Shown here: positions 1-64,000 of the stretch, piece after piece
Position numbering within the stretch: position 1 is the first letter of the stretch
Layout of the letters: each line of letters opens with the position of its first letter
Source: a virus
Reading direction: 5' to 3' (one strand)
IMG/VR virus record: IMGVR_UViG_3300023174_000058
Coordinates: 32,001-96,000 of that record
Length of the DNA: 64,000 bases
Made by a program: the position numbers and the translations under genes
The notes under the pieces: generated by a model
What the model saw: only the letters and a program-made list of their open reading frames with translations
What the model was told of the DNA's origin: nothing
The model's database searches: none

Positions 1-41
1 ATATTGGATGCGTACACTTTGCAAAAACTGTATAGAAAATT

Positions 42-311
42 ATGATATGGGAGATACTCCAAATGGACAATAAAAATTATACTCTTGTTATACGAACCGG
101 AACTGGTGTTTGGGATTCTAAGACAAGAGTTTGTTGCGATATTCATATGGCTAGACTTATACTTGATGCGATGCTACGAGCCCATCCAAAAAGCAATCGC
201 GGAGAAATAATTGACGGCGATCGTGATTATATTATGGACAGTCGAGTAAAACCAATGGTAAAAGTAATCAGGAGAGAAGATGGGATCATTATTGAGGACA
301 ATAACAATTAA
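42..311 (+). CDS. hypothetical phage protein
   Basis: 89-aa ORF in a tightly packed + strand gene run. Confidence 0.55.
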   Translation: MIWEILQMDNKNYTLVIRTGTGVWDSKTRVCCDIHMARLILDAMLRAHPKSNRGEIIDGDRDYIMDSRVKPMVKVIRREDGIIIEDNNN

Positions 312-534
312 ACAAGATCCACTAGAAGATTTTATGATTGATGATTGTCAGCTAATACAATCTATACTAATCGATAAAGGTTTTTATGCCACACTTGAGC
401 AATGCCAGATTTTGTGGAAAATGCATAGCGAGTGTTATGCAGCAGGATGGTTAAATCTTTATGAAAGCAAGGAATCAATTTATGATGCGATTAGAGTCTA
501 TTTTCACGAAGATAAAACCTTATTTGAATCGTGA
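280..534 (+). CDS. hypothetical phage protein
   Basis: 84-aa ORF with GGAG upstream, overlapping neighbours. Confidence 0.6.
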   Translation: MGSLLRTITIKQDPLEDFMIDDCQLIQSILIDKGFYATLEQCQILWKMHSECYAAGWLNLYESKESIYDAIRVYFHEDKTLFES

Positions 535-1051
535 TACTTTTACAGCAGAATTAGAATACCTTTGGATAAGATTTATTGATGTTGTATTTCGGCAACCTTG
601 GCATTGGTTTCGCTGTCATTTTATTCCCAAACATAAGTTTCACATTCTTGACCTACGCAGAGCCGGGAATGGTTATGCTTGGGGCTGGTACGATACAGAT
701 AGTCGCATGCTACACGCTTGTTTTCTTCTGCTAAAAGATTATGTTGAACTAGAGAAGCCATTTGAAAATGTTGATTGGGAAGAAAATGAAATTCATAGCA
801 ACGTAGCAAAAGAAATTCGTGAACTTTATCACTGGTGGACAGTAGAACGCCCAGCTTCTCGTAAGCAACTGCATGACGATTGGGAAAGTTGTCCAGAACA
901 TTCTCGTTTTGAAAAAGACGAAAACGGTGACTATAGAATCATCATTCCAGAATCACACAAAATTCTTACGAAACGGCAGTGGGATTACGAGCAAGAAGAC
1001 CAGCACAATCTTGAACGGCTTATAAAGATTAGAGGGTTCTTGTGGACGTAA
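461..1051 (+). CDS. hypothetical Trp-rich phage protein
   Basis: 196-aa ORF (ELYHWW...RLIKIRGFLWT); true start may be downstream. Confidence 0.7.
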   Translation: MKARNQFMMRLESIFTKIKPYLNRDTFTAELEYLWIRFIDVVFRQPWHWFRCHFIPKHKFHILDLRRAGNGYAWGWYDTDSRMLHACFLLLKDYVELEKPFENVDWEENEIHSNVAKEIRELYHWWTVERPASRKQLHDDWESCPEHSRFEKDENGDYRIIIPESHKILTKRQWDYEQEDQHNLERLIKIRGFLWT

Positions 1052-1254
1052 AATATAAATTTGAAATTGGTGATATGGTAGAGTTTACACTAACCGCTTA
1101 TGGTAGTCCCAAAGCATATCATGGAGTTATATCGGAACGGTATGGCGGCGTAGATCACTACTCAGGTAAGATGAGTGTTTATAAAATTTGTTGTCTAGAA
1201 AAACGAATGATAGAATTTACAATAAGCGAGATACTAATTATAGGAAAAGTTTAG
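1042..1254 (+). CDS. GDI-family small SH3/KOW-like protein
   Basis: N-terminal FEIGDMV motif shared with the array. Confidence 0.65.
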   Translation: MDVKYKFEIGDMVEFTLTAYGSPKAYHGVISERYGGVDHYSGKMSVYKICCLEKRMIEFTISEILIIGKV

Positions 1255-1266
1255 AGGAAAAAATGA

Positions 1267-1506
1267 TTGGAGCCAAGATTTGATGTTGGAGATATGATTG
1301 AACTAGTGCCAGAAAATTTTCCAGATGATTGGTATGAAGGCATAGGAATAATACTTCAAATAGAAAATGGAAAATATTCTGTGCATGTATTTAGTTTAGT
1401 CAAAACATCAAGAAAAAGACTAACAACATACGTATTAGGTGAAAAGAGAATTCAATTTTCTGTTGTAGAGGCCGATGAAAATGGCTATTTTAAATTACTA
1501 GCCTAA
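1267..1506 (+). CDS. GDI-family small SH3/KOW-like protein
   Basis: FDVGDMI motif, ends KLLA. Confidence 0.7.
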   Translation: MEPRFDVGDMIELVPENFPDDWYEGIGIILQIENGKYSVHVFSLVKTSRKRLTTYVLGEKRIQFSVVEADENGYFKLLA

Positions 1507-1525
1507 TTATGTTGGAGGTAGTTAA

Positions 1526-2107
1526 ATGGCGCTAATAACAGAGAAACAACTCAAAAGCATTTATCCTAATTGCTATCCAGATAAATTAAAACTATACTGT
1601 GAGGCATTTAATAATATATGGCCGCTGTTTGAAATAACAACTCCAAAACGCATCGCAGCGTTCCTAGGTCAAATTGGTGTTGAAAGCGGTGAATTGAAAT
1701 ACGATAAGGAATTACCAAGCAAATGGAATATGAAAAACCCAAAAGATCCAAGCGAAAAGGTTGGCACATTATACGAAGGGCGTAAGACTCTTGGCAACAT
1801 AATGCCCGGGGATGGTCCTAAGTTTATTGGGCGAGGTATACTTCAATTAACGGGCCGCGCTAACTACGTTGAATACAGCCGTAAATTAAAAATTGATTTA
1901 ACAACCAACCCAGACCTTGCTGCTACACCAGAAGTTAGTGTTAAAATTGCCTGTCAATTCTTTAAGGATCGTAAACTTATAGAAGCAGCAGATAAATGGG
2001 ATCTTGATACGGTAACTGAAAGAGTAAATGGAAAAGTTAAGCTGCATCACGATAAGCGAGTTGCTTACTCTGAGAGAGCTTTAAAAGTTTTAGAAGCGAA
2101 CGTTTAA
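1526..2107 (+). CDS. glycoside hydrolase family 19 (chitinase-like) endolysin
   Basis: AAFLGQIGVESG, GDGPKFIGRGILQLTGRANY, VTERVNG motifs typical of phage GH19 lysins; GGAGG RBS. Confidence 0.9.
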   Translation: MALITEKQLKSIYPNCYPDKLKLYCEAFNNIWPLFEITTPKRIAAFLGQIGVESGELKYDKELPSKWNMKNPKDPSEKVGTLYEGRKTLGNIMPGDGPKFIGRGILQLTGRANYVEYSRKLKIDLTTNPDLAATPEVSVKIACQFFKDRKLIEAADKWDLDTVTERVNGKVKLHHDKRVAYSERALKVLEANV

Positions 2108-2203
2108 TGGCCTGTGCTTCTAAAAACACTACAGGTGTCATGACAAGAGCTTGCACCTGTAGTGTCCTTATTAATCCCGCCTTGCGATAGTATCCTTGGC
2201 CCG

Positions 2204-2240
2204 ACGCCCCGCTGGAAACAGATGGGGCGTTTCTTTTTGT
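2204..2240 (+). terminator. intrinsic terminator after endolysin
   Basis: ACGCCCC...GGGGCGT hairpin followed by TTCTTTTT. Confidence 0.65.
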
Positions 2241-2268
2241 TGACATCCTATGTTACATGTGGCATACT
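2240..2268 (+). promoter_or_regulatory. sigma70-type promoter for the GDI array
   Basis: TTGACA-17 bp-CATACT directly upstream of ATG 2275. Confidence 0.6.
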
Positions 2269-2274
2269 TACCTC

Positions 2275-2529
2275 ATGGATAGCATATCAGATCTTAATCG
2301 CTTTAAGAAGATGAAGCGCGGCGATATTTGGCTTGATAAAGATGGCGATTATATCCTTATCAAAGATATCTACAAAGGTTGGCAAAAAGATAAAAAAACT
2401 ATAAAATGGGTTTGTATTGATGCTATTATTTTAAGCGCTAATTCCCAAGCCTTTATTGAAGCCAGTTATCATTCTGGATACTTTATTCAAGATTATGTGC
2501 CAGATTGTATTGTAGAAAAGGTAGCATGA
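2275..2529 (+). CDS. GDI-family small protein
   Basis: KRGDIW ... KVA; start moved to ATG 2275, just after the promoter. Confidence 0.75.
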   Translation: MDSISDLNRFKKMKRGDIWLDKDGDYILIKDIYKGWQKDKKTIKWVCIDAIILSANSQAFIEASYHSGYFIQDYVPDCIVEKVA

Positions 2530-2735
2530 TGAATTCTAAATTCGACGTTGGCGATATAATTATTAAAGATTTTCCAACAGCTGATCCTAATGATTATCGT
2601 ATTATAGTTAAAAAGTATAAAGGTTCTTTCTTTAATAAACAAAGATGGTTATACGATTATTATCATCTAGGAAATAATTATTTGGATTTTGATACTGTTG
2701 ATTATGTAGACCAAACGTTTAAGAAAGTCGCATAA
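2526..2735 (+). CDS. GDI-family small protein
   Basis: FDVGDII ... KVA; ATGA overlap with previous gene. Confidence 0.8.
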   Translation: MMNSKFDVGDIIIKDFPTADPNDYRIIVKKYKGSFFNKQRWLYDYYHLGNNYLDFDTVDYVDQTFKKVA

Positions 2736-2944
2736 TGGATAAATATTATTATGTAACGTTGCAGGATATATGTTCTGGTGATATTTTATGCAATAGATTT
2801 AATAAGGAAGACAAATATCTTGTACTTGACGATACAATAAACTTAACATTACTTGAGATAAACACAGGTCGTTATATTAATCCGACACCATTAGATTTAA
2901 TTCATAATTTTTTAAAGGTTCTTGACGATGTTTCAAGTGGGTGA
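2735..2944 (+). CDS. GDI-family small protein (divergent)
   Basis: CSGDIL motif; TAATG overlap. Confidence 0.7.
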   Translation: MDKYYYVTLQDICSGDILCNRFNKEDKYLVLDDTINLTLLEINTGRYINPTPLDLIHNFLKVLDDVSSG

Positions 2945-3095
2945 TATAGTAACATATATTGATGACCTTGACGGATTTCATTATCTTGTGACAAAGATAG
3001 ATCGTCATAAAGGAATTGAATTGCTTTGCTTAGAAGACGGTAGAACAACTTGGGATACTTACAAAGCAATGGATTGCTATGAGATTTATGCATGA
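2928..3095 (+). CDS. GDI-family small protein (55 aa, absent from the ORF track)
   Basis: manual translation MFQVGDIVTYIDDLDGFHYLVTKID...YEIYA*; ATGA overlap with next gene. Confidence 0.8.
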   Translation: MFQVGDIVTYIDDLDGFHYLVTKIDRHKGIELLCLEDGRTTWDTYKAMDCYEIYA

Positions 3096-3301
3096 ACCCA
3101 AGACCACAGACCGGCGACATCTGGGAAATCTACGGCCCAGCAGGGTACGGTCGTCCCGTACTCGTTGTTGACATTATATTTGATAAGCAGTATAATAGCC
3201 ATGTTGCTATTATGAAACACTTGACCGGGAATCAAATAGTTTTTGAAGCTCCTATTGTTTCTATTCGTCAAGGAGTCGGCATATGGCAAAAAATAGCATA
3301 G
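3092..3301 (+). CDS. GDI-family small protein
   Basis: PQTGDIW ... KIA. Confidence 0.8.
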   Translation: MNPRPQTGDIWEIYGPAGYGRPVLVVDIIFDKQYNSHVAIMKHLTGNQIVFEAPIVSIRQGVGIWQKIA

Positions 3302-3483
3302 ATAGTCTATATGATATTGGCGATATAGTACTTTATTTTGGAAAACATTATTGCCTAGTTGTTGATATCCTAAACCCACCAGCGAGTAACCTAAGCGTTT
3401 ATAAAATGTTAAATCTTAAAACAGGAGTAAAACAATCTTGGTTTACACCTGACGTTGACAGGAACAGCGAGTTTATCGCATGA
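3283..3483 (+). CDS. GDI-family small protein
   Basis: YDIGDIV ... FIA. Confidence 0.8.
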   Translation: MAKNSIDSLYDIGDIVLYFGKHYCLVVDILNPPASNLSVYKMLNLKTGVKQSWFTPDVDRNSEFIA

Positions 3484-3677
3484 CAAACCGATTTCAAATA
3501 GGTGACATAGTATCCTTTGACCAGCCCGTAGATATTTCTTCAGGTCAATTGAGTTATTTTATAATAAGCGACATAGATTTTACTATACAAAAATATACAG
3601 CTTTACTTATAGGAACAGACGCAACGTATACATATACAATCTATACAATGGATTCAATTTTCTATAAGGTGGCGTAA
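3480..3677 (+). CDS. GDI-family small protein
   Basis: FQIGDIV ... KVA. Confidence 0.8.
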   Translation: MTNRFQIGDIVSFDQPVDISSGQLSYFIISDIDFTIQKYTALLIGTDATYTYTIYTMDSIFYKVA

Positions 3678-3871
3678 TGTTTGCTATTGGTGACATTTGG
3701 ATGTGGACCAAAAATAGTGCCGATCATCCAACCGATCCAGAATATAATTATTTTCTTATTCTTGATGATGAGTGGGGACATAAAGTTCTTTATTTAAAAG
3801 ATGGTAGATTTGCGCATTATGCAACTGGCAATTTACAATACAATAAAGTTCATCTCAAGTTTATCGCATGA
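3677..3871 (+). CDS. GDI-family small protein
   Basis: FAIGDIW ... FIA. Confidence 0.8.
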   Translation: MFAIGDIWMWTKNSADHPTDPEYNYFLILDDEWGHKVLYLKDGRFAHYATGNLQYNKVHLKFIA

Positions 3872-4143
3872 GCAAGAAAAACAAAACGCCTAAATCAATA
3901 GGCCATAAATATAAATTTAGCTATCCTCCCAAGTTTGGTAAGGGAGACATCTTGCGCTATCATGTGCATGACACAGAGGATGCAACCTTTGGTGAAGATC
4001 ACCGGATTATGATCTTAGACATCAGAGAGTATTCGCTAAGTACTGAAAAGATGTTCCAGTACCTTTGTTATTGGCTTGACGAAGGACACTATGTAGAGTA
4101 CAATACTTGGTATGTAGATTTCCACTTTACGAAGGTAGCATGA
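3868..4143 (+). CDS. GDI-family small protein with basic N-terminal extension
   Basis: FGKGDIL ... KVA. Confidence 0.8.
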   Translation: MSKKNKTPKSIGHKYKFSYPPKFGKGDILRYHVHDTEDATFGEDHRIMILDIREYSLSTEKMFQYLCYWLDEGHYVEYNTWYVDFHFTKVA

Positions 4144-4343
4144 TGGACGCACCAGCCAAAGGCGATATTTGGATGGATGATGAAGGCCAGTGTTTTCTTT
4201 ATCTAACAGATCCTGTTTATAGCACGGATGGTGTTTTAAGAGCAACAACGCTATGGCTAAACACGGGGCTTAAAGAAAGAAGTGAATTTAGTTTTAATCC
4301 CGAAACACTTACACTTTATTATTGGTGGACAAAGGTAGCATAA
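4140..4343 (+). CDS. GDI-family small protein
   Basis: PAKGDIW ... KVA; ATGA overlap. Confidence 0.8.
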   Translation: MMDAPAKGDIWMDDEGQCFLYLTDPVYSTDGVLRATTLWLNTGLKERSEFSFNPETLTLYYWWTKVA

Positions 4344-4345
4344 CC

Positions 4346-4537
4346 ATGAAATATGATATTGGTGATATTGTTTATGCATCGTCTATTAATAGGCATGCGT
4401 TAATAACTAACTATCTAAAAGATGAGCACTTCCCAAAAGCTGGTTTTCTAAAGTATCAATTGTTTTGTTTAGAAGCCGGGACATTTCATGATGAAGACAT
4501 CGACAAGGCAGATGATCTTACCGTAAAGGTAGCATGA
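4346..4537 (+). CDS. GDI-family small protein
   Basis: YDIGDIV ... KVA. Confidence 0.8.
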   Translation: MKYDIGDIVYASSINRHALITNYLKDEHFPKAGFLKYQLFCLEAGTFHDEDIDKADDLTVKVA

Positions 4538-4725
4538 TGTACAAAAAAGGCGACATAATCAAGATGGAAGATCCTTATGGCCCTGCTGGATCGACATTTT
4601 ATAAACATTACTTGATCCTTGACACACGCCAGCATTACGTGTATAATGTTCTTTGTGTTGAAACGGGGAATGCAGATATTATGAATAAAAATTATGTTCG
4701 TAAACATGCGGAGTTTGTAGCATGA
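4534..4725 (+). CDS. GDI-family small protein
   Basis: YKKGDII ... FVA. Confidence 0.8.
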   Translation: MMYKKGDIIKMEDPYGPAGSTFYKHYLILDTRQHYVYNVLCVETGNADIMNKNYVRKHAEFVA

Positions 4726-4907
4726 GCAAACCACAGGTTGGGGACATTTGGGAATCTACTATTATTAATAAAAAGTATCTATTAGTAGAGCTTACATTTG
4801 AAGACGAAACTCATAAAACTTTCAGTGTCTTTCCTATTGGACATAACGATTCACTACTATTTGCGAATTTTTATAACGATCTAGCCGGATGGGAGTTTGT
4901 AGCATGA
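4722..4907 (+). CDS. GDI-family small protein
   Basis: PQVGDIW ... FVA. Confidence 0.8.
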   Translation: MSKPQVGDIWESTIINKKYLLVELTFEDETHKTFSVFPIGHNDSLLFANFYNDLAGWEFVA

Positions 4908-5095
4908 AACTCAAATACGAGAAGGGCGACATCGTAGGACTTTATGATAACTCTACAAAACAAATCTTTGAATACCTTCTTATCACAAACTTAGATTATA
5001 AATATTATCATTGCTATAGCTTGACTAACGGATGCGATAGCAAAGAAACTTTTTATGTTCTTGAGAAAGGTTTTTGGTCGGAGAAGGTAGCATGA
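4904..5095 (+). CDS. GDI-family small protein
   Basis: YEKGDIV ... KVA. Confidence 0.8.
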   Translation: MKLKYEKGDIVGLYDNSTKQIFEYLLITNLDYKYYHCYSLTNGCDSKETFYVLEKGFWSEKVA

Positions 5096-5286
5096 GCCGC
5101 AAATATAATAAGGGTGACATAATAAAAGCTGATTATCAAACTGACGGCAATATTTGGTATTTGCTTATTACCGATATACCAAAAGGTGGTTATCACTACC
5201 ACTACATTTGTTTAAATAACGGGCAGCAAGATCTAGCGGTATCAAGAATAATTGATACCTCGCCCCATTATAAATTATATGCCTAG
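5092..5286 (+). CDS. GDI-family small protein
   Basis: YNKGDII ... LYA; close paralog of 5717..5914. Confidence 0.8.
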   Translation: MSRKYNKGDIIKADYQTDGNIWYLLITDIPKGGYHYHYICLNNGQQDLAVSRIIDTSPHYKLYA

Positions 5287-5302
5287 CAGTGAGGGTAGCA
5301 TA

Positions 5303-5491
5303 ATGCGCGTAAAGGTTGGCGACATCATAGGCATCAGGCATTACAGCGGCGCTGGTGTCACAGAGGGCAACTATTATCTTATTACCAAAACCCGTAATCA
5401 TTTCCGCTATGTAGCTATCTTTCTTGGGGATGGCACAACAACCGAACTAGATAAAAGTTATGTTGACAACTATGGGGTAAAGGTGGCATAA
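5303..5491 (+). CDS. GDI-family small protein
   Basis: VKVGDII ... KVA. Confidence 0.8.
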   Translation: MRVKVGDIIGIRHYSGAGVTEGNYYLITKTRNHFRYVAIFLGDGTTTELDKSYVDNYGVKVA

Positions 5492-5724
5492 TGCCAGCAC
5501 AGAAGCACAAGAAGATCAAAAGGGAACCAAAGTATGCGGTGGGCGACATACTCCGCATGGATTTTGGTATACTTGGTCATAAAAAAGAGCGACTTGTTTA
5601 TTATGCAATCATAACCCGGGTGGGTAAGAGCAGCTATGACTACAATTACCTAGACAATTGGGAAGATGAAACTGAAAGCCATGACTTTGTGGACGAGCAC
5701 AAAGGGATAACACTCCATGCCTAA
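5491..5724 (+). CDS. GDI-family small protein
   Basis: YAVGDIL ... LHA. Confidence 0.8.
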   Translation: MPAQKHKKIKREPKYAVGDILRMDFGILGHKKERLVYYAIITRVGKSSYDYNYLDNWEDETESHDFVDEHKGITLHA

Positions 5725-5914
5725 ATATAAACCCAAGTACAAGGCGGGCGATATATTAAAAGCAGATTACGGGGTTGATGAGAAAGTTTGGTATATGCTG
5801 ATTACAAAAGTAGGAGTAAACCTATACGACTATCTTTATTTGAACAACGGGAAGCAAAGTCAAACAGCAATCATGGCGGTTGACCGCTCCCATTATATAA
5901 GGTACTATGCCTAG
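5717..5914 (+). CDS. GDI-family small protein
   Basis: YKAGDIL ... YYA. Confidence 0.8.
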   Translation: MPKYKPKYKAGDILKADYGVDEKVWYMLITKVGVNLYDYLYLNNGKQSQTAIMAVDRSHYIRYYA

Positions 5915-5928
5915 CAGTGGAGGCACTC

Positions 5929-6117
5929 ATGCCTAAGTATAATGTAGGCGACATCATAAATATAAATTATTATCCTGATGGCAGTAGTGGCTTCTATGCA
6001 CTAATAACCAGTATGGATGAGCGTACCTATTATTTCAACTATCTTGATACTTGGGAAGCTGATTGTTGGGACATTAGGATAGCAGATAGTGGATCATCCA
6101 TAACGTTCTATGCATAA
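5929..6117 (+). CDS. GDI-family small protein
   Basis: YNVGDII ... FYA; GGAGG RBS. Confidence 0.8.
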   Translation: MPKYNVGDIININYYPDGSSGFYALITSMDERTYYFNYLDTWEADCWDIRIADSGSSITFYA

Positions 6118-6133
6118 TAGTCGGAGCATCACT

Positions 6134-6322
6134 ATGCCTAAATATGATGTTGGGGACATTATAAAGATTACACCAATCGACGACTCTTCTAGAGCTTGGT
6201 ACGCGCTAATAACCAAAATGGATAGTAGTAGGTATTACTATTTCTATTTTGATAACGGTGATCCTGATTGGGCAGCTTTTGAAGGTCTTGATTATAGTGA
6301 CAGGATAAGCCTATATGCCTAA
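6134..6322 (+). CDS. GDI-family small protein
   Basis: YDVGDII ... LYA. Confidence 0.8.
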   Translation: MPKYDVGDIIKITPIDDSSRAWYALITKMDSSRYYYFYFDNGDPDWAAFEGLDYSDRISLYA

Positions 6323-6357
6323 ACATAATGTATAATTAGTGGCTAATTATTATAGTT

Positions 6358-6606
6358 ATGCCATCAGACAAACCATACGACCATCCAGATATCGGACCAC
6401 CACAATTTGATGTAGGCGACATAATAACATATCACATCATTACTACGGGCGGCGTAACAATAGAACATTACCATTGTCTTGTAATGGATTTATACTTTCA
6501 TCACATACAAGAACATTGGTATTATACCCTATTAAATCTAAATGGCGGCAGAACAGCAGATCATCCAACCCACCATATAGATGGGCATTTTCAACTTTTA
6601 CTTTAA
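6358..6606 (+). CDS. GDI-family small protein
   Basis: FDVGDII motif. Confidence 0.75.
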   Translation: MPSDKPYDHPDIGPPQFDVGDIITYHIITTGGVTIEHYHCLVMDLYFHHIQEHWYYTLLNLNGGRTADHPTHHIDGHFQLLL

Positions 6607-6660
6607 AACTTATCAATTCTTGTATGTTTATGCTACAATGCTAAAGTTGGGGAACATTAG

Positions 6661-7572
6661 ATGGGCATGAAACAGTGTAGCATTTGTAGACAGCTAAGAG
6701 ACATCGATAAGTTTGGATATGATAGTGGCAACCCAGATGGCCGCCATCGTGAGTGCAGGGATTGCAGAAAAATAAAAGATAAACAAATAAGAAACAAGCA
6801 TAATCCAAACAATATAGATCCACGCGATTGGATAGGCAAAGAGGAACCATTCCCAAACACATCGCTTATAATTAAATCTGCCGTTCGTGGTACCCCAATG
6901 GTAAGTGGGCGTAACGGGAAAAGTTATTATAATCAAAACGTACTTGTTGATTGCCTATGCGGCATCAAAGATATATCCCTGCGAACAACCAATATTAAAA
7001 AGGGGCACACTGTATGTTGCTCCTCAACTTGCCAATATTCCGTAAGAAACCAACAGGCCAAGTTAGCCGGTGAACAGTTTATACAAAAAGCAAAACTAGT
7101 TCATGGCGAGAAGTATGACTACTCAAAGGTTGCTTATAAGAATAAGGAAACAAAAATTACAATAGGTTGCCCAAAGCACGGGGAATACCAACAAAACCCA
7201 AGCAGCCATCTTGCAGGTAGAGGTTGCACAAGATGCACAAATAGTATCTCAAGGGGCGAAACTGATTGGCTTGATAGCCTCGGCATCCCAAAAGAACAAA
7301 GAAACATATGGATCTACATAGAGGGATATGGTAAGATAAAGCCAGATGGATACGATCCCCTAACAAATACAATATATGAATACCACGGTGATTACTTCCA
7401 CGGCAATCTAAAGATATACGAACCGGACGAAATAAACCGCAACAATAAAAAAACAATGGCCCAACTGTTCCAAGACACAGTTAAGCGTAGCGCAGCAATA
7501 AGGGATGCCGGTTATAATCTTGTATCAATATGGGAAAGCGATTGGAAGAAGCAGGGGAAGGGGAACCACTAG
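6661..7572 (+). CDS. putative homing endonuclease (Zn-finger/DUF723-like repeats plus Vsr-like nuclease domain)
   Basis: HGEKYDYSKV...CPKHG...HLAGRGC repeat; C-terminal PDGYD-YEYHGDYFHG-GYNLVSIWE. Confidence 0.75.
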   Translation: MGMKQCSICRQLRDIDKFGYDSGNPDGRHRECRDCRKIKDKQIRNKHNPNNIDPRDWIGKEEPFPNTSLIIKSAVRGTPMVSGRNGKSYYNQNVLVDCLCGIKDISLRTTNIKKGHTVCCSSTCQYSVRNQQAKLAGEQFIQKAKLVHGEKYDYSKVAYKNKETKITIGCPKHGEYQQNPSSHLAGRGCTRCTNSISRGETDWLDSLGIPKEQRNIWIYIEGYGKIKPDGYDPLTNTIYEYHGDYFHGNLKIYEPDEINRNNKKTMAQLFQDTVKRSAAIRDAGYNLVSIWESDWKKQGKGNH

Positions 7573-7591
7573 AAGGGGAAGGGGCATAGTA

Positions 7592-7813
7592 ATGCTAGAA
7601 ACAAAGTTCAAAAAGGGCGACATAATAATCCGTACAAGCGAGTGGGGCGACACAATAGCATTGGTAACAGGAGTAGAAGCCGCACAAGATACATTCCCAG
7701 ATGATTTGCCGTATTACCAATTATTGTACCTAACTAGCCCTTACTCAGAAATACCAAATAGCCAGCAACTAGCAACATGGATAGTAGATAAAATATATAA
7801 ACTAAAAAGCTAG
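7592..7813 (+). CDS. GDI-family small protein
   Basis: FKKGDII motif; start at ATG 7592. Confidence 0.7.
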   Translation: MLETKFKKGDIIIRTSEWGDTIALVTGVEAAQDTFPDDLPYYQLLYLTSPYSEIPNSQQLATWIVDKIYKLKS

Positions 7814-8500
7814 TAACCACTACCACCAGTACCAGTAGAAGGACGGCCACCACTAGGGCTACCCCTACTACCTATAGTTCTACCCCTACCCGTACCCTAT
7901 AACTATATCCATAGGTAGAGGTACCCCTAGTAGTACAGGGGAGGGGCGGCATAACAATAAAAAATATAGATAGGGATAACCATACATATAGATAAAAAAA
8001 AGTAAAACCCCTATAGCCCATATGGGAATGGGAAGGGGATAAAAAACATTAGTATAAATTATCTATAGGATCTAAAATATGGGTAGGGTAAAACTCTATA
8101 GACGGGGGATACCTACAGTAATAGAATATGGGATGCCAAATTTCACATACAATACATTGTAATTTATAAACTATATAAAAATATAGCACTTGTGGGGTAC
8201 GGAAATGCCAAGTATGAGGGGGCGGATAAAGCCTTTTCTGCCCCAAATTGGTGCAACTGCCCGAAATCAGGGCACTTTTTAGAAACAGCTATGCACATTT
8301 CCTCCCTATAAAAGGTGGCCCACACATGCTATAATAGACAAAAGGGTGCCATCCCCCCATAAAAAGGAGGGGCGATAATCCTAAATCTATATATTCTAAT
8401 CCTATTACTACAAGGCTAAAACCTCTATCCATCTTATTACAGGGATAGTATACTCCAGCATAATAGTTATGTCAATAGATGTTCCCCCTATAGAATAAAA
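7814..8500. other. long low-complexity non-coding region at the left edge of the GC-rich island
   Basis: no credible ORF; many CCCCTA/TAGGG, TACCAC/TACCAG and C/G homopolymer tracts; lies between convergent gene blocks. Confidence 0.55.
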
Positions 8501-8544
8501 AAAATGGGGTGGGGAGGGGGCTAGGCAGACGCGCAGGGCCTTTT
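8501..8544. repeat. 44-bp dyad element copy 1 (degenerate right half)
   Basis: AAAA-N12-GGGGCTAGGCAG-N12-TTTT. Confidence 0.75.
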
Positions 8545-8559
8545 TTTCAGCCCCCCAAT

Positions 8560-8603
8560 AAAAGGCCGGAAACCCCGGCCTAGCCCCCCGTCGCAGCCCT
8601 TTT
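8560..8603. repeat. 44-bp dyad element copy 2 (degenerate left half)
   Basis: AAAA-N12-CGGCCTAGCCCC-N12-TTTT. Confidence 0.75.
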
Positions 8604-8678
8604 ATTTTCGGCAATAGGAAACCCCCCGCTCCAGATAGGCAACGGGGGGCAGCCCTAAGATAGTGTTAGCCTTGCGAC

Positions 8679-9764
8679 TTACTTCTTGGCCTTCTTGCTA
8701 CCGCCAAGGAGATCGACAACGTGCTGCTTAACGCTCTTGCCGTCCACAGTCAACTTGTGCATTTCAAGGATCAGGCCCATGATAGCGGGCGACTTGCTTG
8801 CATCGGTGTAAAACTTCATGCCCGCCTCGCTGGGCAGACGGAGGAAGAAACGGAGGACGTTATCACGCTCCTCGACCGGCATATCCTTGGAAACACGCCC
8901 GCTGGCAAGAACCTTGTCAACAAGGGCGGTGTATTCACCCAGTTTGTAACCCTTCATGCCGTCGAAACGACCGGAGAGAATATCGTCAACGGAGACAACC
9001 CGCTCCAGATTCTTGATATAGTCACGCGAGGCAAGCGCAGCCTCCATGCCGATATAACCGCTGGCGATGTTGTAATACACATCCAGCCGCGTCTTGAAAT
9101 CGTCGCCTTCAAGGATGCCCGCCTTCGTAACGGTATCCGAAAAACGCTTCCACGAACGGCGGGAGGGATAAATCTTGTTAGGCTCAAACTCCCCCTTGTG
9201 CTCCAGATGCGCGCTCTGATCGTTAATAAAGTCCACAATCAGGGGATGAATGTTACCGGCGCGGCCATAATCCAGCCAATCGCCCACAGACGGTTCAATG
9301 TCGAAAGCGGTCCAGCGGTCCAGTTCGGCCGGGTCCATGTCGTTAACCGCGTACTGGGCACCGTGCGTGCCGCCGTTCACAGCGGCGAAAATAAGCGTCT
9401 CAGGGTGCAGACGATGACCGTTGATCGTACGGGAATCCGTCAACTGGAAAATGCCCTGACGGACCTCAGTGGTGCCGCGATCCACCTCATCCAGAAAGAG
9501 GACAACGGGGCGTTCGCACGCTTCCTTGAACCAATCCGGGGGGTTCCAAGAGGTACGGTTGCCGTCGATGACGGGCAGACCCACAAGATCGCCCTCAGTC
9601 ATCTGCGAGACACGGCGCTCGACAACCGGCAGACCACGCTTCGCCGCAAACTGATAGACCAGTTCGCTCTTGCCGATACCGTGCCGCCCGCGCAGCATGA
9701 TAGGATGCTTGGCGTCCGCGATAAGGGAAACGAACGAGTTAAACGTCTTGAAGTCGATAGCCAT
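8679..9764 (-). CDS. MoxR-like AAA+ ATPase
   Basis: Walker A GRHGIGKS, Walker B LFLDEVDR, MDPAELDRW; start MAIDF at 9764. Confidence 0.88.
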   Translation of the reverse strand: MAIDFKTFNSFVSLIADAKHPIMLRGRHGIGKSELVYQFAAKRGLPVVERRVSQMTEGDLVGLPVIDGNRTSWNPPDWFKEACERPVVLFLDEVDRGTTEVRQGIFQLTDSRTINGHRLHPETLIFAAVNGGTHGAQYAVNDMDPAELDRWTAFDIEPSVGDWLDYGRAGNIHPLIVDFINDQSAHLEHKGEFEPNKIYPSRRSWKRFSDTVTKAGILEGDDFKTRLDVYYNIASGYIGMEAALASRDYIKNLERVVSVDDILSGRFDGMKGYKLGEYTALVDKVLASGRVSKDMPVEERDNVLRFFLRLPSEAGMKFYTDASKSPAIMGLILEMHKLTVDGKSVKQHVVDLLGGSKKAKK

Positions 9765-9938
9765 TACCTTACCCCTTTTTGGTGACGCTCCATACGTCAA
9801 CCGTTTGGAGAGAATAACCTAAGTCGCTGCCCTATGCAACAACTTTTTTTGTTCTATCGGTAGAGTGGGCCTCTCCTGCATCCCGCTCAACCGTGAAAGG
9901 CAATATACAGGAGGCGGGCGATCCCGTCAAGCGCTAAA

Positions 9939-9982
9939 AAAAGGCTAGGCGGCAGGGGCTAGCCCCCCAACCCTGCCCTTTT
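9939..9982. repeat. 44-bp dyad element copy 3
   Basis: perfect core 9955-9966; leftward TTGACG-17-TATATT promoter. Confidence 0.9.
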
Positions 9983-9995
9983 TTGCGGGGCAGGA

Positions 9996-10028
9996 AAAAG
10001 CCCGCCCCCCATTTCGGGAGAGGCGGGC
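9996..10028 (-). terminator. intrinsic terminator after VWA-peptidase gene
   Basis: GCCCGCC stem-loop followed by TTTTT on the minus strand. Confidence 0.6.
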
Positions 10029-10043
10029 AGGGTTCCTGTGCTA

Positions 10044-11255
10044 TTAGTTCAGTTTCTTCTTAATGGGGATGATACGCTCGCCGTTTCGGAAGTATGGATT
10101 TTCCGCACCATTAAGGTCGGTCATCCACATACGGCGGCACTTGGAGGGTTTAGGCGCGGGAGCCATCATATCAGTCAGGACGATATGCCCGTCAAAGGTG
10201 CCAGCCTTGTTGACATACTCAGTCGGGGCGTCGAAATCGGTGCCGCCCATCATAACGCGGGTTGCCTTAGCCCGCTGGCCCTTCTTCCATTCATACACAA
10301 GGGTAGGCTCCACACGGGTATCGAACGGAATGACGGTAAAGGTTGCCAGTTTGGAAAGACTGTTAAGTTCGCCAAAGAACGCTTCAAGCAGTTCATCCGA
10401 AACGCTGCCGCTCTGGTCAATCGAAATGGCGATATGCGCGGAGCGGTTCGACTTCTTGCCGGGATGGATGTAAGGGAAACGCTTGTTGATACGTTTCACC
10501 GTGCTGGACTTGTGCGAACGCTGTGCATTACCAACGAACATACGGAGGACGGCTTTCCAGTCAATCGTACCATTAATGAAACGCAAAATCTCCTTCCGCA
10601 TATCATGCGGCACGCTGCCCCAACCGTTGCCCCCCTTGTTGTTGGCTTCCTCTGCGGCACCCTTCATAATCTCGCGCAGACGCTCCTTTGCCATAGCCTT
10701 GACTTCTTCCGGCACGTTGCCCTCGCCCCAGCCGTCGTGCGAGTCCATGTTACCGCACGAGCCATCGCAGGTGGGACCGTCGCCGCCATCCTCGCCGCTG
10801 GCATGGTTGCCGTCGCACTTACCGCCCTTTTCGTCCTGCTTGTCCTTCTCCAGCCGCTTATAGTAGTCCTCTGCGGTCAAACCATCGGGATAGTTAAACT
10901 TCTCAGGCATAAGGGCAAAATCGGGCAGTTCACCCTTAAGATGGCAGTTAATGGACAGATCGGTAGCAAAGTTCCAACGCTTACTGATCTTCTTGCCATC
11001 GGGCGAACGTCCGAGACAATGATCGAGCATAAGATGGTAAAGTTCGTGCTTTAGAACACCGCGACGATGGTTGTCGGGCAACTTCTCAAAAAACTCCTCG
11101 TTATAGACCATCTCGAAATGACCGTCATCCATAACGCGCACGCCAGCGGTAGGGACCGACTTGGTGGGACGCTTGGAAATATGACGCGACACGGCAGCGA
11201 AAAAAGACTCGTTCAAGAGCAGACGGAACATATCGTTTTCAAGATCGTAAGCCAT
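10044..11255 (-). CDS. DUF2201-type putative metallopeptidase with C-terminal VWA-like domain
   Basis: HELYH zincin motif; MIDAS-like DQSGS, GGTDF, LTD; adjacent to AAA+ ATPase. Confidence 0.85.
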   Translation of the reverse strand: MAYDLENDMFRLLLNESFFAAVSRHISKRPTKSVPTAGVRVMDDGHFEMVYNEEFFEKLPDNHRRGVLKHELYHLMLDHCLGRSPDGKKISKRWNFATDLSINCHLKGELPDFALMPEKFNYPDGLTAEDYYKRLEKDKQDEKGGKCDGNHASGEDGGDGPTCDGSCGNMDSHDGWGEGNVPEEVKAMAKERLREIMKGAAEEANNKGGNGWGSVPHDMRKEILRFINGTIDWKAVLRMFVGNAQRSHKSSTVKRINKRFPYIHPGKKSNRSAHIAISIDQSGSVSDELLEAFFGELNSLSKLATFTVIPFDTRVEPTLVYEWKKGQRAKATRVMMGGTDFDAPTEYVNKAGTFDGHIVLTDMMAPAPKPSKCRRMWMTDLNGAENPYFRNGERIIPIKKKLN

Positions 11256-11328
11256 CGCAGACCTCGCGCTGCTCCATGCAGCGTGGAGAGACTATACAGC
11301 AGACGGGGGGCGGTTGTCAATAGGGGAA

Positions 11329-11372
11329 AAAAGGCGGGGCCGTGGGGGCTAGCCCCTGCCAGATAACCTTTT
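11329..11372. repeat. 44-bp dyad element copy 4
   Basis: perfect core 11345-11356; leftward TTGACA...TATAGT promoter. Confidence 0.9.
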
Positions 11373-11394
11373 TAGGCTACCGGCAGGGGTAGGA

Positions 11395-11997
11395 CTAGGG
11401 CATAATACCCGTTACATAATGATTATAGTTTCCACCCTTTTCGCTTCCAATCAGGAGACGTTGGGGCATGGTGACTTTCTTAACAAGAACTTCTGGGTCA
11501 TAATCAATATCGTGAGAAGGTGCTTCAATCGTAAAGTTAATCCGATTGTAATAATCATGTTCCTTTGACACGCTATTTGGATCCTTTAGGCGCATAAGCA
11601 TGCGGCTAATGGGCACGGAAACAGTAATCTCCTCAGCCCCACCATCAAAAGAAACAAGGCTAGCATGAACCGATCGGGCAATAAAACTTTCATTAACGTA
11701 TCTGGGTTCAAGTTTGACACGCTTTGAATACTTCAGATTGCGCGCTTCAATAAAGCCACAGTTAGCAACCCAATCAAAATCCTTTACCATGCAAAGTTTA
11801 AACTTCTCAGGACTCCAATAATCTTGGACTCGGAGAAGAGCGCCAACGCCCAGACCAACCTTGGCAAACCCTTCAATAAGGGCTTTGCGTTCCTTTGGAG
11901 TATGGGTTAACACAATGTTACGCTGGTCCTTGAAATCGGGGCAATCCGGCTTTCGGTGTCCAATATTCCTACAGTATCCGCAAAGACGCTCAGACAT
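11395..11997 (-). CDS. hypothetical protein with N-terminal CCHC zinc knuckle
   Basis: CGYCRNIGHRKPDC; start MSERL at 11997 downstream of the element-linked promoter. Confidence 0.75.
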   Translation of the reverse strand: MSERLCGYCRNIGHRKPDCPDFKDQRNIVLTHTPKERKALIEGFAKVGLGVGALLRVQDYWSPEKFKLCMVKDFDWVANCGFIEARNLKYSKRVKLEPRYVNESFIARSVHASLVSFDGGAEEITVSVPISRMLMRLKDPNSVSKEHDYYNRINFTIEAPSHDIDYDPEVLVKKVTMPQRLLIGSEKGGNYNHYVTGIMP

Positions 11998-12068
11998 AAT
12001 AGCCTCGCCGCTCTCCATGAGCGTAGGCAGACAATAGCATGGGAACCTCACCGTGTCAAGAGGGACAA

Positions 12069-12112
12069 AAAAGGACCGCTGAAAGGGGCTAGCCCCCTGC
12101 CCAACCGGTTTT
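12069..12112. repeat. 44-bp dyad element copy 5
   Basis: perfect core 12085-12096; leftward TTGACA-17-TATTGT. Confidence 0.9.
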
Positions 12113-12134
12113 ATCCAGCGGGAGGGGACCATCA

Positions 12135-12227
12135 TTAACGCTTCTTGTTTTGGTTACGGGTGCGGCGCTTCTTACTCCCGATCTTTCGCCTACCCTTGCG
12201 CGGACGGTTCTTTGCTGGCCAACCCAT
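12135..12227 (-). CDS. 30-aa Arg/Lys-rich peptide
   Basis: MGWPAKNRPRKGRRKIGSKKRRTRNQNKKR*; strong AAAGGAG RBS. Confidence 0.65.
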   Translation of the reverse strand: MGWPAKNRPRKGRRKIGSKKRRTRNQNKKR

Positions 12228-12277
12228 GACTAACTCCTTTTGTTAGGTCTATTCTTATCGAGCAAACTACTTATAGT

Positions 12278-12886
12278 ATGGAGAACACAATGGAAACTAC
12301 CAAAGTTTGTAATGGATGTAAAGAAGAAAAGTTACTTGTCGAATACAATAAAGACAAAAGCAAGAAAGACGGATACCAAACACGGTGTAGAGCCTGTAAG
12401 CAAGTTTCCGATAATGCTTGGAGGCAGGAGAACAAAGACAGCGTAAATGCTAAGTCGAAAGCATGGCGTAAGGTCAATAGGCAGCGAGCGCAAGAAAACA
12501 TTAAACGCTGGCAGGAGGAGAATCCAGAACGATACCGCGAAATCCAGCGCAAGCATTGGCGTAAGTCTTACGAAAAGAACAAGTTCAAGAAGCTTGTTTC
12601 CGGTGCTATTAAACGTTCACTCAAAGGAATATGGAAGTCAAAAGCCATCTTTGAAAGACTTGGCTATACCGTCGATCAACTCAAAGAGCATCTAGAAAGC
12701 AAGTTCACAGAAGGCATGACTTGGGAGAACCACGGCGAATGGCACATAGATCACATAACGCCACAGTCTTGGCTACCATTCTCCAGTATCGAAGACGAAA
12801 ACTTTATAAAGTGCTGGTCGCTAAGTAACCTTCAGCCTTTATGGGCTAAGGATAATATCAGCAAGGGTAACCGCTATGAAGGATAG
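12278..12886 (+). CDS. HNH homing-type endonuclease
   Basis: N-terminal CxxC..CxxC; WHIDHITP, LQPLWAKDNISKGN; paralog of 23947..24552. Confidence 0.85.
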   Translation: MENTMETTKVCNGCKEEKLLVEYNKDKSKKDGYQTRCRACKQVSDNAWRQENKDSVNAKSKAWRKVNRQRAQENIKRWQEENPERYREIQRKHWRKSYEKNKFKKLVSGAIKRSLKGIWKSKAIFERLGYTVDQLKEHLESKFTEGMTWENHGEWHIDHITPQSWLPFSSIEDENFIKCWSLSNLQPLWAKDNISKGNRYEG

Positions 12887-12907
12887 GAGGCATACCGGAC
12901 CTCCCTT

Positions 12908-13126
12908 CTATGCGATAAACTTCCAACGCCTATTATCTGCTGCAATCTTACTTACCCCCTCTTTTGAGAGAGGGGCATCACCGTGGGTAAGACCAATCAT
13001 CTTAACCGTATCGGCGTCATAGAACTTTGGATCACACTCTATGTATTCTGCGATAAGATAATAAAAGTTCTTACCCAATCCATAGAAGCACCAGATATCG
13101 CCTACCTGTGGAGTACGGCTGCTCAT
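12908..13126 (-). CDS. GDI-family small protein
   Basis: PQVGDIW ... FIA. Confidence 0.8.
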   Translation of the reverse strand: MSSRTPQVGDIWCFYGLGKNFYYLIAEYIECDPKFYDADTVKMIGLTHGDAPLSKEGVSKIAADNRRWKFIA

Positions 13127-13308
13127 GCTACCCACCTGTAGTACTGAAAACAGGAGATATCGGTTTCATCCTCGCCCCAAGCATTATCCAGCCACAGAAT
13201 AAAATAACGATGCCCCCACTTGCTGTACCTACGCACGATGCTAGTCACCATAAAGTGTGCCTGTGAGCCGGGGGAATAGTAGATGTCGCCTACCCGTGGA
13301 TCATACAT
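13123..13308 (-). CDS. GDI-family small protein
   Basis: PRVGDIY ... WVA. Confidence 0.8.
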   Translation of the reverse strand: MYDPRVGDIYYSPGSQAHFMVTSIVRRYSKWGHRYFILWLDNAWGEDETDISCFQYYRWVA

Positions 13309-13529
13309 TAGGCGAGCCTCTCACAATCTTTTAAAACACTAAAATCAAGTGACCACTCCCCATAGCCAGTATCCCAGTAGTTCGACTCCATTACAAGCAC
13401 TTCGTAATGCGGGTAGTGCTTTTCAGGCAGCCGCTTACCTACCAGAAGCACCGCATAGTTTGCAACCCCTTGCATTGGTTGCCGCATCTGGTACCGCAAA
13501 ATGTCGCCCGTGCAGACCGTTGAAATCAT
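13308..13529 (-). CDS. GDI-family small protein
   Basis: CTGDIL ... RLA. Confidence 0.75.
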   Translation of the reverse strand: MISTVCTGDILRYQMRQPMQGVANYAVLLVGKRLPEKHYPHYEVLVMESNYWDTGYGEWSLDFSVLKDCERLA

Positions 13530-13566
13530 GGAAGCACTCTACCAGAGAAGGGAGTGACTGTCAAGG

Positions 13567-13643
13567 TGGCGGTCCCGGCTGGATTTGAACCAGCGTAACT
13601 CTGTTTAGAAGACAGATGCCTAATCCGCTAGACTACGGGACCG
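13567..13643 (-). tRNA. tRNA-Arg(UCU)
   Basis: cloverleaf; anticodon arm TCTGT-CTTCTAA-ACAGA; GGTTCAAATCC T arm; encoded CCA. Confidence 0.92.
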
Positions 13644-13734
13644 TAAACAAGAACAAAAAGGTGCCCCAAGCCAGTTATTCCTTCTTAGGAGCAGGCTGCA
13701 TAGGCGTTGCGCAAACGAGGAACCTATGCATTAT

Positions 13735-13809
13735 TGGTGGGGAAGGTGGGGCTCGAACCCACAACTAACGGCTTAAAAGGCCGCTACTCTACCATTGAGT
13801 TACTTCCCC
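13735..13809 (-). tRNA. tRNA-Lys(UUU)
   Basis: GCGGC-CTTTTAA-GCCGT anticodon arm; GGTTCGAG; CCA. Confidence 0.92.
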
Positions 13810-13816
13810 GAAAAGT

Positions 13817-13902
13817 TGGTGCCCAAGGCCGGACTCGAACCGGCAAGCCTGTTACGGCGGAAGATTTTAAGTCTTCTGTGTATACCATTTCACCACTTGG
13901 GC
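13817..13902 (-). tRNA. tRNA-Leu(UAA)
   Basis: GAAGA-CTTAAAA-TCTTC; long variable arm; CCA. Confidence 0.92.
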
Positions 13903-13905
13903 AAG

Positions 13906-13996
13906 TGGTCGGCCCGCTAGGAGTCGAACCTAGTCTAGGCGGTCATCTACCGCAAAACGATTATAAGTCGTTCTCGCATTGCCGATGCACGGGCCG
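13906..13996 (-). tRNA. atypical tRNA with UAU anticodon (Ile-AUA reading) and long variable arm
   Basis: 7-bp acceptor CGGCCCG/CGGGCCG, AACGA-CTTATAA-TCGTT, GCGGT/ACCGC variable arm, GGTTCGACT T loop, ACCA end. Confidence 0.75.
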
Positions 13997-14002
13997 ATTA
14001 TT

Positions 14003-14332
14003 CTATTTTTCTAGTTCATCGTGAAGTTCACTATGGCAATTATGACAGACCATAATGCACTTGTCAAGTTCTTCTTTTATCTTCTCCCACTTGCGAGCAT
14101 GGGAACCAGAGATCCCAAAGTCTTTTTGGGAAGGGTCGAGATGGTGAAAGGCTAGGGCACGCTTACTCTTGCAGTACCCGCACCTCTCACATTTCCCGCC
14201 TTTATATTCGACACACCGATCTTTCAAGTCGTGTCGCTTACGGTTTGACATACAGGAGTTACAGACAGTCCTAGTATGCCCTTTCTTTCTATCATAGTCA
14301 AACGATCTTTTACACTCTTTACACTCAGTCAT
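14003..14332 (-). CDS. HNH endonuclease
   Basis: CERCGY...LAFHHLDP...CIMVCHNCHSELH; upstream of the tRNA cluster. Confidence 0.85.
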   Translation of the reverse strand: MTECKECKRSFDYDRKKGHTRTVCNSCMSNRKRHDLKDRCVEYKGGKCERCGYCKSKRALAFHHLDPSQKDFGISGSHARKWEKIKEELDKCIMVCHNCHSELHDELEK

Positions 14333-14446
14333 GTGGGAGCCTCCTATGCTCTAACTAGTGCGAGAGCGGAGATTGTTCCCACATTTCTAACCGCTAGGCT
14401 ACAGGACCATCGAACAAAAACATCTTACCACATCACCGGCAGGACT

Positions 14447-14602
14447 TCAAGAAGTTTCTTTTGAGGCAATAAAGTCACGCAGTACCTTACGCAGATCCAT
14501 CAGCCGATCCTCGTCGCTCTCGTCAAAGCGCCCAGTAAACAGCACCTCGTTGATTGCTTCGAGCAGTACGATGGCAAGATCCCTGTCTACTTCGATGTTC
14601 AT
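14447..14602 (-). CDS. small acidic hypothetical protein
   Basis: MNIEVDRDL...; preceded by TTGACA-17-TAGGAT. Confidence 0.55.
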   Translation of the reverse strand: MNIEVDRDLAIVLLEAINEVLFTGRFDESDEDRLMDLRKVLRDFIASKETS

Positions 14603-14634
14603 GGAGAGCATCCTATCACTTGTGCGAGGGGTTG

Positions 14635-14748
14635 TCAAGCGGGCCGTGGAGTCGAACCACGCAGCCCCAACCCTCTAACAGTTAGAGGTTATGTTAGCGG
14701 ATGGAACTCAGTCCGCCAGTTACCAAGTACCCCGTACCGCCCGCTTGA
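14635..14748 (-). ncRNA. tRNA-like structured RNA candidate
   Basis: 10-bp terminal stem TCAAGCGGGC/GCCCGCTTGA, T arm CGTGG-TTCGACT-CCACG, three further hairpins; starts at the predicted TSS of a sigma70 promoter. Confidence 0.6.
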
Positions 14749-14791
14749 TGAACGTATAGTACCCCGGATCGTGTCACTTGTCAACGAACAT

Positions 14792-14835
14792 AAAAGGAGG
14801 TAGGAGAAGGGCTAGCCCCCCTGCCCCCCGCTTTT
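14792..14835. repeat. 44-bp dyad element copy 6
   Basis: AGGGCTAGCCCC core 14808-14819; leftward TTGACA-17-TACTAT. Confidence 0.9.
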
Positions 14836-14859
14836 ATTGCGGGGGTGGGGTTGGTCGTG

Positions 14860-15609
14860 CTACTGCTGCGGCTTCTCGCGGTACTTCTTAATAACGCGCT
14901 CAGGCACCGCAACCTGTTCGCCAGTAGTAATCCACAGGACATTAATCATGCGGGAGCCCTTACCGCCCCGTGACTTGCGGCTGATCTCCTCCTTGTGTTC
15001 CACAACCATACCAATACGCTCCTCGCTATGTGCCAATCCCTTGCCATAGGTAGGATCATGGCGGTATGAACCCTTGAACGGGTGACGGAGCATCACCTGA
15101 TCGCCAACATCGTACACAATATCGCGCTTAAGTTCGCGGTACTTGCTACCCTCGTGCCCCATAGCAACACGGGCAAACATCTTCCAATGGAGGGGACGGT
15201 CAAGCCAACCAAGGGCTTTTGCCTGTTCCTGACTGTGGTGTATCCCATCACGATCATAATACCACCACATATTCTGTGAGCAGTTGGTATACATCTCCTG
15301 CATATCGGGGCGGGCGTCATACCATTCAAAAAACTTCTTATCAAAAGCGTCCCATTCAGGGGAATGATCCGCTGCAAGGTTTTCCAGCGTCCACTTTTGG
15401 CTAGGGGTAATCAGCCCGTTCGTCTCAAAGTAGGTCTTGACGGATGGCACAAAGTCTCTGTTATAGTGGCTCTTGCTCTGGGCTGCAAACTCCAGCAGTT
15501 GCGGGATCGTATACTTTTCGTTGCCCTGCTCGTCAAACAGGAAGTCACGCTCGCGGATAGGGAACACAAGGTCGATCTCGTAGGGCTTCACTTTCTTGGT
15601 ACGCGGCAT
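14860..15609 (-). CDS. hypothetical protein with C-terminal GDI/SH3-like domain
   Basis: start MPRTKK with AAGGAGG RBS; C-terminal YDVGDQV...IGMVVE...INVLW. Confidence 0.8.
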   Translation of the reverse strand: MPRTKKVKPYEIDLVFPIRERDFLFDEQGNEKYTIPQLLEFAAQSKSHYNRDFVPSVKTYFETNGLITPSQKWTLENLAADHSPEWDAFDKKFFEWYDARPDMQEMYTNCSQNMWWYYDRDGIHHSQEQAKALGWLDRPLHWKMFARVAMGHEGSKYRELKRDIVYDVGDQVMLRHPFKGSYRHDPTYGKGLAHSEERIGMVVEHKEEISRKSRGGKGSRMINVLWITTGEQVAVPERVIKKYREKPQQ

Positions 15610-15679
15610 CGTTGCCTCCTTCGCTCTCCATGAGCGTATGCGGACTATATATGGTCCCCTGCATTGTGTCAAGCGACAA

Positions 15680-15723
15680 AAAAAGGTGTTCGGCGGGGGC
15701 TAGCCCTCCCCCAAGGGCCTTTA
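15680..15723. repeat. 44-bp dyad element copy 7
   Basis: GGGGCTAGCCCT core 15696-15707; leftward TTGACA-17-TATAGT. Confidence 0.88.
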
Positions 15724-15750
15724 ATCAATGCTTGTAAAGACACCAGCGGT

Positions 15751-16089
15751 TCATGCCTTCCCTTTGTGGTTAACATTCCCCGTAAAGGTTGCCTTTGTCT
15801 GGAAGGACACAGCGGGTTCCTTTGCGCGGAAATGCATTTGACATTGCTTGCCCGTGTTCAATCCACTAGTGGCACGCCAGTAGTCCTTGTAGGCATCACG
15901 GTCCTGTTGGGAGTTGAACTTAAGCACTTGGACCGCTGCTTGCTTACCCTCGCCAGCACTAATGCCAAGGTAACGCACCGTGTCATCGGTAGAACAATCG
16001 GGGCAGTGGTGGGAGAGTCCCCCGGCTCGACGCTTCTCGCGGGAGTGAGGGTCGAAAAGCGCGTCACACTCAATACAAACTTTACTCAT
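15751..16089 (-). CDS. zinc-ribbon hypothetical protein
   Basis: CIEC...CPDC; coupled by ATGA overlap to the GDI array. Confidence 0.75.
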   Translation of the reverse strand: MSKVCIECDALFDPHSREKRRAGGLSHHCPDCSTDDTVRYLGISAGEGKQAAVQVLKFNSQQDRDAYKDYWRATSGLNTGKQCQMHFRAKEPAVSFQTKATFTGNVNHKGKA

Positions 16090-16280
16090 GCTACGAACCT
16101 CCAACGCCTTTCACCTTGAAATACTATATGTGCACTCTTGCCATCAGTCAAGCACAAACCTTGAAAAAACTTTGCGTGGGGGACTCTTGCGTTACCTTTC
16201 AGCGGTTCCAGAAGGAGCCAATAACTCTTGACCTCCGCAAGATCGGTCCATTCCCAAATGTCACCAACCTGTGGAGTCAT
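16086..16280 (-). CDS. GDI-family small protein
   Basis: MTPQVGDIW ... WRFVA. Confidence 0.8.
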   Translation of the reverse strand: MTPQVGDIWEWTDLAEVKSYWLLLEPLKGNARVPHAKFFQGLCLTDGKSAHIVFQGERRWRFVA

Positions 16281-16441
16281 GCTACGAACCTCCACCCGGG
16301 AGTACGAGAGAGCAACATTATCTGCGTTCTCCTGCCAGATGTCAAGCTCAAAGCTTCAAAAGAATCGTGATGGAACTCTTTAGTTAGAAGCCAGTATTTG
16401 CGATCCTCAAAGCACCAGATGTCACCAACCTGCGGAGTCAT
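16277..16441 (-). CDS. GDI-family small protein
   Basis: MTPQVGDIW ... WRFVA. Confidence 0.8.
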   Translation of the reverse strand: MTPQVGDIWCFEDRKYWLLTKEFHHDSFEALSLTSGRRTQIMLLSRTPGWRFVA

Positions 16442-16647
16442 GCTACCATCCGTCCGTCGCGGGAAATCGAATCCGCGTAAACCTCGTACTTGCCCCCTGT
16501 TTCTAGCACAAGGCAGCGGGCAGCGCAAGTTTCGCTTCGGTACTGGATCGTCTCAAAAAACTCAGTTATGAGCAGATGATAGTAGCCCCAATCGCTACCA
16601 CGGGGCTTGCAGTTGAGCACCCAGATGTCCCCAATCTGTGGAGTCAC
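16438..16647 (-). CDS. GDI-family small protein
   Basis: GTG start, TPQIGDIW ... MVA; GGAGG RBS. Confidence 0.78.
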   Translation of the reverse strand: MTPQIGDIWVLNCKPRGSDWGYYHLLITEFFETIQYRSETCAARCLVLETGGKYEVYADSISRDGRMVA

Positions 16648-16850
16648 TTGTCCTCCTCCCAACCACCATAGGCACGGCCACGCTTCTTAAAATAAACAGC
16701 CGTGCGAGTACCAGCCTCAATCTCTAGCGCCTCAAACTCCCACTCAACATCGGCATAATAAGCCCGTCTCTCATCCAACAGCAGGAAGTGATGACTCTTG
16801 GGACTATTCTCAAACACCCAGACGCTACCAAGTATCGGCTTCGGGTTCAT
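16644..16850 (-). CDS. GDI-family small protein (divergent)
   Basis: PILGSVW...HFLLL...ALEIEAG. Confidence 0.7.
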   Translation of the reverse strand: MNPKPILGSVWVFENSPKSHHFLLLDERRAYYADVEWEFEALEIEAGTRTAVYFKKRGRAYGGWEEDK

Positions 16851-16890
16851 GTTGGGGATCATATCGGGGGAAGGGCTGGGTGTCAAGGGG

Positions 16891-16934
16891 TATTTGCGGA
16901 GAGGGAGGGGCTAGCCCCACAGGCGGGCAAAAAC
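16891..16934. repeat. 44-bp dyad element copy 8 (A/T arms swapped)
   Basis: perfect core 16907-16918 flanked by TATT and AAA; leftward TTGACA-17-TATGAT. Confidence 0.8.
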
Positions 16935-17210
16935 CTAAGCTACCCTGTGCCACTCATCAAGCTCAAAGTTCATGTGGATAAGACGCGTTTCGCCCGTTTC
17001 CAGTTTAAGCATTTGGAACGTCAGCCCATCATTAGGGAACCAACCCACAGTAGCGTCATCGCCATTTGGAGCTTCCACCAACACAAAGTGCCAAGTTTTA
17101 TATTCATCGCCATAGGGCACAGTCATGCTCCAGATGTCACCAACTTGGGGCATATCCTCATCGGGGATCTTCCAGAGTTCGCTATTAGGCTTCCGTCGCT
17201 TGCCCATCAT
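16935..17210 (-). CDS. GDI-family small protein
   Basis: PQVGDIW ... RVA. Confidence 0.8.
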   Translation of the reverse strand: MMGKRRKPNSELWKIPDEDMPQVGDIWSMTVPYGDEYKTWHFVLVEAPNGDDATVGWFPNDGLTFQMLKLETGETRLIHMNFELDEWHRVA

Positions 17211-17416
17211 GCCTCCTTGGTCCAGAAACCATTACTTCTATACCAGAAATATCCTAGAGTCTTTTCTCTGTTGTCTCCAAGCCCTTCTTTATTAAGAGCA
17301 AGAATAACAGTATCCCAGCCATCATGGTCTAAATCTGGTTCGATTTCAACGATAAGATAATAAAGTTTAACGCCGCTTAGATTATAACTCCAAATATCAC
17401 CACGCTGCGGTTCCAT
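17207..17416 (-). CDS. GDI-family small protein
   Basis: MEPQRGDIW ... KEA. Confidence 0.8.
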   Translation of the reverse strand: MEPQRGDIWSYNLSGVKLYYLIVEIEPDLDHDGWDTVILALNKEGLGDNREKTLGYFWYRSNGFWTKEA

Positions 17417-17640
17417 TAGGCTACCTTCTTCCAGTATGGGTTGCCCGTCATATCGATGGTGTATAGCACAACGCACTCACAACGTCCAGTTTCCAAGTAC
17501 AAGAAATCAACAGACCAACGAGGATCCTCTGTCGGATGACGATAAATGTTAGTAATCAGCCAATGCTGGACGCGGTTGGCCTCAAAAATAGTGCTTGTGT
17601 CCTTGCGCCAAATGTCACCGACTTCCATCACCGTAGACAT
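17416..17640 (-). CDS. GDI-family small protein
   Basis: MEVGDIW ... KVA. Confidence 0.8.
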   Translation of the reverse strand: MSTVMEVGDIWRKDTSTIFEANRVQHWLITNIYRHPTEDPRWSVDFLYLETGRCECVVLYTIDMTGNPYWKKVA

Positions 17641-17683
17641 GGAGGGATAATATCGGTGGTAGGCAGCGAAGTCAAGAGCAAAT

Positions 17684-17727
17684 AAAATGGCTATGGAGGA
17701 GGGCTAGCCCCTCCCAGCCCACCTTTT
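17684..17727. repeat. 44-bp dyad element copy 9 (between divergent promoters)
   Basis: AGGGCTAGCCCC core 17700-17711; TTGACT-17-TATTAT leftward and TTGACG...TACTAT rightward. Confidence 0.9.
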
Positions 17728-17781
17728 ATCATGCTTGACGGGTAGGAGAGGAAGGGGTACTATGCAAGGAGGAGGGTTGCT

Positions 17782-17931
17782 ATGTGTGACCATATGGATA
17801 TGGAAACGGAAGTTACGGGGACGGTGGACTACTGGGAGGGGGACGAGTACCTTTGCAAGGATATTATTTCTTGCTCCTGTCCTGATTGCGGCTCCACTTT
17901 CTTGCTTGACGATCCTGCCGATCTGGAGTAA
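17782..17931 (+). CDS. small acidic Cys-rich (zinc-ribbon-like) protein, 49 aa
   Basis: MCDH...CPDCG; AAGGAGGAGG RBS. Confidence 0.65.
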   Translation: MCDHMDMETEVTGTVDYWEGDEYLCKDIISCSCPDCGSTFLLDDPADLE

Positions 17932-18003
17932 GATGCTTTTCATGGTTGGGACGGATGATCCTCCCACCAAAACCGCCCCAACGGGGCAGATGGAGAAGGC
18001 ACG

Positions 18004-18327
18004 ATGGCTACCTCTAACGAGATTCTGGCTGAGATCGCGTCGTACAGCGCTGCAAATGGGCGTCCTTGCCCTGCAAAGTACCTGACCGACAAGTTTGGTG
18101 CCGATGCTGCCGATCTTATCGTCTCTCTCAAGAAGGAGGGTAAGATCTACGGTCGCCGTGGTCGCACGGGCGGTCTTGTGAGCAACGAGGCATCCCCGCT
18201 GCCGCAGGTTGACTTTAACACCCCGCAGGTTGATGCGGGCAACGACCTTGCGGCTGAGTTCGCTGCCCTTGCTGCCAAGTTGGCGGCTGAGTCGGATGCG
18301 GGCGAAGTGGCTGCGACCGGCACCTAA
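18004..18327 (+). CDS. winged-helix DNA-binding protein candidate (Rrf2-like wing)
   Basis: LKKEGKIYGRRGRTGGL resembles the Rrf2 wing motif; highly expressed-type codon bias. Confidence 0.6.
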   Translation: MATSNEILAEIASYSAANGRPCPAKYLTDKFGADAADLIVSLKKEGKIYGRRGRTGGLVSNEASPLPQVDFNTPQVDAGNDLAAEFAALAAKLAAESDAGEVAATGT

Positions 18328-18347
18328 AGTCTAACCTTGGAGCCTTG

Positions 18348-18373
18348 CGGCCCCCCGAAAGGGGGGCCGTTGT
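18348..18373 (+). terminator. intrinsic terminator
   Basis: CGGCCCCCC-GAAA-GGGGGGCCG followed by TTGTT. Confidence 0.75.
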
Positions 18374-18422
18374 TCTATATGTGGAGTCTATCACATCCTG
18401 AACACATCGTCAAGCCCCGGAA

Positions 18423-18466
18423 AAAAGGCTAGACGACGGGGGCTAGCCCCTGCTGGAACACATTTT
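18423..18466. repeat. 44-bp dyad element copy 10
   Basis: perfect core 18439-18450; promoter-like boxes on both sides. Confidence 0.9.
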
Positions 18467-18509
18467 ATTTCTCTTGCCACTAGCCCGAACAACGTGTATT
18501 GTCTCCCGC

Positions 18510-18716
18510 ATGGAAAACACGATCAAGGTCGGCACCGTCGTCTACCACAAGAATCCTCAATCCAACCTTTTCAAGGGACCGGGCACAGTTACAAAGATTC
18601 AACATGATCCGATCTTTGGTGTTGACGCCTACACCGTTCTGTGGCAGAGTGCAGGGGATAGTTGGGTTCACTACCGATCCAGCATTGTGACGCTGGTCGA
18701 AAAGGAAAGCAAATAA
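18510..18716 (+). CDS. small SH3-like protein
   Basis: IKVGTVVYH...GPGTVTKI...YTVLW; near-leaderless after TTGCCA-17-TATTGT. Confidence 0.7.
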   Translation: MENTIKVGTVVYHKNPQSNLFKGPGTVTKIQHDPIFGVDAYTVLWQSAGDSWVHYRSSIVTLVEKESK

Positions 18717-18717
18717 C

Positions 18718-18882
18718 ATGTCAAAGAGGATCATCGTTCTTTCGGACGGTACATGGGAAACGGTTGGCCCCGCACAAATCTTTACCATCACAGATGCAGC
18801 CCATGATATGCTGCTTGACGGTGGTGAGGTTCGCGACTTGAAACAGAATACCGATATTATTAGCACAGAGGAGATTGGCTAA
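18718..18882 (+). CDS. hypothetical protein (54 aa)
   Basis: manual translation MSKRIIVLSDGTWET...; TAATG overlap with next gene. Confidence 0.6.
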   Translation: MSKRIIVLSDGTWETVGPAQIFTITDAAHDMLLDGGEVRDLKQNTDIISTEEIG

Positions 18883-19127
18883 TGCGAGTAAACTTTTATT
18901 TCACAGATAAGATTGATACCTATAAGATTGAAGCCGAAGTTTCAAAGAGTAACCGTGTCACCGTTCTAACCGTAGAGGATAGTTGGGGCTCGGACGTTGA
19001 CTTTGACGACTTTAGCGAGGACGAAAAGAAGGGCATTTATGCCAAGGCATATAGTGCTCGTGACTCGCTCGAACAGGCAGAGGAACCCGATTACGACGGC
19101 GACGAAGGGGAGGCCGCTTATGAGTAA
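18882..19127 (+). CDS. small acidic hypothetical protein
   Basis: 81 aa, GAGGAG RBS. Confidence 0.7.
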   Translation: MRVNFYFTDKIDTYKIEAEVSKSNRVTVLTVEDSWGSDVDFDDFSEDEKKGIYAKAYSARDSLEQAEEPDYDGDEGEAAYE

Positions 19128-19395
19128 GAAATACAAGAACATGACCGCGGAGGAAAAGATTGCCTACCGTGAGCAACGCCGCAAGGCACAAGAGGCAGAA
19201 ATGCCTACCGCCGAACTCGTTGCCAAGATGGAACGTAATGCCGCCATCCTGCTACGGCATTATCCACCGGCAGAGGCACGGCGGCAAATGGAAAACATTC
19301 TTACGCACGCTGTCTTTATGGATGAGTGTCATAGCGGTTTCTCCGAAGCGATCCTCGCTATGGGTGTAAAACTAGACGAACTTATCGACGGGTGA
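19120..19395 (+). CDS. hypothetical protein
   Basis: start MSKKYK with GGAGG RBS. Confidence 0.7.
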   Translation: MSKKYKNMTAEEKIAYREQRRKAQEAEMPTAELVAKMERNAAILLRHYPPAEARRQMENILTHAVFMDECHSGFSEAILAMGVKLDELIDG

Positions 19396-19415
19396 ACGTT
19401 CCCCCCTCCCGGCAG

Positions 19416-19459
19416 AAAAGGCTGGGATGCGGGGGCTAGCCCCTCCCATATCATATTTT
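19416..19459. repeat. 44-bp dyad element copy 11
   Basis: perfect core 19432-19443. Confidence 0.9.
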
Positions 19460-19544
19460 TTCTTCTGTACTGCGATGCGGTGATGCGATACATTCCCTTT
19501 TGTCCACAGGGGACACCGGCTCCAAGCGAGCCACCGGAGAGAAG

Positions 19545-19835
19545 ATGTCTGTTTGCCTTACTGCCAATCAGAAGAAGTACCTTTCCTATTACCAGAACTA
19601 CTTCGGTAAGCACGGTGAGTTTCCTAACACCGCTGATGCTGCTCGTTATTTTGGTAAGCCGTCCACGACGGTCCTTAATGTTATTGGTGCGATCTTTCTG
19701 AAGGGTGGTTTCACGGGTGGTAAGCCCCTGACCCGCAACCTGCTTGTGGCGCACGGCGAGAGCAAGCCTCTCAATATCAGGGCAACAAAGGCTAAGAAAA
19801 ACACGCAGCAGTCTAACGCTACGCTGCACGAGTAA
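19545..19835 (+). CDS. LexA-type winged-helix DNA-binding domain protein (no peptidase domain)
   Basis: LTANQKKYLSYYQNYFGKHGEFPNTADAARYFG...AIFLKG parallels the LexA N-terminal domain. Confidence 0.65.
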   Translation: MSVCLTANQKKYLSYYQNYFGKHGEFPNTADAARYFGKPSTTVLNVIGAIFLKGGFTGGKPLTRNLLVAHGESKPLNIRATKAKKNTQQSNATLHE

Positions 19836-19854
19836 ACGGCTCCCCACCCACCAG

Positions 19855-19898
19855 AAAAGCGGTGGGCACGGGGGCTAGCCCCTCCACGCAAACATTTT
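19855..19898. repeat. 44-bp dyad element copy 12
   Basis: perfect core 19871-19882; rightward TTGACC-17-TATACT. Confidence 0.9.
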
Positions 19899-19968
19899 AT
19901 TCTGCTTGACCCACCCAGCGATCCCGCATATACTGCCTTCACGGTCGAAGGACCGATGGAGGATGGGG

Positions 19969-20232
19969 ATGCTGCTCAAGGGCATGGATACCCGCAAGTT
20001 GTTCGCAGAGGTCGATGCAGCGGTCGGACTTGCACTCGCCAGCCGTCCTAGCAAGTTGGACGAGATTGATTGGGAGTGCTGGACGAAAGAGATGCTGGCA
20101 GAAGATGCTAGCAACGTCAACATGACGATTGAGATGGTCTGCGTCGAGTACGGTTGGACTGCCGATGCCTATAACCGCATCGTGCGCCGTATGCGCCGCA
20201 ATCGTCACACTCCCCCAGAAATGATGTATTGA
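19969..20232 (+). CDS. hypothetical protein
   Basis: ORF after the element-linked promoter with GGAGG RBS; exact start uncertain. Confidence 0.65.
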   Translation: MLLKGMDTRKLFAEVDAAVGLALASRPSKLDEIDWECWTKEMLAEDASNVNMTIEMVCVEYGWTADAYNRIVRRMRRNRHTPPEMMY

Positions 20233-20298
20233 CAAGCGACACCATTACTGATAAAGTCCGGTTCTACTAACCGCCCAGTAGGGCAGAGGAGCAAGAGG

Positions 20299-20490
20299 AT
20301 GAAGGTCAAGACTAGCAAGCGCAACCATGTGTACGTTATCCAGAAGAAGGAGGGGGGGCGGTGGGCCACCATCATTGATACAAACGGCCCCATCATCATC
20401 CGTACCCGTAGCCTTGCCCGCACCGTAAGCCGCGAGTATAAGAACCTTTCCAAGACCCCCCGTTCATTCCGCGTTAAGCGTCTCGCTTAA
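20299..20490 (+). CDS. small basic hypothetical protein
   Basis: 63 aa with GAGGAG RBS and upstream TTGACA. Confidence 0.65.
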   Translation: MKVKTSKRNHVYVIQKKEGGRWATIIDTNGPIIIRTRSLARTVSREYKNLSKTPRSFRVKRLA

Positions 20491-20523
20491 TCCACAACCC
20501 CACACGGTATAGGACGCCCGCCT

Positions 20524-20910
20524 ATGGCACGCCGCATCAAAACCCGCGACTATTCGATGCTCCAGATTATCACCGGAGCAACAAAGGCGGGCGTCCACCG
20601 TGATAATGCCAAACACGCAAGCCTGACCGCTTGCAGAGGAGAAAAAAAGATGTTCGCTGCCCGCAAGAACCTTCGCCATGACCTCCAGATTGAGTGGACC
20701 CGTGACGCAGAACACGGTGGAGTCGAAGTGTTCGATGTGTATGGTGCCCGACTCCCGCAAGGCGGCTGGCATATCGTCCGCATGGACATCATCGACGAGG
20801 ATGGTATGCCCATCACCTTTAACACGATGAGTCTTTCGGAGGAGGAGCGTATTGCTATCGAGAACGCCCTCGAAGACGAGAGCGCAGGACTGTCGGCTAC
20901 CCGACACTAG
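20524..20910 (+). CDS. hypothetical protein (acidic C-terminal domain)
   Basis: 128-aa ORF; possible internal start at 20650. Confidence 0.6.
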   Translation: MARRIKTRDYSMLQIITGATKAGVHRDNAKHASLTACRGEKKMFAARKNLRHDLQIEWTRDAEHGGVEVFDVYGARLPQGGWHIVRMDIIDEDGMPITFNTMSLSEEERIAIENALEDESAGLSATRH

Positions 20911-20932
20911 AGGGTGCCCCTCCGGTTGCCAA

Positions 20933-20976
20933 AAAAGGCGGCTGCGAGGGGGCTAGCCCCTGCCCCATGCCATTTT
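20933..20976. repeat. 44-bp dyad element copy 13
   Basis: perfect core 20949-20960; rightward TTGCGC-17-TATAGT. Confidence 0.9.
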
Positions 20977-21049
20977 ATTTTGCTTGCGCTTTCGGCGGTT
21001 CCCCCGTATAGTCTACCCACGCTCGACGGTCGGGCGATGGGGTGCAACG

Positions 21050-21721
21050 GTGGCGAACGTCAAGCCTTACAACGGTAAATGGAATAAGAATAAGAAACTC
21101 CAAAAGACGCAGGGCACCGGCGCCTATAACATCATCGGTTTTGGCATCCCTGCCGATCACGATTTTACTGACGAAAACCTTGTCAAGCGTAACACCTGCC
21201 CCGGTGCGCTGGCTTGTCGCGCCGTGTGCTATGCTAAGCAGGGCGGTTATCTTTGGCCCGCTAGCATTGCGGCCCGTGCCCACAACCTCGCGCTTTCGCA
21301 AAACCCTAACTTCGTCGCGCTTATGATCGAGGATCTCGCCCGCTTCCGCAAGGTTGACACCGTGCGCGTGCATGATAGCGGGGACTTCTACTCGCAGGGC
21401 TACTTTGACGCATGGTGTTGGATTGCACGCGCCTTCCCTAACATTACCTTCTACGCCTACACCAAAAGCCTTGATCTCGACCTGTCGGGCGCACCAGATA
21501 ACTTCCGCGTGACGCAATCCCTCGGCGGCAAGTTTGACGGGCTTGTGAACCTTGGAAAGCCGCACTCCCGCATTTTCACCAGCCATGAGGACCGCACCCG
21601 CGCCGATTATGTTGACGGTAACTTGACGGATGCCTATGCAATCGAAGGGGAAACGCGCATCGGGCTTGTGTACCACGGGAACAAGGGCCTGACAGACGCT
21701 CAGAAAAAGTTCTTTCGCTAG
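21050..21721 (+). CDS. phage GP88-like protein (radical-SAM-like Cys motif)
   Basis: TCPGALACRAVCYA and RVHDSGDFYS, FYAYTKS motifs; GTG start. Confidence 0.75.
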   Translation: MANVKPYNGKWNKNKKLQKTQGTGAYNIIGFGIPADHDFTDENLVKRNTCPGALACRAVCYAKQGGYLWPASIAARAHNLALSQNPNFVALMIEDLARFRKVDTVRVHDSGDFYSQGYFDAWCWIARAFPNITFYAYTKSLDLDLSGAPDNFRVTQSLGGKFDGLVNLGKPHSRIFTSHEDRTRADYVDGNLTDAYAIEGETRIGLVYHGNKGLTDAQKKFFR

Positions 21722-21743
21722 AGTAATCCCCCGGACGCTGGAA

Positions 21744-21787
21744 AAAAGACCAGCCGAAGGGGGCTAGCCCCGCCCGCCACGGCTTTT
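21744..21787. repeat. 44-bp dyad element copy 14 (convergent junction, no promoter)
   Basis: perfect core 21760-21771 between two stop codons. Confidence 0.9.
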
Positions 21788-21808
21788 ATCGCCGGGGGGC
21801 AGAGGCTG

Positions 21809-21988
21809 TTAAATCTCGGACATCGTGTAAGCAGCCGTCCAAACACCGGGGCGTTCACGCTCACCCTTGTCGCTGTCGTAGTTAAGGAACCGGGATTCAT
21901 TCATTGAATAAACGGTTTCAATGTCCCCGTCCGCATTAAACAATGCGCTGTATTCCATACCACCAAAGATAAAGTTTACTCGACGCAT
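21809..21988 (-). CDS. small hypothetical protein
   Basis: MRRVNFIFGG... with GGAGG RBS. Confidence 0.55.
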   Translation of the reverse strand: MRRVNFIFGGMEYSALFNADGDIETVYSMNESRFLNYDSDKGERERPGVWTAAYTMSEI

Positions 21989-22091
21989 TACCCTTCCTCC
22001 GAAGAAAGCCAGAAGCCAAGGAAAATAACCGAAACAAAAATGATAACGCCGCCGATTGCCGCAATGTCGCCGCCATACATGGTAAATCCTC

Positions 22092-22325
22092 CTAGGCCTG
22101 AGCCAACGTTCCAGCCGCGATGAGCGTCTTGTATTCCATCGCCGCAAACACGATATCCTCCGCGATAAGATCCTTCAGTTTCTCAATGTCGCCGGGAGTC
22201 AGGTTGACGCGCTCGCCCATGCTGTCAATGACGCGGATATCGTCAAAATCCTTCGAGTCAGGGTTGACCGTGAAGTAGCAGTTAACGTCCCGACCATTTC
22301 GCTTGTAGATGATGAGGTTTTCCAT
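22092..22325 (-). CDS. small acidic hypothetical protein
   Basis: 77 aa; AGAGG RBS. Confidence 0.7.
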   Translation of the reverse strand: MENLIIYKRNGRDVNCYFTVNPDSKDFDDIRVIDSMGERVNLTPGDIEKLKDLIAEDIVFAAMEYKTLIAAGTLAQA

Positions 22326-22401
22326 GTTGCCTCTTAGCGCCCGCCAATGGGCAGAAGGGTGAGAGAAAGTGCGAGACTGATACTAATGCAAGCCAGTGCG
22401 A

Positions 22402-22587
22402 TCATCGGGCCCCCTTTTCACAGAGAAGATACGCCTCCTCCGGGGAAATGTCAAGCCCCTTCCGCTTACCGGCCATGCAGGACATAACCTTAAAAGCGTG
22501 CTCGTCGTTGTTGTTCATAAGATCATAAACAACCGCGCCCCACGAAATAACGATCCACGCTGCAAACAAACCCGTCAGAATCTTCAT
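22402..22587 (-). CDS. small membrane-anchored protein
   Basis: MKILTGLFAAWIVISWGAVV hydrophobic N-terminus; AGGAGG RBS. Confidence 0.6.
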   Translation of the reverse strand: MKILTGLFAAWIVISWGAVVYDLMNNNDEHAFKVMSCMAGKRKGLDISPEEAYLLCEKGAR

Positions 22588-22642
22588 CGCCCTTCCTCCT
22601 AAAAAAGAAAGTATCACCGCCTCCCCCGGATAGCAAAAAAAT

Positions 22643-22686
22643 AAAATGGTCCGTTGGGAGGGCTAGCCCCCCTTGCCTCGGCTTTT
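22643..22686. repeat. 44-bp dyad element copy 15
   Basis: AGGGCTAGCCCC core 22659-22670. Confidence 0.9.
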
Positions 22687-22702
22687 ATTGCCGGGGCTGG
22701 GG

Positions 22703-22782
22703 TTTTGTCCGAAAGTAACCATTCTGTTCTCCGCCCCCCATAATAGGGAGCAGGCAGGAATCGAACCTGCTACCGGACAAAC
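22703..22782 (-). ncRNA. circularly permuted tRNA-like RNA module candidate
   Basis: TTTGTCCG/CGGACAAA closing stem enclosing T arm GCAGG-TTCGATT-CCTGC, a loop-closed acceptor-like stem and a D-like arm. Confidence 0.55.
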
Positions 22783-22784
22783 TT

Positions 22785-22931
22785 TTAGTAGGGTTCCAAC
22801 CGGAGGTTTTCGGCGCAGCAAATCATTTCGATGCCGCTCTTGAACCGGACAAGGGCGCACTTGTAGCCCGTTGAAATGATCTTTCCCAGACCGTACAAGT
22901 GGTGACGCACAATGTCATGGTCGCGCAGCAT
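22785..22931 (-). CDS. small SH3/Tudor-like protein (48 aa)
   Basis: MLRDHDIVRHHLYGLGKII...LVRFKSG; TAATG overlap and GGAGG RBS. Confidence 0.65.
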   Translation of the reverse strand: MLRDHDIVRHHLYGLGKIISTGYKCALVRFKSGIEMICCAENLRLEPY

Positions 22932-23323
22932 TAGAGATCCTCCCCCTTCGTGTCCGCCTTGATATCACGGGCAAGGTCATCGGCGTTATAACGGTCAAAA
23001 ATATCGTCCGGGTAAAGGGTAAGCATCATGCAACGGATGGCAGGATCGGCGTTGGCTTCCTCGATCATGTCCCCGATAATCTTACGGTCGTGCTCACGGC
23101 TGTCCTCATCCTCCGGCGTCCAACCGGGGATGTGGAAATCGGCAGTAGCGTCGAGGAAGGTACGGTGCGCCGCTTCGGCATCCTTGTCCCGCGTGTCGGG
23201 GCGGTCATACAGTGCAGCCGCATGGAAAGAGCAAGCGGCATCCTCATCGCAGCCGCAAATCTCAGTGCCGGGGTGGGGGATCGTGTTCGCGCTCATCGCA
23301 TCGGCCTCCGTGGTGGGGAACAT
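22931..23323 (-). CDS. acidic hypothetical protein
   Basis: 130-aa ORF (alternative start 23296) after TTGCCA-17-TATACT. Confidence 0.7.
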   Translation of the reverse strand: MFPTTEADAMSANTIPHPGTEICGCDEDAACSFHAAALYDRPDTRDKDAEAAHRTFLDATADFHIPGWTPEDEDSREHDRKIIGDMIEEANADPAIRCMMLTLYPDDIFDRYNADDLARDIKADTKGEDL

Positions 23324-23365
23324 GGAGAGAGTATAGGGGGCAACCCTGCCGGTGGCAAGAGAAAT

Positions 23366-23409
23366 AAAATACGTTCCAGCGGGGGCTAGCCCCTCCCAGT
23401 TGGCCTTTT
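23366..23409. repeat. 44-bp dyad element copy 16
   Basis: perfect core 23382-23393. Confidence 0.9.
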
Positions 23410-23477
23410 ATTCGGGGCACTAGAAAAGCCCGCCCCTTGCGGGTACGGGCCGAAGGTGCTACGCTTGACGCTTTGCG

Positions 23478-23714
23478 TTAGAGAGTGGCGAACGTTTCCG
23501 CGTAATCACGGGCGGTGTTGCGGTTCAGGGTGCGCCAACCCTCGCCAACGCTCCACACCGTCTCGAACCCCGGCTTGAGCGCAGGACGCACGCCGCCCTT
23601 CGTGTTGGCAGCGATGAACTCTGCGGGCAGGTCGCCCACCTGCACGAACGTCATCGTGCGATCTTCGCCCTTGACGGTGGTGAACGCGCAGTTGTAAGCC
23701 TTGACGATCGCCAT
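23478..23714 (-). CDS. WYL_2/DUF2693-like Sm/SH3 beta-barrel protein
   Basis: FTTVKGEDRTM...TVWSVGEGWRTLN pattern. Confidence 0.6.
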   Translation of the reverse strand: MAIVKAYNCAFTTVKGEDRTMTFVQVGDLPAEFIAANTKGGVRPALKPGFETVWSVGEGWRTLNRNTARDYAETFATL

Positions 23715-23799
23715 TTTGCTTCCCCTTGTTTGACTGGGCACCATGCCCGCCGTCGATGATGTGAATATACGCGGGAACCTTGCCGCCGTCAAGGGGAAT

Positions 23800-23843
23800 A
23801 AAATATCATCCAGTGGGGGCTAGCCCCTCCTGCCACGGCTTTT
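23800..23843. repeat. 44-bp dyad element copy 17
   Basis: perfect core 23816-23827; leftward TTGACG-17-TATATT. Confidence 0.9.
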
Positions 23844-23946
23844 ATTTGCCGGAGCGAGGGAGCGCGCACCTCCTAATCAGTGTCACCGAAGAAATAGTCC
23901 TCGTCCGTTTATTTTCTTTTTGGAATAGACGAAGACTATTTATTGT

Positions 23947-24552
23947 ATGCTAACAGAAAAGAAATGCTATGGTTGTCAAACTACCAAAACTATTACAGAA
24001 TTTGGTAATGATAAAAGAGGCGTTGGTGGATTTAAAAATTATTGTAGACTGTGCTGCACCAAACGTCGTAAACTTCATTACGAGAAGAACAAAGAGAAAG
24101 AGTTAGTAAAAGGCAAAGAATACAAAGCTGCAAATAAAGAAAAGCTAGCAGAGCTATCAAGGGCGTATCGTAAGGCAAATCCTGAGAAGGTTAAAGAATG
24201 GAAACGAAACGAATATAAACGCCGCCGTTCGATTAAGAAGAATATTGTTGAAGACAGCATCAGCCGCGCAATCAATAAAAGAGTAAAGTTCAATAGGCAG
24301 TTTGGACATTGGGAAGAAATATTAGGTTATTCCGTAGAGCAATTAATGCTTCACTTGGAAAGCAAATTCAAGCCCGAAATGAACTGGGACAACTATGGTT
24401 CATATTGGCACATAGACCACGTAAAACCTAAGAGCTGGTTTGAATATGATGCTTTGGATAGTGAGGCTTTCAAACAATGTTGGGCATTAGATAATCTACA
24501 ACCGCTTGAAGCCTCACTCAACTGCTCTAAACAAAATAGATACGAAGGTTAG
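23947..24552 (+). CDS. HNH homing-type endonuclease
   Basis: WHIDHVKP, LQPLEASLNCSKQN; AT-rich insert in the GC island; paralog of 12278..12886. Confidence 0.85.
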   Translation: MLTEKKCYGCQTTKTITEFGNDKRGVGGFKNYCRLCCTKRRKLHYEKNKEKELVKGKEYKAANKEKLAELSRAYRKANPEKVKEWKRNEYKRRRSIKKNIVEDSISRAINKRVKFNRQFGHWEEILGYSVEQLMLHLESKFKPEMNWDNYGSYWHIDHVKPKSWFEYDALDSEAFKQCWALDNLQPLEASLNCSKQNRYEG

Positions 24553-24918
24553 AAGTCATCGTCGCTACCATAACATCCATAATCTTCTGATGTTCCCCAT
24601 CCTGCGCTGGCAAGAGCATAGGCGTCGTCGCTGTAGTCAAGGTCCGCACCATAAGCAGAATCAAGTTCCTCATCGGCCTCGTCATACAGCCGCTCTTCCA
24701 TCCTGTCGGCAACGTCCTGCTTGCACAGCGCGTCCTCACACACAGGGGCACCACAGCCAATGCAGGGCTCCCCTTCGTTCAGTTCGGGGTAGTGCTTCAA
24801 CAGATCCTCGCCCATGCGCTGGCAGTCGCCGCAAACGCGGGTGCCATCGTCAAGCGCAATGGCGGCGTGCTTCTCGCACAGGTCGCACTTAGGGGCGAAA
24901 GGGATGCCAAGGGTCATG
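24549..24918 (-). CDS. Cys-rich protein with acidic C-terminus
   Basis: CDLC..CGDC..CIGC; ends DDAYALASAGWGTSEDYG; AGGAG RBS. Confidence 0.65.
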
Positions 24919-24990
24919 TCGCAGTCTCCTATCCCGTCAATCGGGCGTGAAGGGATATTGGCATGGCTTGGGCTGGGATGCAATCAAAAT

Positions 24991-25034
24991 AAAATGCTTT
25001 CGCCGGGGGGCTGGGCCCTCTTTTTTAAACCTTT
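24991..25034. repeat. 44-bp dyad element copy 18 (degenerate, island right edge)
   Basis: AAAA-N12-GGGGCTGGGCCC-N13-TTTT. Confidence 0.7.
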
Positions 25035-25327
25035 TATTTTATGGGGTGGGGGAGTAGGGGGTGGTGGAGAGCGGCTGCGGCTAAAGGTGCGAAACTATCT
25101 ACCATAGGGGGGAAATGTGGCATAAAGGGTGCATAACCCTCAAACAATCTCCCGGTAATTTTTTGAACTTTTTGTTCCTATATAAACAATCACCAATTCC
25201 GGTAATTTTTATACTTGTTTAAACTTGTACTTAATAAAAATGCGGGCTAGCAGCTTTTCCTGCCGTGAGCCCCCATTTTTTATATTGATGTTATGAAAAA
25301 ATTTTTTTGGGAATTTTTTTAGGATTT

Positions 25328-25909
25328 TTACTTCCTACATTCTGGTGCTCTACCCTGTACCATTTTGCTTATCTCTTTTATTTTATTTCTTGGCCCTTCT
25401 AATTTAAGCGTAGACCAATACATTCCTTTTTCTAGTGTTATGTTTTTCTTTCTTTTTATTTGGTTTGCCATTATTCCTATTCCGCATTCCAAATTATTTT
25501 TTGGGTTCAATATTGTTAAATTATATGTTTGTTCTTTCCTATCCTGTTCCCAATTAAATTCGCACCAAGTTGCCCATCTTGTATCTGTATAGGATAACTG
25601 TAATAATCCTTCTGATTGTAGTGGCAATCCTGTTACTTGATCTATTCCAAGCTGGTGTTCCGTATATTGAGATTTTGGATTCCAACCGCTTTCATAAAAT
25701 GAAATTGCTGAGATTATTTCTCCCCAAACAGTTTGTCTTTTTTCTAAATCTAGTGTTTTGTATTTTGGGCAGAACATATCTATATCTTGAGCTGTGTCTA
25801 ATACTTCCCAATGTTTTTTTATTGCCGCCATTGTTACGCCGGTCCAATATATATTTTGTGGACTTTTTGTTTCCCAAGCTAAGGTAACAGCTAATAATAA
25901 AGACAACAT
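25328..25909 (-). CDS. secreted lytic transglycosylase (SLT-like)
   Basis: signal-peptide-like N-terminus; catalytic ES (FYESGWNP), GLLQL, NPKNNLECG. Confidence 0.8.
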   Translation of the reverse strand: MLSLLLAVTLAWETKSPQNIYWTGVTMAAIKKHWEVLDTAQDIDMFCPKYKTLDLEKRQTVWGEIISAISFYESGWNPKSQYTEHQLGIDQVTGLPLQSEGLLQLSYTDTRWATWCEFNWEQDRKEQTYNLTILNPKNNLECGIGIMANQIKRKKNITLEKGMYWSTLKLEGPRNKIKEISKMVQGRAPECRK

Positions 25910-26026
25910 GGTAGTGATCTCCTCTATGACTACAACTATAGTACAGCAGTTCTTATGGCTGTTTTAAGCTCTTCTTTCTTCTTGACATCTGCTCTGTACT
26001 GTACTATTCTTTAGCTAGGAGAACCT

Positions 26027-26251
26027 ATGACAATAGATAAGTTTACTGCTTTTAAAGAAATTGTTTTTACTGCTGATAGGAATATTATGTTTAGCCGAGT
26101 AAGCAGAAAAAAGTTTGCCAATGAATTATCAAAAACTTGTGGACTTTGGGAACCAAATGTGGTATCTTTTGTTGAAGAAATGTCTGGTTTAAACTTTCAT
26201 ATCCTAGAAGATAGGAATATATTTATCCAATTTGCGGAGGTTGGCTTATGA
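26027..26251 (+). CDS. hypothetical protein
   Basis: 74 aa after TTGACA...TACTAT and AGGAG RBS. Confidence 0.65.
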   Translation: MTIDKFTAFKEIVFTADRNIMFSRVSRKKFANELSKTCGLWEPNVVSFVEEMSGLNFHILEDRNIFIQFAEVGL

Positions 26252-26372
26252 TTAATAATACTGTTGCTGCTCGTATTCTTATTGCTGGTCTTATTTGTGG
26301 ATTTTTTTGGCTTGGTGTTGCGGCTTCAAATAGCTTTATGGAACAGCAATCATATTTTGTAAAAAACAATAA

Positions 26373-26699
26373 ATGAACAATAATATTAAAGTTCCATTAA
26401 TTGCTGTATTAATTTCTGCTGTTGGAATTTTTGCTGCGCATAATTCAAAATGGATAAGGGATGGGGCATCTCCTTGGTGGACTGTTTACCTTGTTTCTAT
26501 TTGCACAAGCTCTATTTATGGTTACTTAGCTAGATATCCACTGTTCCCTCTAACATATACTAGTGCTTTTCAAACTTTCTTTTTTCATAGTTCTTGGTAT
26601 TTAACAACTATTTTTATTTTGGGCGAAAACGTTACTCGCTCTCAAGGTGTTGGTATTTTTATGATTTTTGCAGGAATGATAATGATGAGCCTTAAATAA
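26373..26699 (+). CDS. 4-TM small membrane protein (SMR/EamA-like)
   Basis: four hydrophobic segments, ending LGENVT..QGVGIFMIFAG. Confidence 0.65.
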   Translation: MNNNIKVPLIAVLISAVGIFAAHNSKWIRDGASPWWTVYLVSICTSSIYGYLARYPLFPLTYTSAFQTFFFHSSWYLTTIFILGENVTRSQGVGIFMIFAGMIMMSLK

Positions 26700-26761
26700 T
26701 ACTGATGGAATAGTGTATAGTGTTGTAATTATATTATGGCCCTATCGGGCATGGAGTTCAA

Positions 26762-26995
26762 ATGTCTCAAGTAGCACCCCCACAAGCTCGTCAAAACGTT
26801 GATTTGTCTATGGCTGTAGATATTGTTTGTGAAAGCTGTGGTTCAAAACAATTTCGTGAAGTTGCATTTATTAAAAAAGTAAGCGCTCTTGTTTCTCCAA
26901 GCGGTAAGGAAATGATTGTTCCTGTTGGAACCTTTGCATGCGCAGCCTGTAATCACGTAAACACTGAATTTGATCCATTTGCCAATCGGCAATAG
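26762..26995 (+). CDS. zinc-finger hypothetical protein
   Basis: CESCG...CAACNH. Confidence 0.75.
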   Translation: MSQVAPPQARQNVDLSMAVDIVCESCGSKQFREVAFIKKVSALVSPSGKEMIVPVGTFACAACNHVNTEFDPFANRQ

Positions 26996-27028
26996 CCGTG
27001 CTATAGTGTGCGGCAGTGAGGTAAAAAC

Positions 27029-27544
27029 ATGAAAGTTCTTGCATTGTCGCACACCTATGAGCCTCTTGGTGTTGTTAATTGGGAAAAAGCAATCACACTA
27101 TTGTGTGCTGGTAAAGTGAAAAGTCTTAGCGATTACGACCAAGAAGTACGTTCGCCAAGTACTTCTTTTCGTGTTCCATCCGTAATTGTTTTTAATCATA
27201 ATAAACGCAACAGAGTCAAGAGTGTAAGATTTTCTCGTAAGAATGTTTGGGTTCGTGATGAAGGAAAGTGTCAATATTGCATGAAGCAAGTAAACTCGCA
27301 AGAGTTTACGCTTGATCATGTTACTCCAAGAACTCGTGGTGGCACTACTGTATGGACAAATGTTGTAACTTGTTGTTACCCCTGTAATCAAAAAAAGGGT
27401 GATAAAACTCCACAACAAGCTGGTATGAAACTAATTAAACCAGTTGTAAAACCCGATTCTCTTCCGTACATTCAAGATATAGAATTTTATAATTTTGGGT
27501 CACAAATTCCAGAAAGCTGGAAATTTTGGCTAGGTGAAATATGA
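27029..27544 (+). CDS. HNH endonuclease (McrA/HNH_5-like)
   Basis: RDEGKCQYC, TLDHVTPRTRGG, WTNVVTCCYPCNQKKG. Confidence 0.9.
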   Translation: MKVLALSHTYEPLGVVNWEKAITLLCAGKVKSLSDYDQEVRSPSTSFRVPSVIVFNHNKRNRVKSVRFSRKNVWVRDEGKCQYCMKQVNSQEFTLDHVTPRTRGGTTVWTNVVTCCYPCNQKKGDKTPQQAGMKLIKPVVKPDSLPYIQDIEFYNFGSQIPESWKFWLGEI

Positions 27545-28143
27545 TAGTAACGTTTATTGACACAGAAACAACCGGTCTGGATCTTTTTAGACATGAAGTT
27601 ATTGATATTGCAGCACTACAGATTAGTGTTTCTGGCGATTCGCATATTGAAATTTCACGTTTTGAGAGCAAAATAAAACCTAAAAAAATTAATGAAGCAT
27701 CTGAAATTGCTCTTAAAATTAATGGTTATACAAATAAAAAATGGAAAGAAGCCCCACCAGCCATTTCCGTCCTGCCTTTAATTCGTTCATACGTTGAAAC
27801 AAGCGAAATCGTTGTTGGTCAAAATCTTGTTTTTGATTATCGCTTTATTAATAAAATGTTTGATGGCGAAGAAATTGCTCGCCCCAAGTGGCCTAAATAT
27901 GTTGATACTAAATGGATGGCCGAGCAATTAGTTCATGAAGGAAAATTAAAAAGATCTTCTTTAGATTTTCTTTGCGAACATTACCAGATCCCAGTTGTAG
28001 GTAGAGCGCATACTGCTCTTACAGATGTTTTGAGAACATATGAACTTTACAAAGAATTGTCTAAACAAACAGAAATCGTTTATTTAAATTTTGATAAACC
28101 ATATGACCCATACGAGAATCGAAATGACAAAGACAAACGATAA
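27541..28143 (+). CDS. DEDDh 3'-5' exonuclease (DnaQ/epsilon-like)
   Basis: DTETTG, QNLVFD, HTALTD motifs. Confidence 0.9.
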   Translation: MIVTFIDTETTGLDLFRHEVIDIAALQISVSGDSHIEISRFESKIKPKKINEASEIALKINGYTNKKWKEAPPAISVLPLIRSYVETSEIVVGQNLVFDYRFINKMFDGEEIARPKWPKYVDTKWMAEQLVHEGKLKRSSLDFLCEHYQIPVVGRAHTALTDVLRTYELYKELSKQTEIVYLNFDKPYDPYENRNDKDKR

Positions 28144-28303
28144 AAATAATGAATATGTAAAATATTTAATTGATTACAATTATAAACTTGAAAAACAAAA
28201 AATTGTCATTCGAGCTATTATGGAAGATCAAACAAAATTTTTAAAAACTTGTAAACAAAAATGGGGAGATGAATTTTATTCTGAAATAGTTGCTGATTGT
28301 TAA
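28124..28303 (+). CDS. hypothetical protein
   Basis: short ORF overlapping the exonuclease stop. Confidence 0.5.
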   Translation: MTKTNDKNNEYVKYLIDYNYKLEKQKIVIRAIMEDQTKFLKTCKQKWGDEFYSEIVADC

Positions 28304-28328
28304 CTAGTTATTTTAGGAGGGCAATAAC

Positions 28329-28472
28329 ATGAAACCCCCTGAAAAAAAGGAGCAACCCTTACAGATTCAACTAGAATTACCTGACTATTCACAAGCATAT
28401 TACGATTATATACAAAAGAAAGAAAAAGAGAAAGAGCAAGAAGAAACAATCGTAATAATTGACATTTACTAA
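28329..28472 (+). CDS. hypothetical protein (47 aa)
   Basis: MKPPEKKEQPLQIQLEL...; AGGAGG RBS. Confidence 0.55.
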   Translation: MKPPEKKEQPLQIQLELPDYSQAYYDYIQKKEKEKEQEETIVIIDIY

Positions 28473-28527
28473 CTAAAAGACTACTTATGTTAAGTGTTAA
28501 AATACTTATATAGGTAGTTTTTTTATT

Positions 28528-29289
28528 ATGCATATCAACTGTAATGATAAAAATTTTAGTCAAGAAGCGCTAAAATTAGCTTATAACCTCTATGATTTTA
28601 TGAAAAACAAGTACAAGTTTACTTGTGAACCAAAAATTTATTTTATATCTGATAATAATAATTCGCATAATATTCTTTGTAAAACGGGTTACTATGACCC
28701 ACAAGAAGAATCTGTTCATGTTTATGTGTCAAATCGCCACCCAAAAGATGTATTACGTTCATTAGCTCACGAACTTTTACATCATATTCAAGGTTGTGAA
28801 GGGATGGTTAAAGCTGACAGAGGTGATATGAATGGTGCAAGCGATCCAAATTATTTTATTCATGATAAATTTTTAAGAGAAATAGAATTAGATGCTTTTA
28901 AACGTGGCAATGATGCATTCCGCGAATGGGAAGCGCTCATTAAACAAGGGGATATTCAAATGAGTGAAACAAAACACAAGGGCAAAGAATTAAAAAAATT
29001 TAAAGAAAAACGTAGCGAAATAGCACATGCTATTCATAAAGATGATCCAAAAATGCCTATGGCAAAAAAAATGCGTATAGCTAGCGCTGCTGCTGAAAAA
29101 ACTTTAGAAGAAACTGAAGAAGGCTGGCAAGAAGAAAATTTACAAGAACAAAAAGAAGTAGAAGTTAATGAGGCTCTTAAAAACTCTCTTTATTATGTTC
29201 AAGAAGATCGACCATTGAGCCAAGCATATAATATGCGCGATGAAAAAATTTATAATGAACTTTTAAAAAAGTTTAAAATTAAAAAATAA
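28528..29289 (+). CDS. HExxH metallopeptidase-like phage protein
   Basis: RHPKDVLRSLAHELLHHIQ. Confidence 0.7.
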   Translation: MHINCNDKNFSQEALKLAYNLYDFMKNKYKFTCEPKIYFISDNNNSHNILCKTGYYDPQEESVHVYVSNRHPKDVLRSLAHELLHHIQGCEGMVKADRGDMNGASDPNYFIHDKFLREIELDAFKRGNDAFREWEALIKQGDIQMSETKHKGKELKKFKEKRSEIAHAIHKDDPKMPMAKKMRIASAAAEKTLEETEEGWQEENLQEQKEVEVNEALKNSLYYVQEDRPLSQAYNMRDEKIYNELLKKFKIKK

Positions 29290-29324
29290 GTTAGGAAAAT
29301 ATATAATGGCAAAAAAAATTGACG

Positions 29325-30370
29325 AAATGACTGCCGCTAGTGGTGGTTCTGTTGCGGGAGGCGCTTTTGGACCAGCCGGTTATGGTGTTGTACATAAAGG
29401 AAAAAGAACTGGTAATCCAAAAAGACCTTGGAAAAGATTATCTATTAAAAAAACAGATAAAAAAAGAGGAGAAATGGTTCCAATGGAAACCCAAGCAGAG
29501 TCTATTTTAAGAGAAACTATTCGTCAATTAGTATTTTTAAATAAAGTAAAGTTTTATGAAGAACAAGCGAAATTAGGTATTCAAGAAAGCAAACTAAGAT
29601 ATATTATTCGTAGTCTTTTAGCCGAAGCTAAAACAGATGATGTAATTTATGATACAACCGGACAAAATGTCGGCAAGGATGCGATGGGTTATTTTAACGT
29701 TGCGTTACAACGTATAAAAGAACTTCAATCAAGCGAAGAACAACAAAGAAGTTACGCAAAATTTTATATTGATGCATTGCGAGCAGCGTTTGATTTAGCT
29801 GACAAACAAGAAGCATTGCTGTCACAATCACAACCAGCCAGCGGTGGAGTTCCACAAACAACAGCGCCAGCTGCTAAACGTCAAGACATGGATGAGCAAG
29901 AAGGCGAAGAATTAGAAACACCAGAAGCAGAAACTACAGGGGAAGAAACTGAATCAGAAGCAACAGCTCCTGCAATGGATGAAAAAGAAAAACAAAAACT
30001 TATCCAACAAGCAATGGAAAAAACCGCTGAAGCATCAATCGCTGGGGTCGAAGCAAACTTGGGCGACATGAAAGATAAAACTGGTATTGATTTTGCCCGT
30101 AAGGATGTCGAAACAGCTATTCCACAAGTCCTAGCTCTATATCCTCCATTAAGTGGCGAAAATATTTCTGTTACAGATAAAAAAGGTCAAACAAGACAAA
30201 CAACGGATAAAAAAGATTTCAAAGATTTCGTTCTTGGCAATCTTGAATTACAATTTGATAATGCAATTAAAACCTCAAGATTGCCAAAAGCAGCTGCCGC
30301 TTCACAAGCCGCCCCGTCGCCAGAAGCGCAACAAGTAGCAGCTGCGGCAATGCCAGAGCCAACAGTATAG
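29325..30370 (+). CDS. hypothetical Ala/Glu-rich protein, possibly virion-internal
   Basis: ORF-track start is 29306 (MAKKIDE); low-complexity acidic linker. Confidence 0.6.
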
Positions 30371-30379
30371 GAGTTTATT

Positions 30380-30619
30380 ATGAACGCACACATGAGAAGA
30401 AAATTAGCAAAGCTAGAACTTATTAGAAAATCACAACAACCTAAAATAGAAGAGCTAAAAATTGAAGAAAAAGTTACAGCATTAGAGCCAGCTGTAGAAC
30501 CTGTTAAGGTTGAAGAAGTTAAGGCTATTGAGGAAGTGGCAGCCACACCAGTTGTAGTTGAAGAGGCACCAGTGGCAGCACCTGTTGTATCATCAGGCAA
30601 GAAAAAGAAAAGTATTTAA
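30380..30619 (+). CDS. low-complexity Glu/Val/Pro-rich protein
   Basis: 79 aa; AGGAG RBS. Confidence 0.65.
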   Translation: MNAHMRRKLAKLELIRKSQQPKIEELKIEEKVTALEPAVEPVKVEEVKAIEEVAATPVVVEEAPVAAPVVSSGKKKKSI

Positions 30620-30649
30620 AAATAGTTAGGCTTGTAATATACTCTTTTT

Positions 30650-31006
30650 ATGAGAACAATATATCAAGAGCAAGCCGATGAAATTGGTAATATCGTTTCA
30701 CAAAAAAATGCTGCGTACGGATCTGCTTTTTCAGAAGCGCATCATATATTAAAAGTTCTTTATCCTAACGGAATAAGACCTGAACAATATACTGATGCGC
30801 TTGCTATTATTAGAGTAGTTGATAAACTATTCCGTATTGCTACAAAAAAGGATGCATTTGGCGAAAATCCTTGGAAAGATATTGCCGGTTACGCTATACT
30901 AGGAGTCGTGAATGGAATCACGAAAGCAAGTAAACCCGAATCGTTATCTACAGATAACAACGAAAAGGTGGTCGAGCCTCCTAAAAAAGCTAAGAAAAGA
31001 AAATAA
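30650..31006 (+). CDS. DUF1599-like (nucleotide-modification-associated) protein
   Basis: KNAAYGSAF, RVVDKLFRI, WKDIAGYAIL. Confidence 0.65.
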   Translation: MRTIYQEQADEIGNIVSQKNAAYGSAFSEAHHILKVLYPNGIRPEQYTDALAIIRVVDKLFRIATKKDAFGENPWKDIAGYAILGVVNGITKASKPESLSTDNNEKVVEPPKKAKKRK

Positions 31007-31328
31007 AATAAATGAAGAGTTTGAAATCCTATTAGGAAATTTAACTCTTGAAGAAATTATAGCAATTAAATTAGAATTAAGTAGTAAAACACAAGGAAGT
31101 CCGCTTTACGGTTTACCACTTTGGCATTCGCTAAACAATATAGTACAGGATGCTGTACTAAAGTTCGCTATCTCTACTACTTATACAAGCAGTGAAGCGG
31201 CAAGATACTTAGGGTTAGATCAAGCAAATTTATATCCGCTTATTAAAAAATTTCATATTTTAGATTATTTTGGTAAGAAATATAAAAAGAAATGGTTAGA
31301 TAAAAATTTAAGTAAAGAAAAAAATTAA
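30912..31328 (+). CDS. protein with Fis-like helix-turn-helix
   Basis: SEAARYLGLDQANLYPLIKKF. Confidence 0.6.
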   Translation: MESRKQVNPNRYLQITTKRWSSLLKKLRKENKINEEFEILLGNLTLEEIIAIKLELSSKTQGSPLYGLPLWHSLNNIVQDAVLKFAISTTYTSSEAARYLGLDQANLYPLIKKFHILDYFGKKYKKKWLDKNLSKEKN

Positions 31329-31329
31329 T

Positions 31330-31405
31330 GCATTCGTAGCACAATCGGTAGTGCAGCTGTTTTGTAATCAGCAGGTTGTAGGTTCAATTCCTATCGAATG
31401 CTCCA
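31330..31405 (+). tRNA. tRNA-Thr(UGU)
   Basis: cloverleaf, loop TTTGTAA, GGTTCAATTCC, CCA. Confidence 0.9.
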
Positions 31406-31407
31406 AA

Positions 31408-31962
31408 TTAAGCAGCGGCTTCTTCGGAGGTCGCTGTTTTTATTTTCCATTTACCGTCTTTGTTTAAAAAGTGTTCTTCCATGTGACAGTTTGGACAAAG
31501 AATTAATAAATTTTCTATTGTATTATTTTCTCTATTTCTATCTTGGTGATGGACTTCTAATATTTCTGGATGTTTATTGTAGGAACAGCGTTCGCATTTA
31601 CGTTCTTTTGAGCGAAAAGCAATTTCACGATAATGAGAATCCCCAGAGCCATAATGCGCTGGTTGTAAATCTTTTAATCCAAATTCAATTCTTTGAGCAA
31701 GATCTTTATGTTCTCTACAACAAAAATGTAAATTTTTTTTAGAATTTTGTTTTTGAGAACTGTTTTTATAAAACATTTTTTTACAATAAGAGCATTCTGT
31801 GTTGGGAATATTTAAAATAGCGCTTCTTTCCAGTAATTTATTTTTTACACCTTCTGCACTACATTTTTTTGAACAATATTTTCCATTGCCTCTATTTACT
31901 TCACGTAATTGTGCTTGAAAAAAGTTCTTACAATTCTGACAAGTTTGTGTTATAGTTTTCAT
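31408..31962 (-). CDS. HNH endonuclease between tRNA genes
   Basis: Cys-rich repeats; LEVHHQDRNRENN..NLLILCPNCH; AGGAG RBS before ATG 31962. Confidence 0.85.
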   Translation of the reverse strand: MKTITQTCQNCKNFFQAQLREVNRGNGKYCSKKCSAEGVKNKLLERSAILNIPNTECSYCKKMFYKNSSQKQNSKKNLHFCCREHKDLAQRIEFGLKDLQPAHYGSGDSHYREIAFRSKERKCERCSYNKHPEILEVHHQDRNRENNTIENLLILCPNCHMEEHFLNKDGKWKIKTATSEEAAA

Positions 31963-31977
31963 GTTTTCTCCTTTAAT

Positions 31978-32055
31978 GGGGCTTGGGATTGCATAGTGTG
32001 ATCGCCTGCTTTGCAAGCAGGAACCAGCAGGGGGCGGTACCCTGAAGCTCCACCA
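31978..32055 (+). tRNA. tRNA-Ala(UGC), non-canonical D and T loops
   Basis: GGGGCTT/AAGCTCC acceptor with G3:U70; CCTGC-TTTGCAA-GCAGG; ACCA end. Confidence 0.8.
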
Positions 32056-32189
32056 ACTAACTAGTGTATACTACCATATTTGCACCAAAGTTTTTAGTAT
32101 CCACCAAATTGCACGTTGCAAACGTGTCGTGACAATGAAAAGCCGACGCAACGATATGGCGTCCCCGTAAAGAGGTAAGCGGGATTTTT

Positions 32190-32279
32190 AGAGGGTTGTG
32201 TGAGCGGTTGAAACAGCCAGACTTGAAATCTGGTATACCTTTACGGGTATCGGGGGTTCAAATCCCTCACCCTCTGCCA
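32190..32279 (+). tRNA. tRNA-Ser(UGA)
   Basis: CCAGA-CTTGAAA-TCTGG, long variable arm, GCCA end. Confidence 0.92.
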
Positions 32280-32366
32280 ATTTTAAAGTTTAAAAACCGT
32301 TAATAGCTATGGTAAAGTAGTTGTTAACGGTACTTTTTTGCGTCTGGAACAGACGAAGGAGCAAAA

Positions 32367-32612
32367 ATGAGTGAACTTTGGAAGAACGAAAGATACTTTT
32401 CTACATTTGAAGAAGCAGATGCACTAAGAAAATCATTACTCGGTGGGCCAAACGGCGCACTGCTACAAGTAAAAATCAAACGTTGTGGACTTGGCGGCTC
32501 GCAGTATGTTGTAAAATCACGCCAAACCCCAGAGCTAAAGGCTGCTGTTGAACAAGTTGAGCAACAATTAGCTGCTACGAAAGAAAAAAAAGAGAAGAAA
32601 GCTAAGAAATAG
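32367..32612 (+). CDS. hypothetical protein
   Basis: 81 aa; AAGGAG RBS. Confidence 0.7.
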   Translation: MSELWKNERYFSTFEEADALRKSLLGGPNGALLQVKIKRCGLGGSQYVVKSRQTPELKAAVEQVEQQLAATKEKKEKKAKK

Positions 32613-32621
32613 AGGCATAAA

Positions 32622-33224
32622 ATGTATAGGCTTTCGGCTCAAATCGAAAATAAACCAATTAAGCTTGATGATGACAGTGAATCATCCTCTGTTGAGAGCA
32701 GCGGAAGCAGAATTTTCTTTTATAGTGATGTAACAAAAGATTCTATTCTTGCTTTAAATAAAGAAATCCGCGCAGTCTCTAATAGTTTACAAAACATTTC
32801 TCAAGTTTATGAGATTCCAGCCCCACCACTAAGATTGCATATCAATAGTTATGGTGGCTCATTGCTTGATTGCTTTTCAACAGTAGACTATATTCGTAAT
32901 AGCAAGACGCCAATTCATACAATCATTGAAGGTAGCGCAGCTAGCGCAGCAACAATTATCAGTGTGGTTGGTCATCGTAGATACATTCACAAGCACTCTT
33001 ACATGTTGATACACCAATTATCAACTGGCCTGTGGGGTAAATACGAAGAACTTGTTGATGATTTTAAAAATTCAACTGCTTTTATGGAACAAATACAAAG
33101 CATTTACAAATCGCACACTAAGATTCCGCCAAAAACTTTAAAAGAAATTTTAAAACGTGATCTTTGGTTCGACTCAGCAACCTGTCTCAAGTATGGCCTT
33201 GTAGACGAAATTATAGGAGAATAA
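32622..33224 (+). CDS. clpP: ClpP-like protease proteolytic subunit
   Basis: HINSYGGS, AASAAT (catalytic Ser), MLIHQ, RDLWF...YGLVDEI. Confidence 0.88.
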   Translation: MYRLSAQIENKPIKLDDDSESSSVESSGSRIFFYSDVTKDSILALNKEIRAVSNSLQNISQVYEIPAPPLRLHINSYGGSLLDCFSTVDYIRNSKTPIHTIIEGSAASAATIISVVGHRRYIHKHSYMLIHQLSTGLWGKYEELVDDFKNSTAFMEQIQSIYKSHTKIPPKTLKEILKRDLWFDSATCLKYGLVDEIIGE

Positions 33225-33225
33225 A

Positions 33226-33459
33226 ATGAAAACTGTATTTGCTGCACTAATCGCACTATCACTAACCGCCTGTGGAAAGAAAGTAGAAAGCGTACCGGGA
33301 CCAGTAAATCCACAAATTACTGACGCTGTAACTCAAACCCCAACCCCAGTTGTCGCCGCTGATGCCGGTGTTGTTGCCCCAACTACTGCTGTTGTGCAAG
33401 ACCCAGCCCCAAAACCAGTAGAAGTACCAGCCGTACAAAGCGTTCCAGAAACTAAGTAA
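33226..33459 (+). CDS. putative lipoprotein
   Basis: lipobox LTAC followed by a Pro/Val/Thr-rich tail. Confidence 0.7.
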   Translation: MKTVFAALIALSLTACGKKVESVPGPVNPQITDAVTQTPTPVVAADAGVVAPTTAVVQDPAPKPVEVPAVQSVPETK

Positions 33460-33461
33460 AA

Positions 33462-33656
33462 ATGATCCCCTGTGAAGTTTGCGGTGAAGAATTTCCATCT
33501 GCAATAAAAGTAATCACCGACGATGAAATTTTTATTTGTTGCTCCGATTGCAAAAAGCAGATTGATGATTTTAACACCGCAAACTCCATAGGTAATTCTT
33601 TAAAAGATATTATTGATAAAGTATTTGAGAAGAAAAATAAAGATGAGTTGCAATGA
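33462..33656 (+). CDS. small Cys-rich protein
   Basis: CEVC...CCSDC. Confidence 0.6.
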   Translation: MIPCEVCGEEFPSAIKVITDDEIFICCSDCKKQIDDFNTANSIGNSLKDIIDKVFEKKNKDELQ

Positions 33657-33722
33657 TGTAGGAATTATGTTATTCTTGGCTTGTTCGGTTCTATTTATTC
33701 TTTTGCGACAAAAAGACGACTA

Positions 33723-33992
33723 ATGAGCAAAGAAAAAGCGTTAGGCCTAATTAAAATTATTGAAATAAAAGATAACGATAACGGAACTTGTACCATCAAT
33801 TATGAAATACCCGAAGATTTAAAAACATTTTTTAAAAAATATTTTGGTTGGAAACGCTGGTCGTCAAAGAAGTTTAACGAGTTTTTCTTGGAGGCTTTGA
33901 CGAATTATGCAAAAACTTTGGAAAGAAAATCTGGGGTTATTTCTTCTAGCGACCAACATGGCTCTGATGTGTGTACTAATAAATCTCTTTAG
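33723..33992 (+). CDS. hypothetical protein
   Basis: MSKEKALG... ORF in the + strand run. Confidence 0.55.
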   Translation: MSKEKALGLIKIIEIKDNDNGTCTINYEIPEDLKTFFKKYFGWKRWSSKKFNEFFLEALTNYAKTLERKSGVISSSDQHGSDVCTNKSL

Positions 33993-34114
33993 CCAAGTAC
34001 TTGATAATTCTAATAGAACAACGACGATAGAAGAAGCACCACCACAAGCATTTTATAAGTGTGGACGTAGTAACAAGCACGATGTATACTGCCCAATCCC
34101 AACAAGGAGAACGC

Positions 34115-34339
34115 ATGGCGCTGAGACACTACATTCTTCACGATAAAAAAAATAAGCTTGTTGTTTATGAAGAAATGATTGATGGTAAAAGTTACATTTT
34201 TATTCAACAAGGTAGAGACTTAACACAGATTCCTGTTCGTCAATGGCGTAAAATCGCCTCTGCATGGCAAGAAAATGGTTGGAGTGAAAAGTGGGATATG
34301 TTAGAAGATTGTATCCCACCGCTAGAAACAGAAGTTTAA
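34115..34339 (+). CDS. hypothetical protein
   Basis: MALRHYIL with AAGGAG RBS. Confidence 0.65.
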   Translation: MALRHYILHDKKNKLVVYEEMIDGKSYIFIQQGRDLTQIPVRQWRKIASAWQENGWSEKWDMLEDCIPPLETEV

Positions 34340-34346
34340 TATTATT

Positions 34347-34422
34347 GGCCCCTTCGTCTATTGGCTGAGGACAGAAGCCTTTCAAGCTTCAGAGACGGGA
34401 TCGATACCCGTAGGGGTCACCA
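34347..34422 (+). tRNA. tRNA-Glu(UUC)
   Basis: GAAGC-CTTTCAA-GCTTC; acceptor GGCCCCT/AGGGGTC; CCA. Confidence 0.9.
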
Positions 34423-34463
34423 ATTAATAAAAACCCTCCTATTTATTTTAGGAGGGTTTTTAT

Positions 34464-34649
34464 ATGCCTAAGAAAAGCCAAAATAATAGTAAAAAAATGT
34501 TTGATGCCGGTGTAATATTATTTGCTGCTGTAGTTGCTGGTTGTCTTTGCTATCTATTTTGGGACGCAGCCAGAACACACGAAATGGTTTGTACTGTTAA
34601 GATAGTGGATCAAATTACTGGACTTGTTAAATTAGATTGTGCGAGATGA
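34464..34649 (+). CDS. small membrane protein
   Basis: single hydrophobic segment; AGGAGG RBS within a hairpin. Confidence 0.6.
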   Translation: MPKKSQNNSKKMFDAGVILFAAVVAGCLCYLFWDAARTHEMVCTVKIVDQITGLVKLDCAR

Positions 34650-34831
34650 TTATGAAACTCCCAAATCCACACGGAACCGAAATTCATCAAGAGTTTACAA
34701 AACATAATGAATTTTTTGATGCTTATTATTGTGAGAAGTGTGATTTTTGGTTAGAAGATAAATGTTCAGATACACGTTGTAATTATTGCCCACAGAGGCC
34801 AGAAAAGCCTTCAAAAGCTTTTTATAATTAG
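34646..34831 (+). CDS. small Cys-rich protein
   Basis: DAYYCEKCDFWLEDKCSDTRCNYC. Confidence 0.6.
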   Translation: MIMKLPNPHGTEIHQEFTKHNEFFDAYYCEKCDFWLEDKCSDTRCNYCPQRPEKPSKAFYN

Positions 34832-34851
34832 ATATAATGAAGATAGTTTAT

Positions 34852-34926
34852 TGAGGCGTCGGCAAGCGGCAAGCCAGAAAGCTGTTAACTTTCCCATCGT
34901 AGGTTCGAATCCTACCGCCTCAGCCA
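34852..34926 (+). tRNA. tRNA-Asn(GUU)
   Basis: GAAAG-CTGTTAA-CTTTC; GGTTCGAATCC; GCCA. Confidence 0.92.
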
Positions 34927-35013
34927 ATACAAGATACTTGACCACCGGTTTTAGGAGTGCTACTATGCTCCTATAGCTTGGTGGTCAAGCTATTTTTAGC
35001 CTAGGAGGGCTGC

Positions 35014-35202
35014 ATGAGCGAAAAACTTAACTATGATGACATGAAGTTTCTTTATGAAACAGCCTACCAAGCCGCTATGAATAGTTTATTTCGTGATAAC
35101 CTTGACAAACACGGTTGGAAGTATGATGAATTTATGGAAGCCTATGGTTCTGAAGAGGAAGTTATTGACTTCGTGATTGATCCTAATGCAACCATCCACT
35201 AA
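35014..35202 (+). CDS. hypothetical protein
   Basis: 62 aa; AGGAGG RBS. Confidence 0.65.
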   Translation: MSEKLNYDDMKFLYETAYQAAMNSLFRDNLDKHGWKYDEFMEAYGSEEEVIDFVIDPNATIH

Positions 35203-35410
35203 ATATGATGTAGGTGATATCATTTATCACTCTGGTCTTGGTATGTATTCGCTTATCGCGGATATTTTTATAAACAAATGGGACAAACAAAATGTTTGTT
35301 ATCGTTTTATAGACTTAACTTATCCTGAAGTGCGCGATCTTCTTAACGGCCAAGATTGGGATTTCGCAGAAAATATAGATAAGTCCAAACAAATAACAAA
35401 GGTGGCATAA
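35186..35410 (+). CDS. GDI-family small protein
   Basis: KYDVGDII ... KVA. Confidence 0.8.
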   Translation: MQPSTKYDVGDIIYHSGLGMYSLIADIFINKWDKQNVCYRFIDLTYPEVRDLLNGQDWDFAENIDKSKQITKVA

Positions 35411-35619
35411 TGTACCATCTAGCCAAATATGATGTAGGCGACATCCTTTACCACCGCGCTCTTGAGTTTTATGCGCTAATAACAGAAATTTCTGTTGCTA
35501 AATGGGATGAAAAAACTTATTTTTATAAATTTATGTACTTAAACGATGATGGATATCGAGGCGAAGACAACCGCGTAGATCAAGTAGATCGATCTGCTTA
35601 CTGGATAAAGGTGGCATAA
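35410..35619 (+). CDS. GDI-family small protein
   Basis: KYDVGDIL ... KVA; tandem paralog of the previous gene. Confidence 0.8.
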   Translation: MYHLAKYDVGDILYHRALEFYALITEISVAKWDEKTYFYKFMYLNDDGYRGEDNRVDQVDRSAYWIKVA

Positions 35620-36164
35620 TGGAAATCCCTCCCAACGCAAATATTATTGATAAGTACAAGTATGATCGACTCACAAAGTGGACTACGGAACTAATTAAGA
35701 AAGACCTACAGCAAAATAGCTTTCCTATTGCTGTGCTTATGGAAAATTTTGCTGGTGATTTTAATATTGGAACGGTGATTCGGAATTCAAATGCTTTTAA
35801 TGCCAAACAGGTTTATTACCTAGGAAACCGGCATTATGATCGAAGAGGTACTGTTGGTACTCATCATTATACAGATATTAGTCATTTACGATCTGTTGAA
35901 GAACTCCTAAAACTAAAGGAGAGCTACACCTTTGTTGGTCTTGAGAATAGTGTTGATGGCGCTATCTCTATGGATAAGTTTGAATGGCCTAGTAATCCTC
36001 TACTTATCATTGGTGAAGAGGGCGTCGGAATCACACCAGAAACGCTTTCCCTTTGTGACCGCTGCGTTTATATTCCTCAATACGGTAGCGTCCGAAGCCT
36101 TAATGCTGGCGTGGCTAGCGGGATTGCTCTAAACGATTTTGTCACCAAACACCAGAGGTCATAA
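35619..36164 (+). CDS. SpoU/TrmH-family RNA 2'-O-methyltransferase
   Basis: NIGTVIRNSNAF, IIGEEGVGI, IPQYGSVRSLNAGVA (SPOUT motifs). Confidence 0.9.
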   Translation: MEIPPNANIIDKYKYDRLTKWTTELIKKDLQQNSFPIAVLMENFAGDFNIGTVIRNSNAFNAKQVYYLGNRHYDRRGTVGTHHYTDISHLRSVEELLKLKESYTFVGLENSVDGAISMDKFEWPSNPLLIIGEEGVGITPETLSLCDRCVYIPQYGSVRSLNAGVASGIALNDFVTKHQRS

Positions 36165-37438
36165 TGATTTCCCCACTTGACGATAGATACTTTGAAAAAG
36201 TCCGTGAACTACATGAGTACTTTAGTGAAGATGCGATGCTTAAATTAAAAGCTCGCGTTGAAATTGATTATTTTATTGCTCTTTGTGAAGAATTAAAGCT
36301 ACCTTTTACAGAAGATGAGCGCATGTATATTGCGCAAATTTACGATACCATCGAAGCATACGAAATACGTTTGCTTGAAGAACAAACAAACCATGATATC
36401 AAGGCAGTTGAATATTACTTACGCCGTCGTTTCCAAGAATGGAAGATCCCGCACGACCATTTGCTGCACTTTGGCTTGACTAGCCAAGACATTAATAGTG
36501 TTGCTACAAGCATTATAATTGATCGCTTTAACCAAAGCGAAATGTCGTTCTATATGAGCGAAATGATTAACGCAATTTACACGTTTGCAGATAAAAACGA
36601 ATGTGTATTTCCAGCGCGCACGCATGGACAACTTGCTGTTCCAACTCTTTTTGACAAAGAGATGCTTGTTTACTTAACAAGAGTAGAAGAAGTGTGGTCA
36701 CAGATTATAGATCACCCATTCAAAGCTAAATTTGGTGGTGCTGTTGGTAATTTAAGTGCGCACTATCTTGCATATCCAGATCATAATTGGATAAACTTTT
36801 CAAATTTATTTCTAAAAAAATATGATATAGATAGAGAGCTTTCTACAACTCAAGTATCAAATAATATTTCTATCTGTAAATATTTTGACCAAATTCGCAT
36901 GATTAATAATATTTTAATTAATCTTTGCCAAGACATCTGGATGTACAATTCTTATGGCTATTTTAAACAATCTGTGACCGAAAAAGAGGTCGGTTCTTCT
37001 ACGATGCCACAAAAAATTAACCCAATTGCATTTGAAAACGCAGAGGGAAATCTTCAACTTTCTAACTGTCTTCTGGATTTCATGTCAAATAAATTAATTA
37101 TTTCTCGTATGCAGCGCGATCTAAGTGATTCAACCGTACTTCGCAATGTAGGTGTTGCTTTTGGACACGCAGTGGTGGCCTATAAATCGATTATGGCGGG
37201 CCTTAGCAAACTTTCCATCAATATACCCATAGTTAAACGTGACCTCGCTAGCAGCGGCCTATTGGCCGAGGCTTATCAAATCCTGCTAAAGAAAGAAAAT
37301 GTTAAAGATGGTTACGAACTAATTAAAAACATGGAGCGCAATGGTCAAGGAATAAATGACCTGAACATCTCAGAAACACTTAAAGAAAAATTAAAAAGTG
37401 TTACAATTGATGATTATGTAGCCCACATAAGGGATTAA
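36164..37438 (+). CDS. purB: adenylosuccinate lyase
   Basis: ISPLDDRY, TNHDIKAVEY, HFGLTSQDIN, RTHGQ, GSSTMPQKINP. Confidence 0.93.
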   Translation: MISPLDDRYFEKVRELHEYFSEDAMLKLKARVEIDYFIALCEELKLPFTEDERMYIAQIYDTIEAYEIRLLEEQTNHDIKAVEYYLRRRFQEWKIPHDHLLHFGLTSQDINSVATSIIIDRFNQSEMSFYMSEMINAIYTFADKNECVFPARTHGQLAVPTLFDKEMLVYLTRVEEVWSQIIDHPFKAKFGGAVGNLSAHYLAYPDHNWINFSNLFLKKYDIDRELSTTQVSNNISICKYFDQIRMINNILINLCQDIWMYNSYGYFKQSVTEKEVGSSTMPQKINPIAFENAEGNLQLSNCLLDFMSNKLIISRMQRDLSDSTVLRNVGVAFGHAVVAYKSIMAGLSKLSINIPIVKRDLASSGLLAEAYQILLKKENVKDGYELIKNMERNGQGINDLNISETLKEKLKSVTIDDYVAHIRD

Positions 37439-37443
37439 AACGG

Positions 37444-38757
37444 ATGTCAAAAAAAATCTATGTTCTTGATACAAACGTACTGCTAAGTGATTTTAATGCT
37501 CTTTACGCTTTTAAAAGCAACGATCTTGTAATCCCATTAAAAGTTATCGAAGAAATTGATAAACATAAAAAACGTCAAGATGGAGTTGGAGCAAACGCTC
37601 GCCAAGTTATTCGTGAATTAGACAAGCTACGAGAAAAAGGTAGTCTTGTCGAAGGTGTCAAATTAGGTGCTCGCAAAGGAACGTTAACTATTGAAGATTG
37701 CGCCACAAATACTCCATTTCCTGAAGAATTGCCACTAAAAGACCCAGATAATTTAATTCTTGCTACAGTACACAAAGTACGGTGTAACAATTCCGGCGTT
37801 GATGTTATTCTAGTATCGCAAGATATCAATATGCGAGTCAAAGCCGATTCGCTTGGCTTTCCAGCAGAAGACTACACAACCAATCAAATAGTTGAAAAAG
37901 CTGAAGAAATCTACACTGGTTTTTCTCAATATTTAGTAGATGATGCATTAATCGATCGCTTTTACAGCGGCGAAAAAATAATGCTTGAAGAAAAAAATAT
38001 TAAATTATTTCCAAATCAATTTGTAATGCTTGTTTCAAACGCTAATGATAAAAAAACTGCGCTAGCAAGATTTAAAAATTATAATCACCCAATTTCTAAA
38101 GTTATTGAATACAAAGATGGTATTTGGGGCGTTAGAGCAAAAAATAAGGAGCAACAATTTGCTCTTGATATGTTAATGAACGATGACATAAAGATTGTTT
38201 CTCTTGTTGGTAAAGCTGGATGCGGTAAAACTCTTATCGCTCTAGCCGCTGGACTTCAACAAATAATGGAAACAAGAGCATATAAAAAATTGATTGTATC
38301 TCGTCCGGTACAGCCAATGGGACGTGATATTGGATTTCTTCCCGGCACATTAGAAGAAAAAATGTTACCTTGGATTGCTCCAATTCAAGACAATTTAGAG
38401 TTTCTAATGGGCGATGACAAGGAAAACTTAAAGCTTTTGCAAGAACAAGGTACAATAGAAATTGAAGCTTTAACATTCATTCGCGGTCGTTCAATTGCAA
38501 ACGCTTTTATTATTATTGATGAAGCACAAAATCTTTCAATGCACGAATTAAAAACTATCATTACTCGCGTTGGAGAAGGTACAAAAGTTGTATTAACTGG
38601 TGACGTAGAACAAATCGATAGCGCCTTTCTTGATGCCACGAACAACGGTTTGACTTATGCTGTTGAAAAGTTTAAACCATACGAGTTATCTGGTCACGTA
38701 ACTTTACAAAAAGGTGAGCGTTCTGCCGTCGCGACACTTGCTTCTCAGGTTCTATAA
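37444..38757 (+). CDS. phoH: PIN-domain PhoH-family ATPase (PhoH2/YlaK-type)
   Basis: YVLDTNVL PIN; GKAGCGKT, IGFLPG, RGRS, DEAQN. Confidence 0.92.
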   Translation: MSKKIYVLDTNVLLSDFNALYAFKSNDLVIPLKVIEEIDKHKKRQDGVGANARQVIRELDKLREKGSLVEGVKLGARKGTLTIEDCATNTPFPEELPLKDPDNLILATVHKVRCNNSGVDVILVSQDINMRVKADSLGFPAEDYTTNQIVEKAEEIYTGFSQYLVDDALIDRFYSGEKIMLEEKNIKLFPNQFVMLVSNANDKKTALARFKNYNHPISKVIEYKDGIWGVRAKNKEQQFALDMLMNDDIKIVSLVGKAGCGKTLIALAAGLQQIMETRAYKKLIVSRPVQPMGRDIGFLPGTLEEKMLPWIAPIQDNLEFLMGDDKENLKLLQEQGTIEIEALTFIRGRSIANAFIIIDEAQNLSMHELKTIITRVGEGTKVVLTGDVEQIDSAFLDATNNGLTYAVEKFKPYELSGHVTLQKGERSAVATLASQVL

Positions 38758-39434
38758 TGATCAAATATATAGTTGAATCAGCAACATACGCTAAAAATAA
38801 TAAAAAACAATATGTTTTGTATGATCAAGTTTATGTATTTGTACAAAATCCATTACCAAGCGAAGTATCTGTTGATAACGTCTTAAAAAAAGTTAAAGAA
38901 TTTATTCCCAAACACACAATACGTGATTTAGAAACAATTTATGTAGGAGATTTTAAGCCATTAAATGATCGTCAAGTTGATTCAATGTACGTTGATGGAT
39001 CAATAATGGTTAGTAATAAACATGAAAGCGATAAAGCTTTTTTTAACACGTTGATACACGAAATTGCTCACGCTACTGAGGATTGCAATAAAGAAAAAAT
39101 CTATGGCGATGGCGATCTCGCAAGAGAATTTTTAGCTAAAAGAACAGTTCTTTATAATTTATTAAAAGACGATTATAAATTAAATAAAAATGATTTCTTA
39201 AACATTGAGTTTAATAAGTCGTTTGATGATTTTGCTCATAAAACAATAGGATATGATAATTTAGGTATTATAACATCGGGCATGTTCATGTCCCCTTATG
39301 GCTGCACATCTTTGCGAGAATACTTTGCTAATTGCTTTGAACACTATTTTATTGACGGACCACAAGCTGTAGCAAAAATTGCACCAATTGCATATAAAAA
39401 AATAAAATTAGTCTTATCAAAAAAACAATTTTAA
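38757..39434 (+). CDS. HExxH-containing hypothetical protein
   Basis: LIHEIAHA, SLREYFA. Confidence 0.7.
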   Translation: MIKYIVESATYAKNNKKQYVLYDQVYVFVQNPLPSEVSVDNVLKKVKEFIPKHTIRDLETIYVGDFKPLNDRQVDSMYVDGSIMVSNKHESDKAFFNTLIHEIAHATEDCNKEKIYGDGDLAREFLAKRTVLYNLLKDDYKLNKNDFLNIEFNKSFDDFAHKTIGYDNLGIITSGMFMSPYGCTSLREYFANCFEHYFIDGPQAVAKIAPIAYKKIKLVLSKKQF

Positions 39435-39486
39435 AGTCTTTTTATTGTTTTACTTGTGTGGTATACTGCTCTGAAAGGAGTAAGTT

Positions 39487-40248
39487 ATGCCACACATTTC
39501 ATTTTCGGCATTAAAAACTTGGAAAGACTGCTCATACAAATATAAATTAAATTATATTGATGAAATTAAGCTGTTTAATGGTAACGAATACACTGTTTTC
39601 GGTACAGCACTTCACGAAGCATGCGAAAGAAAAGTACTTGATAACAGCGTTGACGAAGTTCAAGTCTTTAAAGATAAATTCAAAGAAGAAATTGACAAAC
39701 TACCATCCCATATTATATTAGAACAAAAGACGAAAGAGGATCTTGAAAAGCAAGGGATCATGCTTTCGGGAATGATTTTAGACGCACTTAAGCAATATTT
39801 CGGTAGTTTTAAAGTGGTTAGCGCCGAAGAAGAGCTAAGAACAAATCTAGAATCAACTGAGTTTGATTTTAAAGGATACGTAGATTTAATTTTACAAACC
39901 GATGATGGTAAATATCACATTATTGATTGGAAGACTTGCTCATGGGGCTGGGATGCAGCAAAACGAAACGATCCAATGACAAATTACCAATTAACTCTAT
40001 ATAAGCATTTTTTTGGAAAGATCAAAAATATTGATGCAAAACAAATTGAAACACACTTTGCTCTCTTAAAGAGAACGGCTAAAAAAGACAATGTAGAGAT
40101 TTTTAGAATTACAAGTGGCCCAAAAAAAATTGAAAACGCTCTTAAAATATTAAACAATGCAGTGCATAATATATCAACTAACAATTTTCCAAAAAATAAA
40201 TTAAATTGTAAAAATTGTGAATTTTATAAAACACAACATTGCCCATGA
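39487..40248 (+). CDS. PD-(D/E)XK nuclease, RecB/Cas4-like with C-terminal Cys cluster
   Basis: GTALHE, KGYVDL, IIDWKT, QLTLY, CKNCEFYKTQHC. Confidence 0.85.
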   Translation: MPHISFSALKTWKDCSYKYKLNYIDEIKLFNGNEYTVFGTALHEACERKVLDNSVDEVQVFKDKFKEEIDKLPSHIILEQKTKEDLEKQGIMLSGMILDALKQYFGSFKVVSAEEELRTNLESTEFDFKGYVDLILQTDDGKYHIIDWKTCSWGWDAAKRNDPMTNYQLTLYKHFFGKIKNIDAKQIETHFALLKRTAKKDNVEIFRITSGPKKIENALKILNNAVHNISTNNFPKNKLNCKNCEFYKTQHCP

Positions 40249-40399
40249 ATAAGCGTATCGCATGTGTTATGTTAGATGATAAAGATTGTGCTTTACATTT
40301 AGAGATTATTTCTTGCGAAAAACAAATCAATGATTTAATTGAGTACTTAAGCAAAAAATATTGCATGAAAGAAATTTTTATAAATAAGGTAGATAAAAA

Positions 40400-41380
40400 A
40401 TGAAAACCGCACTTGTAACGGGAATATCAGGTCAAGACGGGAGCTATCTTGCTGAATTGCTGTTAGACAAAGGATATTTGGTAGTTGGAGTTGTTAGAAG
40501 ATCTGCAATGGAAGATAAAAAGCTGGTTAATATTGAGCATTTATTAAATAACCCTAATCTTATTTTAGAAAATGGTGACTTAACAGACAGTGCATCCATT
40601 TGGAGACTTACGCAACAGTATAAACCAAATGAATTTTATAATCTTGCAGCTCAAAGTCACGTAGGCGCATCATTTACTAGTCCAGAAAGCACTTTCGAAA
40701 TAAACGCCACTGGCGTTCTTAATTGCTTAGAAGCTATCAGAAGTGTAAGTCCAAAAACAAGATTTTATCAAGCCTCAACATCAGAAATGTTTGGGGATAA
40801 TACAAACGCTCCACAAAACGAACAAACCGAATTATCACCCGTATCACCATATGCTTGTGCAAAAGTAGCGGCACATAATCTTGTAATAAACTATCGTAAA
40901 TCATATGGGCTTTTTGCGTGCAGCGGTATACTTTTTAATCATGAAAGCCCACGACGAGGAGAGCAATTCGTTACTCGTAAGATTACAAAAGCCGCTGCAC
41001 GTATTAAACTCGGCTTACAGAAAGAATTACGTCTTGGCAATCTTGATGCAAAACGCGATTGGGGATATGCAAAAGAATATGTAGAAGCCATGTGGTTAAT
41101 GCTACAACAAGAAATTGCATCTGATTATGTAATTGGCACTGGAAAAACTCAAACAATAAAAGATTTTATTAATTGTGTATCTGAAATCTCTGGTTTTGAT
41201 TTGATGAAGTACGTTGTTATAGATGAAAAATTTAAACGTCCAAGTGAAGTCCCATTATTACTTGCTGATCCTTGGAAAGCAAAACAAGATTTAGGATGGC
41301 AATCAAAAACTTCTTTAAAAGAATTAGCTGAAATTATGTATAAAACAGACTTAGAAAAGGAAATTGTGAATGTCAAATAA
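40400..41380 (+). CDS. gmd: GDP-mannose 4,6-dehydratase
   Basis: TGISGQDGSYLA, YNLAAQSHV, QASTSE, LFNHESPRRG, RDWGYA. Confidence 0.95.
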   Translation: MKTALVTGISGQDGSYLAELLLDKGYLVVGVVRRSAMEDKKLVNIEHLLNNPNLILENGDLTDSASIWRLTQQYKPNEFYNLAAQSHVGASFTSPESTFEINATGVLNCLEAIRSVSPKTRFYQASTSEMFGDNTNAPQNEQTELSPVSPYACAKVAAHNLVINYRKSYGLFACSGILFNHESPRRGEQFVTRKITKAAARIKLGLQKELRLGNLDAKRDWGYAKEYVEAMWLMLQQEIASDYVIGTGKTQTIKDFINCVSEISGFDLMKYVVIDEKFKRPSEVPLLLADPWKAKQDLGWQSKTSLKELAEIMYKTDLEKEIVNVK

Positions 41381-42611
41381 GAAAAAGATATTAGTATTAG
41401 GTGATCACCCATTCTCACCATCTGGCGTTGGTACACAAATTAATTATTTTATCCAATCAATGTTAAAAACTGGTAAATATAGCTTTATTGCATTAGGTGG
41501 AGCAATAAAGCATCAAGATTATAGACCAGTTAAAACAGAACAATGGGGTGAGGATTTTATTGTTATTCCTATTGATGGTTATGGAACACCACAGATGATA
41601 CGCGATATGATACACGCTCACAAATTTGATGCAGTATGGTTCATGACGGATCCACGGTTTTGGACTTGGTTGTGGGCAATCGAACAAGAAATTCGCCCAA
41701 ATGTTCCCATGATCTATTATCACGTTTTGGATAACTATCCTTATCCAACATTTAATAAATCATTTTATGAATCAAACGACATGGTTGTAACAATGTCAGA
41801 GGTTTCCAGTGATATTGTTAGAACAGTAGCCCCGCAAATTGAAGAAAAGTATATTCCTTTATGTGTAGACACCGAAATATTTAAGCCGTTACCAGAAAGC
41901 GAATGGTCGCACTTAAAACCAAAAGGGAGGACTCTATTTTTCTGGAATAATAGAAACGCAAGGCGTAAGATGAGCGGCACCATTTTATGGTGGTTTAAAG
42001 AATTCTTAGATAAAGTAGGTCATGATAAAGCGCAGTTAATAATGCATACTGATCCAAAAGACGTACATGGGCAAGATCTTGAAGCAATTGCTAGAGAGTT
42101 GCAGCTAACAAGGGAACAATTTATGATCTCTGCAAATAAAGTCCCAGCCCAAGAATTAGCAAAATTTTACAATGCAGCAGATTGTATATTAAACATTAGT
42201 GATGCCGAAGGCGTTGGCATGGGTACAATTGAAAGCATGGCTTGCGAGACTCCTATTATTGTAAACATGACAGGTGGTTTACAAGAACAAGTAGTAGACG
42301 CGGAAGGAAATATGTTTGGAATTGGAATCACACCATCGTCAAAGGCAATAATTGGTTCTCAGGAGGTTCCGTTTATTTACGAAGATCGTGTAGCAAAACA
42401 AGATTTTATTGATGCACTTGTAAAAATGCATAGTATGAGCCGCGTCGAAAGAAAAGAAATGGGTAAAAAAGCTCGTGAATATGTGTTAAAAAAGTATAAT
42501 CTTAAGACTTTTGCCGAACAATGGGAGAAAACTATGGATTCTTTTATTGAAAAACATGGCGCTTGGGAAAATAGAAAAAATTATAAACGCTGGACCTCTA
42601 AGGAATACTAA
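41370..42611 (+). CDS. glycosyltransferase family 4
   Basis: NRNARRK, EGVGMGTIESMAC (ExFG-like) GT-B motif. Confidence 0.85.
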   Translation: MSNKKKILVLGDHPFSPSGVGTQINYFIQSMLKTGKYSFIALGGAIKHQDYRPVKTEQWGEDFIVIPIDGYGTPQMIRDMIHAHKFDAVWFMTDPRFWTWLWAIEQEIRPNVPMIYYHVLDNYPYPTFNKSFYESNDMVVTMSEVSSDIVRTVAPQIEEKYIPLCVDTEIFKPLPESEWSHLKPKGRTLFFWNNRNARRKMSGTILWWFKEFLDKVGHDKAQLIMHTDPKDVHGQDLEAIARELQLTREQFMISANKVPAQELAKFYNAADCILNISDAEGVGMGTIESMACETPIIVNMTGGLQEQVVDAEGNMFGIGITPSSKAIIGSQEVPFIYEDRVAKQDFIDALVKMHSMSRVERKEMGKKAREYVLKKYNLKTFAEQWEKTMDSFIEKHGAWENRKNYKRWTSKEY

Positions 42612-42613
42612 AA

Positions 42614-43822
42614 ATGAAAAAAATTTTAATTAATTCTCCAATTTTATCACGTTCTGGTTATGGCGAAATGGCGCGGTTTGCGCTGAATACCCTGCGCCAG
42701 CACGAAGATAAGTTTGATATTTATCTTGTTGTTTTAAATTGGGGACAAACAGGTTTTATTTTTGAAGAAACTGAAGAGTATAAGTATATTTCACAGCTTA
42801 GGTTAAAGACTGAGCAATATATAAAAGAGCATAACGGAAATCCCCCATTCGATATGTCGTTACAAATTACCATTCCAAACGAATGGAAGCGTATGGCCCC
42901 AGTAAATATTGGATATACCGCTGGTATCGAAACAACCCATATCTCGCCAGCTTGGCTAGAGCCATCACAGCAGATGGATAAAATTATTGTAATCAGTGAA
43001 CATGCTAAAAATGTTTTTTTAAACACAGCATTTCAAGATGACAAAGGACAACAATTTAAAGTTACAACACCGATTGAAGTTGTACATTTTCCTTGGAAAC
43101 AACTTGAAGATGCGCGAATTAATTTAGAATTACCATACGATTTTAATTTTTTAACAGTCAATCAATGGGGTCCAAGGAAAAACATTGAAGGTCTTATTTC
43201 TGCTTTTATTGACGAATTCCGTGATGAAGAAGTTGGTTTAGTAGTTAAAACAAATAGAGCAAACGACTCCACTACAGATAAATCATTCGTAGATAAACAA
43301 TTATCAGATCTTATTGCTTCAAAAGGGCCAAAAAAATGTAAAATTCATCTTGTTCATGGAACGCTAACAGAACAAGAAATGCATGGTCTTTATCGCCATC
43401 CAAAAATTAAAGCATTTGTAACAGCAACTCATGGTGAAGGTTTTGGTTTGCCAATCTTTGAGGCCGCCAATGAAGAATTACCTGTTATTGCCACGAATTG
43501 GAGTGGGCATCTAGACTTCCTATCAGCACCAGACAAAGAAGGCGTTGTAAAACCAATGTTTGCAAAAGTTGATTTTGAAATTAAACCAATACAAGAACAA
43601 TTTGTTTGGGCTGGCGTTATGGAAAAAGGTACCGGCTGGGCTTTTCCGTTACAAAGCAGCGTAAAAGCAAGAATGCGCGAAGTAGTAAAAGATTATCCAA
43701 GATTTAAAAGTTGGGCTAAAAAACTCTCAGCTTATAACAAGCAAAACTTTGAAAAACAAAAAATTTTCGATAACTTTATAAACTGCTTAGGAACAAGCGA
43801 TGACACAACAATCATTTTATAA
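42614..43822 (+). CDS. glycosyltransferase family 4
   Basis: SRSGYG, RKNI, GEGFGLPIFEA. Confidence 0.88.
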   Translation: MKKILINSPILSRSGYGEMARFALNTLRQHEDKFDIYLVVLNWGQTGFIFEETEEYKYISQLRLKTEQYIKEHNGNPPFDMSLQITIPNEWKRMAPVNIGYTAGIETTHISPAWLEPSQQMDKIIVISEHAKNVFLNTAFQDDKGQQFKVTTPIEVVHFPWKQLEDARINLELPYDFNFLTVNQWGPRKNIEGLISAFIDEFRDEEVGLVVKTNRANDSTTDKSFVDKQLSDLIASKGPKKCKIHLVHGTLTEQEMHGLYRHPKIKAFVTATHGEGFGLPIFEAANEELPVIATNWSGHLDFLSAPDKEGVVKPMFAKVDFEIKPIQEQFVWAGVMEKGTGWAFPLQSSVKARMREVVKDYPRFKSWAKKLSAYNKQNFEKQKIFDNFINCLGTSDDTTIIL

Positions 43823-44831
43823 TTGTTCTTTTTTTAACAATAAAATTGATAATTTTAATTCTTTTTCCGTAGAACAAGAAGAGATAGTTCTTAAGAAAAT
43901 GATAAGTAAAGAAAAATTAGAATTTGAAATAAAAAAAGTTGAATATAAGTGTAAATTTATACAACATAAAAAATTTGATATATCTAAACCTTTAGCTATT
44001 ATTCCTATAAAAGATAATGTTAGCTTACTAGAGTTCACAATTAAAAATATTATAAACTATAAAATTTTAGATTCTTTAGATTTTATAGTTGTTGATGATC
44101 GATCCGATGAAGATATCTACTCTTTATGTAAACAAAATTCTATAAATTATCTTAGAGTAGATAATGATAAAGGTTTTAATTTTTCAATGCTAAACAATAT
44201 AGCAGCCAAATTAGCATATGAAAACGGATATGACACAATTGTTCTATGGAATAGCGATTTATGGGCTAATGACGAATCCACCATTCCAGAGCTAGTAAAG
44301 CTACACAAAGAAAACAACTCCACTATTAGCGGGACAAAATTATTATATCCAAATTTTTCTTGGGACGGTAAAGAAGTTTCTCATAACATAGAAACTATTT
44401 TCCCAAATAAAAAAAATAATTATAGAGGAACAATTCAATTCGGTGGTTCTGCATTTATTATTGCTAGTGTTTTTAATACTTATTTTCCAATCCATTCTTT
44501 TCGTTTTAAAGAAAAAGATTATTATAGAGCGAACGTTAACAAAATATGCGAATTCGTGACTGGTGCTTTCCAAATAATAAATTTAAAATGGTTTATAGAA
44601 TTAGGTGGGTTGAACCCAAGCTTATCAAAAAACTTTCAGGATGTAGACATCTGTCTAAAAGCTACAGAAGATAATAAAAAAGTTATGTATTTTGGAAAAG
44701 ATCTATTTTTGCTACATGATGAATCCGTTTTGTTATCTAAAAATAAAACCGACCAGCAATTTATTTCAGACAACGCTCTTTATTCTAGAATTTGGAATAA
44801 TCATCGTTTTTTAAAAATGATTGTAGAATAA
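43800..44831 (+). CDS. glycosyltransferase family 2
   Basis: IVVDDRS, NFSMLNN, WNSD, VTGA, QDVDICL. Confidence 0.85.
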   Translation: MTQQSFYNCSFFNNKIDNFNSFSVEQEEIVLKKMISKEKLEFEIKKVEYKCKFIQHKKFDISKPLAIIPIKDNVSLLEFTIKNIINYKILDSLDFIVVDDRSDEDIYSLCKQNSINYLRVDNDKGFNFSMLNNIAAKLAYENGYDTIVLWNSDLWANDESTIPELVKLHKENNSTISGTKLLYPNFSWDGKEVSHNIETIFPNKKNNYRGTIQFGGSAFIIASVFNTYFPIHSFRFKEKDYYRANVNKICEFVTGAFQIINLKWFIELGGLNPSLSKNFQDVDICLKATEDNKKVMYFGKDLFLLHDESVLLSKNKTDQQFISDNALYSRIWNNHRFLKMIVE

Positions 44832-44832
44832 A

Positions 44833-45366
44833 ATGATTGAACCTATTTTAATAAAAACAAAAAAATTTTTTGATAATCGTGGAATTTTTTATGAAAGTTA
44901 TAAAAAAAGCCATCTAAAAGATGAATATGGCTTGGAAGTTGATTTCCTGCAAGACAATTATTCTATTTCTCATAAAAATGTAATAAGAGGCTTGCACTAT
45001 CAATGGGACAAACCAATGTCCAAACTTATAAAAGTTTCTTATGGTAAAATATTAGATGTAATTGTAGATATAAGAAAAAAATCTAATAATTTTGGCAAAG
45101 TTTATTATTATGAGCTAGATGAAGAAAACAATGATCAGCTCTTCGTACCAGAAGGGTTTGCTCATGGCTTTATTTGTTTAAGTGAAATAGCGCACGTTCA
45201 ATATAAATGCTCCTCCGAATATAATAAAAATGGTGAATCTGGTATTAATCCATTCGATAAAAATTTAAATATTGATTGGAAAATTGATACTATAAAGGCG
45301 ATTATATCTGATAAAGACAAAAATTCTAAATCATTAGAACAATATTTATTAGATCCAAAATTCTGA
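44833..45366 (+). CDS. rmlC: dTDP-4-dehydrorhamnose 3,5-epimerase
   Basis: DNRGIFYE, RGLHYQ, VPEGFAHGF. Confidence 0.92.
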   Translation: MIEPILIKTKKFFDNRGIFYESYKKSHLKDEYGLEVDFLQDNYSISHKNVIRGLHYQWDKPMSKLIKVSYGKILDVIVDIRKKSNNFGKVYYYELDEENNDQLFVPEGFAHGFICLSEIAHVQYKCSSEYNKNGESGINPFDKNLNIDWKIDTIKAIISDKDKNSKSLEQYLLDPKF

Positions 45367-45373
45367 GGAAAAA

Positions 45374-46273
45374 ATGAAAATTTTAGTAACTGGCGGAAGA
45401 GGTTTCATAGGAAGTCATTTTGTTGAAGAGTCTCTTAAAAAGGGTTGGTCTATTATTGACATAGACAAATTAACATACGCTTCAAGTAAAAACCTACCTT
45501 GGGATAATAATAAAAATTATACATTTATTAAAGCAGACATAAGCGAAATTGATCATTTGCCATCGTGTGATGTAATTGTTAATTTCGCGGCAGAAAGTCA
45601 TGTAGATAATTCAATTAAAAGTTCTGAAATATTTGTTAAAAGTAATATTTTGGGAGTTCACAATCTTCTTGAATTAATAAGAGGTAAGCCTTCTTATGAT
45701 CGACCATTGTTTTTTCATATAAGTACAGACGAAGTTTATGGGGATAGAATAGAAGGTAAATTCACTGAAGAAGACAAATTAAAACCAAGTAATCCGTATT
45801 CATCTACAAAAGCTGCTGCTGAAATGTTAGTTATGTCATATCATAGGACTTACGGAATTGATTATCTAATAACGCGTAGTAGCAATAATTATGGAGAAAG
45901 ACAATTCGAAGAAAAACTTATTCCAAAATGTATCCAATGTATTAGTGATGAAAAACAAATACCAATTCATGGCGATGGAAGCTATGTTAGAGATTGGACT
46001 TACGTAAAAGATAATGTCGCAGCTATAATATTGCTAATAGAGAAGAAAATCAAAAATGATATCCTTAATATAGCAGCAGAAAATTATTTAACTAATTTAC
46101 AAGTCGCAAAACAAGTATTAGAGTGGCACGGTAAAGATGAAAGTTCTATTAAATTTGTAGAAAATCGCTGGGGTCAAGACTTGAGATATGCTGTTTCAAG
46201 TGAAAAAATAAGAAAATTAACTGGCTGGTCCCCAAAATATGATCAAGGGTTATACAAGTTTAAAACAAGCTAA
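45374..46273 (+). CDS. rmlB: dTDP-glucose 4,6-dehydratase
   Basis: GGRGFIGS, DKLTYA, AAESHVDNSI, STDEVYG, YSSTKA. Confidence 0.93.
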   Translation: MKILVTGGRGFIGSHFVEESLKKGWSIIDIDKLTYASSKNLPWDNNKNYTFIKADISEIDHLPSCDVIVNFAAESHVDNSIKSSEIFVKSNILGVHNLLELIRGKPSYDRPLFFHISTDEVYGDRIEGKFTEEDKLKPSNPYSSTKAAAEMLVMSYHRTYGIDYLITRSSNNYGERQFEEKLIPKCIQCISDEKQIPIHGDGSYVRDWTYVKDNVAAIILLIEKKIKNDILNIAAENYLTNLQVAKQVLEWHGKDESSIKFVENRWGQDLRYAVSSEKIRKLTGWSPKYDQGLYKFKTS

Positions 46274-46293
46274 TATTTTTAAATTTAATAAAA

Positions 46294-46977
46294 ATGAAAA
46301 TTTTACTAACTGGCGGATCTGGAACTTTAGGTAAAGAATTGATTAAGTTATTGATTAAATCTGAACATACGGTTGAATATCCTTCTTCGTCTGAATTAGA
46401 TATCTCCGATTATAACTCTTGCTTAAGAGCAATTGATAAATACCAACCAGAATTAGTTATTAATTCAGCAGCTTATACTGATGTCAAAGCAAGCGAAAAT
46501 AATCTTAGCAAAATAATTAAAATTAACGTTATTGGAACTTGTAATATTGTTTTGGCTTGTGAAATAAAAAACATAAGACTAGTTCATATCTCCACAGACC
46601 ATGTATTTGATGGCGAAAAAGGCAATTATAAAGTAGATGATCCAATAAATCCAATTACTAAATACGCCAAAAGTAAAGGTTCAGCCGAGTTGTGCGCTCG
46701 TATGTACAATAATGCTTTAATAATAAGAACTTCTTTTTTTACTCACTCATTTCCTTATGAAAAAGCGTTTGTTGATCAGTGGTCTTCTAAAGATTACGTT
46801 GATATTATAGCACCTAAAGTATTAGAAGCGGCTTTGTCTAATAAATTAGGAATCGTGCATTGTGTTAGTAAACGTAGAACTTTATTAGATATAGCAAGAG
46901 ATCGAAAACCAGAGGTTCAAGCAATTAGCAGAAACGATATAAACTTTCCTACTCCAAAGGACACAAGTTTAATATGA
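46294..46977 (+). CDS. rmlD: dTDP-4-dehydrorhamnose reductase-like SDR
   Basis: GGSGTLG, NSAAYTDV, HISTDHVFDG, YAKSK. Confidence 0.85.
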   Translation: MKILLTGGSGTLGKELIKLLIKSEHTVEYPSSSELDISDYNSCLRAIDKYQPELVINSAAYTDVKASENNLSKIIKINVIGTCNIVLACEIKNIRLVHISTDHVFDGEKGNYKVDDPINPITKYAKSKGSAELCARMYNNALIIRTSFFTHSFPYEKAFVDQWSSKDYVDIIAPKVLEAALSNKLGIVHCVSKRRTLLDIARDRKPEVQAISRNDINFPTPKDTSLI

Positions 46978-47750
46978 AATATTATCTTACTATTTTTACT
47001 ATGTTTAAGAACGAAAAAAGGTATCTTAAAGAGTGGATTGATTTTCATTTACTTGTTGGTTTTGAACATATCTACTTGTGCGATGATTGCAGCACCGATA
47101 GTCCGTTTGAGATTCTAAAGCCTTATATAGATAGAAAATTAATAACATATTTTACTTGGAAAGATGAGCCAAAACCATCATTTTCATCAAGAAATTATTT
47201 TGTAGATACATTTAAAAACGAAACTTATTGGACTGCTTTTATAGACATTGATGAATTCTTATTTTGTTCTAACAAAGAAGATAAATTATCAGAAAAATTA
47301 AAAGAATATGAAGAATTTTCTGGATTGGGTATTAACAGTTACAGTTTTGGCAACAGTGGATTAAAAAAGTATGACGAAAGAATGGTTATTGAAAAATTCA
47401 TACATAGAAGCCCAGATGACCACCCAGAGAATACATATATAAAAACAATAAGTAAGCCGATTACTATGGCTGAGTCTAACAATCCTCATTATGCAAACTA
47501 TATTAGTGGATATGCTGTTAATGAAAACAAAGAAAAAATTAATGGATCAAATTGTTTAAACAAAAATAAAATTTTTAGAATTAATCATTATTCAAATAAA
47601 TCAGAGGAAGAATATTATAACTTTAAATTTAAACCAAATGAAGGTAGACTTCCTGTTGCAAAAAAAAATTATGATAAGTACAACAGCGAATGTATAGTTG
47701 AAGATAGATTAATACAAAGATATTTAAAGGATCTAAGTAATGCTAATTAA
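46974..47750 (+). CDS. glycosyltransferase (GT92/GT2-like)
   Basis: KNEKRYLKEWIDFH, DDCSTD, FIDIDEF, INHY. Confidence 0.82.
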   Translation: MKYYLTIFTMFKNEKRYLKEWIDFHLLVGFEHIYLCDDCSTDSPFEILKPYIDRKLITYFTWKDEPKPSFSSRNYFVDTFKNETYWTAFIDIDEFLFCSNKEDKLSEKLKEYEEFSGLGINSYSFGNSGLKKYDERMVIEKFIHRSPDDHPENTYIKTISKPITMAESNNPHYANYISGYAVNENKEKINGSNCLNKNKIFRINHYSNKSEEEYYNFKFKPNEGRLPVAKKNYDKYNSECIVEDRLIQRYLKDLSNAN

Positions 47751-48768
47751 TTATGTAAAAAATAAAAAACCAAATTATGAAAATATACAAAAAATATTAT
47801 CTATTTCACAAGAAAAAAATCATTTTACAAATAATGGACCAGCAAAAATAAAGCTAGAAAAATTTTTGCATTCATTCCTTAAAATTGATACAAATAAAAA
47901 AATTTTATGTGTAGCTAATGGAACATTAGCTTTGCATGCTATAAATTTTTATTTTAAAATTAAATATGGAAAATTTAAGTGGCTAACTCCTGCATATACT
48001 TTTCCTTCAAGCGTTATAGGAGGGATGGAAACAAAAATTTTAGATATTAACTTGAATGATTATTCTTTCGCAAAAGAGGAAGTAGAAAAAGAAAAAGATT
48101 ATGATGGTTTAATAATAACAAACTTGTTCGGAACATACCCAGATATTGATTATTGGGAATCGTTTTGCAAAGAAAATAATAAAATTTTAATTTTAGATAA
48201 TGCAAGTTCTCCACTTAGTTCATATAAAGGAAAAAATATTTCAAATTATGGTAATTTTTCTTTTGGTAGTTTGCATCATACAAAAGTAATAGGATTCGGG
48301 GAAGGCGGATTCATTGTATGTCCAGAAGAAGATTATGAATTACTCAGTTCTATTGTTACATTTGGCTTTAAAGGTAATAGAATTTATAATGAAAATTCAT
48401 CAAATTATAAAATGTCCGATGTACAAGCTGCTTTCATTTTAGATCATTTAATGAATTTTAATTTAGAAAAATATGTAAAAACACAAAAAATTTTTTTAAA
48501 TGAATTAAACATTGATGGTGCCGAAATTTTTAACAAAAAAGAAGGCGTTGTATATGGAAATTTACCAATTATTTTTAAAAAACCAACAGACAATCTTTTA
48601 TTTAAAGATTTAGGCATAGATGCTTATAAGTATTATTTACCATTAAAGCAATTAAAAAATTCTGTTTATTTATATGAAAGAATGGTAAATTTTCCACTAA
48701 ATGAAAATCTAGAAGAAGAAGAGATTGAATTAATAATTAACAACATCAAAAGGCAAGCAAAAAAATGA
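47740..48768 (+). CDS. DegT/DnrJ/EryC1/StrS sugar aminotransferase
   Basis: ANGTLAL, SLHHTK (PLP Lys), GEGG, NYKMSD. Confidence 0.88.
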   Translation: MLINYVKNKKPNYENIQKILSISQEKNHFTNNGPAKIKLEKFLHSFLKIDTNKKILCVANGTLALHAINFYFKIKYGKFKWLTPAYTFPSSVIGGMETKILDINLNDYSFAKEEVEKEKDYDGLIITNLFGTYPDIDYWESFCKENNKILILDNASSPLSSYKGKNISNYGNFSFGSLHHTKVIGFGEGGFIVCPEEDYELLSSIVTFGFKGNRIYNENSSNYKMSDVQAAFILDHLMNFNLEKYVKTQKIFLNELNIDGAEIFNKKEGVVYGNLPIIFKKPTDNLLFKDLGIDAYKYYLPLKQLKNSVYLYERMVNFPLNENLEEEEIELIINNIKRQAKK

Positions 48769-49430
48769 AACTAGCAATTATGCAACCCTATATATTTCCA
48801 TATATAGGGTATTTTCATTTGATAGATAGTGTAGATACGTTTATATTTTACGATGATGTAAATTTTATAAATTCTGGATGGGTCAATAGAAATAAAATAT
48901 TAGTAAACAATAAAGAATTTTTATTTACTATTCCAACAGACTGGTCGCAAAATAAAAAAATAAACGAGGTATTTGTTACGGGAGAATACGCAAAGTGGAA
49001 GAAGAAATTTTTTAGTACTGTTAAACATTCCTATGGAAAAGAAAAATATTATAAGGATGGCGTAACTATTATAGAACAGACCTTTGAACAATCCCAGAGT
49101 CTAAATCAAATATGTAAATCTTCAATTAAAAACGTTTTAGATTATCTAGAAATTGAAAAAAATATTATTGATTCTTCTGCCATATTTAATAATGAAAATT
49201 TAAAATCTGAAATTAGAATAAAAGATATATGTAAAAAAAACAAAACTAGCACGTATATCAATACATCTGGTGGTAAGGCTTTGTATTCTAAAGAAGATTT
49301 TGCTAATGATTATATAGAACTTTATTTTGTAAAGAGCAAAGAAAATTTAAATTTTTTGTCAATAATAGATACAATAATGAAGTACGGAAAAGAAACAAAA
49401 AAATTTATAAAAGAATACGAGTTAGAATGA
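48765..49430 (+). CDS. WbqC-family protein
   Basis: MQPYIFPYIGYF, DDVNF, WVNRN, YINTSGG, LSIID. Confidence 0.88.
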   Translation: MKLAIMQPYIFPYIGYFHLIDSVDTFIFYDDVNFINSGWVNRNKILVNNKEFLFTIPTDWSQNKKINEVFVTGEYAKWKKKFFSTVKHSYGKEKYYKDGVTIIEQTFEQSQSLNQICKSSIKNVLDYLEIEKNIIDSSAIFNNENLKSEIRIKDICKKNKTSTYINTSGGKALYSKEDFANDYIELYFVKSKENLNFLSIIDTIMKYGKETKKFIKEYELE

Positions 49431-50050
49431 TGCATTCACCAGAATCCCTAAAAGATCATTATGAAGAATGCTTTATAAAGCACGGGGACAATTATCTTGG
49501 CGCAGATTGGACTAAAGAAAAGGATCTTTATACAAGATATGATGTTATGCTTTCCATAATAGATAAAAGCATTAGCGAAAAAAAAGTTTTAGATTTTGGT
49601 TGTGGAACAGGAATGCTATACAATTATATTTTATCTAAGGACATAAATTATATAAATTATAGCGGAATTGACATAAATGATATATTAATAGAAAAAGCTA
49701 AAACAAAGTTTAAAAATATAAATTTTAAAACATCAGATATCTTTAAAAACCCAGAGTCGCTAGAGCAATACGATTATATTATCTGTAATGGTGTATTTAC
49801 CGAAAAGATAAATTTAACACATGAACAAATGTTCAATTTTTTTTCAAGTGTTTTAAACGTTCTCTTTAAAAAAACTAATATTGGTATTTCTTTTAATTTA
49901 ATGTCAAAACACGTTGATTACGAAAGAGAAGATCTATTTCATGTGAGCCATGATGAATTGGCAAGTTTTTTAACTAAAAATTTATCAAGAAATTATATTA
50001 TAAGAAATGATTATGGCTTATATGAATATACTACATATTTGTATAAATAA
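49427..50050 (+). CDS. class I SAM-dependent methyltransferase
   Basis: VLDFGCGTG. Confidence 0.88.
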   Translation: MMHSPESLKDHYEECFIKHGDNYLGADWTKEKDLYTRYDVMLSIIDKSISEKKVLDFGCGTGMLYNYILSKDINYINYSGIDINDILIEKAKTKFKNINFKTSDIFKNPESLEQYDYIICNGVFTEKINLTHEQMFNFFSSVLNVLFKKTNIGISFNLMSKHVDYEREDLFHVSHDELASFLTKNLSRNYIIRNDYGLYEYTTYLYK

Positions 50051-50059
50051 TGGATAAAA

Positions 50060-50713
50060 ATGAATAAATTAATTATATTTGGCGATAAAGATTTAGCTGA
50101 GTTGGCTAATTTTTATATAAATAATGAAAAAAAATACGAAATAGAGTGCTTTACGGTACACAAAAGCTTTCTTACAAAAGAAACCTTCTGCGATAAACCG
50201 GTGATACCTTTTGAAGATATAGAAAAAAAATATTCTCCAAATGAGTATAAAATATTTGCACCAATGACAGGTGTAAGGATGAATGGCATTAGAACAAATA
50301 TTTATCAAGAAGCAAAGAATAAAGGGTATAAATTTATTTCTTATATAAGCCCGAAATGTACTAATTTTGCTTCTAAAATTGGAGAAAATTGTTTTATTTT
50401 AGAAGATAATACTCTACAACCATTTGTAGAAATAGGTAACAATGTTGTAATGTGGAGCGGTAATCATATAGGGCATCATAGCGTGATAAGAGACAATGCA
50501 TTCTTTACATCTCATGTTGTATTGTCCGGTCACTGCGACGTTGGAGAAAACTCTTGGTTTGGAGTCAACGCTACTATTAGAGATCAGATAAAAATAGGAA
50601 AATATTCTTTAATAGCTATGGGCAGTTTAGTGACAAAAAACACAGATGAAAATGGTTTCTACATGGGAAGCCCAGCTAAAAAACAAGAAAAAAAATCTAC
50701 AGAGGTTTATTGA
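50060..50713 (+). CDS. hexapeptide-repeat sugar acetyltransferase (NeuD/PglD-like)
   Basis: IGENCFI, IGHHSVI, GSPAK left-handed beta-helix repeats. Confidence 0.88.
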   Translation: MNKLIIFGDKDLAELANFYINNEKKYEIECFTVHKSFLTKETFCDKPVIPFEDIEKKYSPNEYKIFAPMTGVRMNGIRTNIYQEAKNKGYKFISYISPKCTNFASKIGENCFILEDNTLQPFVEIGNNVVMWSGNHIGHHSVIRDNAFFTSHVVLSGHCDVGENSWFGVNATIRDQIKIGKYSLIAMGSLVTKNTDENGFYMGSPAKKQEKKSTEVY

Positions 50714-51612
50714 TGTGGGAAAAGAAGGGCAATATTTTTAGTAAACATTGGGCACAATTACCAGTTGTAGATACCTCTTATGAAAATTTTTGGAGAATAT
50801 TTTATTCTCAAAGAATAGAAAACAAAAGTTATCCTATGTTTGTTGATATAAAAAAAGATAATCCAGTAGAAATTATAAATGAAAGTCAATTACCTATAGT
50901 AACTTTAGGAGAATTAGGAACTTTTGATCAAGCAGGTGTAATGCCTACGGAAATAGTAAGTTTTAATGATAAAAAATATCTTTATTATATTGGTTGGAGC
51001 AATAGAAAAGATGTTCCATATTTTAATACGATAGGGCTGGCAATAAGTGAAGATAACGGTAACACTTTTAAAAAATTTTCTACTGGGCCTGTTTTTGGGT
51101 GCTCTTATAAAGAGCCGGGATATACTGGCACTATAAAAATTTTAATAGAAAAAAATATATGGAAAGCGTGGTATTTATCATGCCGAAAATGGCAAGAAAT
51201 AAATGGTATTGTAGAACCTTTTTATGATATAAAATATGCAGAATCTACAAATGGAATAGATTGGGAACCTCATAATAAAACTTGTATTCATATGGATGAA
51301 GATTTTGCTGGGGTTTCACAAGCGTCTGTTTTAAAAATTGATAATAAATATCATATGTGGTTCTCAGCAAGAAAAAAAACTGATTATAGAACCAATCCTA
51401 ATAATAGCTACAGAATTTATAAAGCTATATCTCAGAACGGAATCGATTGGGAATATGATAAAACTCCTTCTCTGGATGTTTCTGAAACAGGTTGGGATTC
51501 TACTATGGTAGAGTATCCTTATGTAATTTTTGATAAACAAAGTTATTATATGTTTTATAATGGAAATGGGTTTGGCAAAGAAGGAATAGGATACGCAAAA
51601 ATAAAAAAATAA
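50710..51612 (+). CDS. five-bladed beta-propeller glycoside hydrolase-like protein
   Basis: repeated AISEDNG/AESTNGIDW/SQNGIDW blades; YNGNGFG. Confidence 0.75.
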   Translation: MMWEKKGNIFSKHWAQLPVVDTSYENFWRIFYSQRIENKSYPMFVDIKKDNPVEIINESQLPIVTLGELGTFDQAGVMPTEIVSFNDKKYLYYIGWSNRKDVPYFNTIGLAISEDNGNTFKKFSTGPVFGCSYKEPGYTGTIKILIEKNIWKAWYLSCRKWQEINGIVEPFYDIKYAESTNGIDWEPHNKTCIHMDEDFAGVSQASVLKIDNKYHMWFSARKKTDYRTNPNNSYRIYKAISQNGIDWEYDKTPSLDVSETGWDSTMVEYPYVIFDKQSYYMFYNGNGFGKEGIGYAKIKK

Positions 51613-51634
51613 TAATTTTTCTAAGCACAATAAA

Positions 51635-52381
51635 ATGAAAAAACAATTAAAAGAAGATGGTTATATATTATTAAAAAATTTTTTAGATTTATCTACTCTG
51701 AACGATCTTAAAAAAGAAGCGGAATTATTTTTTTTAAAACAATTTCAAAATCATATTTCAAAAAATATAAAAAAATTTGAAGAAAAATATATGTTTGAGT
51801 TGTTTGAAAAAAATTTTGAAACTTTTCAAAACTGCGGCAAACATATACAACATGGATCTATAAAACTACATTCTCTTGGAATTAATAATAAAATTTTAGA
51901 TATTTTAAAAGAATGTGGGCTAGAATATCCTGCAATAGCTACAAGACCAGTTCTTTTTTTTAATCACCAAAGATTAGCAAAAGATCAAGTATATTATAAA
52001 ACTCCACCTCACCAAGACTGGAACAGTATTAGAGGTTCTAATGATTGTATGATAGTTTGGATACCTTTAGTAGATGTAGATACAACTATGGGAGCATTAC
52101 GAATAGTACCAAAATCTCATACAAGTGGAAGTTTAATGTCTAATGTCGTTGGAGGTTTTGGAGCTGTTTCAAAATATTCTAAAGCAGACTTTATTAATGT
52201 TCCAATGAATAAAGGTGATATATTGATATTTTCTTCTTTTTTGGTGCACGAATCAGGGGAAATGAATACTGATAAAATACGTTGGTCTTGTAATTTTAGG
52301 TATAACAATATTAACGACGAAGATTTCATTAAAAGAAATTATGAATTTTCATATATTTATAAACCAAAAATTAAGGAATAA
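51635..52381 (+). CDS. PhyH-family 2OG-Fe(II) dioxygenase
   Basis: PHQDW, WIPLVD, GDILIF..LVHES. Confidence 0.88.
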   Translation: MKKQLKEDGYILLKNFLDLSTLNDLKKEAELFFLKQFQNHISKNIKKFEEKYMFELFEKNFETFQNCGKHIQHGSIKLHSLGINNKILDILKECGLEYPAIATRPVLFFNHQRLAKDQVYYKTPPHQDWNSIRGSNDCMIVWIPLVDVDTTMGALRIVPKSHTSGSLMSNVVGGFGAVSKYSKADFINVPMNKGDILIFSSFLVHESGEMNTDKIRWSCNFRYNNINDEDFIKRNYEFSYIYKPKIKE

Positions 52382-52383
52382 AA

Positions 52384-53109
52384 ATGAAAAAATTTGGGAT
52401 TGTTATTTGTACATATTATAGAAAAGATGGGTCTTCCTTTTTAAAAGTTTCAAGAGCAATAAAATCAATAGAAAATCAAACAAATAAAGAATGGAAAATT
52501 TTTCTTATTGGTGATCACTATGAAAATGAAGAAGAATTTAAAAAAATAACACAATTATTACCAGAAGAAAAAATTACAGCAATAAATTTGCCATTTGCGG
52601 CGGAAAGAGAATCTGGTTTATTTTCTGGTAATAGCTTGTGGTGTTCTGCTGGAGCTAATGCCTCTAATGCCGGAATTGAGCAAAGCGTAAAAGAAGAGTA
52701 TGATATTCATTGTCATCTGGACGATGATGACATTTGGCTACCAAATCATTTAGAGACTCTACAATTAGCTTACGATAATATGCCCGAGGCTGTATTTGTT
52801 TATACAAACGCTTTATACACCGATCGTGGCGGACACACTACAAGATACCCGGTTGAACAAGTTAGCAATGAAATATTTTATAATAATTTAATGCCAAGAC
52901 CAGAAAAGCTTATTCATTCAAGTGCATCTTGGAAGCTAAAAGTGTTCCCTTTTAGACACAGAAATACTATGGAGCAAGGAAGAATATTCCCCGGAGACGC
53001 AGATATGTGGGAGCGAATAAACTTGTTTTGTAGACAAAATAACCTAAAAACAATCTATGTACCAATTACAACAGTTGTAAAATTTGACGAAGCGAGCATT
53101 CTTAAATGA
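52384..53109 (+). CDS. glycosyltransferase family 2
   Basis: ICTY, LDDDDIWLPNHL. Confidence 0.82.
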   Translation: MKKFGIVICTYYRKDGSSFLKVSRAIKSIENQTNKEWKIFLIGDHYENEEEFKKITQLLPEEKITAINLPFAAERESGLFSGNSLWCSAGANASNAGIEQSVKEEYDIHCHLDDDDIWLPNHLETLQLAYDNMPEAVFVYTNALYTDRGGHTTRYPVEQVSNEIFYNNLMPRPEKLIHSSASWKLKVFPFRHRNTMEQGRIFPGDADMWERINLFCRQNNLKTIYVPITTVVKFDEASILK

Positions 53110-53519
53110 AAACGGCATTATTAGCTGGCAATTTTGATATAATTCATCCCGGCTATATTCACACATTTCGTAAAGCAAAAGAATATTGTGATTATTTTGT
53201 AGTTGCTCTACAAACAGATCCAACTATTGAACGTCCAAAAAAAATTAAACCAATACTTTCTTGGGAAGAACGTCAAAACATATTATTATCAATAAAATAC
53301 ATTGATGAAGTTATAAAATATACAACAGAAAATGACTTAATAAATATATTAAAAACTAATCGCTATGATGTTAGAATACTTGGAGATGATTATGTTGGAA
53401 AGTATGCAACTGGTCAAGAATATAGTGATGAAATAGTTTACATAGATCGAGAACACGGTTGGTCAACAACCAAATATAAACATCTTATTTGCAAAAGTTT
53501 ACACGGAGAAAATAAATGA
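53106..53519 (+). CDS. cytidylyltransferase-like (TagD/RfaE-type HxGH family)
   Basis: GNFDIIHPGY, R..GWSTT. Confidence 0.82.
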   Translation: MKTALLAGNFDIIHPGYIHTFRKAKEYCDYFVVALQTDPTIERPKKIKPILSWEERQNILLSIKYIDEVIKYTTENDLINILKTNRYDVRILGDDYVGKYATGQEYSDEIVYIDREHGWSTTKYKHLICKSLHGENK

Positions 53520-53698
53520 AGTTATCACAACAGGCAATGGCGTGCGTAATGATGGCACTACAAAAATCGCTTATGGAACAAAGCGATATCGTACCAGTTC
53601 TTTCCAGTTTTGAACTAGAGTTAGTTGGCGAAGAGTTAATGGTAAAAAATCCTCCAACTCAAATTAACGTTCAGCAATCTAAGTTTATGGTGGAATAA
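53516..53698 (+). CDS. hypothetical protein
   Basis: 60 aa, coupled to neighbours. Confidence 0.6.
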   Translation: MKLSQQAMACVMMALQKSLMEQSDIVPVLSSFELELVGEELMVKNPPTQINVQQSKFMVE

Positions 53699-53699
53699 G

Positions 53700-53948
53700 A
53701 TGCCATTTTACGCATACAAATGCGATACGTGCAAAAAAACATTTAAATCCTTTCATACTGCTGATGAATGTGAAACGAAATGTGTTATTTGTTCATCAGA
53801 CAAGATAAACAAACTTGTTGGCACATTACGAACAGTTGTAGAGCAAAATAACAATAGCTCTGCTAAAGAGCGCGTTGAAAAATTTATTGAAGATAGCCGA
53901 CAAACATTAAAAGAACAAATGCAAGAAGCAAGGAAAGAATACAAATGA
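53700..53948 (+). CDS. FmdB-like zinc-ribbon protein
   Basis: MPFYAYKCDTC...CVICSS. Confidence 0.8.
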   Translation: MPFYAYKCDTCKKTFKSFHTADECETKCVICSSDKINKLVGTLRTVVEQNNNSSAKERVEKFIEDSRQTLKEQMQEARKEYK

Positions 53949-54355
53949 TTTATGTTATACTAACGTTATCTTTGGTCGCAAACGGGTTGCTTGTATGGTA
54001 TGTACGTAAATTACTTTCAAAATATTGGGCTGACGTTGAAGTCCGCGAAAAATTTACCGATTTATTAGATCAATACGCAGAATCCTTGCAATCAATATAT
54101 AAAATGGAAGAATTTTATGGCGAAGAAATCCTTAAAAAAGCAATCCAAGAAACGCGTTTTGTCGAAGAAGCGTGTAAAGAATACAAGAAAATCCTCGAAA
54201 CCGAAATTAACGAAAAAGATTATTTCGAAGAAGAAGGTTCTGGTCAAGAAGACACTCAAAACAAAAAAGAAAACAACACAATCCGCCTCAAAGAAGGCGA
54301 AAGTGTCTCGCAAAACGCGGCGGAATACAAAAGGGTCGTCTCGGACCCCTTCTAA
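53945..54355 (+). CDS. membrane-anchored acidic protein
   Basis: N-terminal TM segment; Glu-rich tail. Confidence 0.7.
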   Translation: MIYVILTLSLVANGLLVWYVRKLLSKYWADVEVREKFTDLLDQYAESLQSIYKMEEFYGEEILKKAIQETRFVEEACKEYKKILETEINEKDYFEEEGSGQEDTQNKKENNTIRLKEGESVSQNAAEYKRVVSDPF

Positions 54356-55121
54356 GCTACCGCCAGAGCCATTACCAATTAAAGCTGCCGCTAAGATAGT
54401 AGCTAAGAAGAATGAATATTTTACAAAAATACACGAAGACGCAATTTTAAAATACGCTACAAGCACTGATAGGCATGAAAAATCAGTTCTTTATGTCACA
54501 TTAATACAGCCAGCTTTTAACGAGATGGTCGATAAGATTGTGTTTACGTATAAGTTTACTTCATTACCAAACATTGAAGATCTAAAAGAAGAATGCAAAA
54601 TATGGCTAACAACCATATTAGATAAATTTGATGTCTCTAAAGGATCAAAAGCGTTTTCGTATTTCTCAGTTATAACAAAAAACTGGTTTATCCATAAAGT
54701 TAAAAAAAATAGTAGCGGTAGAGAAGTTGGCTTAGAAGACATTTCCCAAGAATTTGAAGAAGATAACTTATTTATTCTTAATGAATATGATGAAAAACGC
54801 GAAAAAAAAGAGTTTTGGATTGCCCTATGGCAAGAAATTGACAGTTGGGATAGCGTTAATTTAAAACCAAACGAAAAAAAGGTCTACGAAGCGATAAGGA
54901 TGGTCTTAAAAGACCCTGAAAGTATTGAAATTTTTAATAAAAAAGCTATTTATTTGTACATAAGAGAAATTACTGGTCTTTCAACAAAACAAATAGTAAT
55001 GGGTTTGAAAAAATTTAAAACCAAATATATTTATTTTGTACAGAAATGGAACAGAGGTGGAGTTACGCACCTAAAGGTACAAGAAAATGGCATCGAAGAA
55101 GAAATTACAGGATTTAATTGA
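54117..55121 (+). CDS. phage sigma-factor-like protein (T4 gp55-like region 2) with Lys-rich N-terminal extension
   Basis: EDLKEEC...DKFDVSKGSKAFSYFSVITKN matches the sigma region 2 pattern. Confidence 0.65.
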   Translation: MAKKSLKKQSKKRVLSKKRVKNTRKSSKPKLTKKIISKKKVLVKKTLKTKKKTTQSASKKAKVSRKTRRNTKGSSRTPSKLPPEPLPIKAAAKIVAKKNEYFTKIHEDAILKYATSTDRHEKSVLYVTLIQPAFNEMVDKIVFTYKFTSLPNIEDLKEECKIWLTTILDKFDVSKGSKAFSYFSVITKNWFIHKVKKNSSGREVGLEDISQEFEEDNLFILNEYDEKREKKEFWIALWQEIDSWDSVNLKPNEKKVYEAIRMVLKDPESIEIFNKKAIYLYIREITGLSTKQIVMGLKKFKTKYIYFVQKWNRGGVTHLKVQENGIEEEITGFN

Positions 55122-55383
55122 TAAAAGCATTACAAACATCGAAGATGATCGGGCGACAACCAATAAGTTGTTGACCGATCTTTTGATTTATATGGCTAAA
55201 ACTGGTGATGCCGCTCACAATACGCTTGGGCATGTTGCTGCACAATACCTAGAAACACTACAGCGTAGCAATGAGCAGCTTGTAAAAATAACAGGCATAG
55301 TACAAAAGCAAGAAAGCTCTGTTCGTGGTATGAGTGCTCAAGAAAGAGATGGTTTATTTGATATAATTAAAGAGGATAAATAA
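55087..55383 (+). CDS. hypothetical helical protein
   Basis: 98 aa, overlapping the previous stop. Confidence 0.7.
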   Translation: MASKKKLQDLIDKSITNIEDDRATTNKLLTDLLIYMAKTGDAAHNTLGHVAAQYLETLQRSNEQLVKITGIVQKQESSVRGMSAQERDGLFDIIKEDK

Positions 55384-57321
55384 TTGTCTGTTTTTAATAT
55401 TTTCAACAAAATAAGACAAACTTCTGATTATGACGAATTAAAGCAAGTTTTATTTGATGCAAATAAAAGCATAATTGATCCAAATTCAAGAATAATTGTT
55501 GATCAAACAAATCAATCTTCATTAGCAAACTTTAGAAAATCTATAGAAAAAAATTACGAAGCTAAGGTTATCGAAAAAGATGAATACTTGGGCGTAGTTC
55601 TATTTGTGCCACCACCAGAAACAGATCCACTATCAGGCAGATTAATATATAAGGTTTACGTGGACGTTCCCGGCGTTGATATAGAGGGTATTCCACACCC
55701 AGATATATTTGCTGATGAAACCGCTGATCTTAGTTTTTTAGAACAAAAAGCATTTTACCCAGTTAGTGATTCATTGTTTTTATCAGATTATCCATCCGTT
55801 AATGATATAGTCAGAGTAAAGTTTTCAAAAAATTATTTTAATGGAATTTGTGGCAATCCAACTGACAATGTGTACCTTGGTATATCCATAAAAGGCACCT
55901 ATCTATTTCCAACAACCGATAAACAAATATCAAAACCGGCAGCTGCTTCGTTACAGCTAACTAAAGAAGTGAGAAGAGACTCGTTATTTCAAAAGAAACC
56001 ATCTAATAAACCAAGAGAAGAAGATTTATTAAGTCTTCCGTACAAAGGAGATTTTTTAATTTCAGGACTACCATCTCTTAGAATTAGACCAAATTATGGC
56101 ACATTACAAGGGCATTACGCTTTAGATATCGCCATGTCAGTTGGAACACCAATTTATTCTGTAAATGATCAAGAGGTAATAAACGTCTCAGAACAAAAAG
56201 AAGGCGCTGGAAAATTTGTAAAAACAACTAATGGCATATATAAATATTTATATTTTCATTTAAGCGAGCAAAAAGTTAAAAAAGGAGATATTTTAAAACG
56301 AGGCGATTTAATAGGCTTTTCCGGTAATACTGGCAATACCGAGGGGCCTCATTTGCATTTTGAAGTAAGAGAGATGAATGAAACAAAAGTTAATCCACTT
56401 TATTTATTAAAAGGTGAATTAAAGGTTGATGAAAAAGTAAAAAATACTTTTGGTTTAACCAGTTCTATTCTCAAAGTGCCTTTTCCTCTAGATGAAAATA
56501 TTAATTCTATTGATAAAGTTTCCGTAGATTTAAGCGAAGAGCAACCCACGCCATCAGCGGTCAATCAAAGCCGCCCAAACCAAAGTAACGCAACAAATAA
56601 AAGTAACCCAGTCAATCGACCAAAATTATTGTTAAAAGATTTTATAGTAGATAAAGCAAACGGTATAAAAACTACCGCTTATGTTGGGTCAAAATCTATA
56701 AGGGTAAGAGAAGATTTAATACCTGATTTAACATTAATAAAAGAAAAACTAAATCAATATAACATTGCTCTAACTTGCGAAGACCAAGATATTAAAATAA
56801 TAAACGATAAGTTGTCTTTACTAGGCAAAGCTGGACTAGAAATTAGATTAAATTCCAAAGCGGCTTTGTTTAGTGAAAACAATTTAGACATAGATGATTA
56901 TTTTGTAGGACCAGACTACAATCATCCAATTGGCAATGGTTATAAATTAATAGTTTATGGTAACGTTAGAAGAAACATTAAATATTTTGATGAAACCTAT
57001 GTGCCAGAGAAAAAAGTAATAGAGGTATATGATCCAAAGTCTCTTTCCCCTAATGGACCACCAAAATTAAAAAAGATCTTTAAAAGTGTTATAAATATTA
57101 CAAAAATTTTTGAGGATCAAGGATTCAAAAGCATAAATCCAAGTCAAGAATTCTTTTTATATAGCAATCTAGAAAAAAGCAACTGGAATATATTCCAAAA
57201 ACCAGCAAAAATTACTGTTGGGTATAGTTATAAAGAACTACTTTCAACCGTCTATTACAATAATGGTGAGCCAGCTTGGCAGCTACCAGATATAAAATGG
57301 GATGGTAATAAGTTTATTTAA
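55384..57321 (+). CDS. M23 peptidase domain protein (probably virion-associated)
   Basis: HYALD (HxxxD), YFHLS, GNTGNTEGPHLHFEV. Confidence 0.85.
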   Translation: MSVFNIFNKIRQTSDYDELKQVLFDANKSIIDPNSRIIVDQTNQSSLANFRKSIEKNYEAKVIEKDEYLGVVLFVPPPETDPLSGRLIYKVYVDVPGVDIEGIPHPDIFADETADLSFLEQKAFYPVSDSLFLSDYPSVNDIVRVKFSKNYFNGICGNPTDNVYLGISIKGTYLFPTTDKQISKPAAASLQLTKEVRRDSLFQKKPSNKPREEDLLSLPYKGDFLISGLPSLRIRPNYGTLQGHYALDIAMSVGTPIYSVNDQEVINVSEQKEGAGKFVKTTNGIYKYLYFHLSEQKVKKGDILKRGDLIGFSGNTGNTEGPHLHFEVREMNETKVNPLYLLKGELKVDEKVKNTFGLTSSILKVPFPLDENINSIDKVSVDLSEEQPTPSAVNQSRPNQSNATNKSNPVNRPKLLLKDFIVDKANGIKTTAYVGSKSIRVREDLIPDLTLIKEKLNQYNIALTCEDQDIKIINDKLSLLGKAGLEIRLNSKAALFSENNLDIDDYFVGPDYNHPIGNGYKLIVYGNVRRNIKYFDETYVPEKKVIEVYDPKSLSPNGPPKLKKIFKSVINITKIFEDQGFKSINPSQEFFLYSNLEKSNWNIFQKPAKITVGYSYKELLSTVYYNNGEPAWQLPDIKWDGNKFI

Positions 57322-57323
57322 TC

Positions 57324-58286
57324 ATGGCTGACGCATTAGTAAAAGATTCTTCAATCCCTCCAAATTTATCCGAAACAGTCTCCAAGATTGTGAGAGATGA
57401 ATTAACAAATTTTACAAACTATTCTGGTATTGCTAACAAAAATCAACTAGAAATAATAACAAACTTCCACCAAACAGACGGCGAAGTGGTTTTACGTGGG
57501 AAGACAAACTCTTTTATAGTGATTGGTCGAGATAGAACAGCTGGAATAGGAAGCGGCAAGGGAGGCTCTGGACACAACCAAGCATCCTCTATCGATCTTA
57601 TCGCTGGTCATGGCGGTACACGACCAGTTGATCAAGTTAATGGAACAAAAATCCTATCAGACAAAAACTTTTCAGCAGACTCAGCACGAATTTATATAAG
57701 CCAAAAATGCGATCTTGATAAAACGCTAGGATTGCCAAGGCAATCAGTTAAAGTTAGCGAAACAACAAAAGTAGACATTAACATCAACGACGGAAGATCA
57801 GGCATCGGCGCAAAAGCAGATTCTATATGTTTAGTTGGTAGAGAAAATATTAAGATTTGCACAATGCATCATGAGTCAAATGCTCGTGGAAAAGAAATTC
57901 ATCCGGGTGGCATTGATATTATTGCTGGTATTGATGATCTTAAAAAATCTTTAATTCCGCAGCCTATGGTTAAGGGCAATAATTTAAAAGAAATGCTTGA
58001 AAAAATACTTGTTTCGTTACAAGACTTACAAAGTTCTGTTACAAATTTTATTGATTTACAAAACTCTTTTAACAATTTAACAATTGATCACGCTCATCAG
58101 TTAATTTCAACAAGCGTTACGGATTCTCCTATACAAAAATCTCAAATGTCTTTAATAAACAAAGATTTATTAAATCAAACTACTTTTCATTTAACAAATA
58201 TGATTTCTTATCAAACACTAGCCGGAACTTATTTAACAGATGGCAAAGAAAAAAGCATCAATAGCCAATACAATAGAGTGAATTAA
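57324..58286 (+). CDS. probable virion/baseplate-region protein
   Basis: beta-rich Gly-containing ORF directly after the M23 gene; function inferred from context only. Confidence 0.5.
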   Translation: MADALVKDSSIPPNLSETVSKIVRDELTNFTNYSGIANKNQLEIITNFHQTDGEVVLRGKTNSFIVIGRDRTAGIGSGKGGSGHNQASSIDLIAGHGGTRPVDQVNGTKILSDKNFSADSARIYISQKCDLDKTLGLPRQSVKVSETTKVDININDGRSGIGAKADSICLVGRENIKICTMHHESNARGKEIHPGGIDIIAGIDDLKKSLIPQPMVKGNNLKEMLEKILVSLQDLQSSVTNFIDLQNSFNNLTIDHAHQLISTSVTDSPIQKSQMSLINKDLLNQTTFHLTNMISYQTLAGTYLTDGKEKSINSQYNRVN

Positions 58287-58287
58287 A

Positions 58288-61200
58288 ATGGATTTTTTAT
58301 ACCCAAAACTTGATAAACCAACGCATATAGTAAAAAAAGGATCTATAAACTCTATCGTTTATCCATCCAATGATTCATTTAATAATTCTATAAGTGTGCC
58401 TATTGCGGAAGATACAAAAGTTGTATTGATAAGAAATAATATAGGATTTGATTGCAAATGGGCGCAAGTAAAAATTATCGAAGGAGCAAGTCAAGAAAGA
58501 ATTCTGTACGTATTAAATTCTGAATTAATAAACACATCTTCAAAGGTCGATTATGTGCCTATCTGTACTTTTGAAAACAGTATAGATGAAGCAGTACCAG
58601 AAATAGATCCAAACATAAAAGAAGTGTTTGTGCCATATATTGATAAAAAAAATGGTTTGTTTTCTGTAAGAATTCAAACTGATTATGAAAAAGTTTTAGA
58701 TAGCTTTGTATTTGATAATTTATTGCAAGATGTTTTATTTGAAGGATTAAGTATATTATTTGCTAGCCGTGGTATTAAATCCGATAACGGTTATATTCAA
58801 CAATTATTAAATAAATTCCAGTCCATTGCATTTATAAACAATGATTTAGATTTAACAGTTAATAGAGATTGTGAGCCGTTAACGTTTACTGTTTCTACCC
58901 CGTTAAACTTTTTTAATGAACAAGAATTAACAAAACAAGAATCATTAATTGGCGAAGCAACTAAGGTAGTAGAATTTAATAATATAAACTATAACTCCTT
59001 AATTCGTAGATTAACAAGTATATTGTCTTCTATTAGGGAAGATGTAGAAAAACTTTTATATCCAAATAATTTTATTGAAAATTTTGTTATAGATTTTGAA
59101 TTGTCTGCAATTAAAGAATTTGATTTACAATTTAAAGAATATACTTCACTTCAAAACTACTCAGTAAACGATTTAAGTCTTTTTACAGATTACATGTTTG
59201 GGTTTGATGATAACTTAAACATCGCTTATATTAAATTTAAGAACGCTAACGGACAAAAAGTTCTTAATCAAGCAGAATTATCTTATTTTAAATTAAAGCC
59301 GAGCTTAAATTCAAAAAGAATATTTAATTACTTTCTAAATTTAGATCAAATGTCGGCAGACGCTGCGTCATTAGATGTAAAAGAATTTATTTTTAAATAT
59401 GTAAAATATCCAGATCCAAAAATAATAAAAGATACAATCATTATTAATGGAAAAGCTTTGCCAGAAGAAAAAGCAGAACAATTTAAAAAAGACCAAGCGT
59501 TAAGCAATGAACAATGCATTAATCTTTCTGACGTTTCTTCTATATCTAAATCCACTTTAAATATCATTAGTTATACTGATCCTCTATATCATATATTTGT
59601 TAAGAAAGATGTCGATAATTTAGAAGATTATAATACATATAAGTCTTTTATAAACGAAGGAAAAAGTGTGCAAGATGCACTAAAGTCATTAAAAGATTCT
59701 CAAAGCAAGCAAAAAAGTGAAGTGCAAAAGTTACTAGAAAAGAAAAACAAAGAAGAGCTACAAAGAAAAGCGGATGATAACATAAAAAAAGCAAAACAAG
59801 AAAGTGATGCTTTATCTTTAGAAAATTTAAAAAATCGCAAAGAGTTAGAAAATATTAATAATATTTTAAATCCAAACGAAGACGTAGAAGTTGAATCAGA
59901 ATTAAAACAAAAACTTTTAGACAAAAAATTTGAATTAGAACAAAAACAGCAAGAAATATCAGATAAATTAAAAATAGCTAAGTCTAACAATACTGAGCTT
60001 GAAAGACAAAAAAATTTAATACAATCAACACCAGCCGATAAGCTTGTTGATATTACAAACCCTGAAGAAGTTTTAGGCACTACTCAAGAGCAAATAGATG
60101 GCCTTTCGGCTGCATTTAATAAAATAAAAATCAAAGAAGAACTAAAAGAAACGCTAAACATATCAGCGCCAGTTAACTTTATGTATAGTAATGCTGCCGG
60201 TCAAATAGTGTATGACGACAGTAATAAATTATCTATTTCAACTGTTTTGTATATTTTGAATAGAATTAATGTAAATGAAGTTCTCTTTAAAAAGTTGCTT
60301 TGCACTTTAAAAGGAACAGACCCTAACTCTCCAGAAATAGCATCGATTCTTTCACAACTACCAGTTCAAATATTAAACTATTTTAATTATTTACAAGCAA
60401 ACTCTACACTTAACGGCACTGCTTATATAAGGGCATTGGAAGCCGGGGCTGTACCAGATATTAAATTGTACTGTTCGCAAAGCAATGGTTTAATCTATTT
60501 TGTTAAAGGGTTAAGACAAGTTTTAACAAACGTTGAAAAAGCAGAAGCAATAATCTTAAATATTTTGCCAAACCTTGGCAAATTACCAAAACCAACAACC
60601 AATCCATATGAAGTCTTTGTTAAAAATTTAATACAAAACTCTATACGGATTATTGCTTCTGTTCTTTTGGATGTTGTAAAAGAATTATTACAAACATCTT
60701 GCGAAGATCCAATTCTTGATTTAAACAATAATAATTTTTCTGATCCTTTTAACACACACTACCCTGCACAATCATTCGGTGGATCGTCAACAAATAGCGG
60801 TAATAATAATAACAATCCAAATATTTTAAACGATAATAGAAAAACTGTATTAGAGAATGTTTATCAAAATGAATTAGAGTTTGGTTTTGATAGAGAATAC
60901 ACTGTTGATCTAATTGGTAGACTATTAAACGATATTAATTGTATCCTAACCCCACTTGAAAGTGTTAATTTATTACGTGGTGAGCCAACAGAGCTAGTAA
61001 AAACATTAATAAAAAACATTATTAGGACAAAATATTCGGCTCCACCAAACGATCTAACTTTTCTTTTATCTGATGATGAAAAGCTAAAGCTGTTATTTAA
61101 ACAGTTAGGCTTAACTGTTGACCCCGGCTATATTGAAACTACAAACGAGATTGTTACAAACTATTTAGAACAATCTAATGTTTGTGACGAGCCTACCCTT

Positions 61201-64000
61201 AAAGCAAGAACTGATTTGCTAAAAGGAAAATTACCAAAAGAATTAGGGACACTTGATAGAAGACTTCAAACAAGAACACAGACTGCTAAAAAACTATTCG
61301 AAAGAATCAAAAATGGCGAAACAGTAATCGAGGTATCGCCACTGTGCCCCGATTTAACAAATGATGATGTTGAGGCGGCAAAAGATAAAATTTTGAATAA
61401 TTATGTTAACTTTGTAAACAGCTCATTTGCAAATATTTTAACAAATTTTACTCAAGAAGCAAAACAATTACCAGAAGTTTATAAAGATAAAAGAATACTA
61501 TTAAGAAAAGAAGGCGAAAATCCTTTTGATTCTATTGAGTACTATCTCTACAACTCAGAATTAGGTTTAAATTTAATTGGGCAAGGTGTAGGCGATAGTG
61601 TTTATATTGATCGCATAAACGAAAATACTACATCATATAGCTATAGATATGGTGTAAAAGGACTCAAAGATCAAATAAAAGACTTAGCAAAAATTTTAAT
61701 TCCAAGAAATGAAAATGTTTCGCTTACTTTCTGTCCAGAAAAAGAATTTAAATTAAGCGATGACTTTCAGACTGTTTTAGATAGTGGAAATATTTTAGTT
61801 GAATTTGCTGGCGCTTCTGGAGATTTTCAATTTGATGACAGAGGAGATGGCTCTGGAGATTTAGGTGAATATTATGATGGAAGTGATAGATCTAAGTTAC
61901 CTGATGCTGAGTATATAAAGCAAAAAGAATATATCATAACAATTTCTTTAAATAAAGACCCAGACCCTCTTGGGATTTTAGACTACGACGAAGTGTCTAT
62001 AAAATTTATCTATAATGATACCGATAATAGTTTGCTAAGAGTCCTTTCCAGCGTTAATTACGAAGAGGGCGAAATATCCAAAGATTTTATTTCTGACAAT
62101 GTATTAGACGCTATAGACGCAGTAACAGACAATGTACCAAACGATGAAATCTATTATTTAGATGAACAGCCCGCTGACATATTGCAAAACCCTTACACTA
62201 TTAAAAAAACGGTTGATGAAGAAATAAAAGCAGGAAAACTTGTAAACATAAACGACAGTGATGATATATACATCTTATCAAAATCTGTATTTGATAAGAT
62301 ACAAGACATAAGAGTAAAACAACTTTTACAAAAAATCTTTGAAGAAAAATTTAAGAAAGAAATTGAAAAAATAAATAATTTTAAAGAACTAAAAAGACAA
62401 TCAGAAAATCTTGAAAAGTTATTTGAAAGCAAAACTTTTGTTAATAAAAATGATGGTTATTTTAAAAAAGAAATCAATGCGGCTACCGGAAAATTTGATA
62501 GCATAACGAATCTTCCAGTTGTTTCTACAAAAAATTATGTCTCTTGGGAAGACATAACAATTAATAATAATTTTGAATATAAATTTGATAAATCATTTTA
62601 CGAAAATAACGCAAAATTAACTATAGATAATGTTCGTAAGCATGTTCTTAATAATAGTGTTAATTATTTTAAAACAAAATTTGATTATTCTGATTTCACT
62701 GGTAGGCTAAAGGACGGAAAGTGGGAATTTATAGATTCCAAAAAGATCGAAGAGCAAATAAATAATCCTTTATATAATATTGTTTATAATCCTCAAACAA
62801 ATACAACTGGTGAAAAATATAATCTTTATAGTTTATTGGACTTTCCAATAGACGAAAGATATAGAAAATGCAATCTCTATCCACATTATTTAAATTTACA
62901 ATATATTTTACAAAAAGCTAAACTTGTTAAACAAGGAGAGTTATGCAATTTAGAAAACTACGCAGCGGATGATATATTGAAGATCGCATTGGTTGAGTTA
63001 ACTTTTAGAACTCACGTCACTGATTTATTAGTGAAGTCAATTCCTTATCTTTCTTGCCTTTCAAAAAATAATCTATTGAATATGCATAAAAGGCAAACCT
63101 ATGTTGATGTCATAAGAGAATTTTTTATAAAAGAATTAGAAATTTTTAGTCCTCTTAATGAAGATGGAACAACTAAAGATAAATATTATAAGTATTTTTC
63201 AAAAATAACCAAAGAAGTATATCAAAAATACGCTTCTTCGACCCCACCAGAATTGAATAAGGAGTTTGTAGATAATTTTTCTATCAACGAAGAGGTTGAT
63301 TATTTTATTAAAAAAGAAATAAATAGATTTATTAAATATTCATTAGAAAAAGGAATTTTTAGTCCTAATTCTAACGAAAATGATTATTTTAATGTTGCCA
63401 AAAAGTTTGCATTTTTTGAAGGAGGAGGTTTTGGTATACAAAAACAACCAGATGATCCTTTTGGCAAATTTTTAAATGATTTATGGATTTTTGAATTTGA
63501 AAGTTATTTGGGCTATTTCATAATGTCTAACACCGTAGACGCTAACAAAAGAACCATATTTTATTCCACAAAAAGCGAATTGGCTAATATGTTTTTTGGG
63601 AATATCGGCGGCTTAACTGTCATTGATGAGGCTGATACTAACGTAGGCCAAAATTCTTTAAAATCACAAGAAGATGTAATCAAGTTTTTACAAAATCTCG
63701 CTTATAGCCCATCTCCAGCGGCTATGGTTCTACTAAAGCCAGAGTACTCTAAGTATGTTAAAAAATATTTAACATTAGTTTTGCAAACTACAAGGGATAC
63801 TCTTGCTTCCGTGGCTCAAGCAACAGATTTAAACATCTCTACTACAAGAAAAATTAGTCAAATATCTGCTTTTATAGCCACTACAACTTTTGCTTTCTTG
63901 GACGATGAATCAAAAGTAAAAGCAATTGTAGGGGATCCAACGTTAAGAGTTAAAAGGATATCAGACGGAAAAGCTCCTATTGAAGATCTTGCCGTTTCAT
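58288..64000 (+). CDS. very large hypothetical protein (>1900 aa), truncated by the window end
   Basis: ATG 58288 (MDFLYPKLDKP); frame open where I read it and absent from the ORF track, consistent with no stop inside the window. Confidence 0.8.
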   Translation, partial: MDFLYPKLDKPTHIVKKGSINSIVYPSNDSFNNSISVPIAEDTKVVLIRNNIGFDCKWAQVKIIEGASQERILYVLNSELINTSSKVDYVPICTFENSIDEAVPEIDPNIKEVFVPYIDKKNGLFSVRIQTDYEKVLDSFVFDNLLQDVLFEGLSILFASRGIKSDNGYIQQLLNKFQSIAFINNDLDLTVNRDCEPLTFTVSTPLNFFNEQELTKQESLIGEATKVVEFNNINYNSLIRRLTSILSSIREDVEKLLYPNNFIENFVIDFELSAIKEFDLQFKEYTSLQNYSVNDLSLFTDYMFGFDDNLNIAYIKFKNANGQKVLNQAELSYFKLKPSLNSKRIFNYFLNLDQMSADAASLDVKEFIFKYVKYPDPKIIKDTIIINGKALPEEKAEQFKKDQALSNEQCINLSDVSSISKSTLNIISYTDPLYHIFVKKDVDNLEDYNTYKSFINEGKSVQDALKSLKDSQSKQKSEVQKLLEKKNKEELQRKADDNIKKAKQESDALSLENLKNRKELENINNILNPNEDVEVESELKQKLLDKKFELEQKQQEISDKLKIAKSNNTELERQKNLIQSTPADKLVDITNPEEVLGTTQEQIDGLSAAFNKIKIKEELKETLNISAPVNFMYSNAAGQIVYDDSNKLSISTVLYILNRINVNEVLFKKLLCTLKGTDPNSPEIASILSQLPVQILNYFNYLQANSTLNGTAYIRALEAGAVPDIKLYCSQSNGLIYFVKGLRQVLTNVEKAEAIILNILPNLGKLPKPTTNPYEVFVKNLIQNSIRIIASVLLDVVKELLQTSCEDPILDLNNNNFSDPFNTHYPAQSFGGSSTNSGNNNNNPNILNDNRKTVLENVYQNELEFGFDREYTVDLIGRLLNDINCILTPLESVNLLRGEPTELVKTLIKNIIRTKYSAPPNDLTFLLSDDEKLKLLFKQLGLTVDPGYIETTNEIVTNYLEQSNVCDEPTLKARTDLLKGKLPKELGTLDRRLQTRTQTAKKLFERIKNGETVIEVSPLCPDLTNDDVEAAKDKILNNYVNFVNSSFANILTNFTQEAKQLPEVYKDKRILLRKEGENPFDSIEYYLYNSELGLNLIGQGVGDSVYIDRINENTTSYSYRYGVKGLKDQIKDLAKILIPRNENVSLTFCPEKEFKLSDDFQTVLDSGNILVEFAGASGDFQFDDRGDGSGDLGEYYDGSDRSKLPDAEYIKQKEYIITISLNKDPDPLGILDYDEVSIKFIYNDTDNSLLRVLSSVNYEEGEISKDFISDNVLDAIDAVTDNVPNDEIYYLDEQPADILQNPYTIKKTVDEEIKAGKLVNINDSDDIYILSKSVFDKIQDIRVKQLLQKIFEEKFKKEIEKINNFKELKRQSENLEKLFESKTFVNKNDGYFKKEINAATGKFDSITNLPVVSTKNYVSWEDITINNNFEYKFDKSFYENNAKLTIDNVRKHVLNNSVNYFKTKFDYSDFTGRLKDGKWEFIDSKKIEEQINNPLYNIVYNPQTNTTGEKYNLYSLLDFPIDERYRKCNLYPHYLNLQYILQKAKLVKQGELCNLENYAADDILKIALVELTFRTHVTDLLVKSIPYLSCLSKNNLLNMHKRQTYVDVIREFFIKELEIFSPLNEDGTTKDKYYKYFSKITKEVYQKYASSTPPELNKEFVDNFSINEEVDYFIKKEINRFIKYSLEKGIFSPNSNENDYFNVAKKFAFFEGGGFGIQKQPDDPFGKFLNDLWIFEFESYLGYFIMSNTVDANKRTIFYSTKSELANMFFGNIGGLTVIDEADTNVGQNSLKSQEDVIKFLQNLAYSPSPAAMVLLKPEYSKYVKKYLTLVLQTTRDTLASVAQATDLNISTTRKISQISAFIATTTFAFLDDESKVKAIVGDPTLRVKRISDGKAPIEDLAVS

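Follow-up and report, generated by a model that had tools for sequence, protein, structure and literature searches.

A T4-type phage with a 162,187-bp genome, recovered from freshwater metagenomes, carries 32-36 copies of a mini-barrel family that makes up approximately one seventh of its genes. The copies constitute a genuine, lineage-specific multigene family whose members are soluble single-domain proteins, and the family was previously undescribed. The T4-type assignment comes from a Gp23 major capsid gene (PF07068, 205.9 bits) at G000:150155-151750 of the genome. All copies are located between positions 1042 and 35619 of the window, the whole 64,000-nucleotide stretch of DNA that was analysed; an HMM scan of the complete genome gave zero copies outside this interval. 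The members measure ~55-90 residues as called and ~60-75 with their likely starts.

Family membership

The starting HMM was built from a seed of 18 plus-strand copies and then iterated. With the 18-copy model, the non-seed copies were recovered at E values of 1.6e-10 to 1.2e-3, including the GC-rich ones on the minus strand. Shuffled ORFs (5x) scored far weaker, with a best E of 0.6 for this model and at least 0.12 overall. The iterated HMM identifies 32 robust ORFs (E <= 2.8e-11), distributed as 21 in 2257-7813 (+), two in 12908-13308 (-), seven in 16086-17640 (-) and two in 35177-35619 (+). Four further ORFs are borderline (HMM E 0.006-0.05); their hhalign probabilities are listed in Table 1, and six ORFs used as controls reached at most 2%. 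In all four, the GD(I/M) and hydrophobic-strand motifs are visible by eye. The first-pass annotation had proposed about 36 copies (24 + 10 + 2). Its ORFs are present at the positions it gave, and its count is reproduced as 32 robust plus four probable members. The related domains it had proposed (ORFs 14860-15672, 18474-18716 and 22785-22931) were rejected as family members, as their scores are no better than those of controls (HMM E about 4; hhalign 2.3%, 5.9% and 0.5%). The likely start of the 7505..7813 member is an internal ATG (MLETKFKKGDII), and the 35410-35619 member has a TAATG overlap with the start of a SpoU methylase gene (Pfam match).

Table 1 Family members and perfect promoter-like sites in the window
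Feature	Position	Strand	Remarks
Borderline member, 70 aa	1042..1254	+	FEIGDMV..., C-terminus IIGKV; HMM E 0.0058; hhalign 70%
Borderline member, 79 aa	1267..1506	+	FDVGDMI..., C-terminus KLLA; HMM E 0.033; hhalign 28%
Two robust members	2257-2529, 2505-2735	+	Iterated HMM E 5e-12, 3e-19
Borderline member	2735..2944	+	SGDIL, KYLVLDD, LTLLEINTG; C-terminus runs beyond ...FLKV; HMM E 0.053; hhalign 50%
17 contiguous robust members	2922..6322	+	HMM E 6e-20 to 3e-11; junctions mostly ATGA or TAATG overlaps
Contiguous members 1-6	2922-3095, 3092-3301, 3283-3483, 3480-3677, 3677-3871, 3868-4143	+	Robust
Contiguous members 7-12	4107-4343, 4322-4537, 4534-4725, 4722-4907, 4889-5095, 5074-5286	+	Robust
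Contiguous members 13-17	5252-5491, 5491-5724, 5717-5914, 5917-6117, 6110-6322	+	Robust
Sigma70-type site TTGACA-17-TATAAT	3168..3196	+	12/12 consensus match, inside array
Second sigma70-type site	4619..4647	+	12/12 consensus match, inside array
Robust member, 82 aa	6358..6606	+	HMM E 1.2e-18; C-terminus QLLL; ortholog cluster P0002 has QLFA
Robust member	7505..7813	+	HMM E 9.7e-14; 3' of DUF723/HNH-like endonuclease gene
Two robust members, GC-rich block	12908-13135, 13123-13308	-	HMM E 1e-15, 5e-12
Borderline member	13308..13529	-	In tandem with 12908-13308 pair; TGDIL..., C-terminus ERLA; HMM E 0.019; hhalign 13%
Four robust members	16086-16295, 16277-16528, 16438-16662, 16644-16886	-	HMM E 1e-16 to 5e-16
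Three robust members	16935-17210, 17207-17476, 17416-17640	-	HMM E 3e-17, 3e-15, 1e-19
Two robust members	35177-35410, 35410-35619	+	HMM E 2e-14, 1e-15

Searches of Pfam, PHROGs, NCBIfam and PDB sequences gave no sequence match to the family. A profile of all 32 members against PDB sequences reached a best E of 0.62, and tblastn of two members against 50,697 deposited phage records returned zero matches. The family is contained in ~214 metagenomic clusters and forms tandem arrays wherever the context is visible. Several candidate identities were rejected. No member (0/32) matches the Tudor, KOW or CarD_TRCF families of Pfam even at E <= 5. Against the profile of the YccV/HspQ-like hemimethylated-DNA-binding domain (PF08755), a single member out of 32 (35410-35619) gives a match; at 14.1 bits (E 0.061) it stays below the threshold of 22.8 bits, and it spans no more than profile positions 1-26. 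The GD(I/V)(W/Y) N-terminus resembles that of MazF/PemK toxins; no member has a Pfam PemK_toxin match, and the length of ~55-90 residues compares with about 110 in the toxins. MazF was also absent among the best 50 structural neighbours listed for each AlphaFold2 (AF2) model, an absence that is not decisive for the fold.

Predicted fold

Two AF2 models were obtained, one per subfamily. The model of 5074-5286 (pLDDT 91.5) contains five strands and a short helix before β5 (E16-20, E27-34, E41-46, E52-56, H57-62, E66-68). The model of the GC-rich 'GDIW' member 16086-16280 (pLDDT 84.1) has five strands in the same order. Both show the five antiparallel strands and the 3-10/helical turn before strand 5 that characterize SH3-like small β-barrels. 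The last ten residues are confidently ordered in both (mean pLDDT 96 and 93, respectively) and end directly after strand 5. The best VIA-align matches of the two models are the TraI TSA (Z 7.9 / 6.2) and the Tudor domain of RDM15 (6.2 / 6.5); the UvrD CTD (6.3 / 5.9), CarD (6.1 / 5.2) and KOW domains are also among the top matches, and Foldseek lists Tudor, PWWP and KOW neighbours. With Z < 8 and Foldseek E >= 0.036, these matches are of moderate strength and indicate a common fold only. The models thus predict an SH3/Tudor-like five-stranded small β-barrel for the family, in line with the SH3/KOW/Tudor-like class that had been proposed from the sequence, with the same barrel, and not unrelated folds, in the two subfamilies.

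Motif frequencies were computed over 208 non-redundant family sequences, and the motifs described earlier proved accurate. At the N-terminus G is found in 98%, D in 97% and I in 95%, followed by W/I/L/V. The inner motifs are (H/Y)(Y/F)L(I/V) and Y..L.L..G (L 89%, G 81%), and the C-terminal motif is W.(K/F)(V/I)A. In the same alignment the core strands are conserved, and the β1-β2 and β2-β3 loops differ in length by 0-13 residues, which agrees with the proposed conserved scaffold with variable loops. According to the models, x-V-G-D-I-(W/I) would open strand 1 and (W)-x-(K/F)-(V/I)-Ala would close strand 5, which would complete the barrel by pairing with strand 1, as in the SH3/Tudor-like fold. 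This pairing would explain why both protein ends are the most conserved parts, leaving the RT-like and n-Src-like loops free to vary (loop names RT-like, n-Src-like and distal after doi 10.1101/140376). Any small barrel that has diverged would be expected to have variable loops, which by themselves are no proof of a binding surface.

Selection and array turnover

Of 21 non-identical ortholog pairs, 19 have a dN/dS ratio of 0.04-0.42, including 12908-13135 and 13123-13308 against their L004 orthologs (0.16 and 0.11); the ratio is 0.26 when all 21 are pooled. Each established copy is therefore under purifying selection, contrary to the diversifying selection suggested in the first-pass annotation; only the comparisons of 3283-3483 and of 3480-3677 with L024, both between very similar sequences, give a ratio of about 1.5, on few substitutions clustered in one loop. 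Such constraint on the orthologs speaks against a continuing arms race for most copies and makes DGR-type hypervariable targets, which depend on a reverse transcriptase, a template repeat and adenine-specific variation, unlikely. Two versions of 3480-3677 that are about 96% identical overall differ by replacement of the RT-like (β1-β2) loop; no donor for it was found among the sequences compared.

Across related phages, members are gained, lost and swapped. L001 has 3 + 1 additional members between orthologs, and L004 has two. The 13308..13529 member has no nucleotide match in the syntenic locus L004. In L204, four members are identical to those of the window, and one cassette is diverged with a different membership. 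L005 carries an array of 11 HMM-detected members adjoining a CobS gene (74% DNA identity), with one ortholog-like relative from the window in the tree (2474 with 4534). The same paralog can be conserved across phages with otherwise different arrays, as in 4534/L005:2474 and 17416/L006:3681. Diversity arises mainly via duplication, divergence and the gain, loss or exchange of cassettes. The family expands and evolves by tandem duplication, divergence and whole-member gain, loss and exchange among co-circulating phages, with established copies then retained under purifying selection.

Promoter-like sites and dyads

The two perfect sigma70-type sites inside the array are among four in all on the plus strand of the genome. 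Between positions 1000 and 8000, seven plus-strand sites match at least 10/12 consensus positions. Shuffled sequences gave 2.2 +/- 1.5 such sites, and seven were reached in 6 of 300 cases; promoter calls here are consensus matches only. The CTATTTAT motif is strand-biased (24 on plus, one on minus) and has no copies in the array, a further early-type signal. Cassettes of the GC-rich block are bounded by the GGGGCTAGCCCC dyad. One comprises the four members in 16086..16886 and the gene 15751-16104, flanked by dyads at 15696 and 16907; another comprises the three members in 16935..17640, flanked by dyads at 16907 and 17700. Dyads and stem-loops are absent between the genes of the AT-rich 24-gene array, which shows overlapping stop/start junctions instead. 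The sigma70-type sites lying within coding sequence, the ATGA/TAATG overlaps and the head-to-tail arrangement suggest that host RNA polymerase most likely transcribes the arrays, in the non-structural hyperplastic part of the genome, at an early stage, and that translation of the polycistrons is coupled.

C-terminal alanine and gene junctions

Alanine is the last residue in 88% of members, against 8 of 204 (4%) other genes in the genome, and in 120 of 146 metagenomic representatives. It might be thought that this conservation merely reflects a nucleotide junction, a Shine-Dalgarno sequence with an overlapping start that couples consecutive genes, rather than a protein feature. The 46 overlapping junctions do have the consensus AAGGT(A/G)GCA-TGA or AAGGT(A/G)GCA-TAATG, with Shine-Dalgarno-like AAGG/GGTG 4-9 nt 5' of the next ATG. 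'KVA' occurs mainly at these junctions; at gap junctions (L/F/Y)(Y/H)A predominates. Shine-Dalgarno-like tetramers precede 21 of 36 member starts (background 11%), which supports the ORFs as real genes. The Lys-Val codons before Ala double as the ribosome-binding site of the next gene. However, Ala is retained at 17 of 24 non-overlapping junctions (GCC, GCA and GCT, mainly GCC) and also ends 12908-13135 and 16935-17210, which have no downstream gene on the same strand. Since it is kept without overlap, rare elsewhere in the genome and ordered in both models, the junction would account for the Lys-Val preference at most. We consider this explanation very unlikely for Ala, which is a protein-level trait. 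The hydrophobic-Ala end could instead be a degradation tag (ssrA-like or a tail-specific-protease signal) of short-lived early proteins, possibly acting via the phage's own ClpP, a homolog of which is encoded at 32622-33224 (Pfam CLP_protease, 95 bits). ClpXP and Tsp recognise non-polar C-termini, and the family-specific final Ala follows V, I, L or Y. The ssrA tag, however, ends LAA (Leu-Ala-Ala-COOH), while the penultimate residue here is V, I, Y or L, and the ordered C-terminal residues, ending right at strand 5, look packed rather than exposed, so that we regard a degron as highly improbable.

Possible functions

We tentatively favor, at somewhat less than even probability, a family of early-expressed binders for host takeover or counter-defence, each paralog with its own target, in arrays driven by duplication. 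The variable loop surface of each paralog would recognize its own host or defence protein, and the paralogs would act stoichiometrically. Members might alternatively be nucleic-acid- or RNA-polymerase-directed Tudor/KOW/CarD-like regulators that redirect transcription or translation early. Their bacterial structural neighbours include CarD, EF-P domain I and the UvrD/PcrA C-terminal Tudor domain on the RNAP β lobe (7egs), alongside Spt5/DSIF KOW domains, and Lys/Arg-rich N-terminal tails occur in 3868-4143, 5491-5724, 16935-17210, P0041 and P0022. However, most copies are acidic or neutral (median pI 5.6, mean net charge -1.9), the Z scores are not above those of many unrelated barrels, Pfam matches to KOW, CarD or Tudor are lacking in all 32 members, and the existence of thirty-odd paralogs would be hard to explain by one conserved target, for instance RNAP; we consider such regulators rather unlikely. 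Another view, with the arrays as mostly dispensable cargo carried on mobile promoter cassettes that spread by recombination and not through any usefulness of the proteins, seems to us clearly unlikely. Membership does vary even among near-identical phages, and the GC-rich cassettes with GGGGCTAGCCCC dyad borders resemble the T4-type promoter-early stem-loop (PeSL) cassettes with non-essential ORFans described by Arbiol et al. 2010 (PMC2839356). On the other hand, the low dN/dS of 19 ortholog pairs, the paralogs conserved although arrays differ, and the dyad-free 24-gene array all speak against cargo.

Comparison with known systems

The predicted fold resembles SH3-like barrels such as the UvrD/PcrA C-terminal Tudor, CarD N-terminal and TraI TSA domains in its five-strand barrel of ~55-65 residues, its RT-like, n-Src-like and tight distal loops, and its short helix before strand 5. 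In contrast to these, the sequences match no family of Pfam, NCBIfam or the PDB, the members stand alone instead of forming domains within larger proteins, and the family signature combines a G-D-I start with Ala as the very last residue, at 32-36 copies per genome.

The host-takeover module of Bacillus phage SPO1 offers an analogy, with many small clustered early genes that have their own promoters; unlike the barrel family, most of these genes are not known to be related to each other. The ASFV MGF and poxvirus ankyrin families are likewise tandem, lineage-specific and strain-variable paralog expansions, with other folds and hosts. A sequence relationship between the barrel family and the SPO1 module or these eukaryotic-virus families is neither seen nor expected.

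The organization of the arrays is comparable to that of the PeSL cassettes in hyperplastic regions of T4-type phages, as far as these are covered in the part of Arbiol et al. 2010 (PMC2839356) drawn on here. Common to both are the T4-type genome, small ORFs of non-essential appearance preceded by strong sigma70-like promoters, the concentration of indels and replacements among closely related phages (L001, L004, L204 and L005 against the window) and, in the GC-rich block, members between conserved dyads. The AT-rich 24-gene array differs in having embedded sigma70-like sites but no dyad. The genes of PeSL regions mostly have no known homologs, and that part of the paper mentions no large paralog family, whereas here one family fills the arrays.

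A tandem-expanded family of small proteins

All ORFs assigned to the GDI...KVA small-protein family in the first-pass annotation are present, and its tally of 24 + 10 + 2 = 36 copies was reproduced by iterated HMM searches and hhalign as 32 robust and four borderline members. An HMM built from 18 plus-strand copies retrieves the remaining copies, including the minus-strand copies of the GC-rich block, at E-values of 1.6e-10 to 1.2e-3, whereas fivefold-shuffled ORFs reach only E 0.6. Iteration converges on the 32 members with E ≤ 2.8e-11. The borderline ORFs have HMM E-values of 0.006-0.05 and exceed six control ORFs (≤ 2%) in hhalign probability; the GD(I/M) and hydrophobic-strand motifs are present in all four. 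The HMM finds no further copies in the rest of the 162,187-bp genome. The family makes up about 15% of its roughly 240 genes, or about one gene in seven. To our knowledge, a paralog expansion of this extent is unusual among bacteriophages. Three further ORFs that had been proposed as related domains score like controls in both HMM and hhalign comparisons and do not belong to the family; by eye they contain KOW/CarD-like V-G-x-x-V...G-x-G stretches and may represent other small beta-barrels.

Features of the window, with positions in window coordinates
Feature	Position	Remarks
Main array	1042-7813	plus strand, 24 genes
Borderline member	1042-1254	hhalign probability 70%
Borderline member	1267-1506	hhalign probability 28%
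Borderline member	2735-2944	hhalign probability 50%
Borderline member	13308-13529	hhalign probability 13%
Perfect TTGACA-17-TATAAT sites	3168, 4619	plus strand
DUF723/HNH-like endonuclease gene	6661-7572	interrupts main array
GC-rich block	8000-25000	about 17 kb, 48-56% G+C
GC-rich-block members	12908-17640	minus strand
Dyads flanking member cassettes	15696, 16907, 17700
Paralogous ORFs of ~200 residues	12278-12886, 23947-24552	common Cys-rich N-terminus; C-terminal H-I-D-H...N-L-Q-P-L...N-R-Y-E-G block
KOW/CarD-like ORFs	14860-15672, 18474-18716, 22785-22931	not members
tRNA genes (eight, two groups)	13567-13996, 31330-34926
tRNA-Ile(TAT) call	13906-13996	91 nt, unusual length for such a tRNA
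ClpP homolog	32622-33224	phage-encoded
SpoU-type RNA methylase gene	within 35619-38757	start overlaps stop of member 35410-35619
Adenylosuccinate lyase-like ORF	within 35619-38757	424 residues; judged by eye
PhoH-like ATPase	within 35619-38757	437 residues; best tblastn matches in deposited phages annotated PhoH/PhoH2
Low-GC island	40400-53519	13 kb, 25-33% G+C; sugar-nucleotide and glycan enzymes (Pfam)
GDP-mannose 4,6-dehydratase; second dehydratase/epimerase; dTDP-4-dehydrorhamnose 3,5-epimerase	within 40400-53519	Pfam
DegT-type aminotransferase; glycosyltransferases; methyltransferase; hexapeptide acyltransferase; cytidylyltransferase	within 40400-53519	Pfam

Conserved signature and predicted fold

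The family signature was derived from 208 non-redundant sequences comprising the window, related loci and metagenomic representatives; numbers after residues are percentages. It begins with (P/Y/F)-x-(V/I)-G98-D97-I95-(W44/I25/L/V), continues with (H/Y)-(Y/F)-L84-(I/V)-(L/T/V)-(D/E) and Y62-x-x-L-x-L89-(E/D/N)-(T/D/N)-G81, and closes with D followed by W-x-(K/F/L)-(V/I)-Ala as the very end of the protein. Insertions occur at three points of the profile: 0-13 residues after position 23 and after position 34, and 0-7 after position 63. Members are rich in Tyr (7.9% vs 4.3% in other genes), Trp (2.8% vs 1.0%) and His.

The AlphaFold2 model of member 5074-5286, calculated from a 32-sequence alignment, shows five strands, the fifth of them preceded by a short helix (pLDDT 91.5, pTM 0.76). 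The model of the GC-rich "GDIW" member 16086-16280 has five strands in the same order (pLDDT 84.1). Foldseek places Tudor, PWWP, KOW and TraI-TSA domains nearest (best E 0.036, TM ≤ 0.70). An exhaustive VIA-align search gives an identical top set for both models, led by TraI TSA (Z 7.9 and 6.2) and including Tudor RDM15, the UvrD/PcrA C-terminal Tudor, CarD, KOW and EF-P domain I; for these predicted structures, the Z values show a common small-barrel fold and nothing beyond it. In the nomenclature of a small-beta-barrel survey (doi 10.1101/140376), the length-variable regions correspond to the RT-like (beta1-beta2) and n-Src-like (beta2-beta3) loops, and the conserved L-x-x-G to the distal turn. 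In the models strand 1 starts at the G-D-I motif, and strand 5 runs directly into (K/F)-(V/I)-Ala. Since these two strands pair in the small-barrel fold, the co-conservation of both ends would reflect barrel closure, judging from predicted secondary structure.

Gene junctions and the C-terminal alanine

The C-terminal motif coincides with the junctions between genes. At 46 overlapping junctions, of the ATGA or TAATG type, the typical sequence is AAGGT(A/G)GCA-TGA or AAGGT(A/G)GCA-TAATG, and the Lys-Val codons supply an SD-like AAGG or GGTG 4-9 nt ahead of the next start. A purely nucleotide-level origin of the motif holds only for Lys-Val, whose preference is at least in part a translational-coupling signal. 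At gapped junctions (L/F/Y)(Y/H) replaces Lys-Val, while the terminal Ala is retained at 17 of 24, mostly as GCC, and also in members that no gene follows on their strand. Among all members 88% terminate in Ala, vs 8 of the 204 other genes of the genome, as do 120 of 146 metagenomic representatives, and both AlphaFold2 models predict an ordered tail with confidence over the final ten residues. Because Ala is kept at gaps, is rare at the ends of other genes and lies in an ordered tail, it is under protein-level selection; that it serves as a degron is very improbable. The G-D-I codons differ at synonymous sites (GGC/GGT/GGG, GAC/GAT), making this motif likewise a protein-level trait. Whatever the function of the proteins, the locus is a clear case of dual coding, in which a gene takes its ribosome-binding site and start codon from the final codons of the gene before it.

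Expression signals

Between 1000 and 8000 the plus strand carries seven sigma70-type sites scoring at least 10/12, vs 2.2 ± 1.5 in shuffled sequence, a count of seven being reached in 6 of 300 shuffles; on the minus strand there is one such site. Two of the seven are perfect TTGACA-17-TATAAT sites, of which the genome as a whole has only four on its plus strand. The octamer CTATTTAT is strongly strand-biased in the genome (24 plus, 1 minus) and is a candidate phage-specific promoter element, middle or late; a scan of the genome found no copy within the family arrays. Of 36 likely starts, 21 have an SD-like tetramer upstream, vs a background of 11%. Together, the sigma70-like sites, the absence of CTATTTAT and the SD-like tetramers suggest that the arrays are expressed early and polycistronically by the host polymerase.

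Genome setting

The source record (162,187 bp, estimated completeness 89%), of which the window covers bases 32001-96000, represents a single virus whose major capsid protein is of the T4 gp23 type (PF07068, 205.9 bits). The base composition is mosaic, with a GC-rich block in a genome otherwise of 25-40% G+C. Assembly chimerism as the origin of the GC-rich copies was rejected, because two related contigs, L204 and L206, have the same mosaic of GC-rich and AT-rich sequence, and members occur in either part of it. Within the block, 17 copies of the dyad GGGGCTAGCCCC occur, where 0.7 are expected by chance. The two paralogous ORFs beside the member cassettes look like homing-endonuclease genes.

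Distribution

Screening 1.84 billion representatives with the family profile returned 214 clusters at E ≤ 1e-3, nearly all of 55-100 residues. Among the best 150 of these, 146 are small, and 117 of the 146 are less than 50% identical to any window member; we found no names on the matching clusters. Every contig examined carries members in tandem arrays: 11 within 2.7 kb on L001, 11 upstream of CobS on L005, and 12-14 on L006 and its 41-kb record, while L204 and L206 are syntenic with the window. Phages whose CobS is ≤ 54% identical give 0-2 weak matches, so the expansion is restricted to a narrow lineage, so far seen in metagenomes only.

Searches of 50,697 deposited phage genomes found neither a near relative of the record (DNA and tblastn) nor relatives of the family (DNA, and tblastn with two members). 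When the 32 members were scanned against Pfam, PHROGs and NCBIfam, the only matches were scattered and below threshold. One of them was phrog_1945 (5 of 32 members, best E 0.07), whose search of the genome gave one match at E 0.009 with stops inside. The family profile matched no PDB sequence below E 0.62. The ESM Atlas yielded unnamed viral clusters and weak DUF leads that the Pfam scan does not support, and a single-protein scan of IMG/VR one weak locus without members. A junction-pattern scan returned mostly chance matches, with members in 1 of 58 viral and 4 of 119 metagenome loci. We found no description of the family in the literature. Absent from Pfam, PHROGs, NCBIfam and PDB sequences, the family nonetheless recurs in metagenomes.

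Selection and array turnover

With 32 of 64 forks open, the tree of 67 members has poor resolution; it was used solely for well-supported ortholog pairs. In a small set of 21 non-identical ortholog pairs, pooled dN/dS is 0.26, and 19 pairs lie between 0.04 and 0.42. Many window paralogs have their own orthologs elsewhere (4534 with L005:2474, 17416 with L006:3681, 5252 with L006:13106), so much of the diversification is old and the copies are individually maintained.

Array content turns over fast. On the L001 contig, the orthologs of 5074-5286 and 5252-5491 are separated by three additional members, and one further member follows; L004, syntenic with the GC-rich block, has two between the orthologs of 13123-13308 and 12908-13135, and no nucleotide match there to borderline ORF 13308-13529. 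Compared with window 6358-17210, L204 has four identical members with zero synonymous differences, but in the 16086-17210 cassette its sequence has diverged (dS 0.2-0.9) and includes another member. This pattern points to recent cassette exchange between co-circulating phages, and the locus exemplifies such exchange between otherwise identical genomes.

For the two closest pairs, 3283-3483 and 3480-3677 vs L024, dN/dS is about 1.5, based on few changes. Almost all of those in 3480-3677, together with a 3-nt indel, fall within the RT-like loop of an alignment about 96% identical overall; FDQPV-DISSGQLS (window 3501-3560) is replaced by LTISLDDISSGQSL (L024:354-420). No donor of the loop was found among the sequences compared. 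This single case fits loop-directed diversification without establishing it.

Possible function and relation to known systems

Our data firmly support a real, undescribed small-barrel family, expanded in tandem in one T4-type lineage, held under purifying selection and reshuffled at the level of cassettes. Drawing solely on fold class, genomic position, early-type signals and the conservation pattern, we infer that members could quite possibly bind host or defence proteins stoichiometrically, via the face bearing the variable loops. CarD and KOW domains are among the fold neighbours, and the members are mildly acidic (median pI 5.6); action on RNA polymerase or nucleic acid is in our estimate unlikely. 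The proposal that members are dispensable cassette cargo would fit the exchange of whole cassettes, but the low dN/dS of most ortholog pairs speaks against it, and it is more improbable still.

The fuller version of the protein-binding proposal is possible but doubtful: the phage would carry a set of about 30 free-standing SH3/Tudor-like binders, individually adapted to different host or defence targets, and cassette exchange together with loop replacement would redistribute them among co-circulating phages. In that case the arrays would parallel, in a prokaryotic virus, the multigene families that vary between strains of large eukaryotic DNA viruses, and would amount to a natural library of minimal binding scaffolds. 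Were members target-specific, the arrays would list in compact form what the phage lineage has to neutralise in its freshwater host, and would provide a naturally diversified set of 60-residue scaffolds.

By fold the members resemble SH3/Tudor/KOW-like barrels, yet they fail every sequence-family test. In genomic behaviour the arrays match the hyperplastic regions and promoter-early stem-loop (PeSL) cassettes of T4-type phages (PMC2839356), and the GC-rich-block members lie between conserved dyads. They differ in two respects: the GDI arrays are filled by one family, and the main array has overlapping junctions in place of stem-loops.

Follow-up and report, generated by a model that had tools for sequence, protein, structure and literature searches.

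A conserved 12-bp palindrome at the boundaries of PeSL-like early-gene cassettes in an uncultured T4-like phage

The formation of mini-circles via recombination of neighbouring elements is a feature of promoter-early stem-loops (PeSLs). These elements have been described in the T4-type phages RB49/phi1, PST/T4, and nt-1/KVP40 (Arbiol 2010, PMC2839356; Comeau 2014, PMC4122927), and they were put forward in 2010 as joints for swaps of accessory genes in T4-type phages (PMC2839356). The same publication showed termination by the PeSL stem-loops and stated that short homology suffices for T4-type general recombination; its authors guessed at a protein target of the GGGG...CCCC motif, a question that they left open (PMC2839356).

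Here, we describe an island of ~16 small early-gene cassettes (M1-M16) at 8.5-25 kb of a 64,000-nt stretch of phage DNA, hereafter the window (positions 32,001 to 96,000 of IMG/VR record IMGVR_UViG_3300023174_000058; all coordinates are those of the window). The cassettes are separated by copies of a 44-bp dyad, for which an initial annotation had named PeSLs as the closest analogy. Based on the published descriptions (PMC2839356, PMC4122927), this analogy stands, as the promoter, the hyperplastic location, and the cassette differences at the elements all match. Both kinds of element have a GGGG...CCCC dyad and near-consensus sigma70 early promoters preceded by an AT-rich patch; both lie between small orphan genes in the hyperplastic region of a T4-like myovirus; both delimit cassettes with their own start and stop signals; and in both, relatives differ by whole cassettes at the elements. 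We read the dyads as the elements that delimit self-contained early-gene cassettes in a PeSL-like array, with a candidate protein reading the core, and we assign this reading a probability of roughly 0.55.

The island and its dyads

The source phage is an uncultured freshwater T4-like myovirus with a genome of 162,187 bp (89% complete); a genome search matched the Gp23 capsid protein (E = 4e-62), which identifies the genome as T4-type. GC content is 48-56% in the island, compared to 27-39% in the remaining T4-like genome. An assembly chimera was ruled out as the source of the GC-rich island because independent ENA and Logan contigs span both edges, with L035 covering positions 44-16105 and L040 covering positions 23661-34552 at 99.8-100% identity. 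The early cassettes (GC3 ~0.65) nearly avoid the codons of the phage's own eight tRNAs, and the remaining genome (GC3 ~0.25) relies on them; these two translation regimes within one phage genome bear on how AT-rich phages start infection in GC-rich hosts. Most island ORFs lack a Pfam or PHROG family, as expected of orphan genes in a hyperplastic region. The sole matches in a Megablast search of the island against isolate phages were tRNA genes, and Rfam likewise identified only tRNAs on the island.

The cassettes are laid out in blocks, with M1-M7 leftward, M8-M12 rightward, and M13-M16 leftward; the blocks diverge at a dyad with two promoters and converge at a dyad with none. Cassette M1 encodes an AAA_5 (MoxR-like) ATPase (8679-9800, minus strand), M2 encodes a DUF2201 metallopeptidase/VWA-like protein (10044-11255, minus strand), and M4 carries a cluster of tRNA genes (Arg-TCT, Lys-TTT, Leu-TAA, and Ile-TAT; 13567-13996, minus strand).

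The 12-bp palindromic core of the dyad, GGGGCTAGCCCC, occurs 15 times in the window at ≤1 mismatch, against 0.05 copies expected, and no shuffle reached 15. Eleven of these copies are perfect and four have one mismatch. Three degenerate copies at the edges of the island retain the A4/T4 flanks; two are at the left edge (8501-8544, core 8517, three mismatches; 8560-8603, core 8576, two mismatches) and one is at the right edge (24991-25034, core 25007, two mismatches). The cores thus match at exactly the 18 positions listed in the initial annotation, with the same division into perfect, one-mismatch, and degenerate copies. All copies lie between coding regions, as had also been claimed, and a scan of the whole 162,187-bp genome identified no core outside 8.5-25 kb; scatter across the genome, including within coding sequences, had been named as grounds for doubt, and no copy was found beyond the island.

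In 14 of the 15 good copies, a spacer of exactly 12 nt separates the core from A4 on one side and from T4 on the other. The exception, at 16891-16934 (core 16907), has a perfect core and lacks both tracts, which are present in the allelic copy on L035. When dyads from the window and from relatives were picked by the core alone, 74 of the 90 half-sites had a TTTT that began at offset 12. In relatives L048 and L049, the polarity of the tracts is reversed; the 12-nt spacers closed by A4/T4 therefore describe the window and are not a universal rule. The general anatomy is an invariant 12-bp palindrome, ~12-bp G-rich and C-rich arms, and then an A or T tract. The G-rich 5' arm and C-rich 3' arm are strand-asymmetric with low positional information, which looks more like a property of a single strand (RNA or ssDNA) than a duplex contact surface, a point against protein contact at the dyad.

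We collected 82 copies of the core from 13 non-redundant sources; 55 of them match it perfectly and another 17 deviate at the outermost base only, whereas information in the arms is just 0.1-0.7 bit per position. The core is retained in all four junction types, in lineages with different promoter spacing (see below), and where tract polarity is inverted (L048/L049). Judging from these sequences, the core is the only invariant feature of the dyad. A selfish or neutral dispersed repeat, resembling a miniature mobile element and functionless for the phage, could also be multicopy, exclusively intergenic, and restricted to a single phage lineage, as the dyad is. We regard such a repeat as highly improbable, given that the core stays constant despite divergence of the arms and the neighbouring genes to 65-85% identity, that each cassette junction has exactly one copy, and that the spacing is fixed, with no target-site duplications and no copy beyond the island.

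A search for the complete 44-bp pattern in prokaryote genomes, with each species represented by one genome, yielded one chance match, so the dyad is not a host repeat. The core string did not occur in the literature searched. In distant relatives (L031-L034), whose DUF2201 protein has 50-54% identity, we found neither the dyad nor a substitute palindrome in the same layout.

Promoters and gene ends beside the dyads

The sequence past each T tract is of two kinds: a sigma70-type promoter directed away from the dyad, or the 3' end of a gene. Sigma70-like promoters scored ≥8/12 at 14 dyad sides, and 12 of those scored ≥9, a score reached by only 1.2% of background positions. Promoters fire leftward from the dyads at 9939-9982 (core 9955; promoter of the AAA_5 gene, with the end of the DUF2201 gene at right), 11329-11372 (core 11345; gene end at right), 12069-12112 (core 12085), 14792-14835 (core 14808, one mismatch; gene end at right), 15680-15723 (core 15696, one mismatch), 23366-23409 (core 23382), and 23800-23843 (core 23816), and rightward from 20933-20976 (core 20949; promoter of the GP88 gene in M12). 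Further dyads are located at 18423-18466 (core 18439) and 22643-22686 (core 22659, one mismatch). The divergence point is the dyad at 17684-17727 (core 17700), which has a promoter on each side, and the convergence point is the dyad at 21744-21787 (core 21760), which has a gene end on each side. The latter copy is promoter-less on both sides, in agreement with the earlier proposal that module boundaries, and not promoters alone, are marked by the element.

The −35 box starts 7-9 nt past the T tract in the window (4 nt at copy 16907), whereas the corresponding distance in G001 and G002 is 15-18 nt. Because neither the A4/T4 tracts nor this distance is universal, a phase-locked activator at the dyads appears unlikely, and the earlier picture of a core plus phased A-tracts does not extend to the relatives. 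Dyads are located upstream of the promoter, at about −65, and at gene ends. We also found promoters without dyads and canonical terminators beside dyads; thus, neither function needs the dyad.

An A tract, a GC-rich dyad, and a T tract together are the classic signature of a two-way terminator, and the dyad might act mainly in RNA, as a bidirectional intrinsic terminator or attenuator in which the G-rich arm, core, and C-rich arm form a hairpin ahead of a U tract. The flank upstream would then compete for the G-rich arm at gene ends, and termination could depend on a ribosome covering the flank at the nearby stop codon; this competing flank begins 1-10 nt after stop codons. The occurrence of dyads at gene ends, including promoter-less copy 21760, is consistent with such a role, as are the termination shown for PeSL stem-loops (PMC2839356), the pairing of any left arm with any right arm at approximately −15 kcal/mol, and the better folding, by 1.6 kcal/mol, of the strand on which a transcript arrives (13/19, p = 0.06). 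However, the dyad 36-mers folded no better than dinucleotide shuffles (z from −0.9 to +1.0), native pairs of left and right arms (−15.3 kcal/mol) were similar to chimeras (−15.9 kcal/mol), and strict in-register complementarity of the two arms was not above that predicted from column composition. With folding at shuffle level and no co-adaptation between the arms, there is little support for a plain terminator. In many copies, moreover, the stem stops 5-8 nt short of the T tract; the central CTAG, which would form the loop, is invariant; dyad 17700 lies between divergent promoters, where no transcript arrives; and in L048/L049, the arriving strand has an A run rather than a U run after the dyad. 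Canonical terminators adjoin some dyads, and a scan with a terminator consensus called only a few of the dyads themselves. Taken together, an action mainly in RNA seems unlikely to us.

A separate hairpin forms at gene ends, where the flank is complementary specifically to the arm and to four bases of the core; the hairpin spans ~16 bp and is closed by the A/T tract as a loop. We compared folding energies against permuted arms because an ungapped in-register hairpin count was too insensitive. Native gene-end hairpins came to −16.25 kcal/mol, compared to −12.19 kcal/mol for permuted ones (p = 6e-6, n = 63), and there was no such effect at promoter sides. The gene-end effect was seen again in L045 (p = 0.018) and L047 (p = 0.002). 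At 14816-14850, for example, the last four core bases and the 12-nt spacer pair with the flank past the T-tract loop (−20.5 kcal/mol). The initial annotation described the spacers as variable in sequence and nearly constant in length; it overlooked that the gene-end spacer is one arm of a hairpin that co-varies with the 3' flank. No U tract follows this hairpin, whose most likely role is to protect the 3' end of the mRNA or to define it. Being stronger and transcribed earlier, it would sequester the 5' arm of the terminator considered above.

Cassette shuffling among relatives

Maps of 11 related contigs showed that these cassettes recur in different arrangements, that some have been gained or lost, and that the core is always at the boundaries; based on these differences in order, we view the array as a variant of PeSL cassettes. 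The window has the order M8, M9, M10, M11, M12, whereas M12 directly follows M8 in L045, L047, L048, L025, and G001; the GP88-family gene of M12 (PF17338; 21050-21721, plus strand) is found directly after the gene of a winged-helix protein in most relatives. M13-M14-M15 of the window corresponds to M15-M14-M13 in L047. Cassette M10 (19444-19870, plus strand; ORF at ~19545-19835) is missing from L045 and L048, and the assembly graph breaks at both of its flanks. Contigs from two assemblers stop at 19446 (L036 and L043), at the left boundary dyad (19416-19459, core 19432), or begin at 19869 (L038 and L039), at the right boundary dyad (19855-19898, core 19871), and these positions are the exact limits of the 17-mer common to the two dyads. 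The predicted 31-mer of the junction lacking M10 was absent from IMG/VR.

Nucleotide alignments end ≤60 bp from a dyad in only 31% of cases, compared to 12% by chance; in one recent strain-level replacement (L035 relative to window positions 16106-16962), the break points are outside the core. Cassettes were reordered while keeping their strand, and inversion is limited to one weak case in G001. The initial annotation had suggested recombination that shuffles or inverts cassettes, and had proposed examining whether cassette order is conserved among relatives. Orders differ, with dyads at the boundaries; reordering, gain, and loss are the rule, and only the inversion part of the suggestion has little behind it. 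We conclude that the dyads are very probably cassette boundary and shuffling elements.

Identical cores together with similar promoters would offer short homology at which the general recombination of the phage could excise, insert, and reorder cassettes, and double-strand breaks by island-encoded HNH-type endonucleases may assist. Three HNH/endonuclease VII-like genes are located in or beside the island. One is a free-standing endonuclease gene (12278-12886, plus strand) that is AT-richer than the island; a paralogue (23947-24552, plus strand), with the late-type motif CTATTTAT upstream, encodes a product with 51% aa identity to the G001 homologue that it shares with the first. RecA (PF00154) and Endonuclease_7 (PF02945) profiles had no match in the genome.

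Alternatively, the core and the gene-end repeat could form an attC-like site for site-specific recombination, worked by a dedicated, unrecognised phage enzyme, for which the winged-helix protein as a synapsis factor or the HNH/endonuclease VII-like nucleases would be candidates. The three nuclease genes, the reordering without strand change, the graph breaks exactly at the common 17-mer, and the inverted repeats at cassette 3' ends, variable in sequence, conserved in structure, and abutting a conserved core, would all fit such a site. However, tyrosine (PF00589) and serine (PF00239) recombinase profiles had no match in the 162 kb (89% complete), extending to the whole available sequence the earlier remark that no recombinase is visible in the window. 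Furthermore, in contrast to those of integrons, the cassettes are self-promoted and occur in both orientations, and the recent exchange described above has its break points off the core. As short homology is enough for T4-type general recombination (PMC2839356), a dedicated enzyme is not required, and we judge this alternative quite unlikely.

A candidate protein and comparison with known systems

We infer that the core is conserved because a dimeric, sequence-specific protein reads it. We give about even odds that the core is a protein site; such a protein would regulate or insulate cassettes from either side. The best candidate is a 107-aa winged-helix protein of the phage (18004-18327, plus strand), encoded by the second gene of the first rightward operon, which starts from dyad 17700. 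It has 80 homologues with 52-91% identity, in which the basic wing is invariant, and it also contains a flexible linker and, at the C terminus, a conserved helix. Neither Pfam nor PHROGs recognised the protein, and a sequence hint of NsrR was weak (E = 0.09). AF2 predicted a helix-strand-helix-helix-hairpin arrangement with pLDDT ~80 for residues 1-60, and the fold matched Rrf2-family regulators and the LexA DNA-binding domain (rmsd 2.7 Å over 64 residues). Foldseek probabilities were up to 0.99, albeit with weak E-values (0.014 at best), and there were Atlas matches too. Of the contigs with dyads, all nine that extend across the divergence point carry the gene, whereas none of four dyad-less relatives does, a pattern confounded by shared ancestry; G001 has both the most divergent winged-helix copy and the most degenerate cores (1/10 perfect). 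The protein is therefore only tentatively put forward as the reader of the core.

Rrf2-family (IscR, NsrR, RsrR) and LexA repressors share the predicted winged-helix fold, and in those systems, as here, a palindromic motif is repeated before many promoters of one regulon. The phage protein, in contrast, is only 107 aa long, with neither Fe-S ligands nor a protease domain, and the dyads are at about −65 and at gene ends, whereas Rrf2 and LexA operators lie over the promoter; binding by the phage protein is a candidate activity.

The array resembles integron attC cassettes in that small mobile gene units are reordered between relatives, and in that an imperfect inverted repeat, structured but variable in sequence, lies at the 3' end of the unit, next to a short conserved core. 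However, the phage array has no integrase (no match to IntI-type PF00589 in the 162 kb), its cassettes have their own promoters and occur on both strands, whereas integron cassettes are promoter-less and in one orientation, and its core is a perfect palindrome common to both ends. The palindrome, the structured 3' ends, and the winged-helix protein could together constitute a dedicated phage cassette-exchange system, integron-like and without integrase, although we consider this improbable. In such a system, dyads would be brought together by the protein, and cassettes with their own promoters and a codon usage matched to a GC-rich host would travel as mini-circles between co-infecting AT-rich phages.

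Compared to PeSLs, with which they share no sequence homology in the published examples, the dyads have, in place of a variable stem, a 12-bp palindrome that is invariant in sequence and arms of a fixed 12 bp. They lie upstream of the promoter, serve both directions, and also occur without promoters; they have no folding signal of their own, and a separate co-varying hairpin is found at gene ends. In addition, the whole dyad array is a GC-rich compositional island, and it is accompanied by a winged-helix protein that is a candidate for its cognate binder. The lineage offers a much cleaner case than PeSLs, with an invariant palindrome whose geometry is fixed, dozens of rearrangements in nature that have this palindrome at their boundaries, and a specific small winged-helix protein that is directly testable against the 44-mer.

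The palindromic dyad and its distribution

The full IMG/VR viral contig, of which the window covers positions 32001-96000, is 162,187 bp long (completeness estimate, 89%) and encodes a T4-type Gp23 capsid protein; no close cultured relative of the phage was found. The 12-bp palindrome at the center of the dyad, GGGGCTAGCCCC, occurs in 15 copies at ≤1 mismatch, compared with 0.05 expected. All 15 were recovered at the core positions listed in the initial annotation, as was the exact 12-nt spacing of AAAA and TTTT from the core, which is found in 14 of the 15 copies; the copy at 16907 is aberrant, and its A4/T4 tracts are absent in the window. The described confinement to the island (8.5-25 kb) likewise held, with three degenerate copies marking the island edges and no further core copy in the rest of the genome. 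Based on the half-site profile, each core position carries 1.4-1.9 bits, whereas positions in the arms carry 0.1-0.7 bits.

Pattern scans located the element in this lineage only: in two IMG/VR contigs (G001, with 13 copies, and G002), in eight lake metagenome contigs, and in relatives reached via the winged-helix protein described below (L045, with 17 copies; L047, with 16 copies; and L048/L049). In total, 82 cores were found in 13 non-redundant sources, and 55 of them are perfect. The more distant relatives L031-L034 lack the dyad, and no other palindrome takes its place in them. The phased A-tract geometry initially proposed to accompany the core did not hold across lineages. The distance from tract to -35 box is 15-18 nt in G001 and G002, and L048/L049 have the tract in reversed polarity at 10 nt; the core alone is invariant. 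This pattern favors sequence-specific recognition of the core over an activator locked to helical phase.

A candidate reader of the core is the 107-aa ORF at 18004-18327, which comes second in the operon driven by the two-promoter dyad at 17700. Its operon position is kept in every lineage. Among its 80 homologues (52-91% identity), the N-terminal 60 residues, with a basic wing (GKRGRTGGL), are highly conserved; after them the linker varies, and the C-terminal helix is again conserved. AlphaFold predicted a winged-helix fold (pLDDT about 80), for which the top structural matches were Rrf2-family regulators and the LexA DNA-binding domain, in agreement with a weak NsrR sequence hint. The homologue is present in 9/9 dyad-bearing contigs spanning the divergence point vs 0/4 dyad-less relatives, and G001 has both the most divergent winged-helix copy and the most degenerate cores. 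This evidence is circumstantial, and shared ancestry confounds it. The strongly conserved C-terminal helix is amphipathic (FAALAAKLA-like; residues 82-98, 18247-18294) and lies beyond an acidic, disordered linker. As a tethered motif, it could contact RNA polymerase or a second copy.

Composition of the island

GC content is 48-56% in the island and 27-39% in the backbone. An assembly chimera was rejected as the origin of the island, given that ENA and Logan contigs with 99.8-100% identity span both edges. The AAA_5 and DUF2201/VWA gene pair is GC-richer than its neighbors (L033:7000-13000, L045, and L047), also in dyad-less distant relatives, so the GC-rich early region predates the palindrome. 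At the opposite extreme, successive glycosyltransferase and sugar-epimerase genes at 44000-52000 have a very low GC content (0.25-0.29).

GC3 is 0.58-0.77 in island genes vs 0.20-0.32 in the backbone. The phage encodes eight tRNAs, with genes at 13567-13996 (four, in an early cassette) and 31330-34926, and the island seldom uses the codons that they read, which are frequent in the backbone (island vs backbone: AGA, 3% vs 40%; AAA, 16% vs 81%; UUA, 1% vs 45%). This near-avoidance suggests that the early cassettes match the tRNA pool of a GC-rich host, whereas the remaining genome would depend on the phage's own tRNAs.

Promoters, gene ends, and folding at the dyads

Outward of the core, past the T tract, lies either a near-consensus sigma70 promoter (TTGACA-like, 17 nt, TATAAT-like) or a gene end, whose flank terminates in a G run. 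Fourteen dyad sides have a promoter score of ≥8/12, with the -35 box starting 7-9 nt past the T tract, except at the aberrant copy 16907 (4 nt). All four junction types are present (promoter/end, end/promoter, end/end, and promoter/promoter). Cassettes M1-M7 are read leftward from dyad 17700, M8-M12 rightward up to dyad 21760, and M13-M16 leftward into dyad 21760. The AT-richer left flank and the interiors of cassettes also contain sigma70-type promoters that lack a dyad, and a canonical terminator accompanies the dyad at some gene ends; thus, the dyad is needed neither for promoters nor for termination. At several cassette promoters, a short hairpin conserved in the 5' leader (loop ATGGA on a 5-6 bp stem) begins a few bases past the -10 box; it lies at 12009-12023 (-) and 15622-15636 (-) and also follows the -10 boxes at 11291 and 20984. 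A possible, extremely basic (Arg/Lys-rich) 30-aa ORF with a GGAG ribosome site, at about 12135-12227 (-), terminates at the gene-end flank of dyad 12085.

Each strand has a G-rich arm on its 5' side and a C-rich one on its 3' side, and the strand with arriving transcripts is slightly more stable (p = 0.06). In-register arm complementarity is at the level predicted from column composition, native arm pairs (-15.3 kcal/mol) gain no stability over chimeric ones (-15.9 kcal/mol), the 36-mers show no folding advantage over dinucleotide shuffles (z -0.9 to +1.0), and stems frequently end 5-8 nt before the T tract. A reading as a plain two-way terminator is thus weakly supported at best.

A different pairing, unnoticed in the initial annotation, involves the gene-end flank: the 12-nt arm and the last four bases of the core show specific complementarity to the flank past the tract, leaving the tract as the loop (-16.25 kcal/mol in native and -12.19 kcal/mol in permuted combinations; n = 63, p = 6e-6). 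The same test on promoter sides showed no effect, and the gene-end signal was reproduced in the independent lineages L045 (p = 0.018) and L047 (p = 0.002). At the mRNA level, this places a strong hairpin 1-10 nt 3' of the stop codon, with no U tract after it. We read it as protecting or defining the mRNA 3' end; attenuator-like competition between this hairpin and the dyad is possible.

Cassette exchange and known systems

Translated comparison of the inter-dyad modules supported the proposed shuffling, as relatives have the same cassettes in differing orders. The window order is M8 M9 M10 M11 M12, whereas M12 (the GP88 gene) immediately follows M8 in L045, L047, L048, L025, and G001. The M13-M14-M15 order of the window is turned round in L047 (M15-M14-M13), and L026 plus L027 together show M15-novel-M14. 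M10 is shared by the window and L047 but missing from L045 and L048, and many novel cassettes substitute for others in relatives. In near-identical strains, SPAdes and Logan contigs end at 19446 and start at 19869, the exact limits of a 17-mer common to both dyads flanking M10. A co-existing M10-less recombinant with a crossover inside the core would produce such breaks; its junction sequence was sought and not recovered.

Exchange also occurs outside the core. The window and L035 represent two strains with 99.97% identity over 16 kb, yet L035 (positions 1-833) replaces 16106-16962 with an 81%-similar block that has break points in flanking conserved sequence and three tandem mini-protein genes instead of four; its dyad allelic to 16907 has A4/T4 tracts and two core mismatches. 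Between L021 and L028, a 91-bp deletion begins 5 nt past the T tract. The absence of a visible recombinase extends beyond the window, with no tyrosine or serine recombinase in the genome. Three HNH/endonuclease VII-like genes (PHROG 559/1035), AT-richer than the island, lie inside or adjoining it at 6661-7572 (+), 12278-12886 (+), and 23947-24552 (+). Both in-island genes sit 120-180 nt right of a dyad, and a late-type motif, CTATTTAT, precedes the one at 23947.

The array does not qualify as an integron cassette system, as an integrase is absent and the cassettes bear their own promoters. The analogy drawn to the promoter-early stem-loops (PeSLs) of T4-type phages is sound in several respects: both have a sigma70 promoter, an AT-rich patch, a GGGG...CCCC motif, a hyperplastic-region setting, and cassettes exchanged at the elements (PMC2839356, PMC4122927). 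That the motif has a protein reader was already a guess of the PeSL authors (PMC2839356). Unlike PeSLs, the array has an invariant palindrome with fixed arms, used two ways and also present without a promoter; the dyad lacks a folding signal, there is a separate gene-end hairpin, and the whole forms a compositional island. We file the array with PeSL-kind elements, in differing form.
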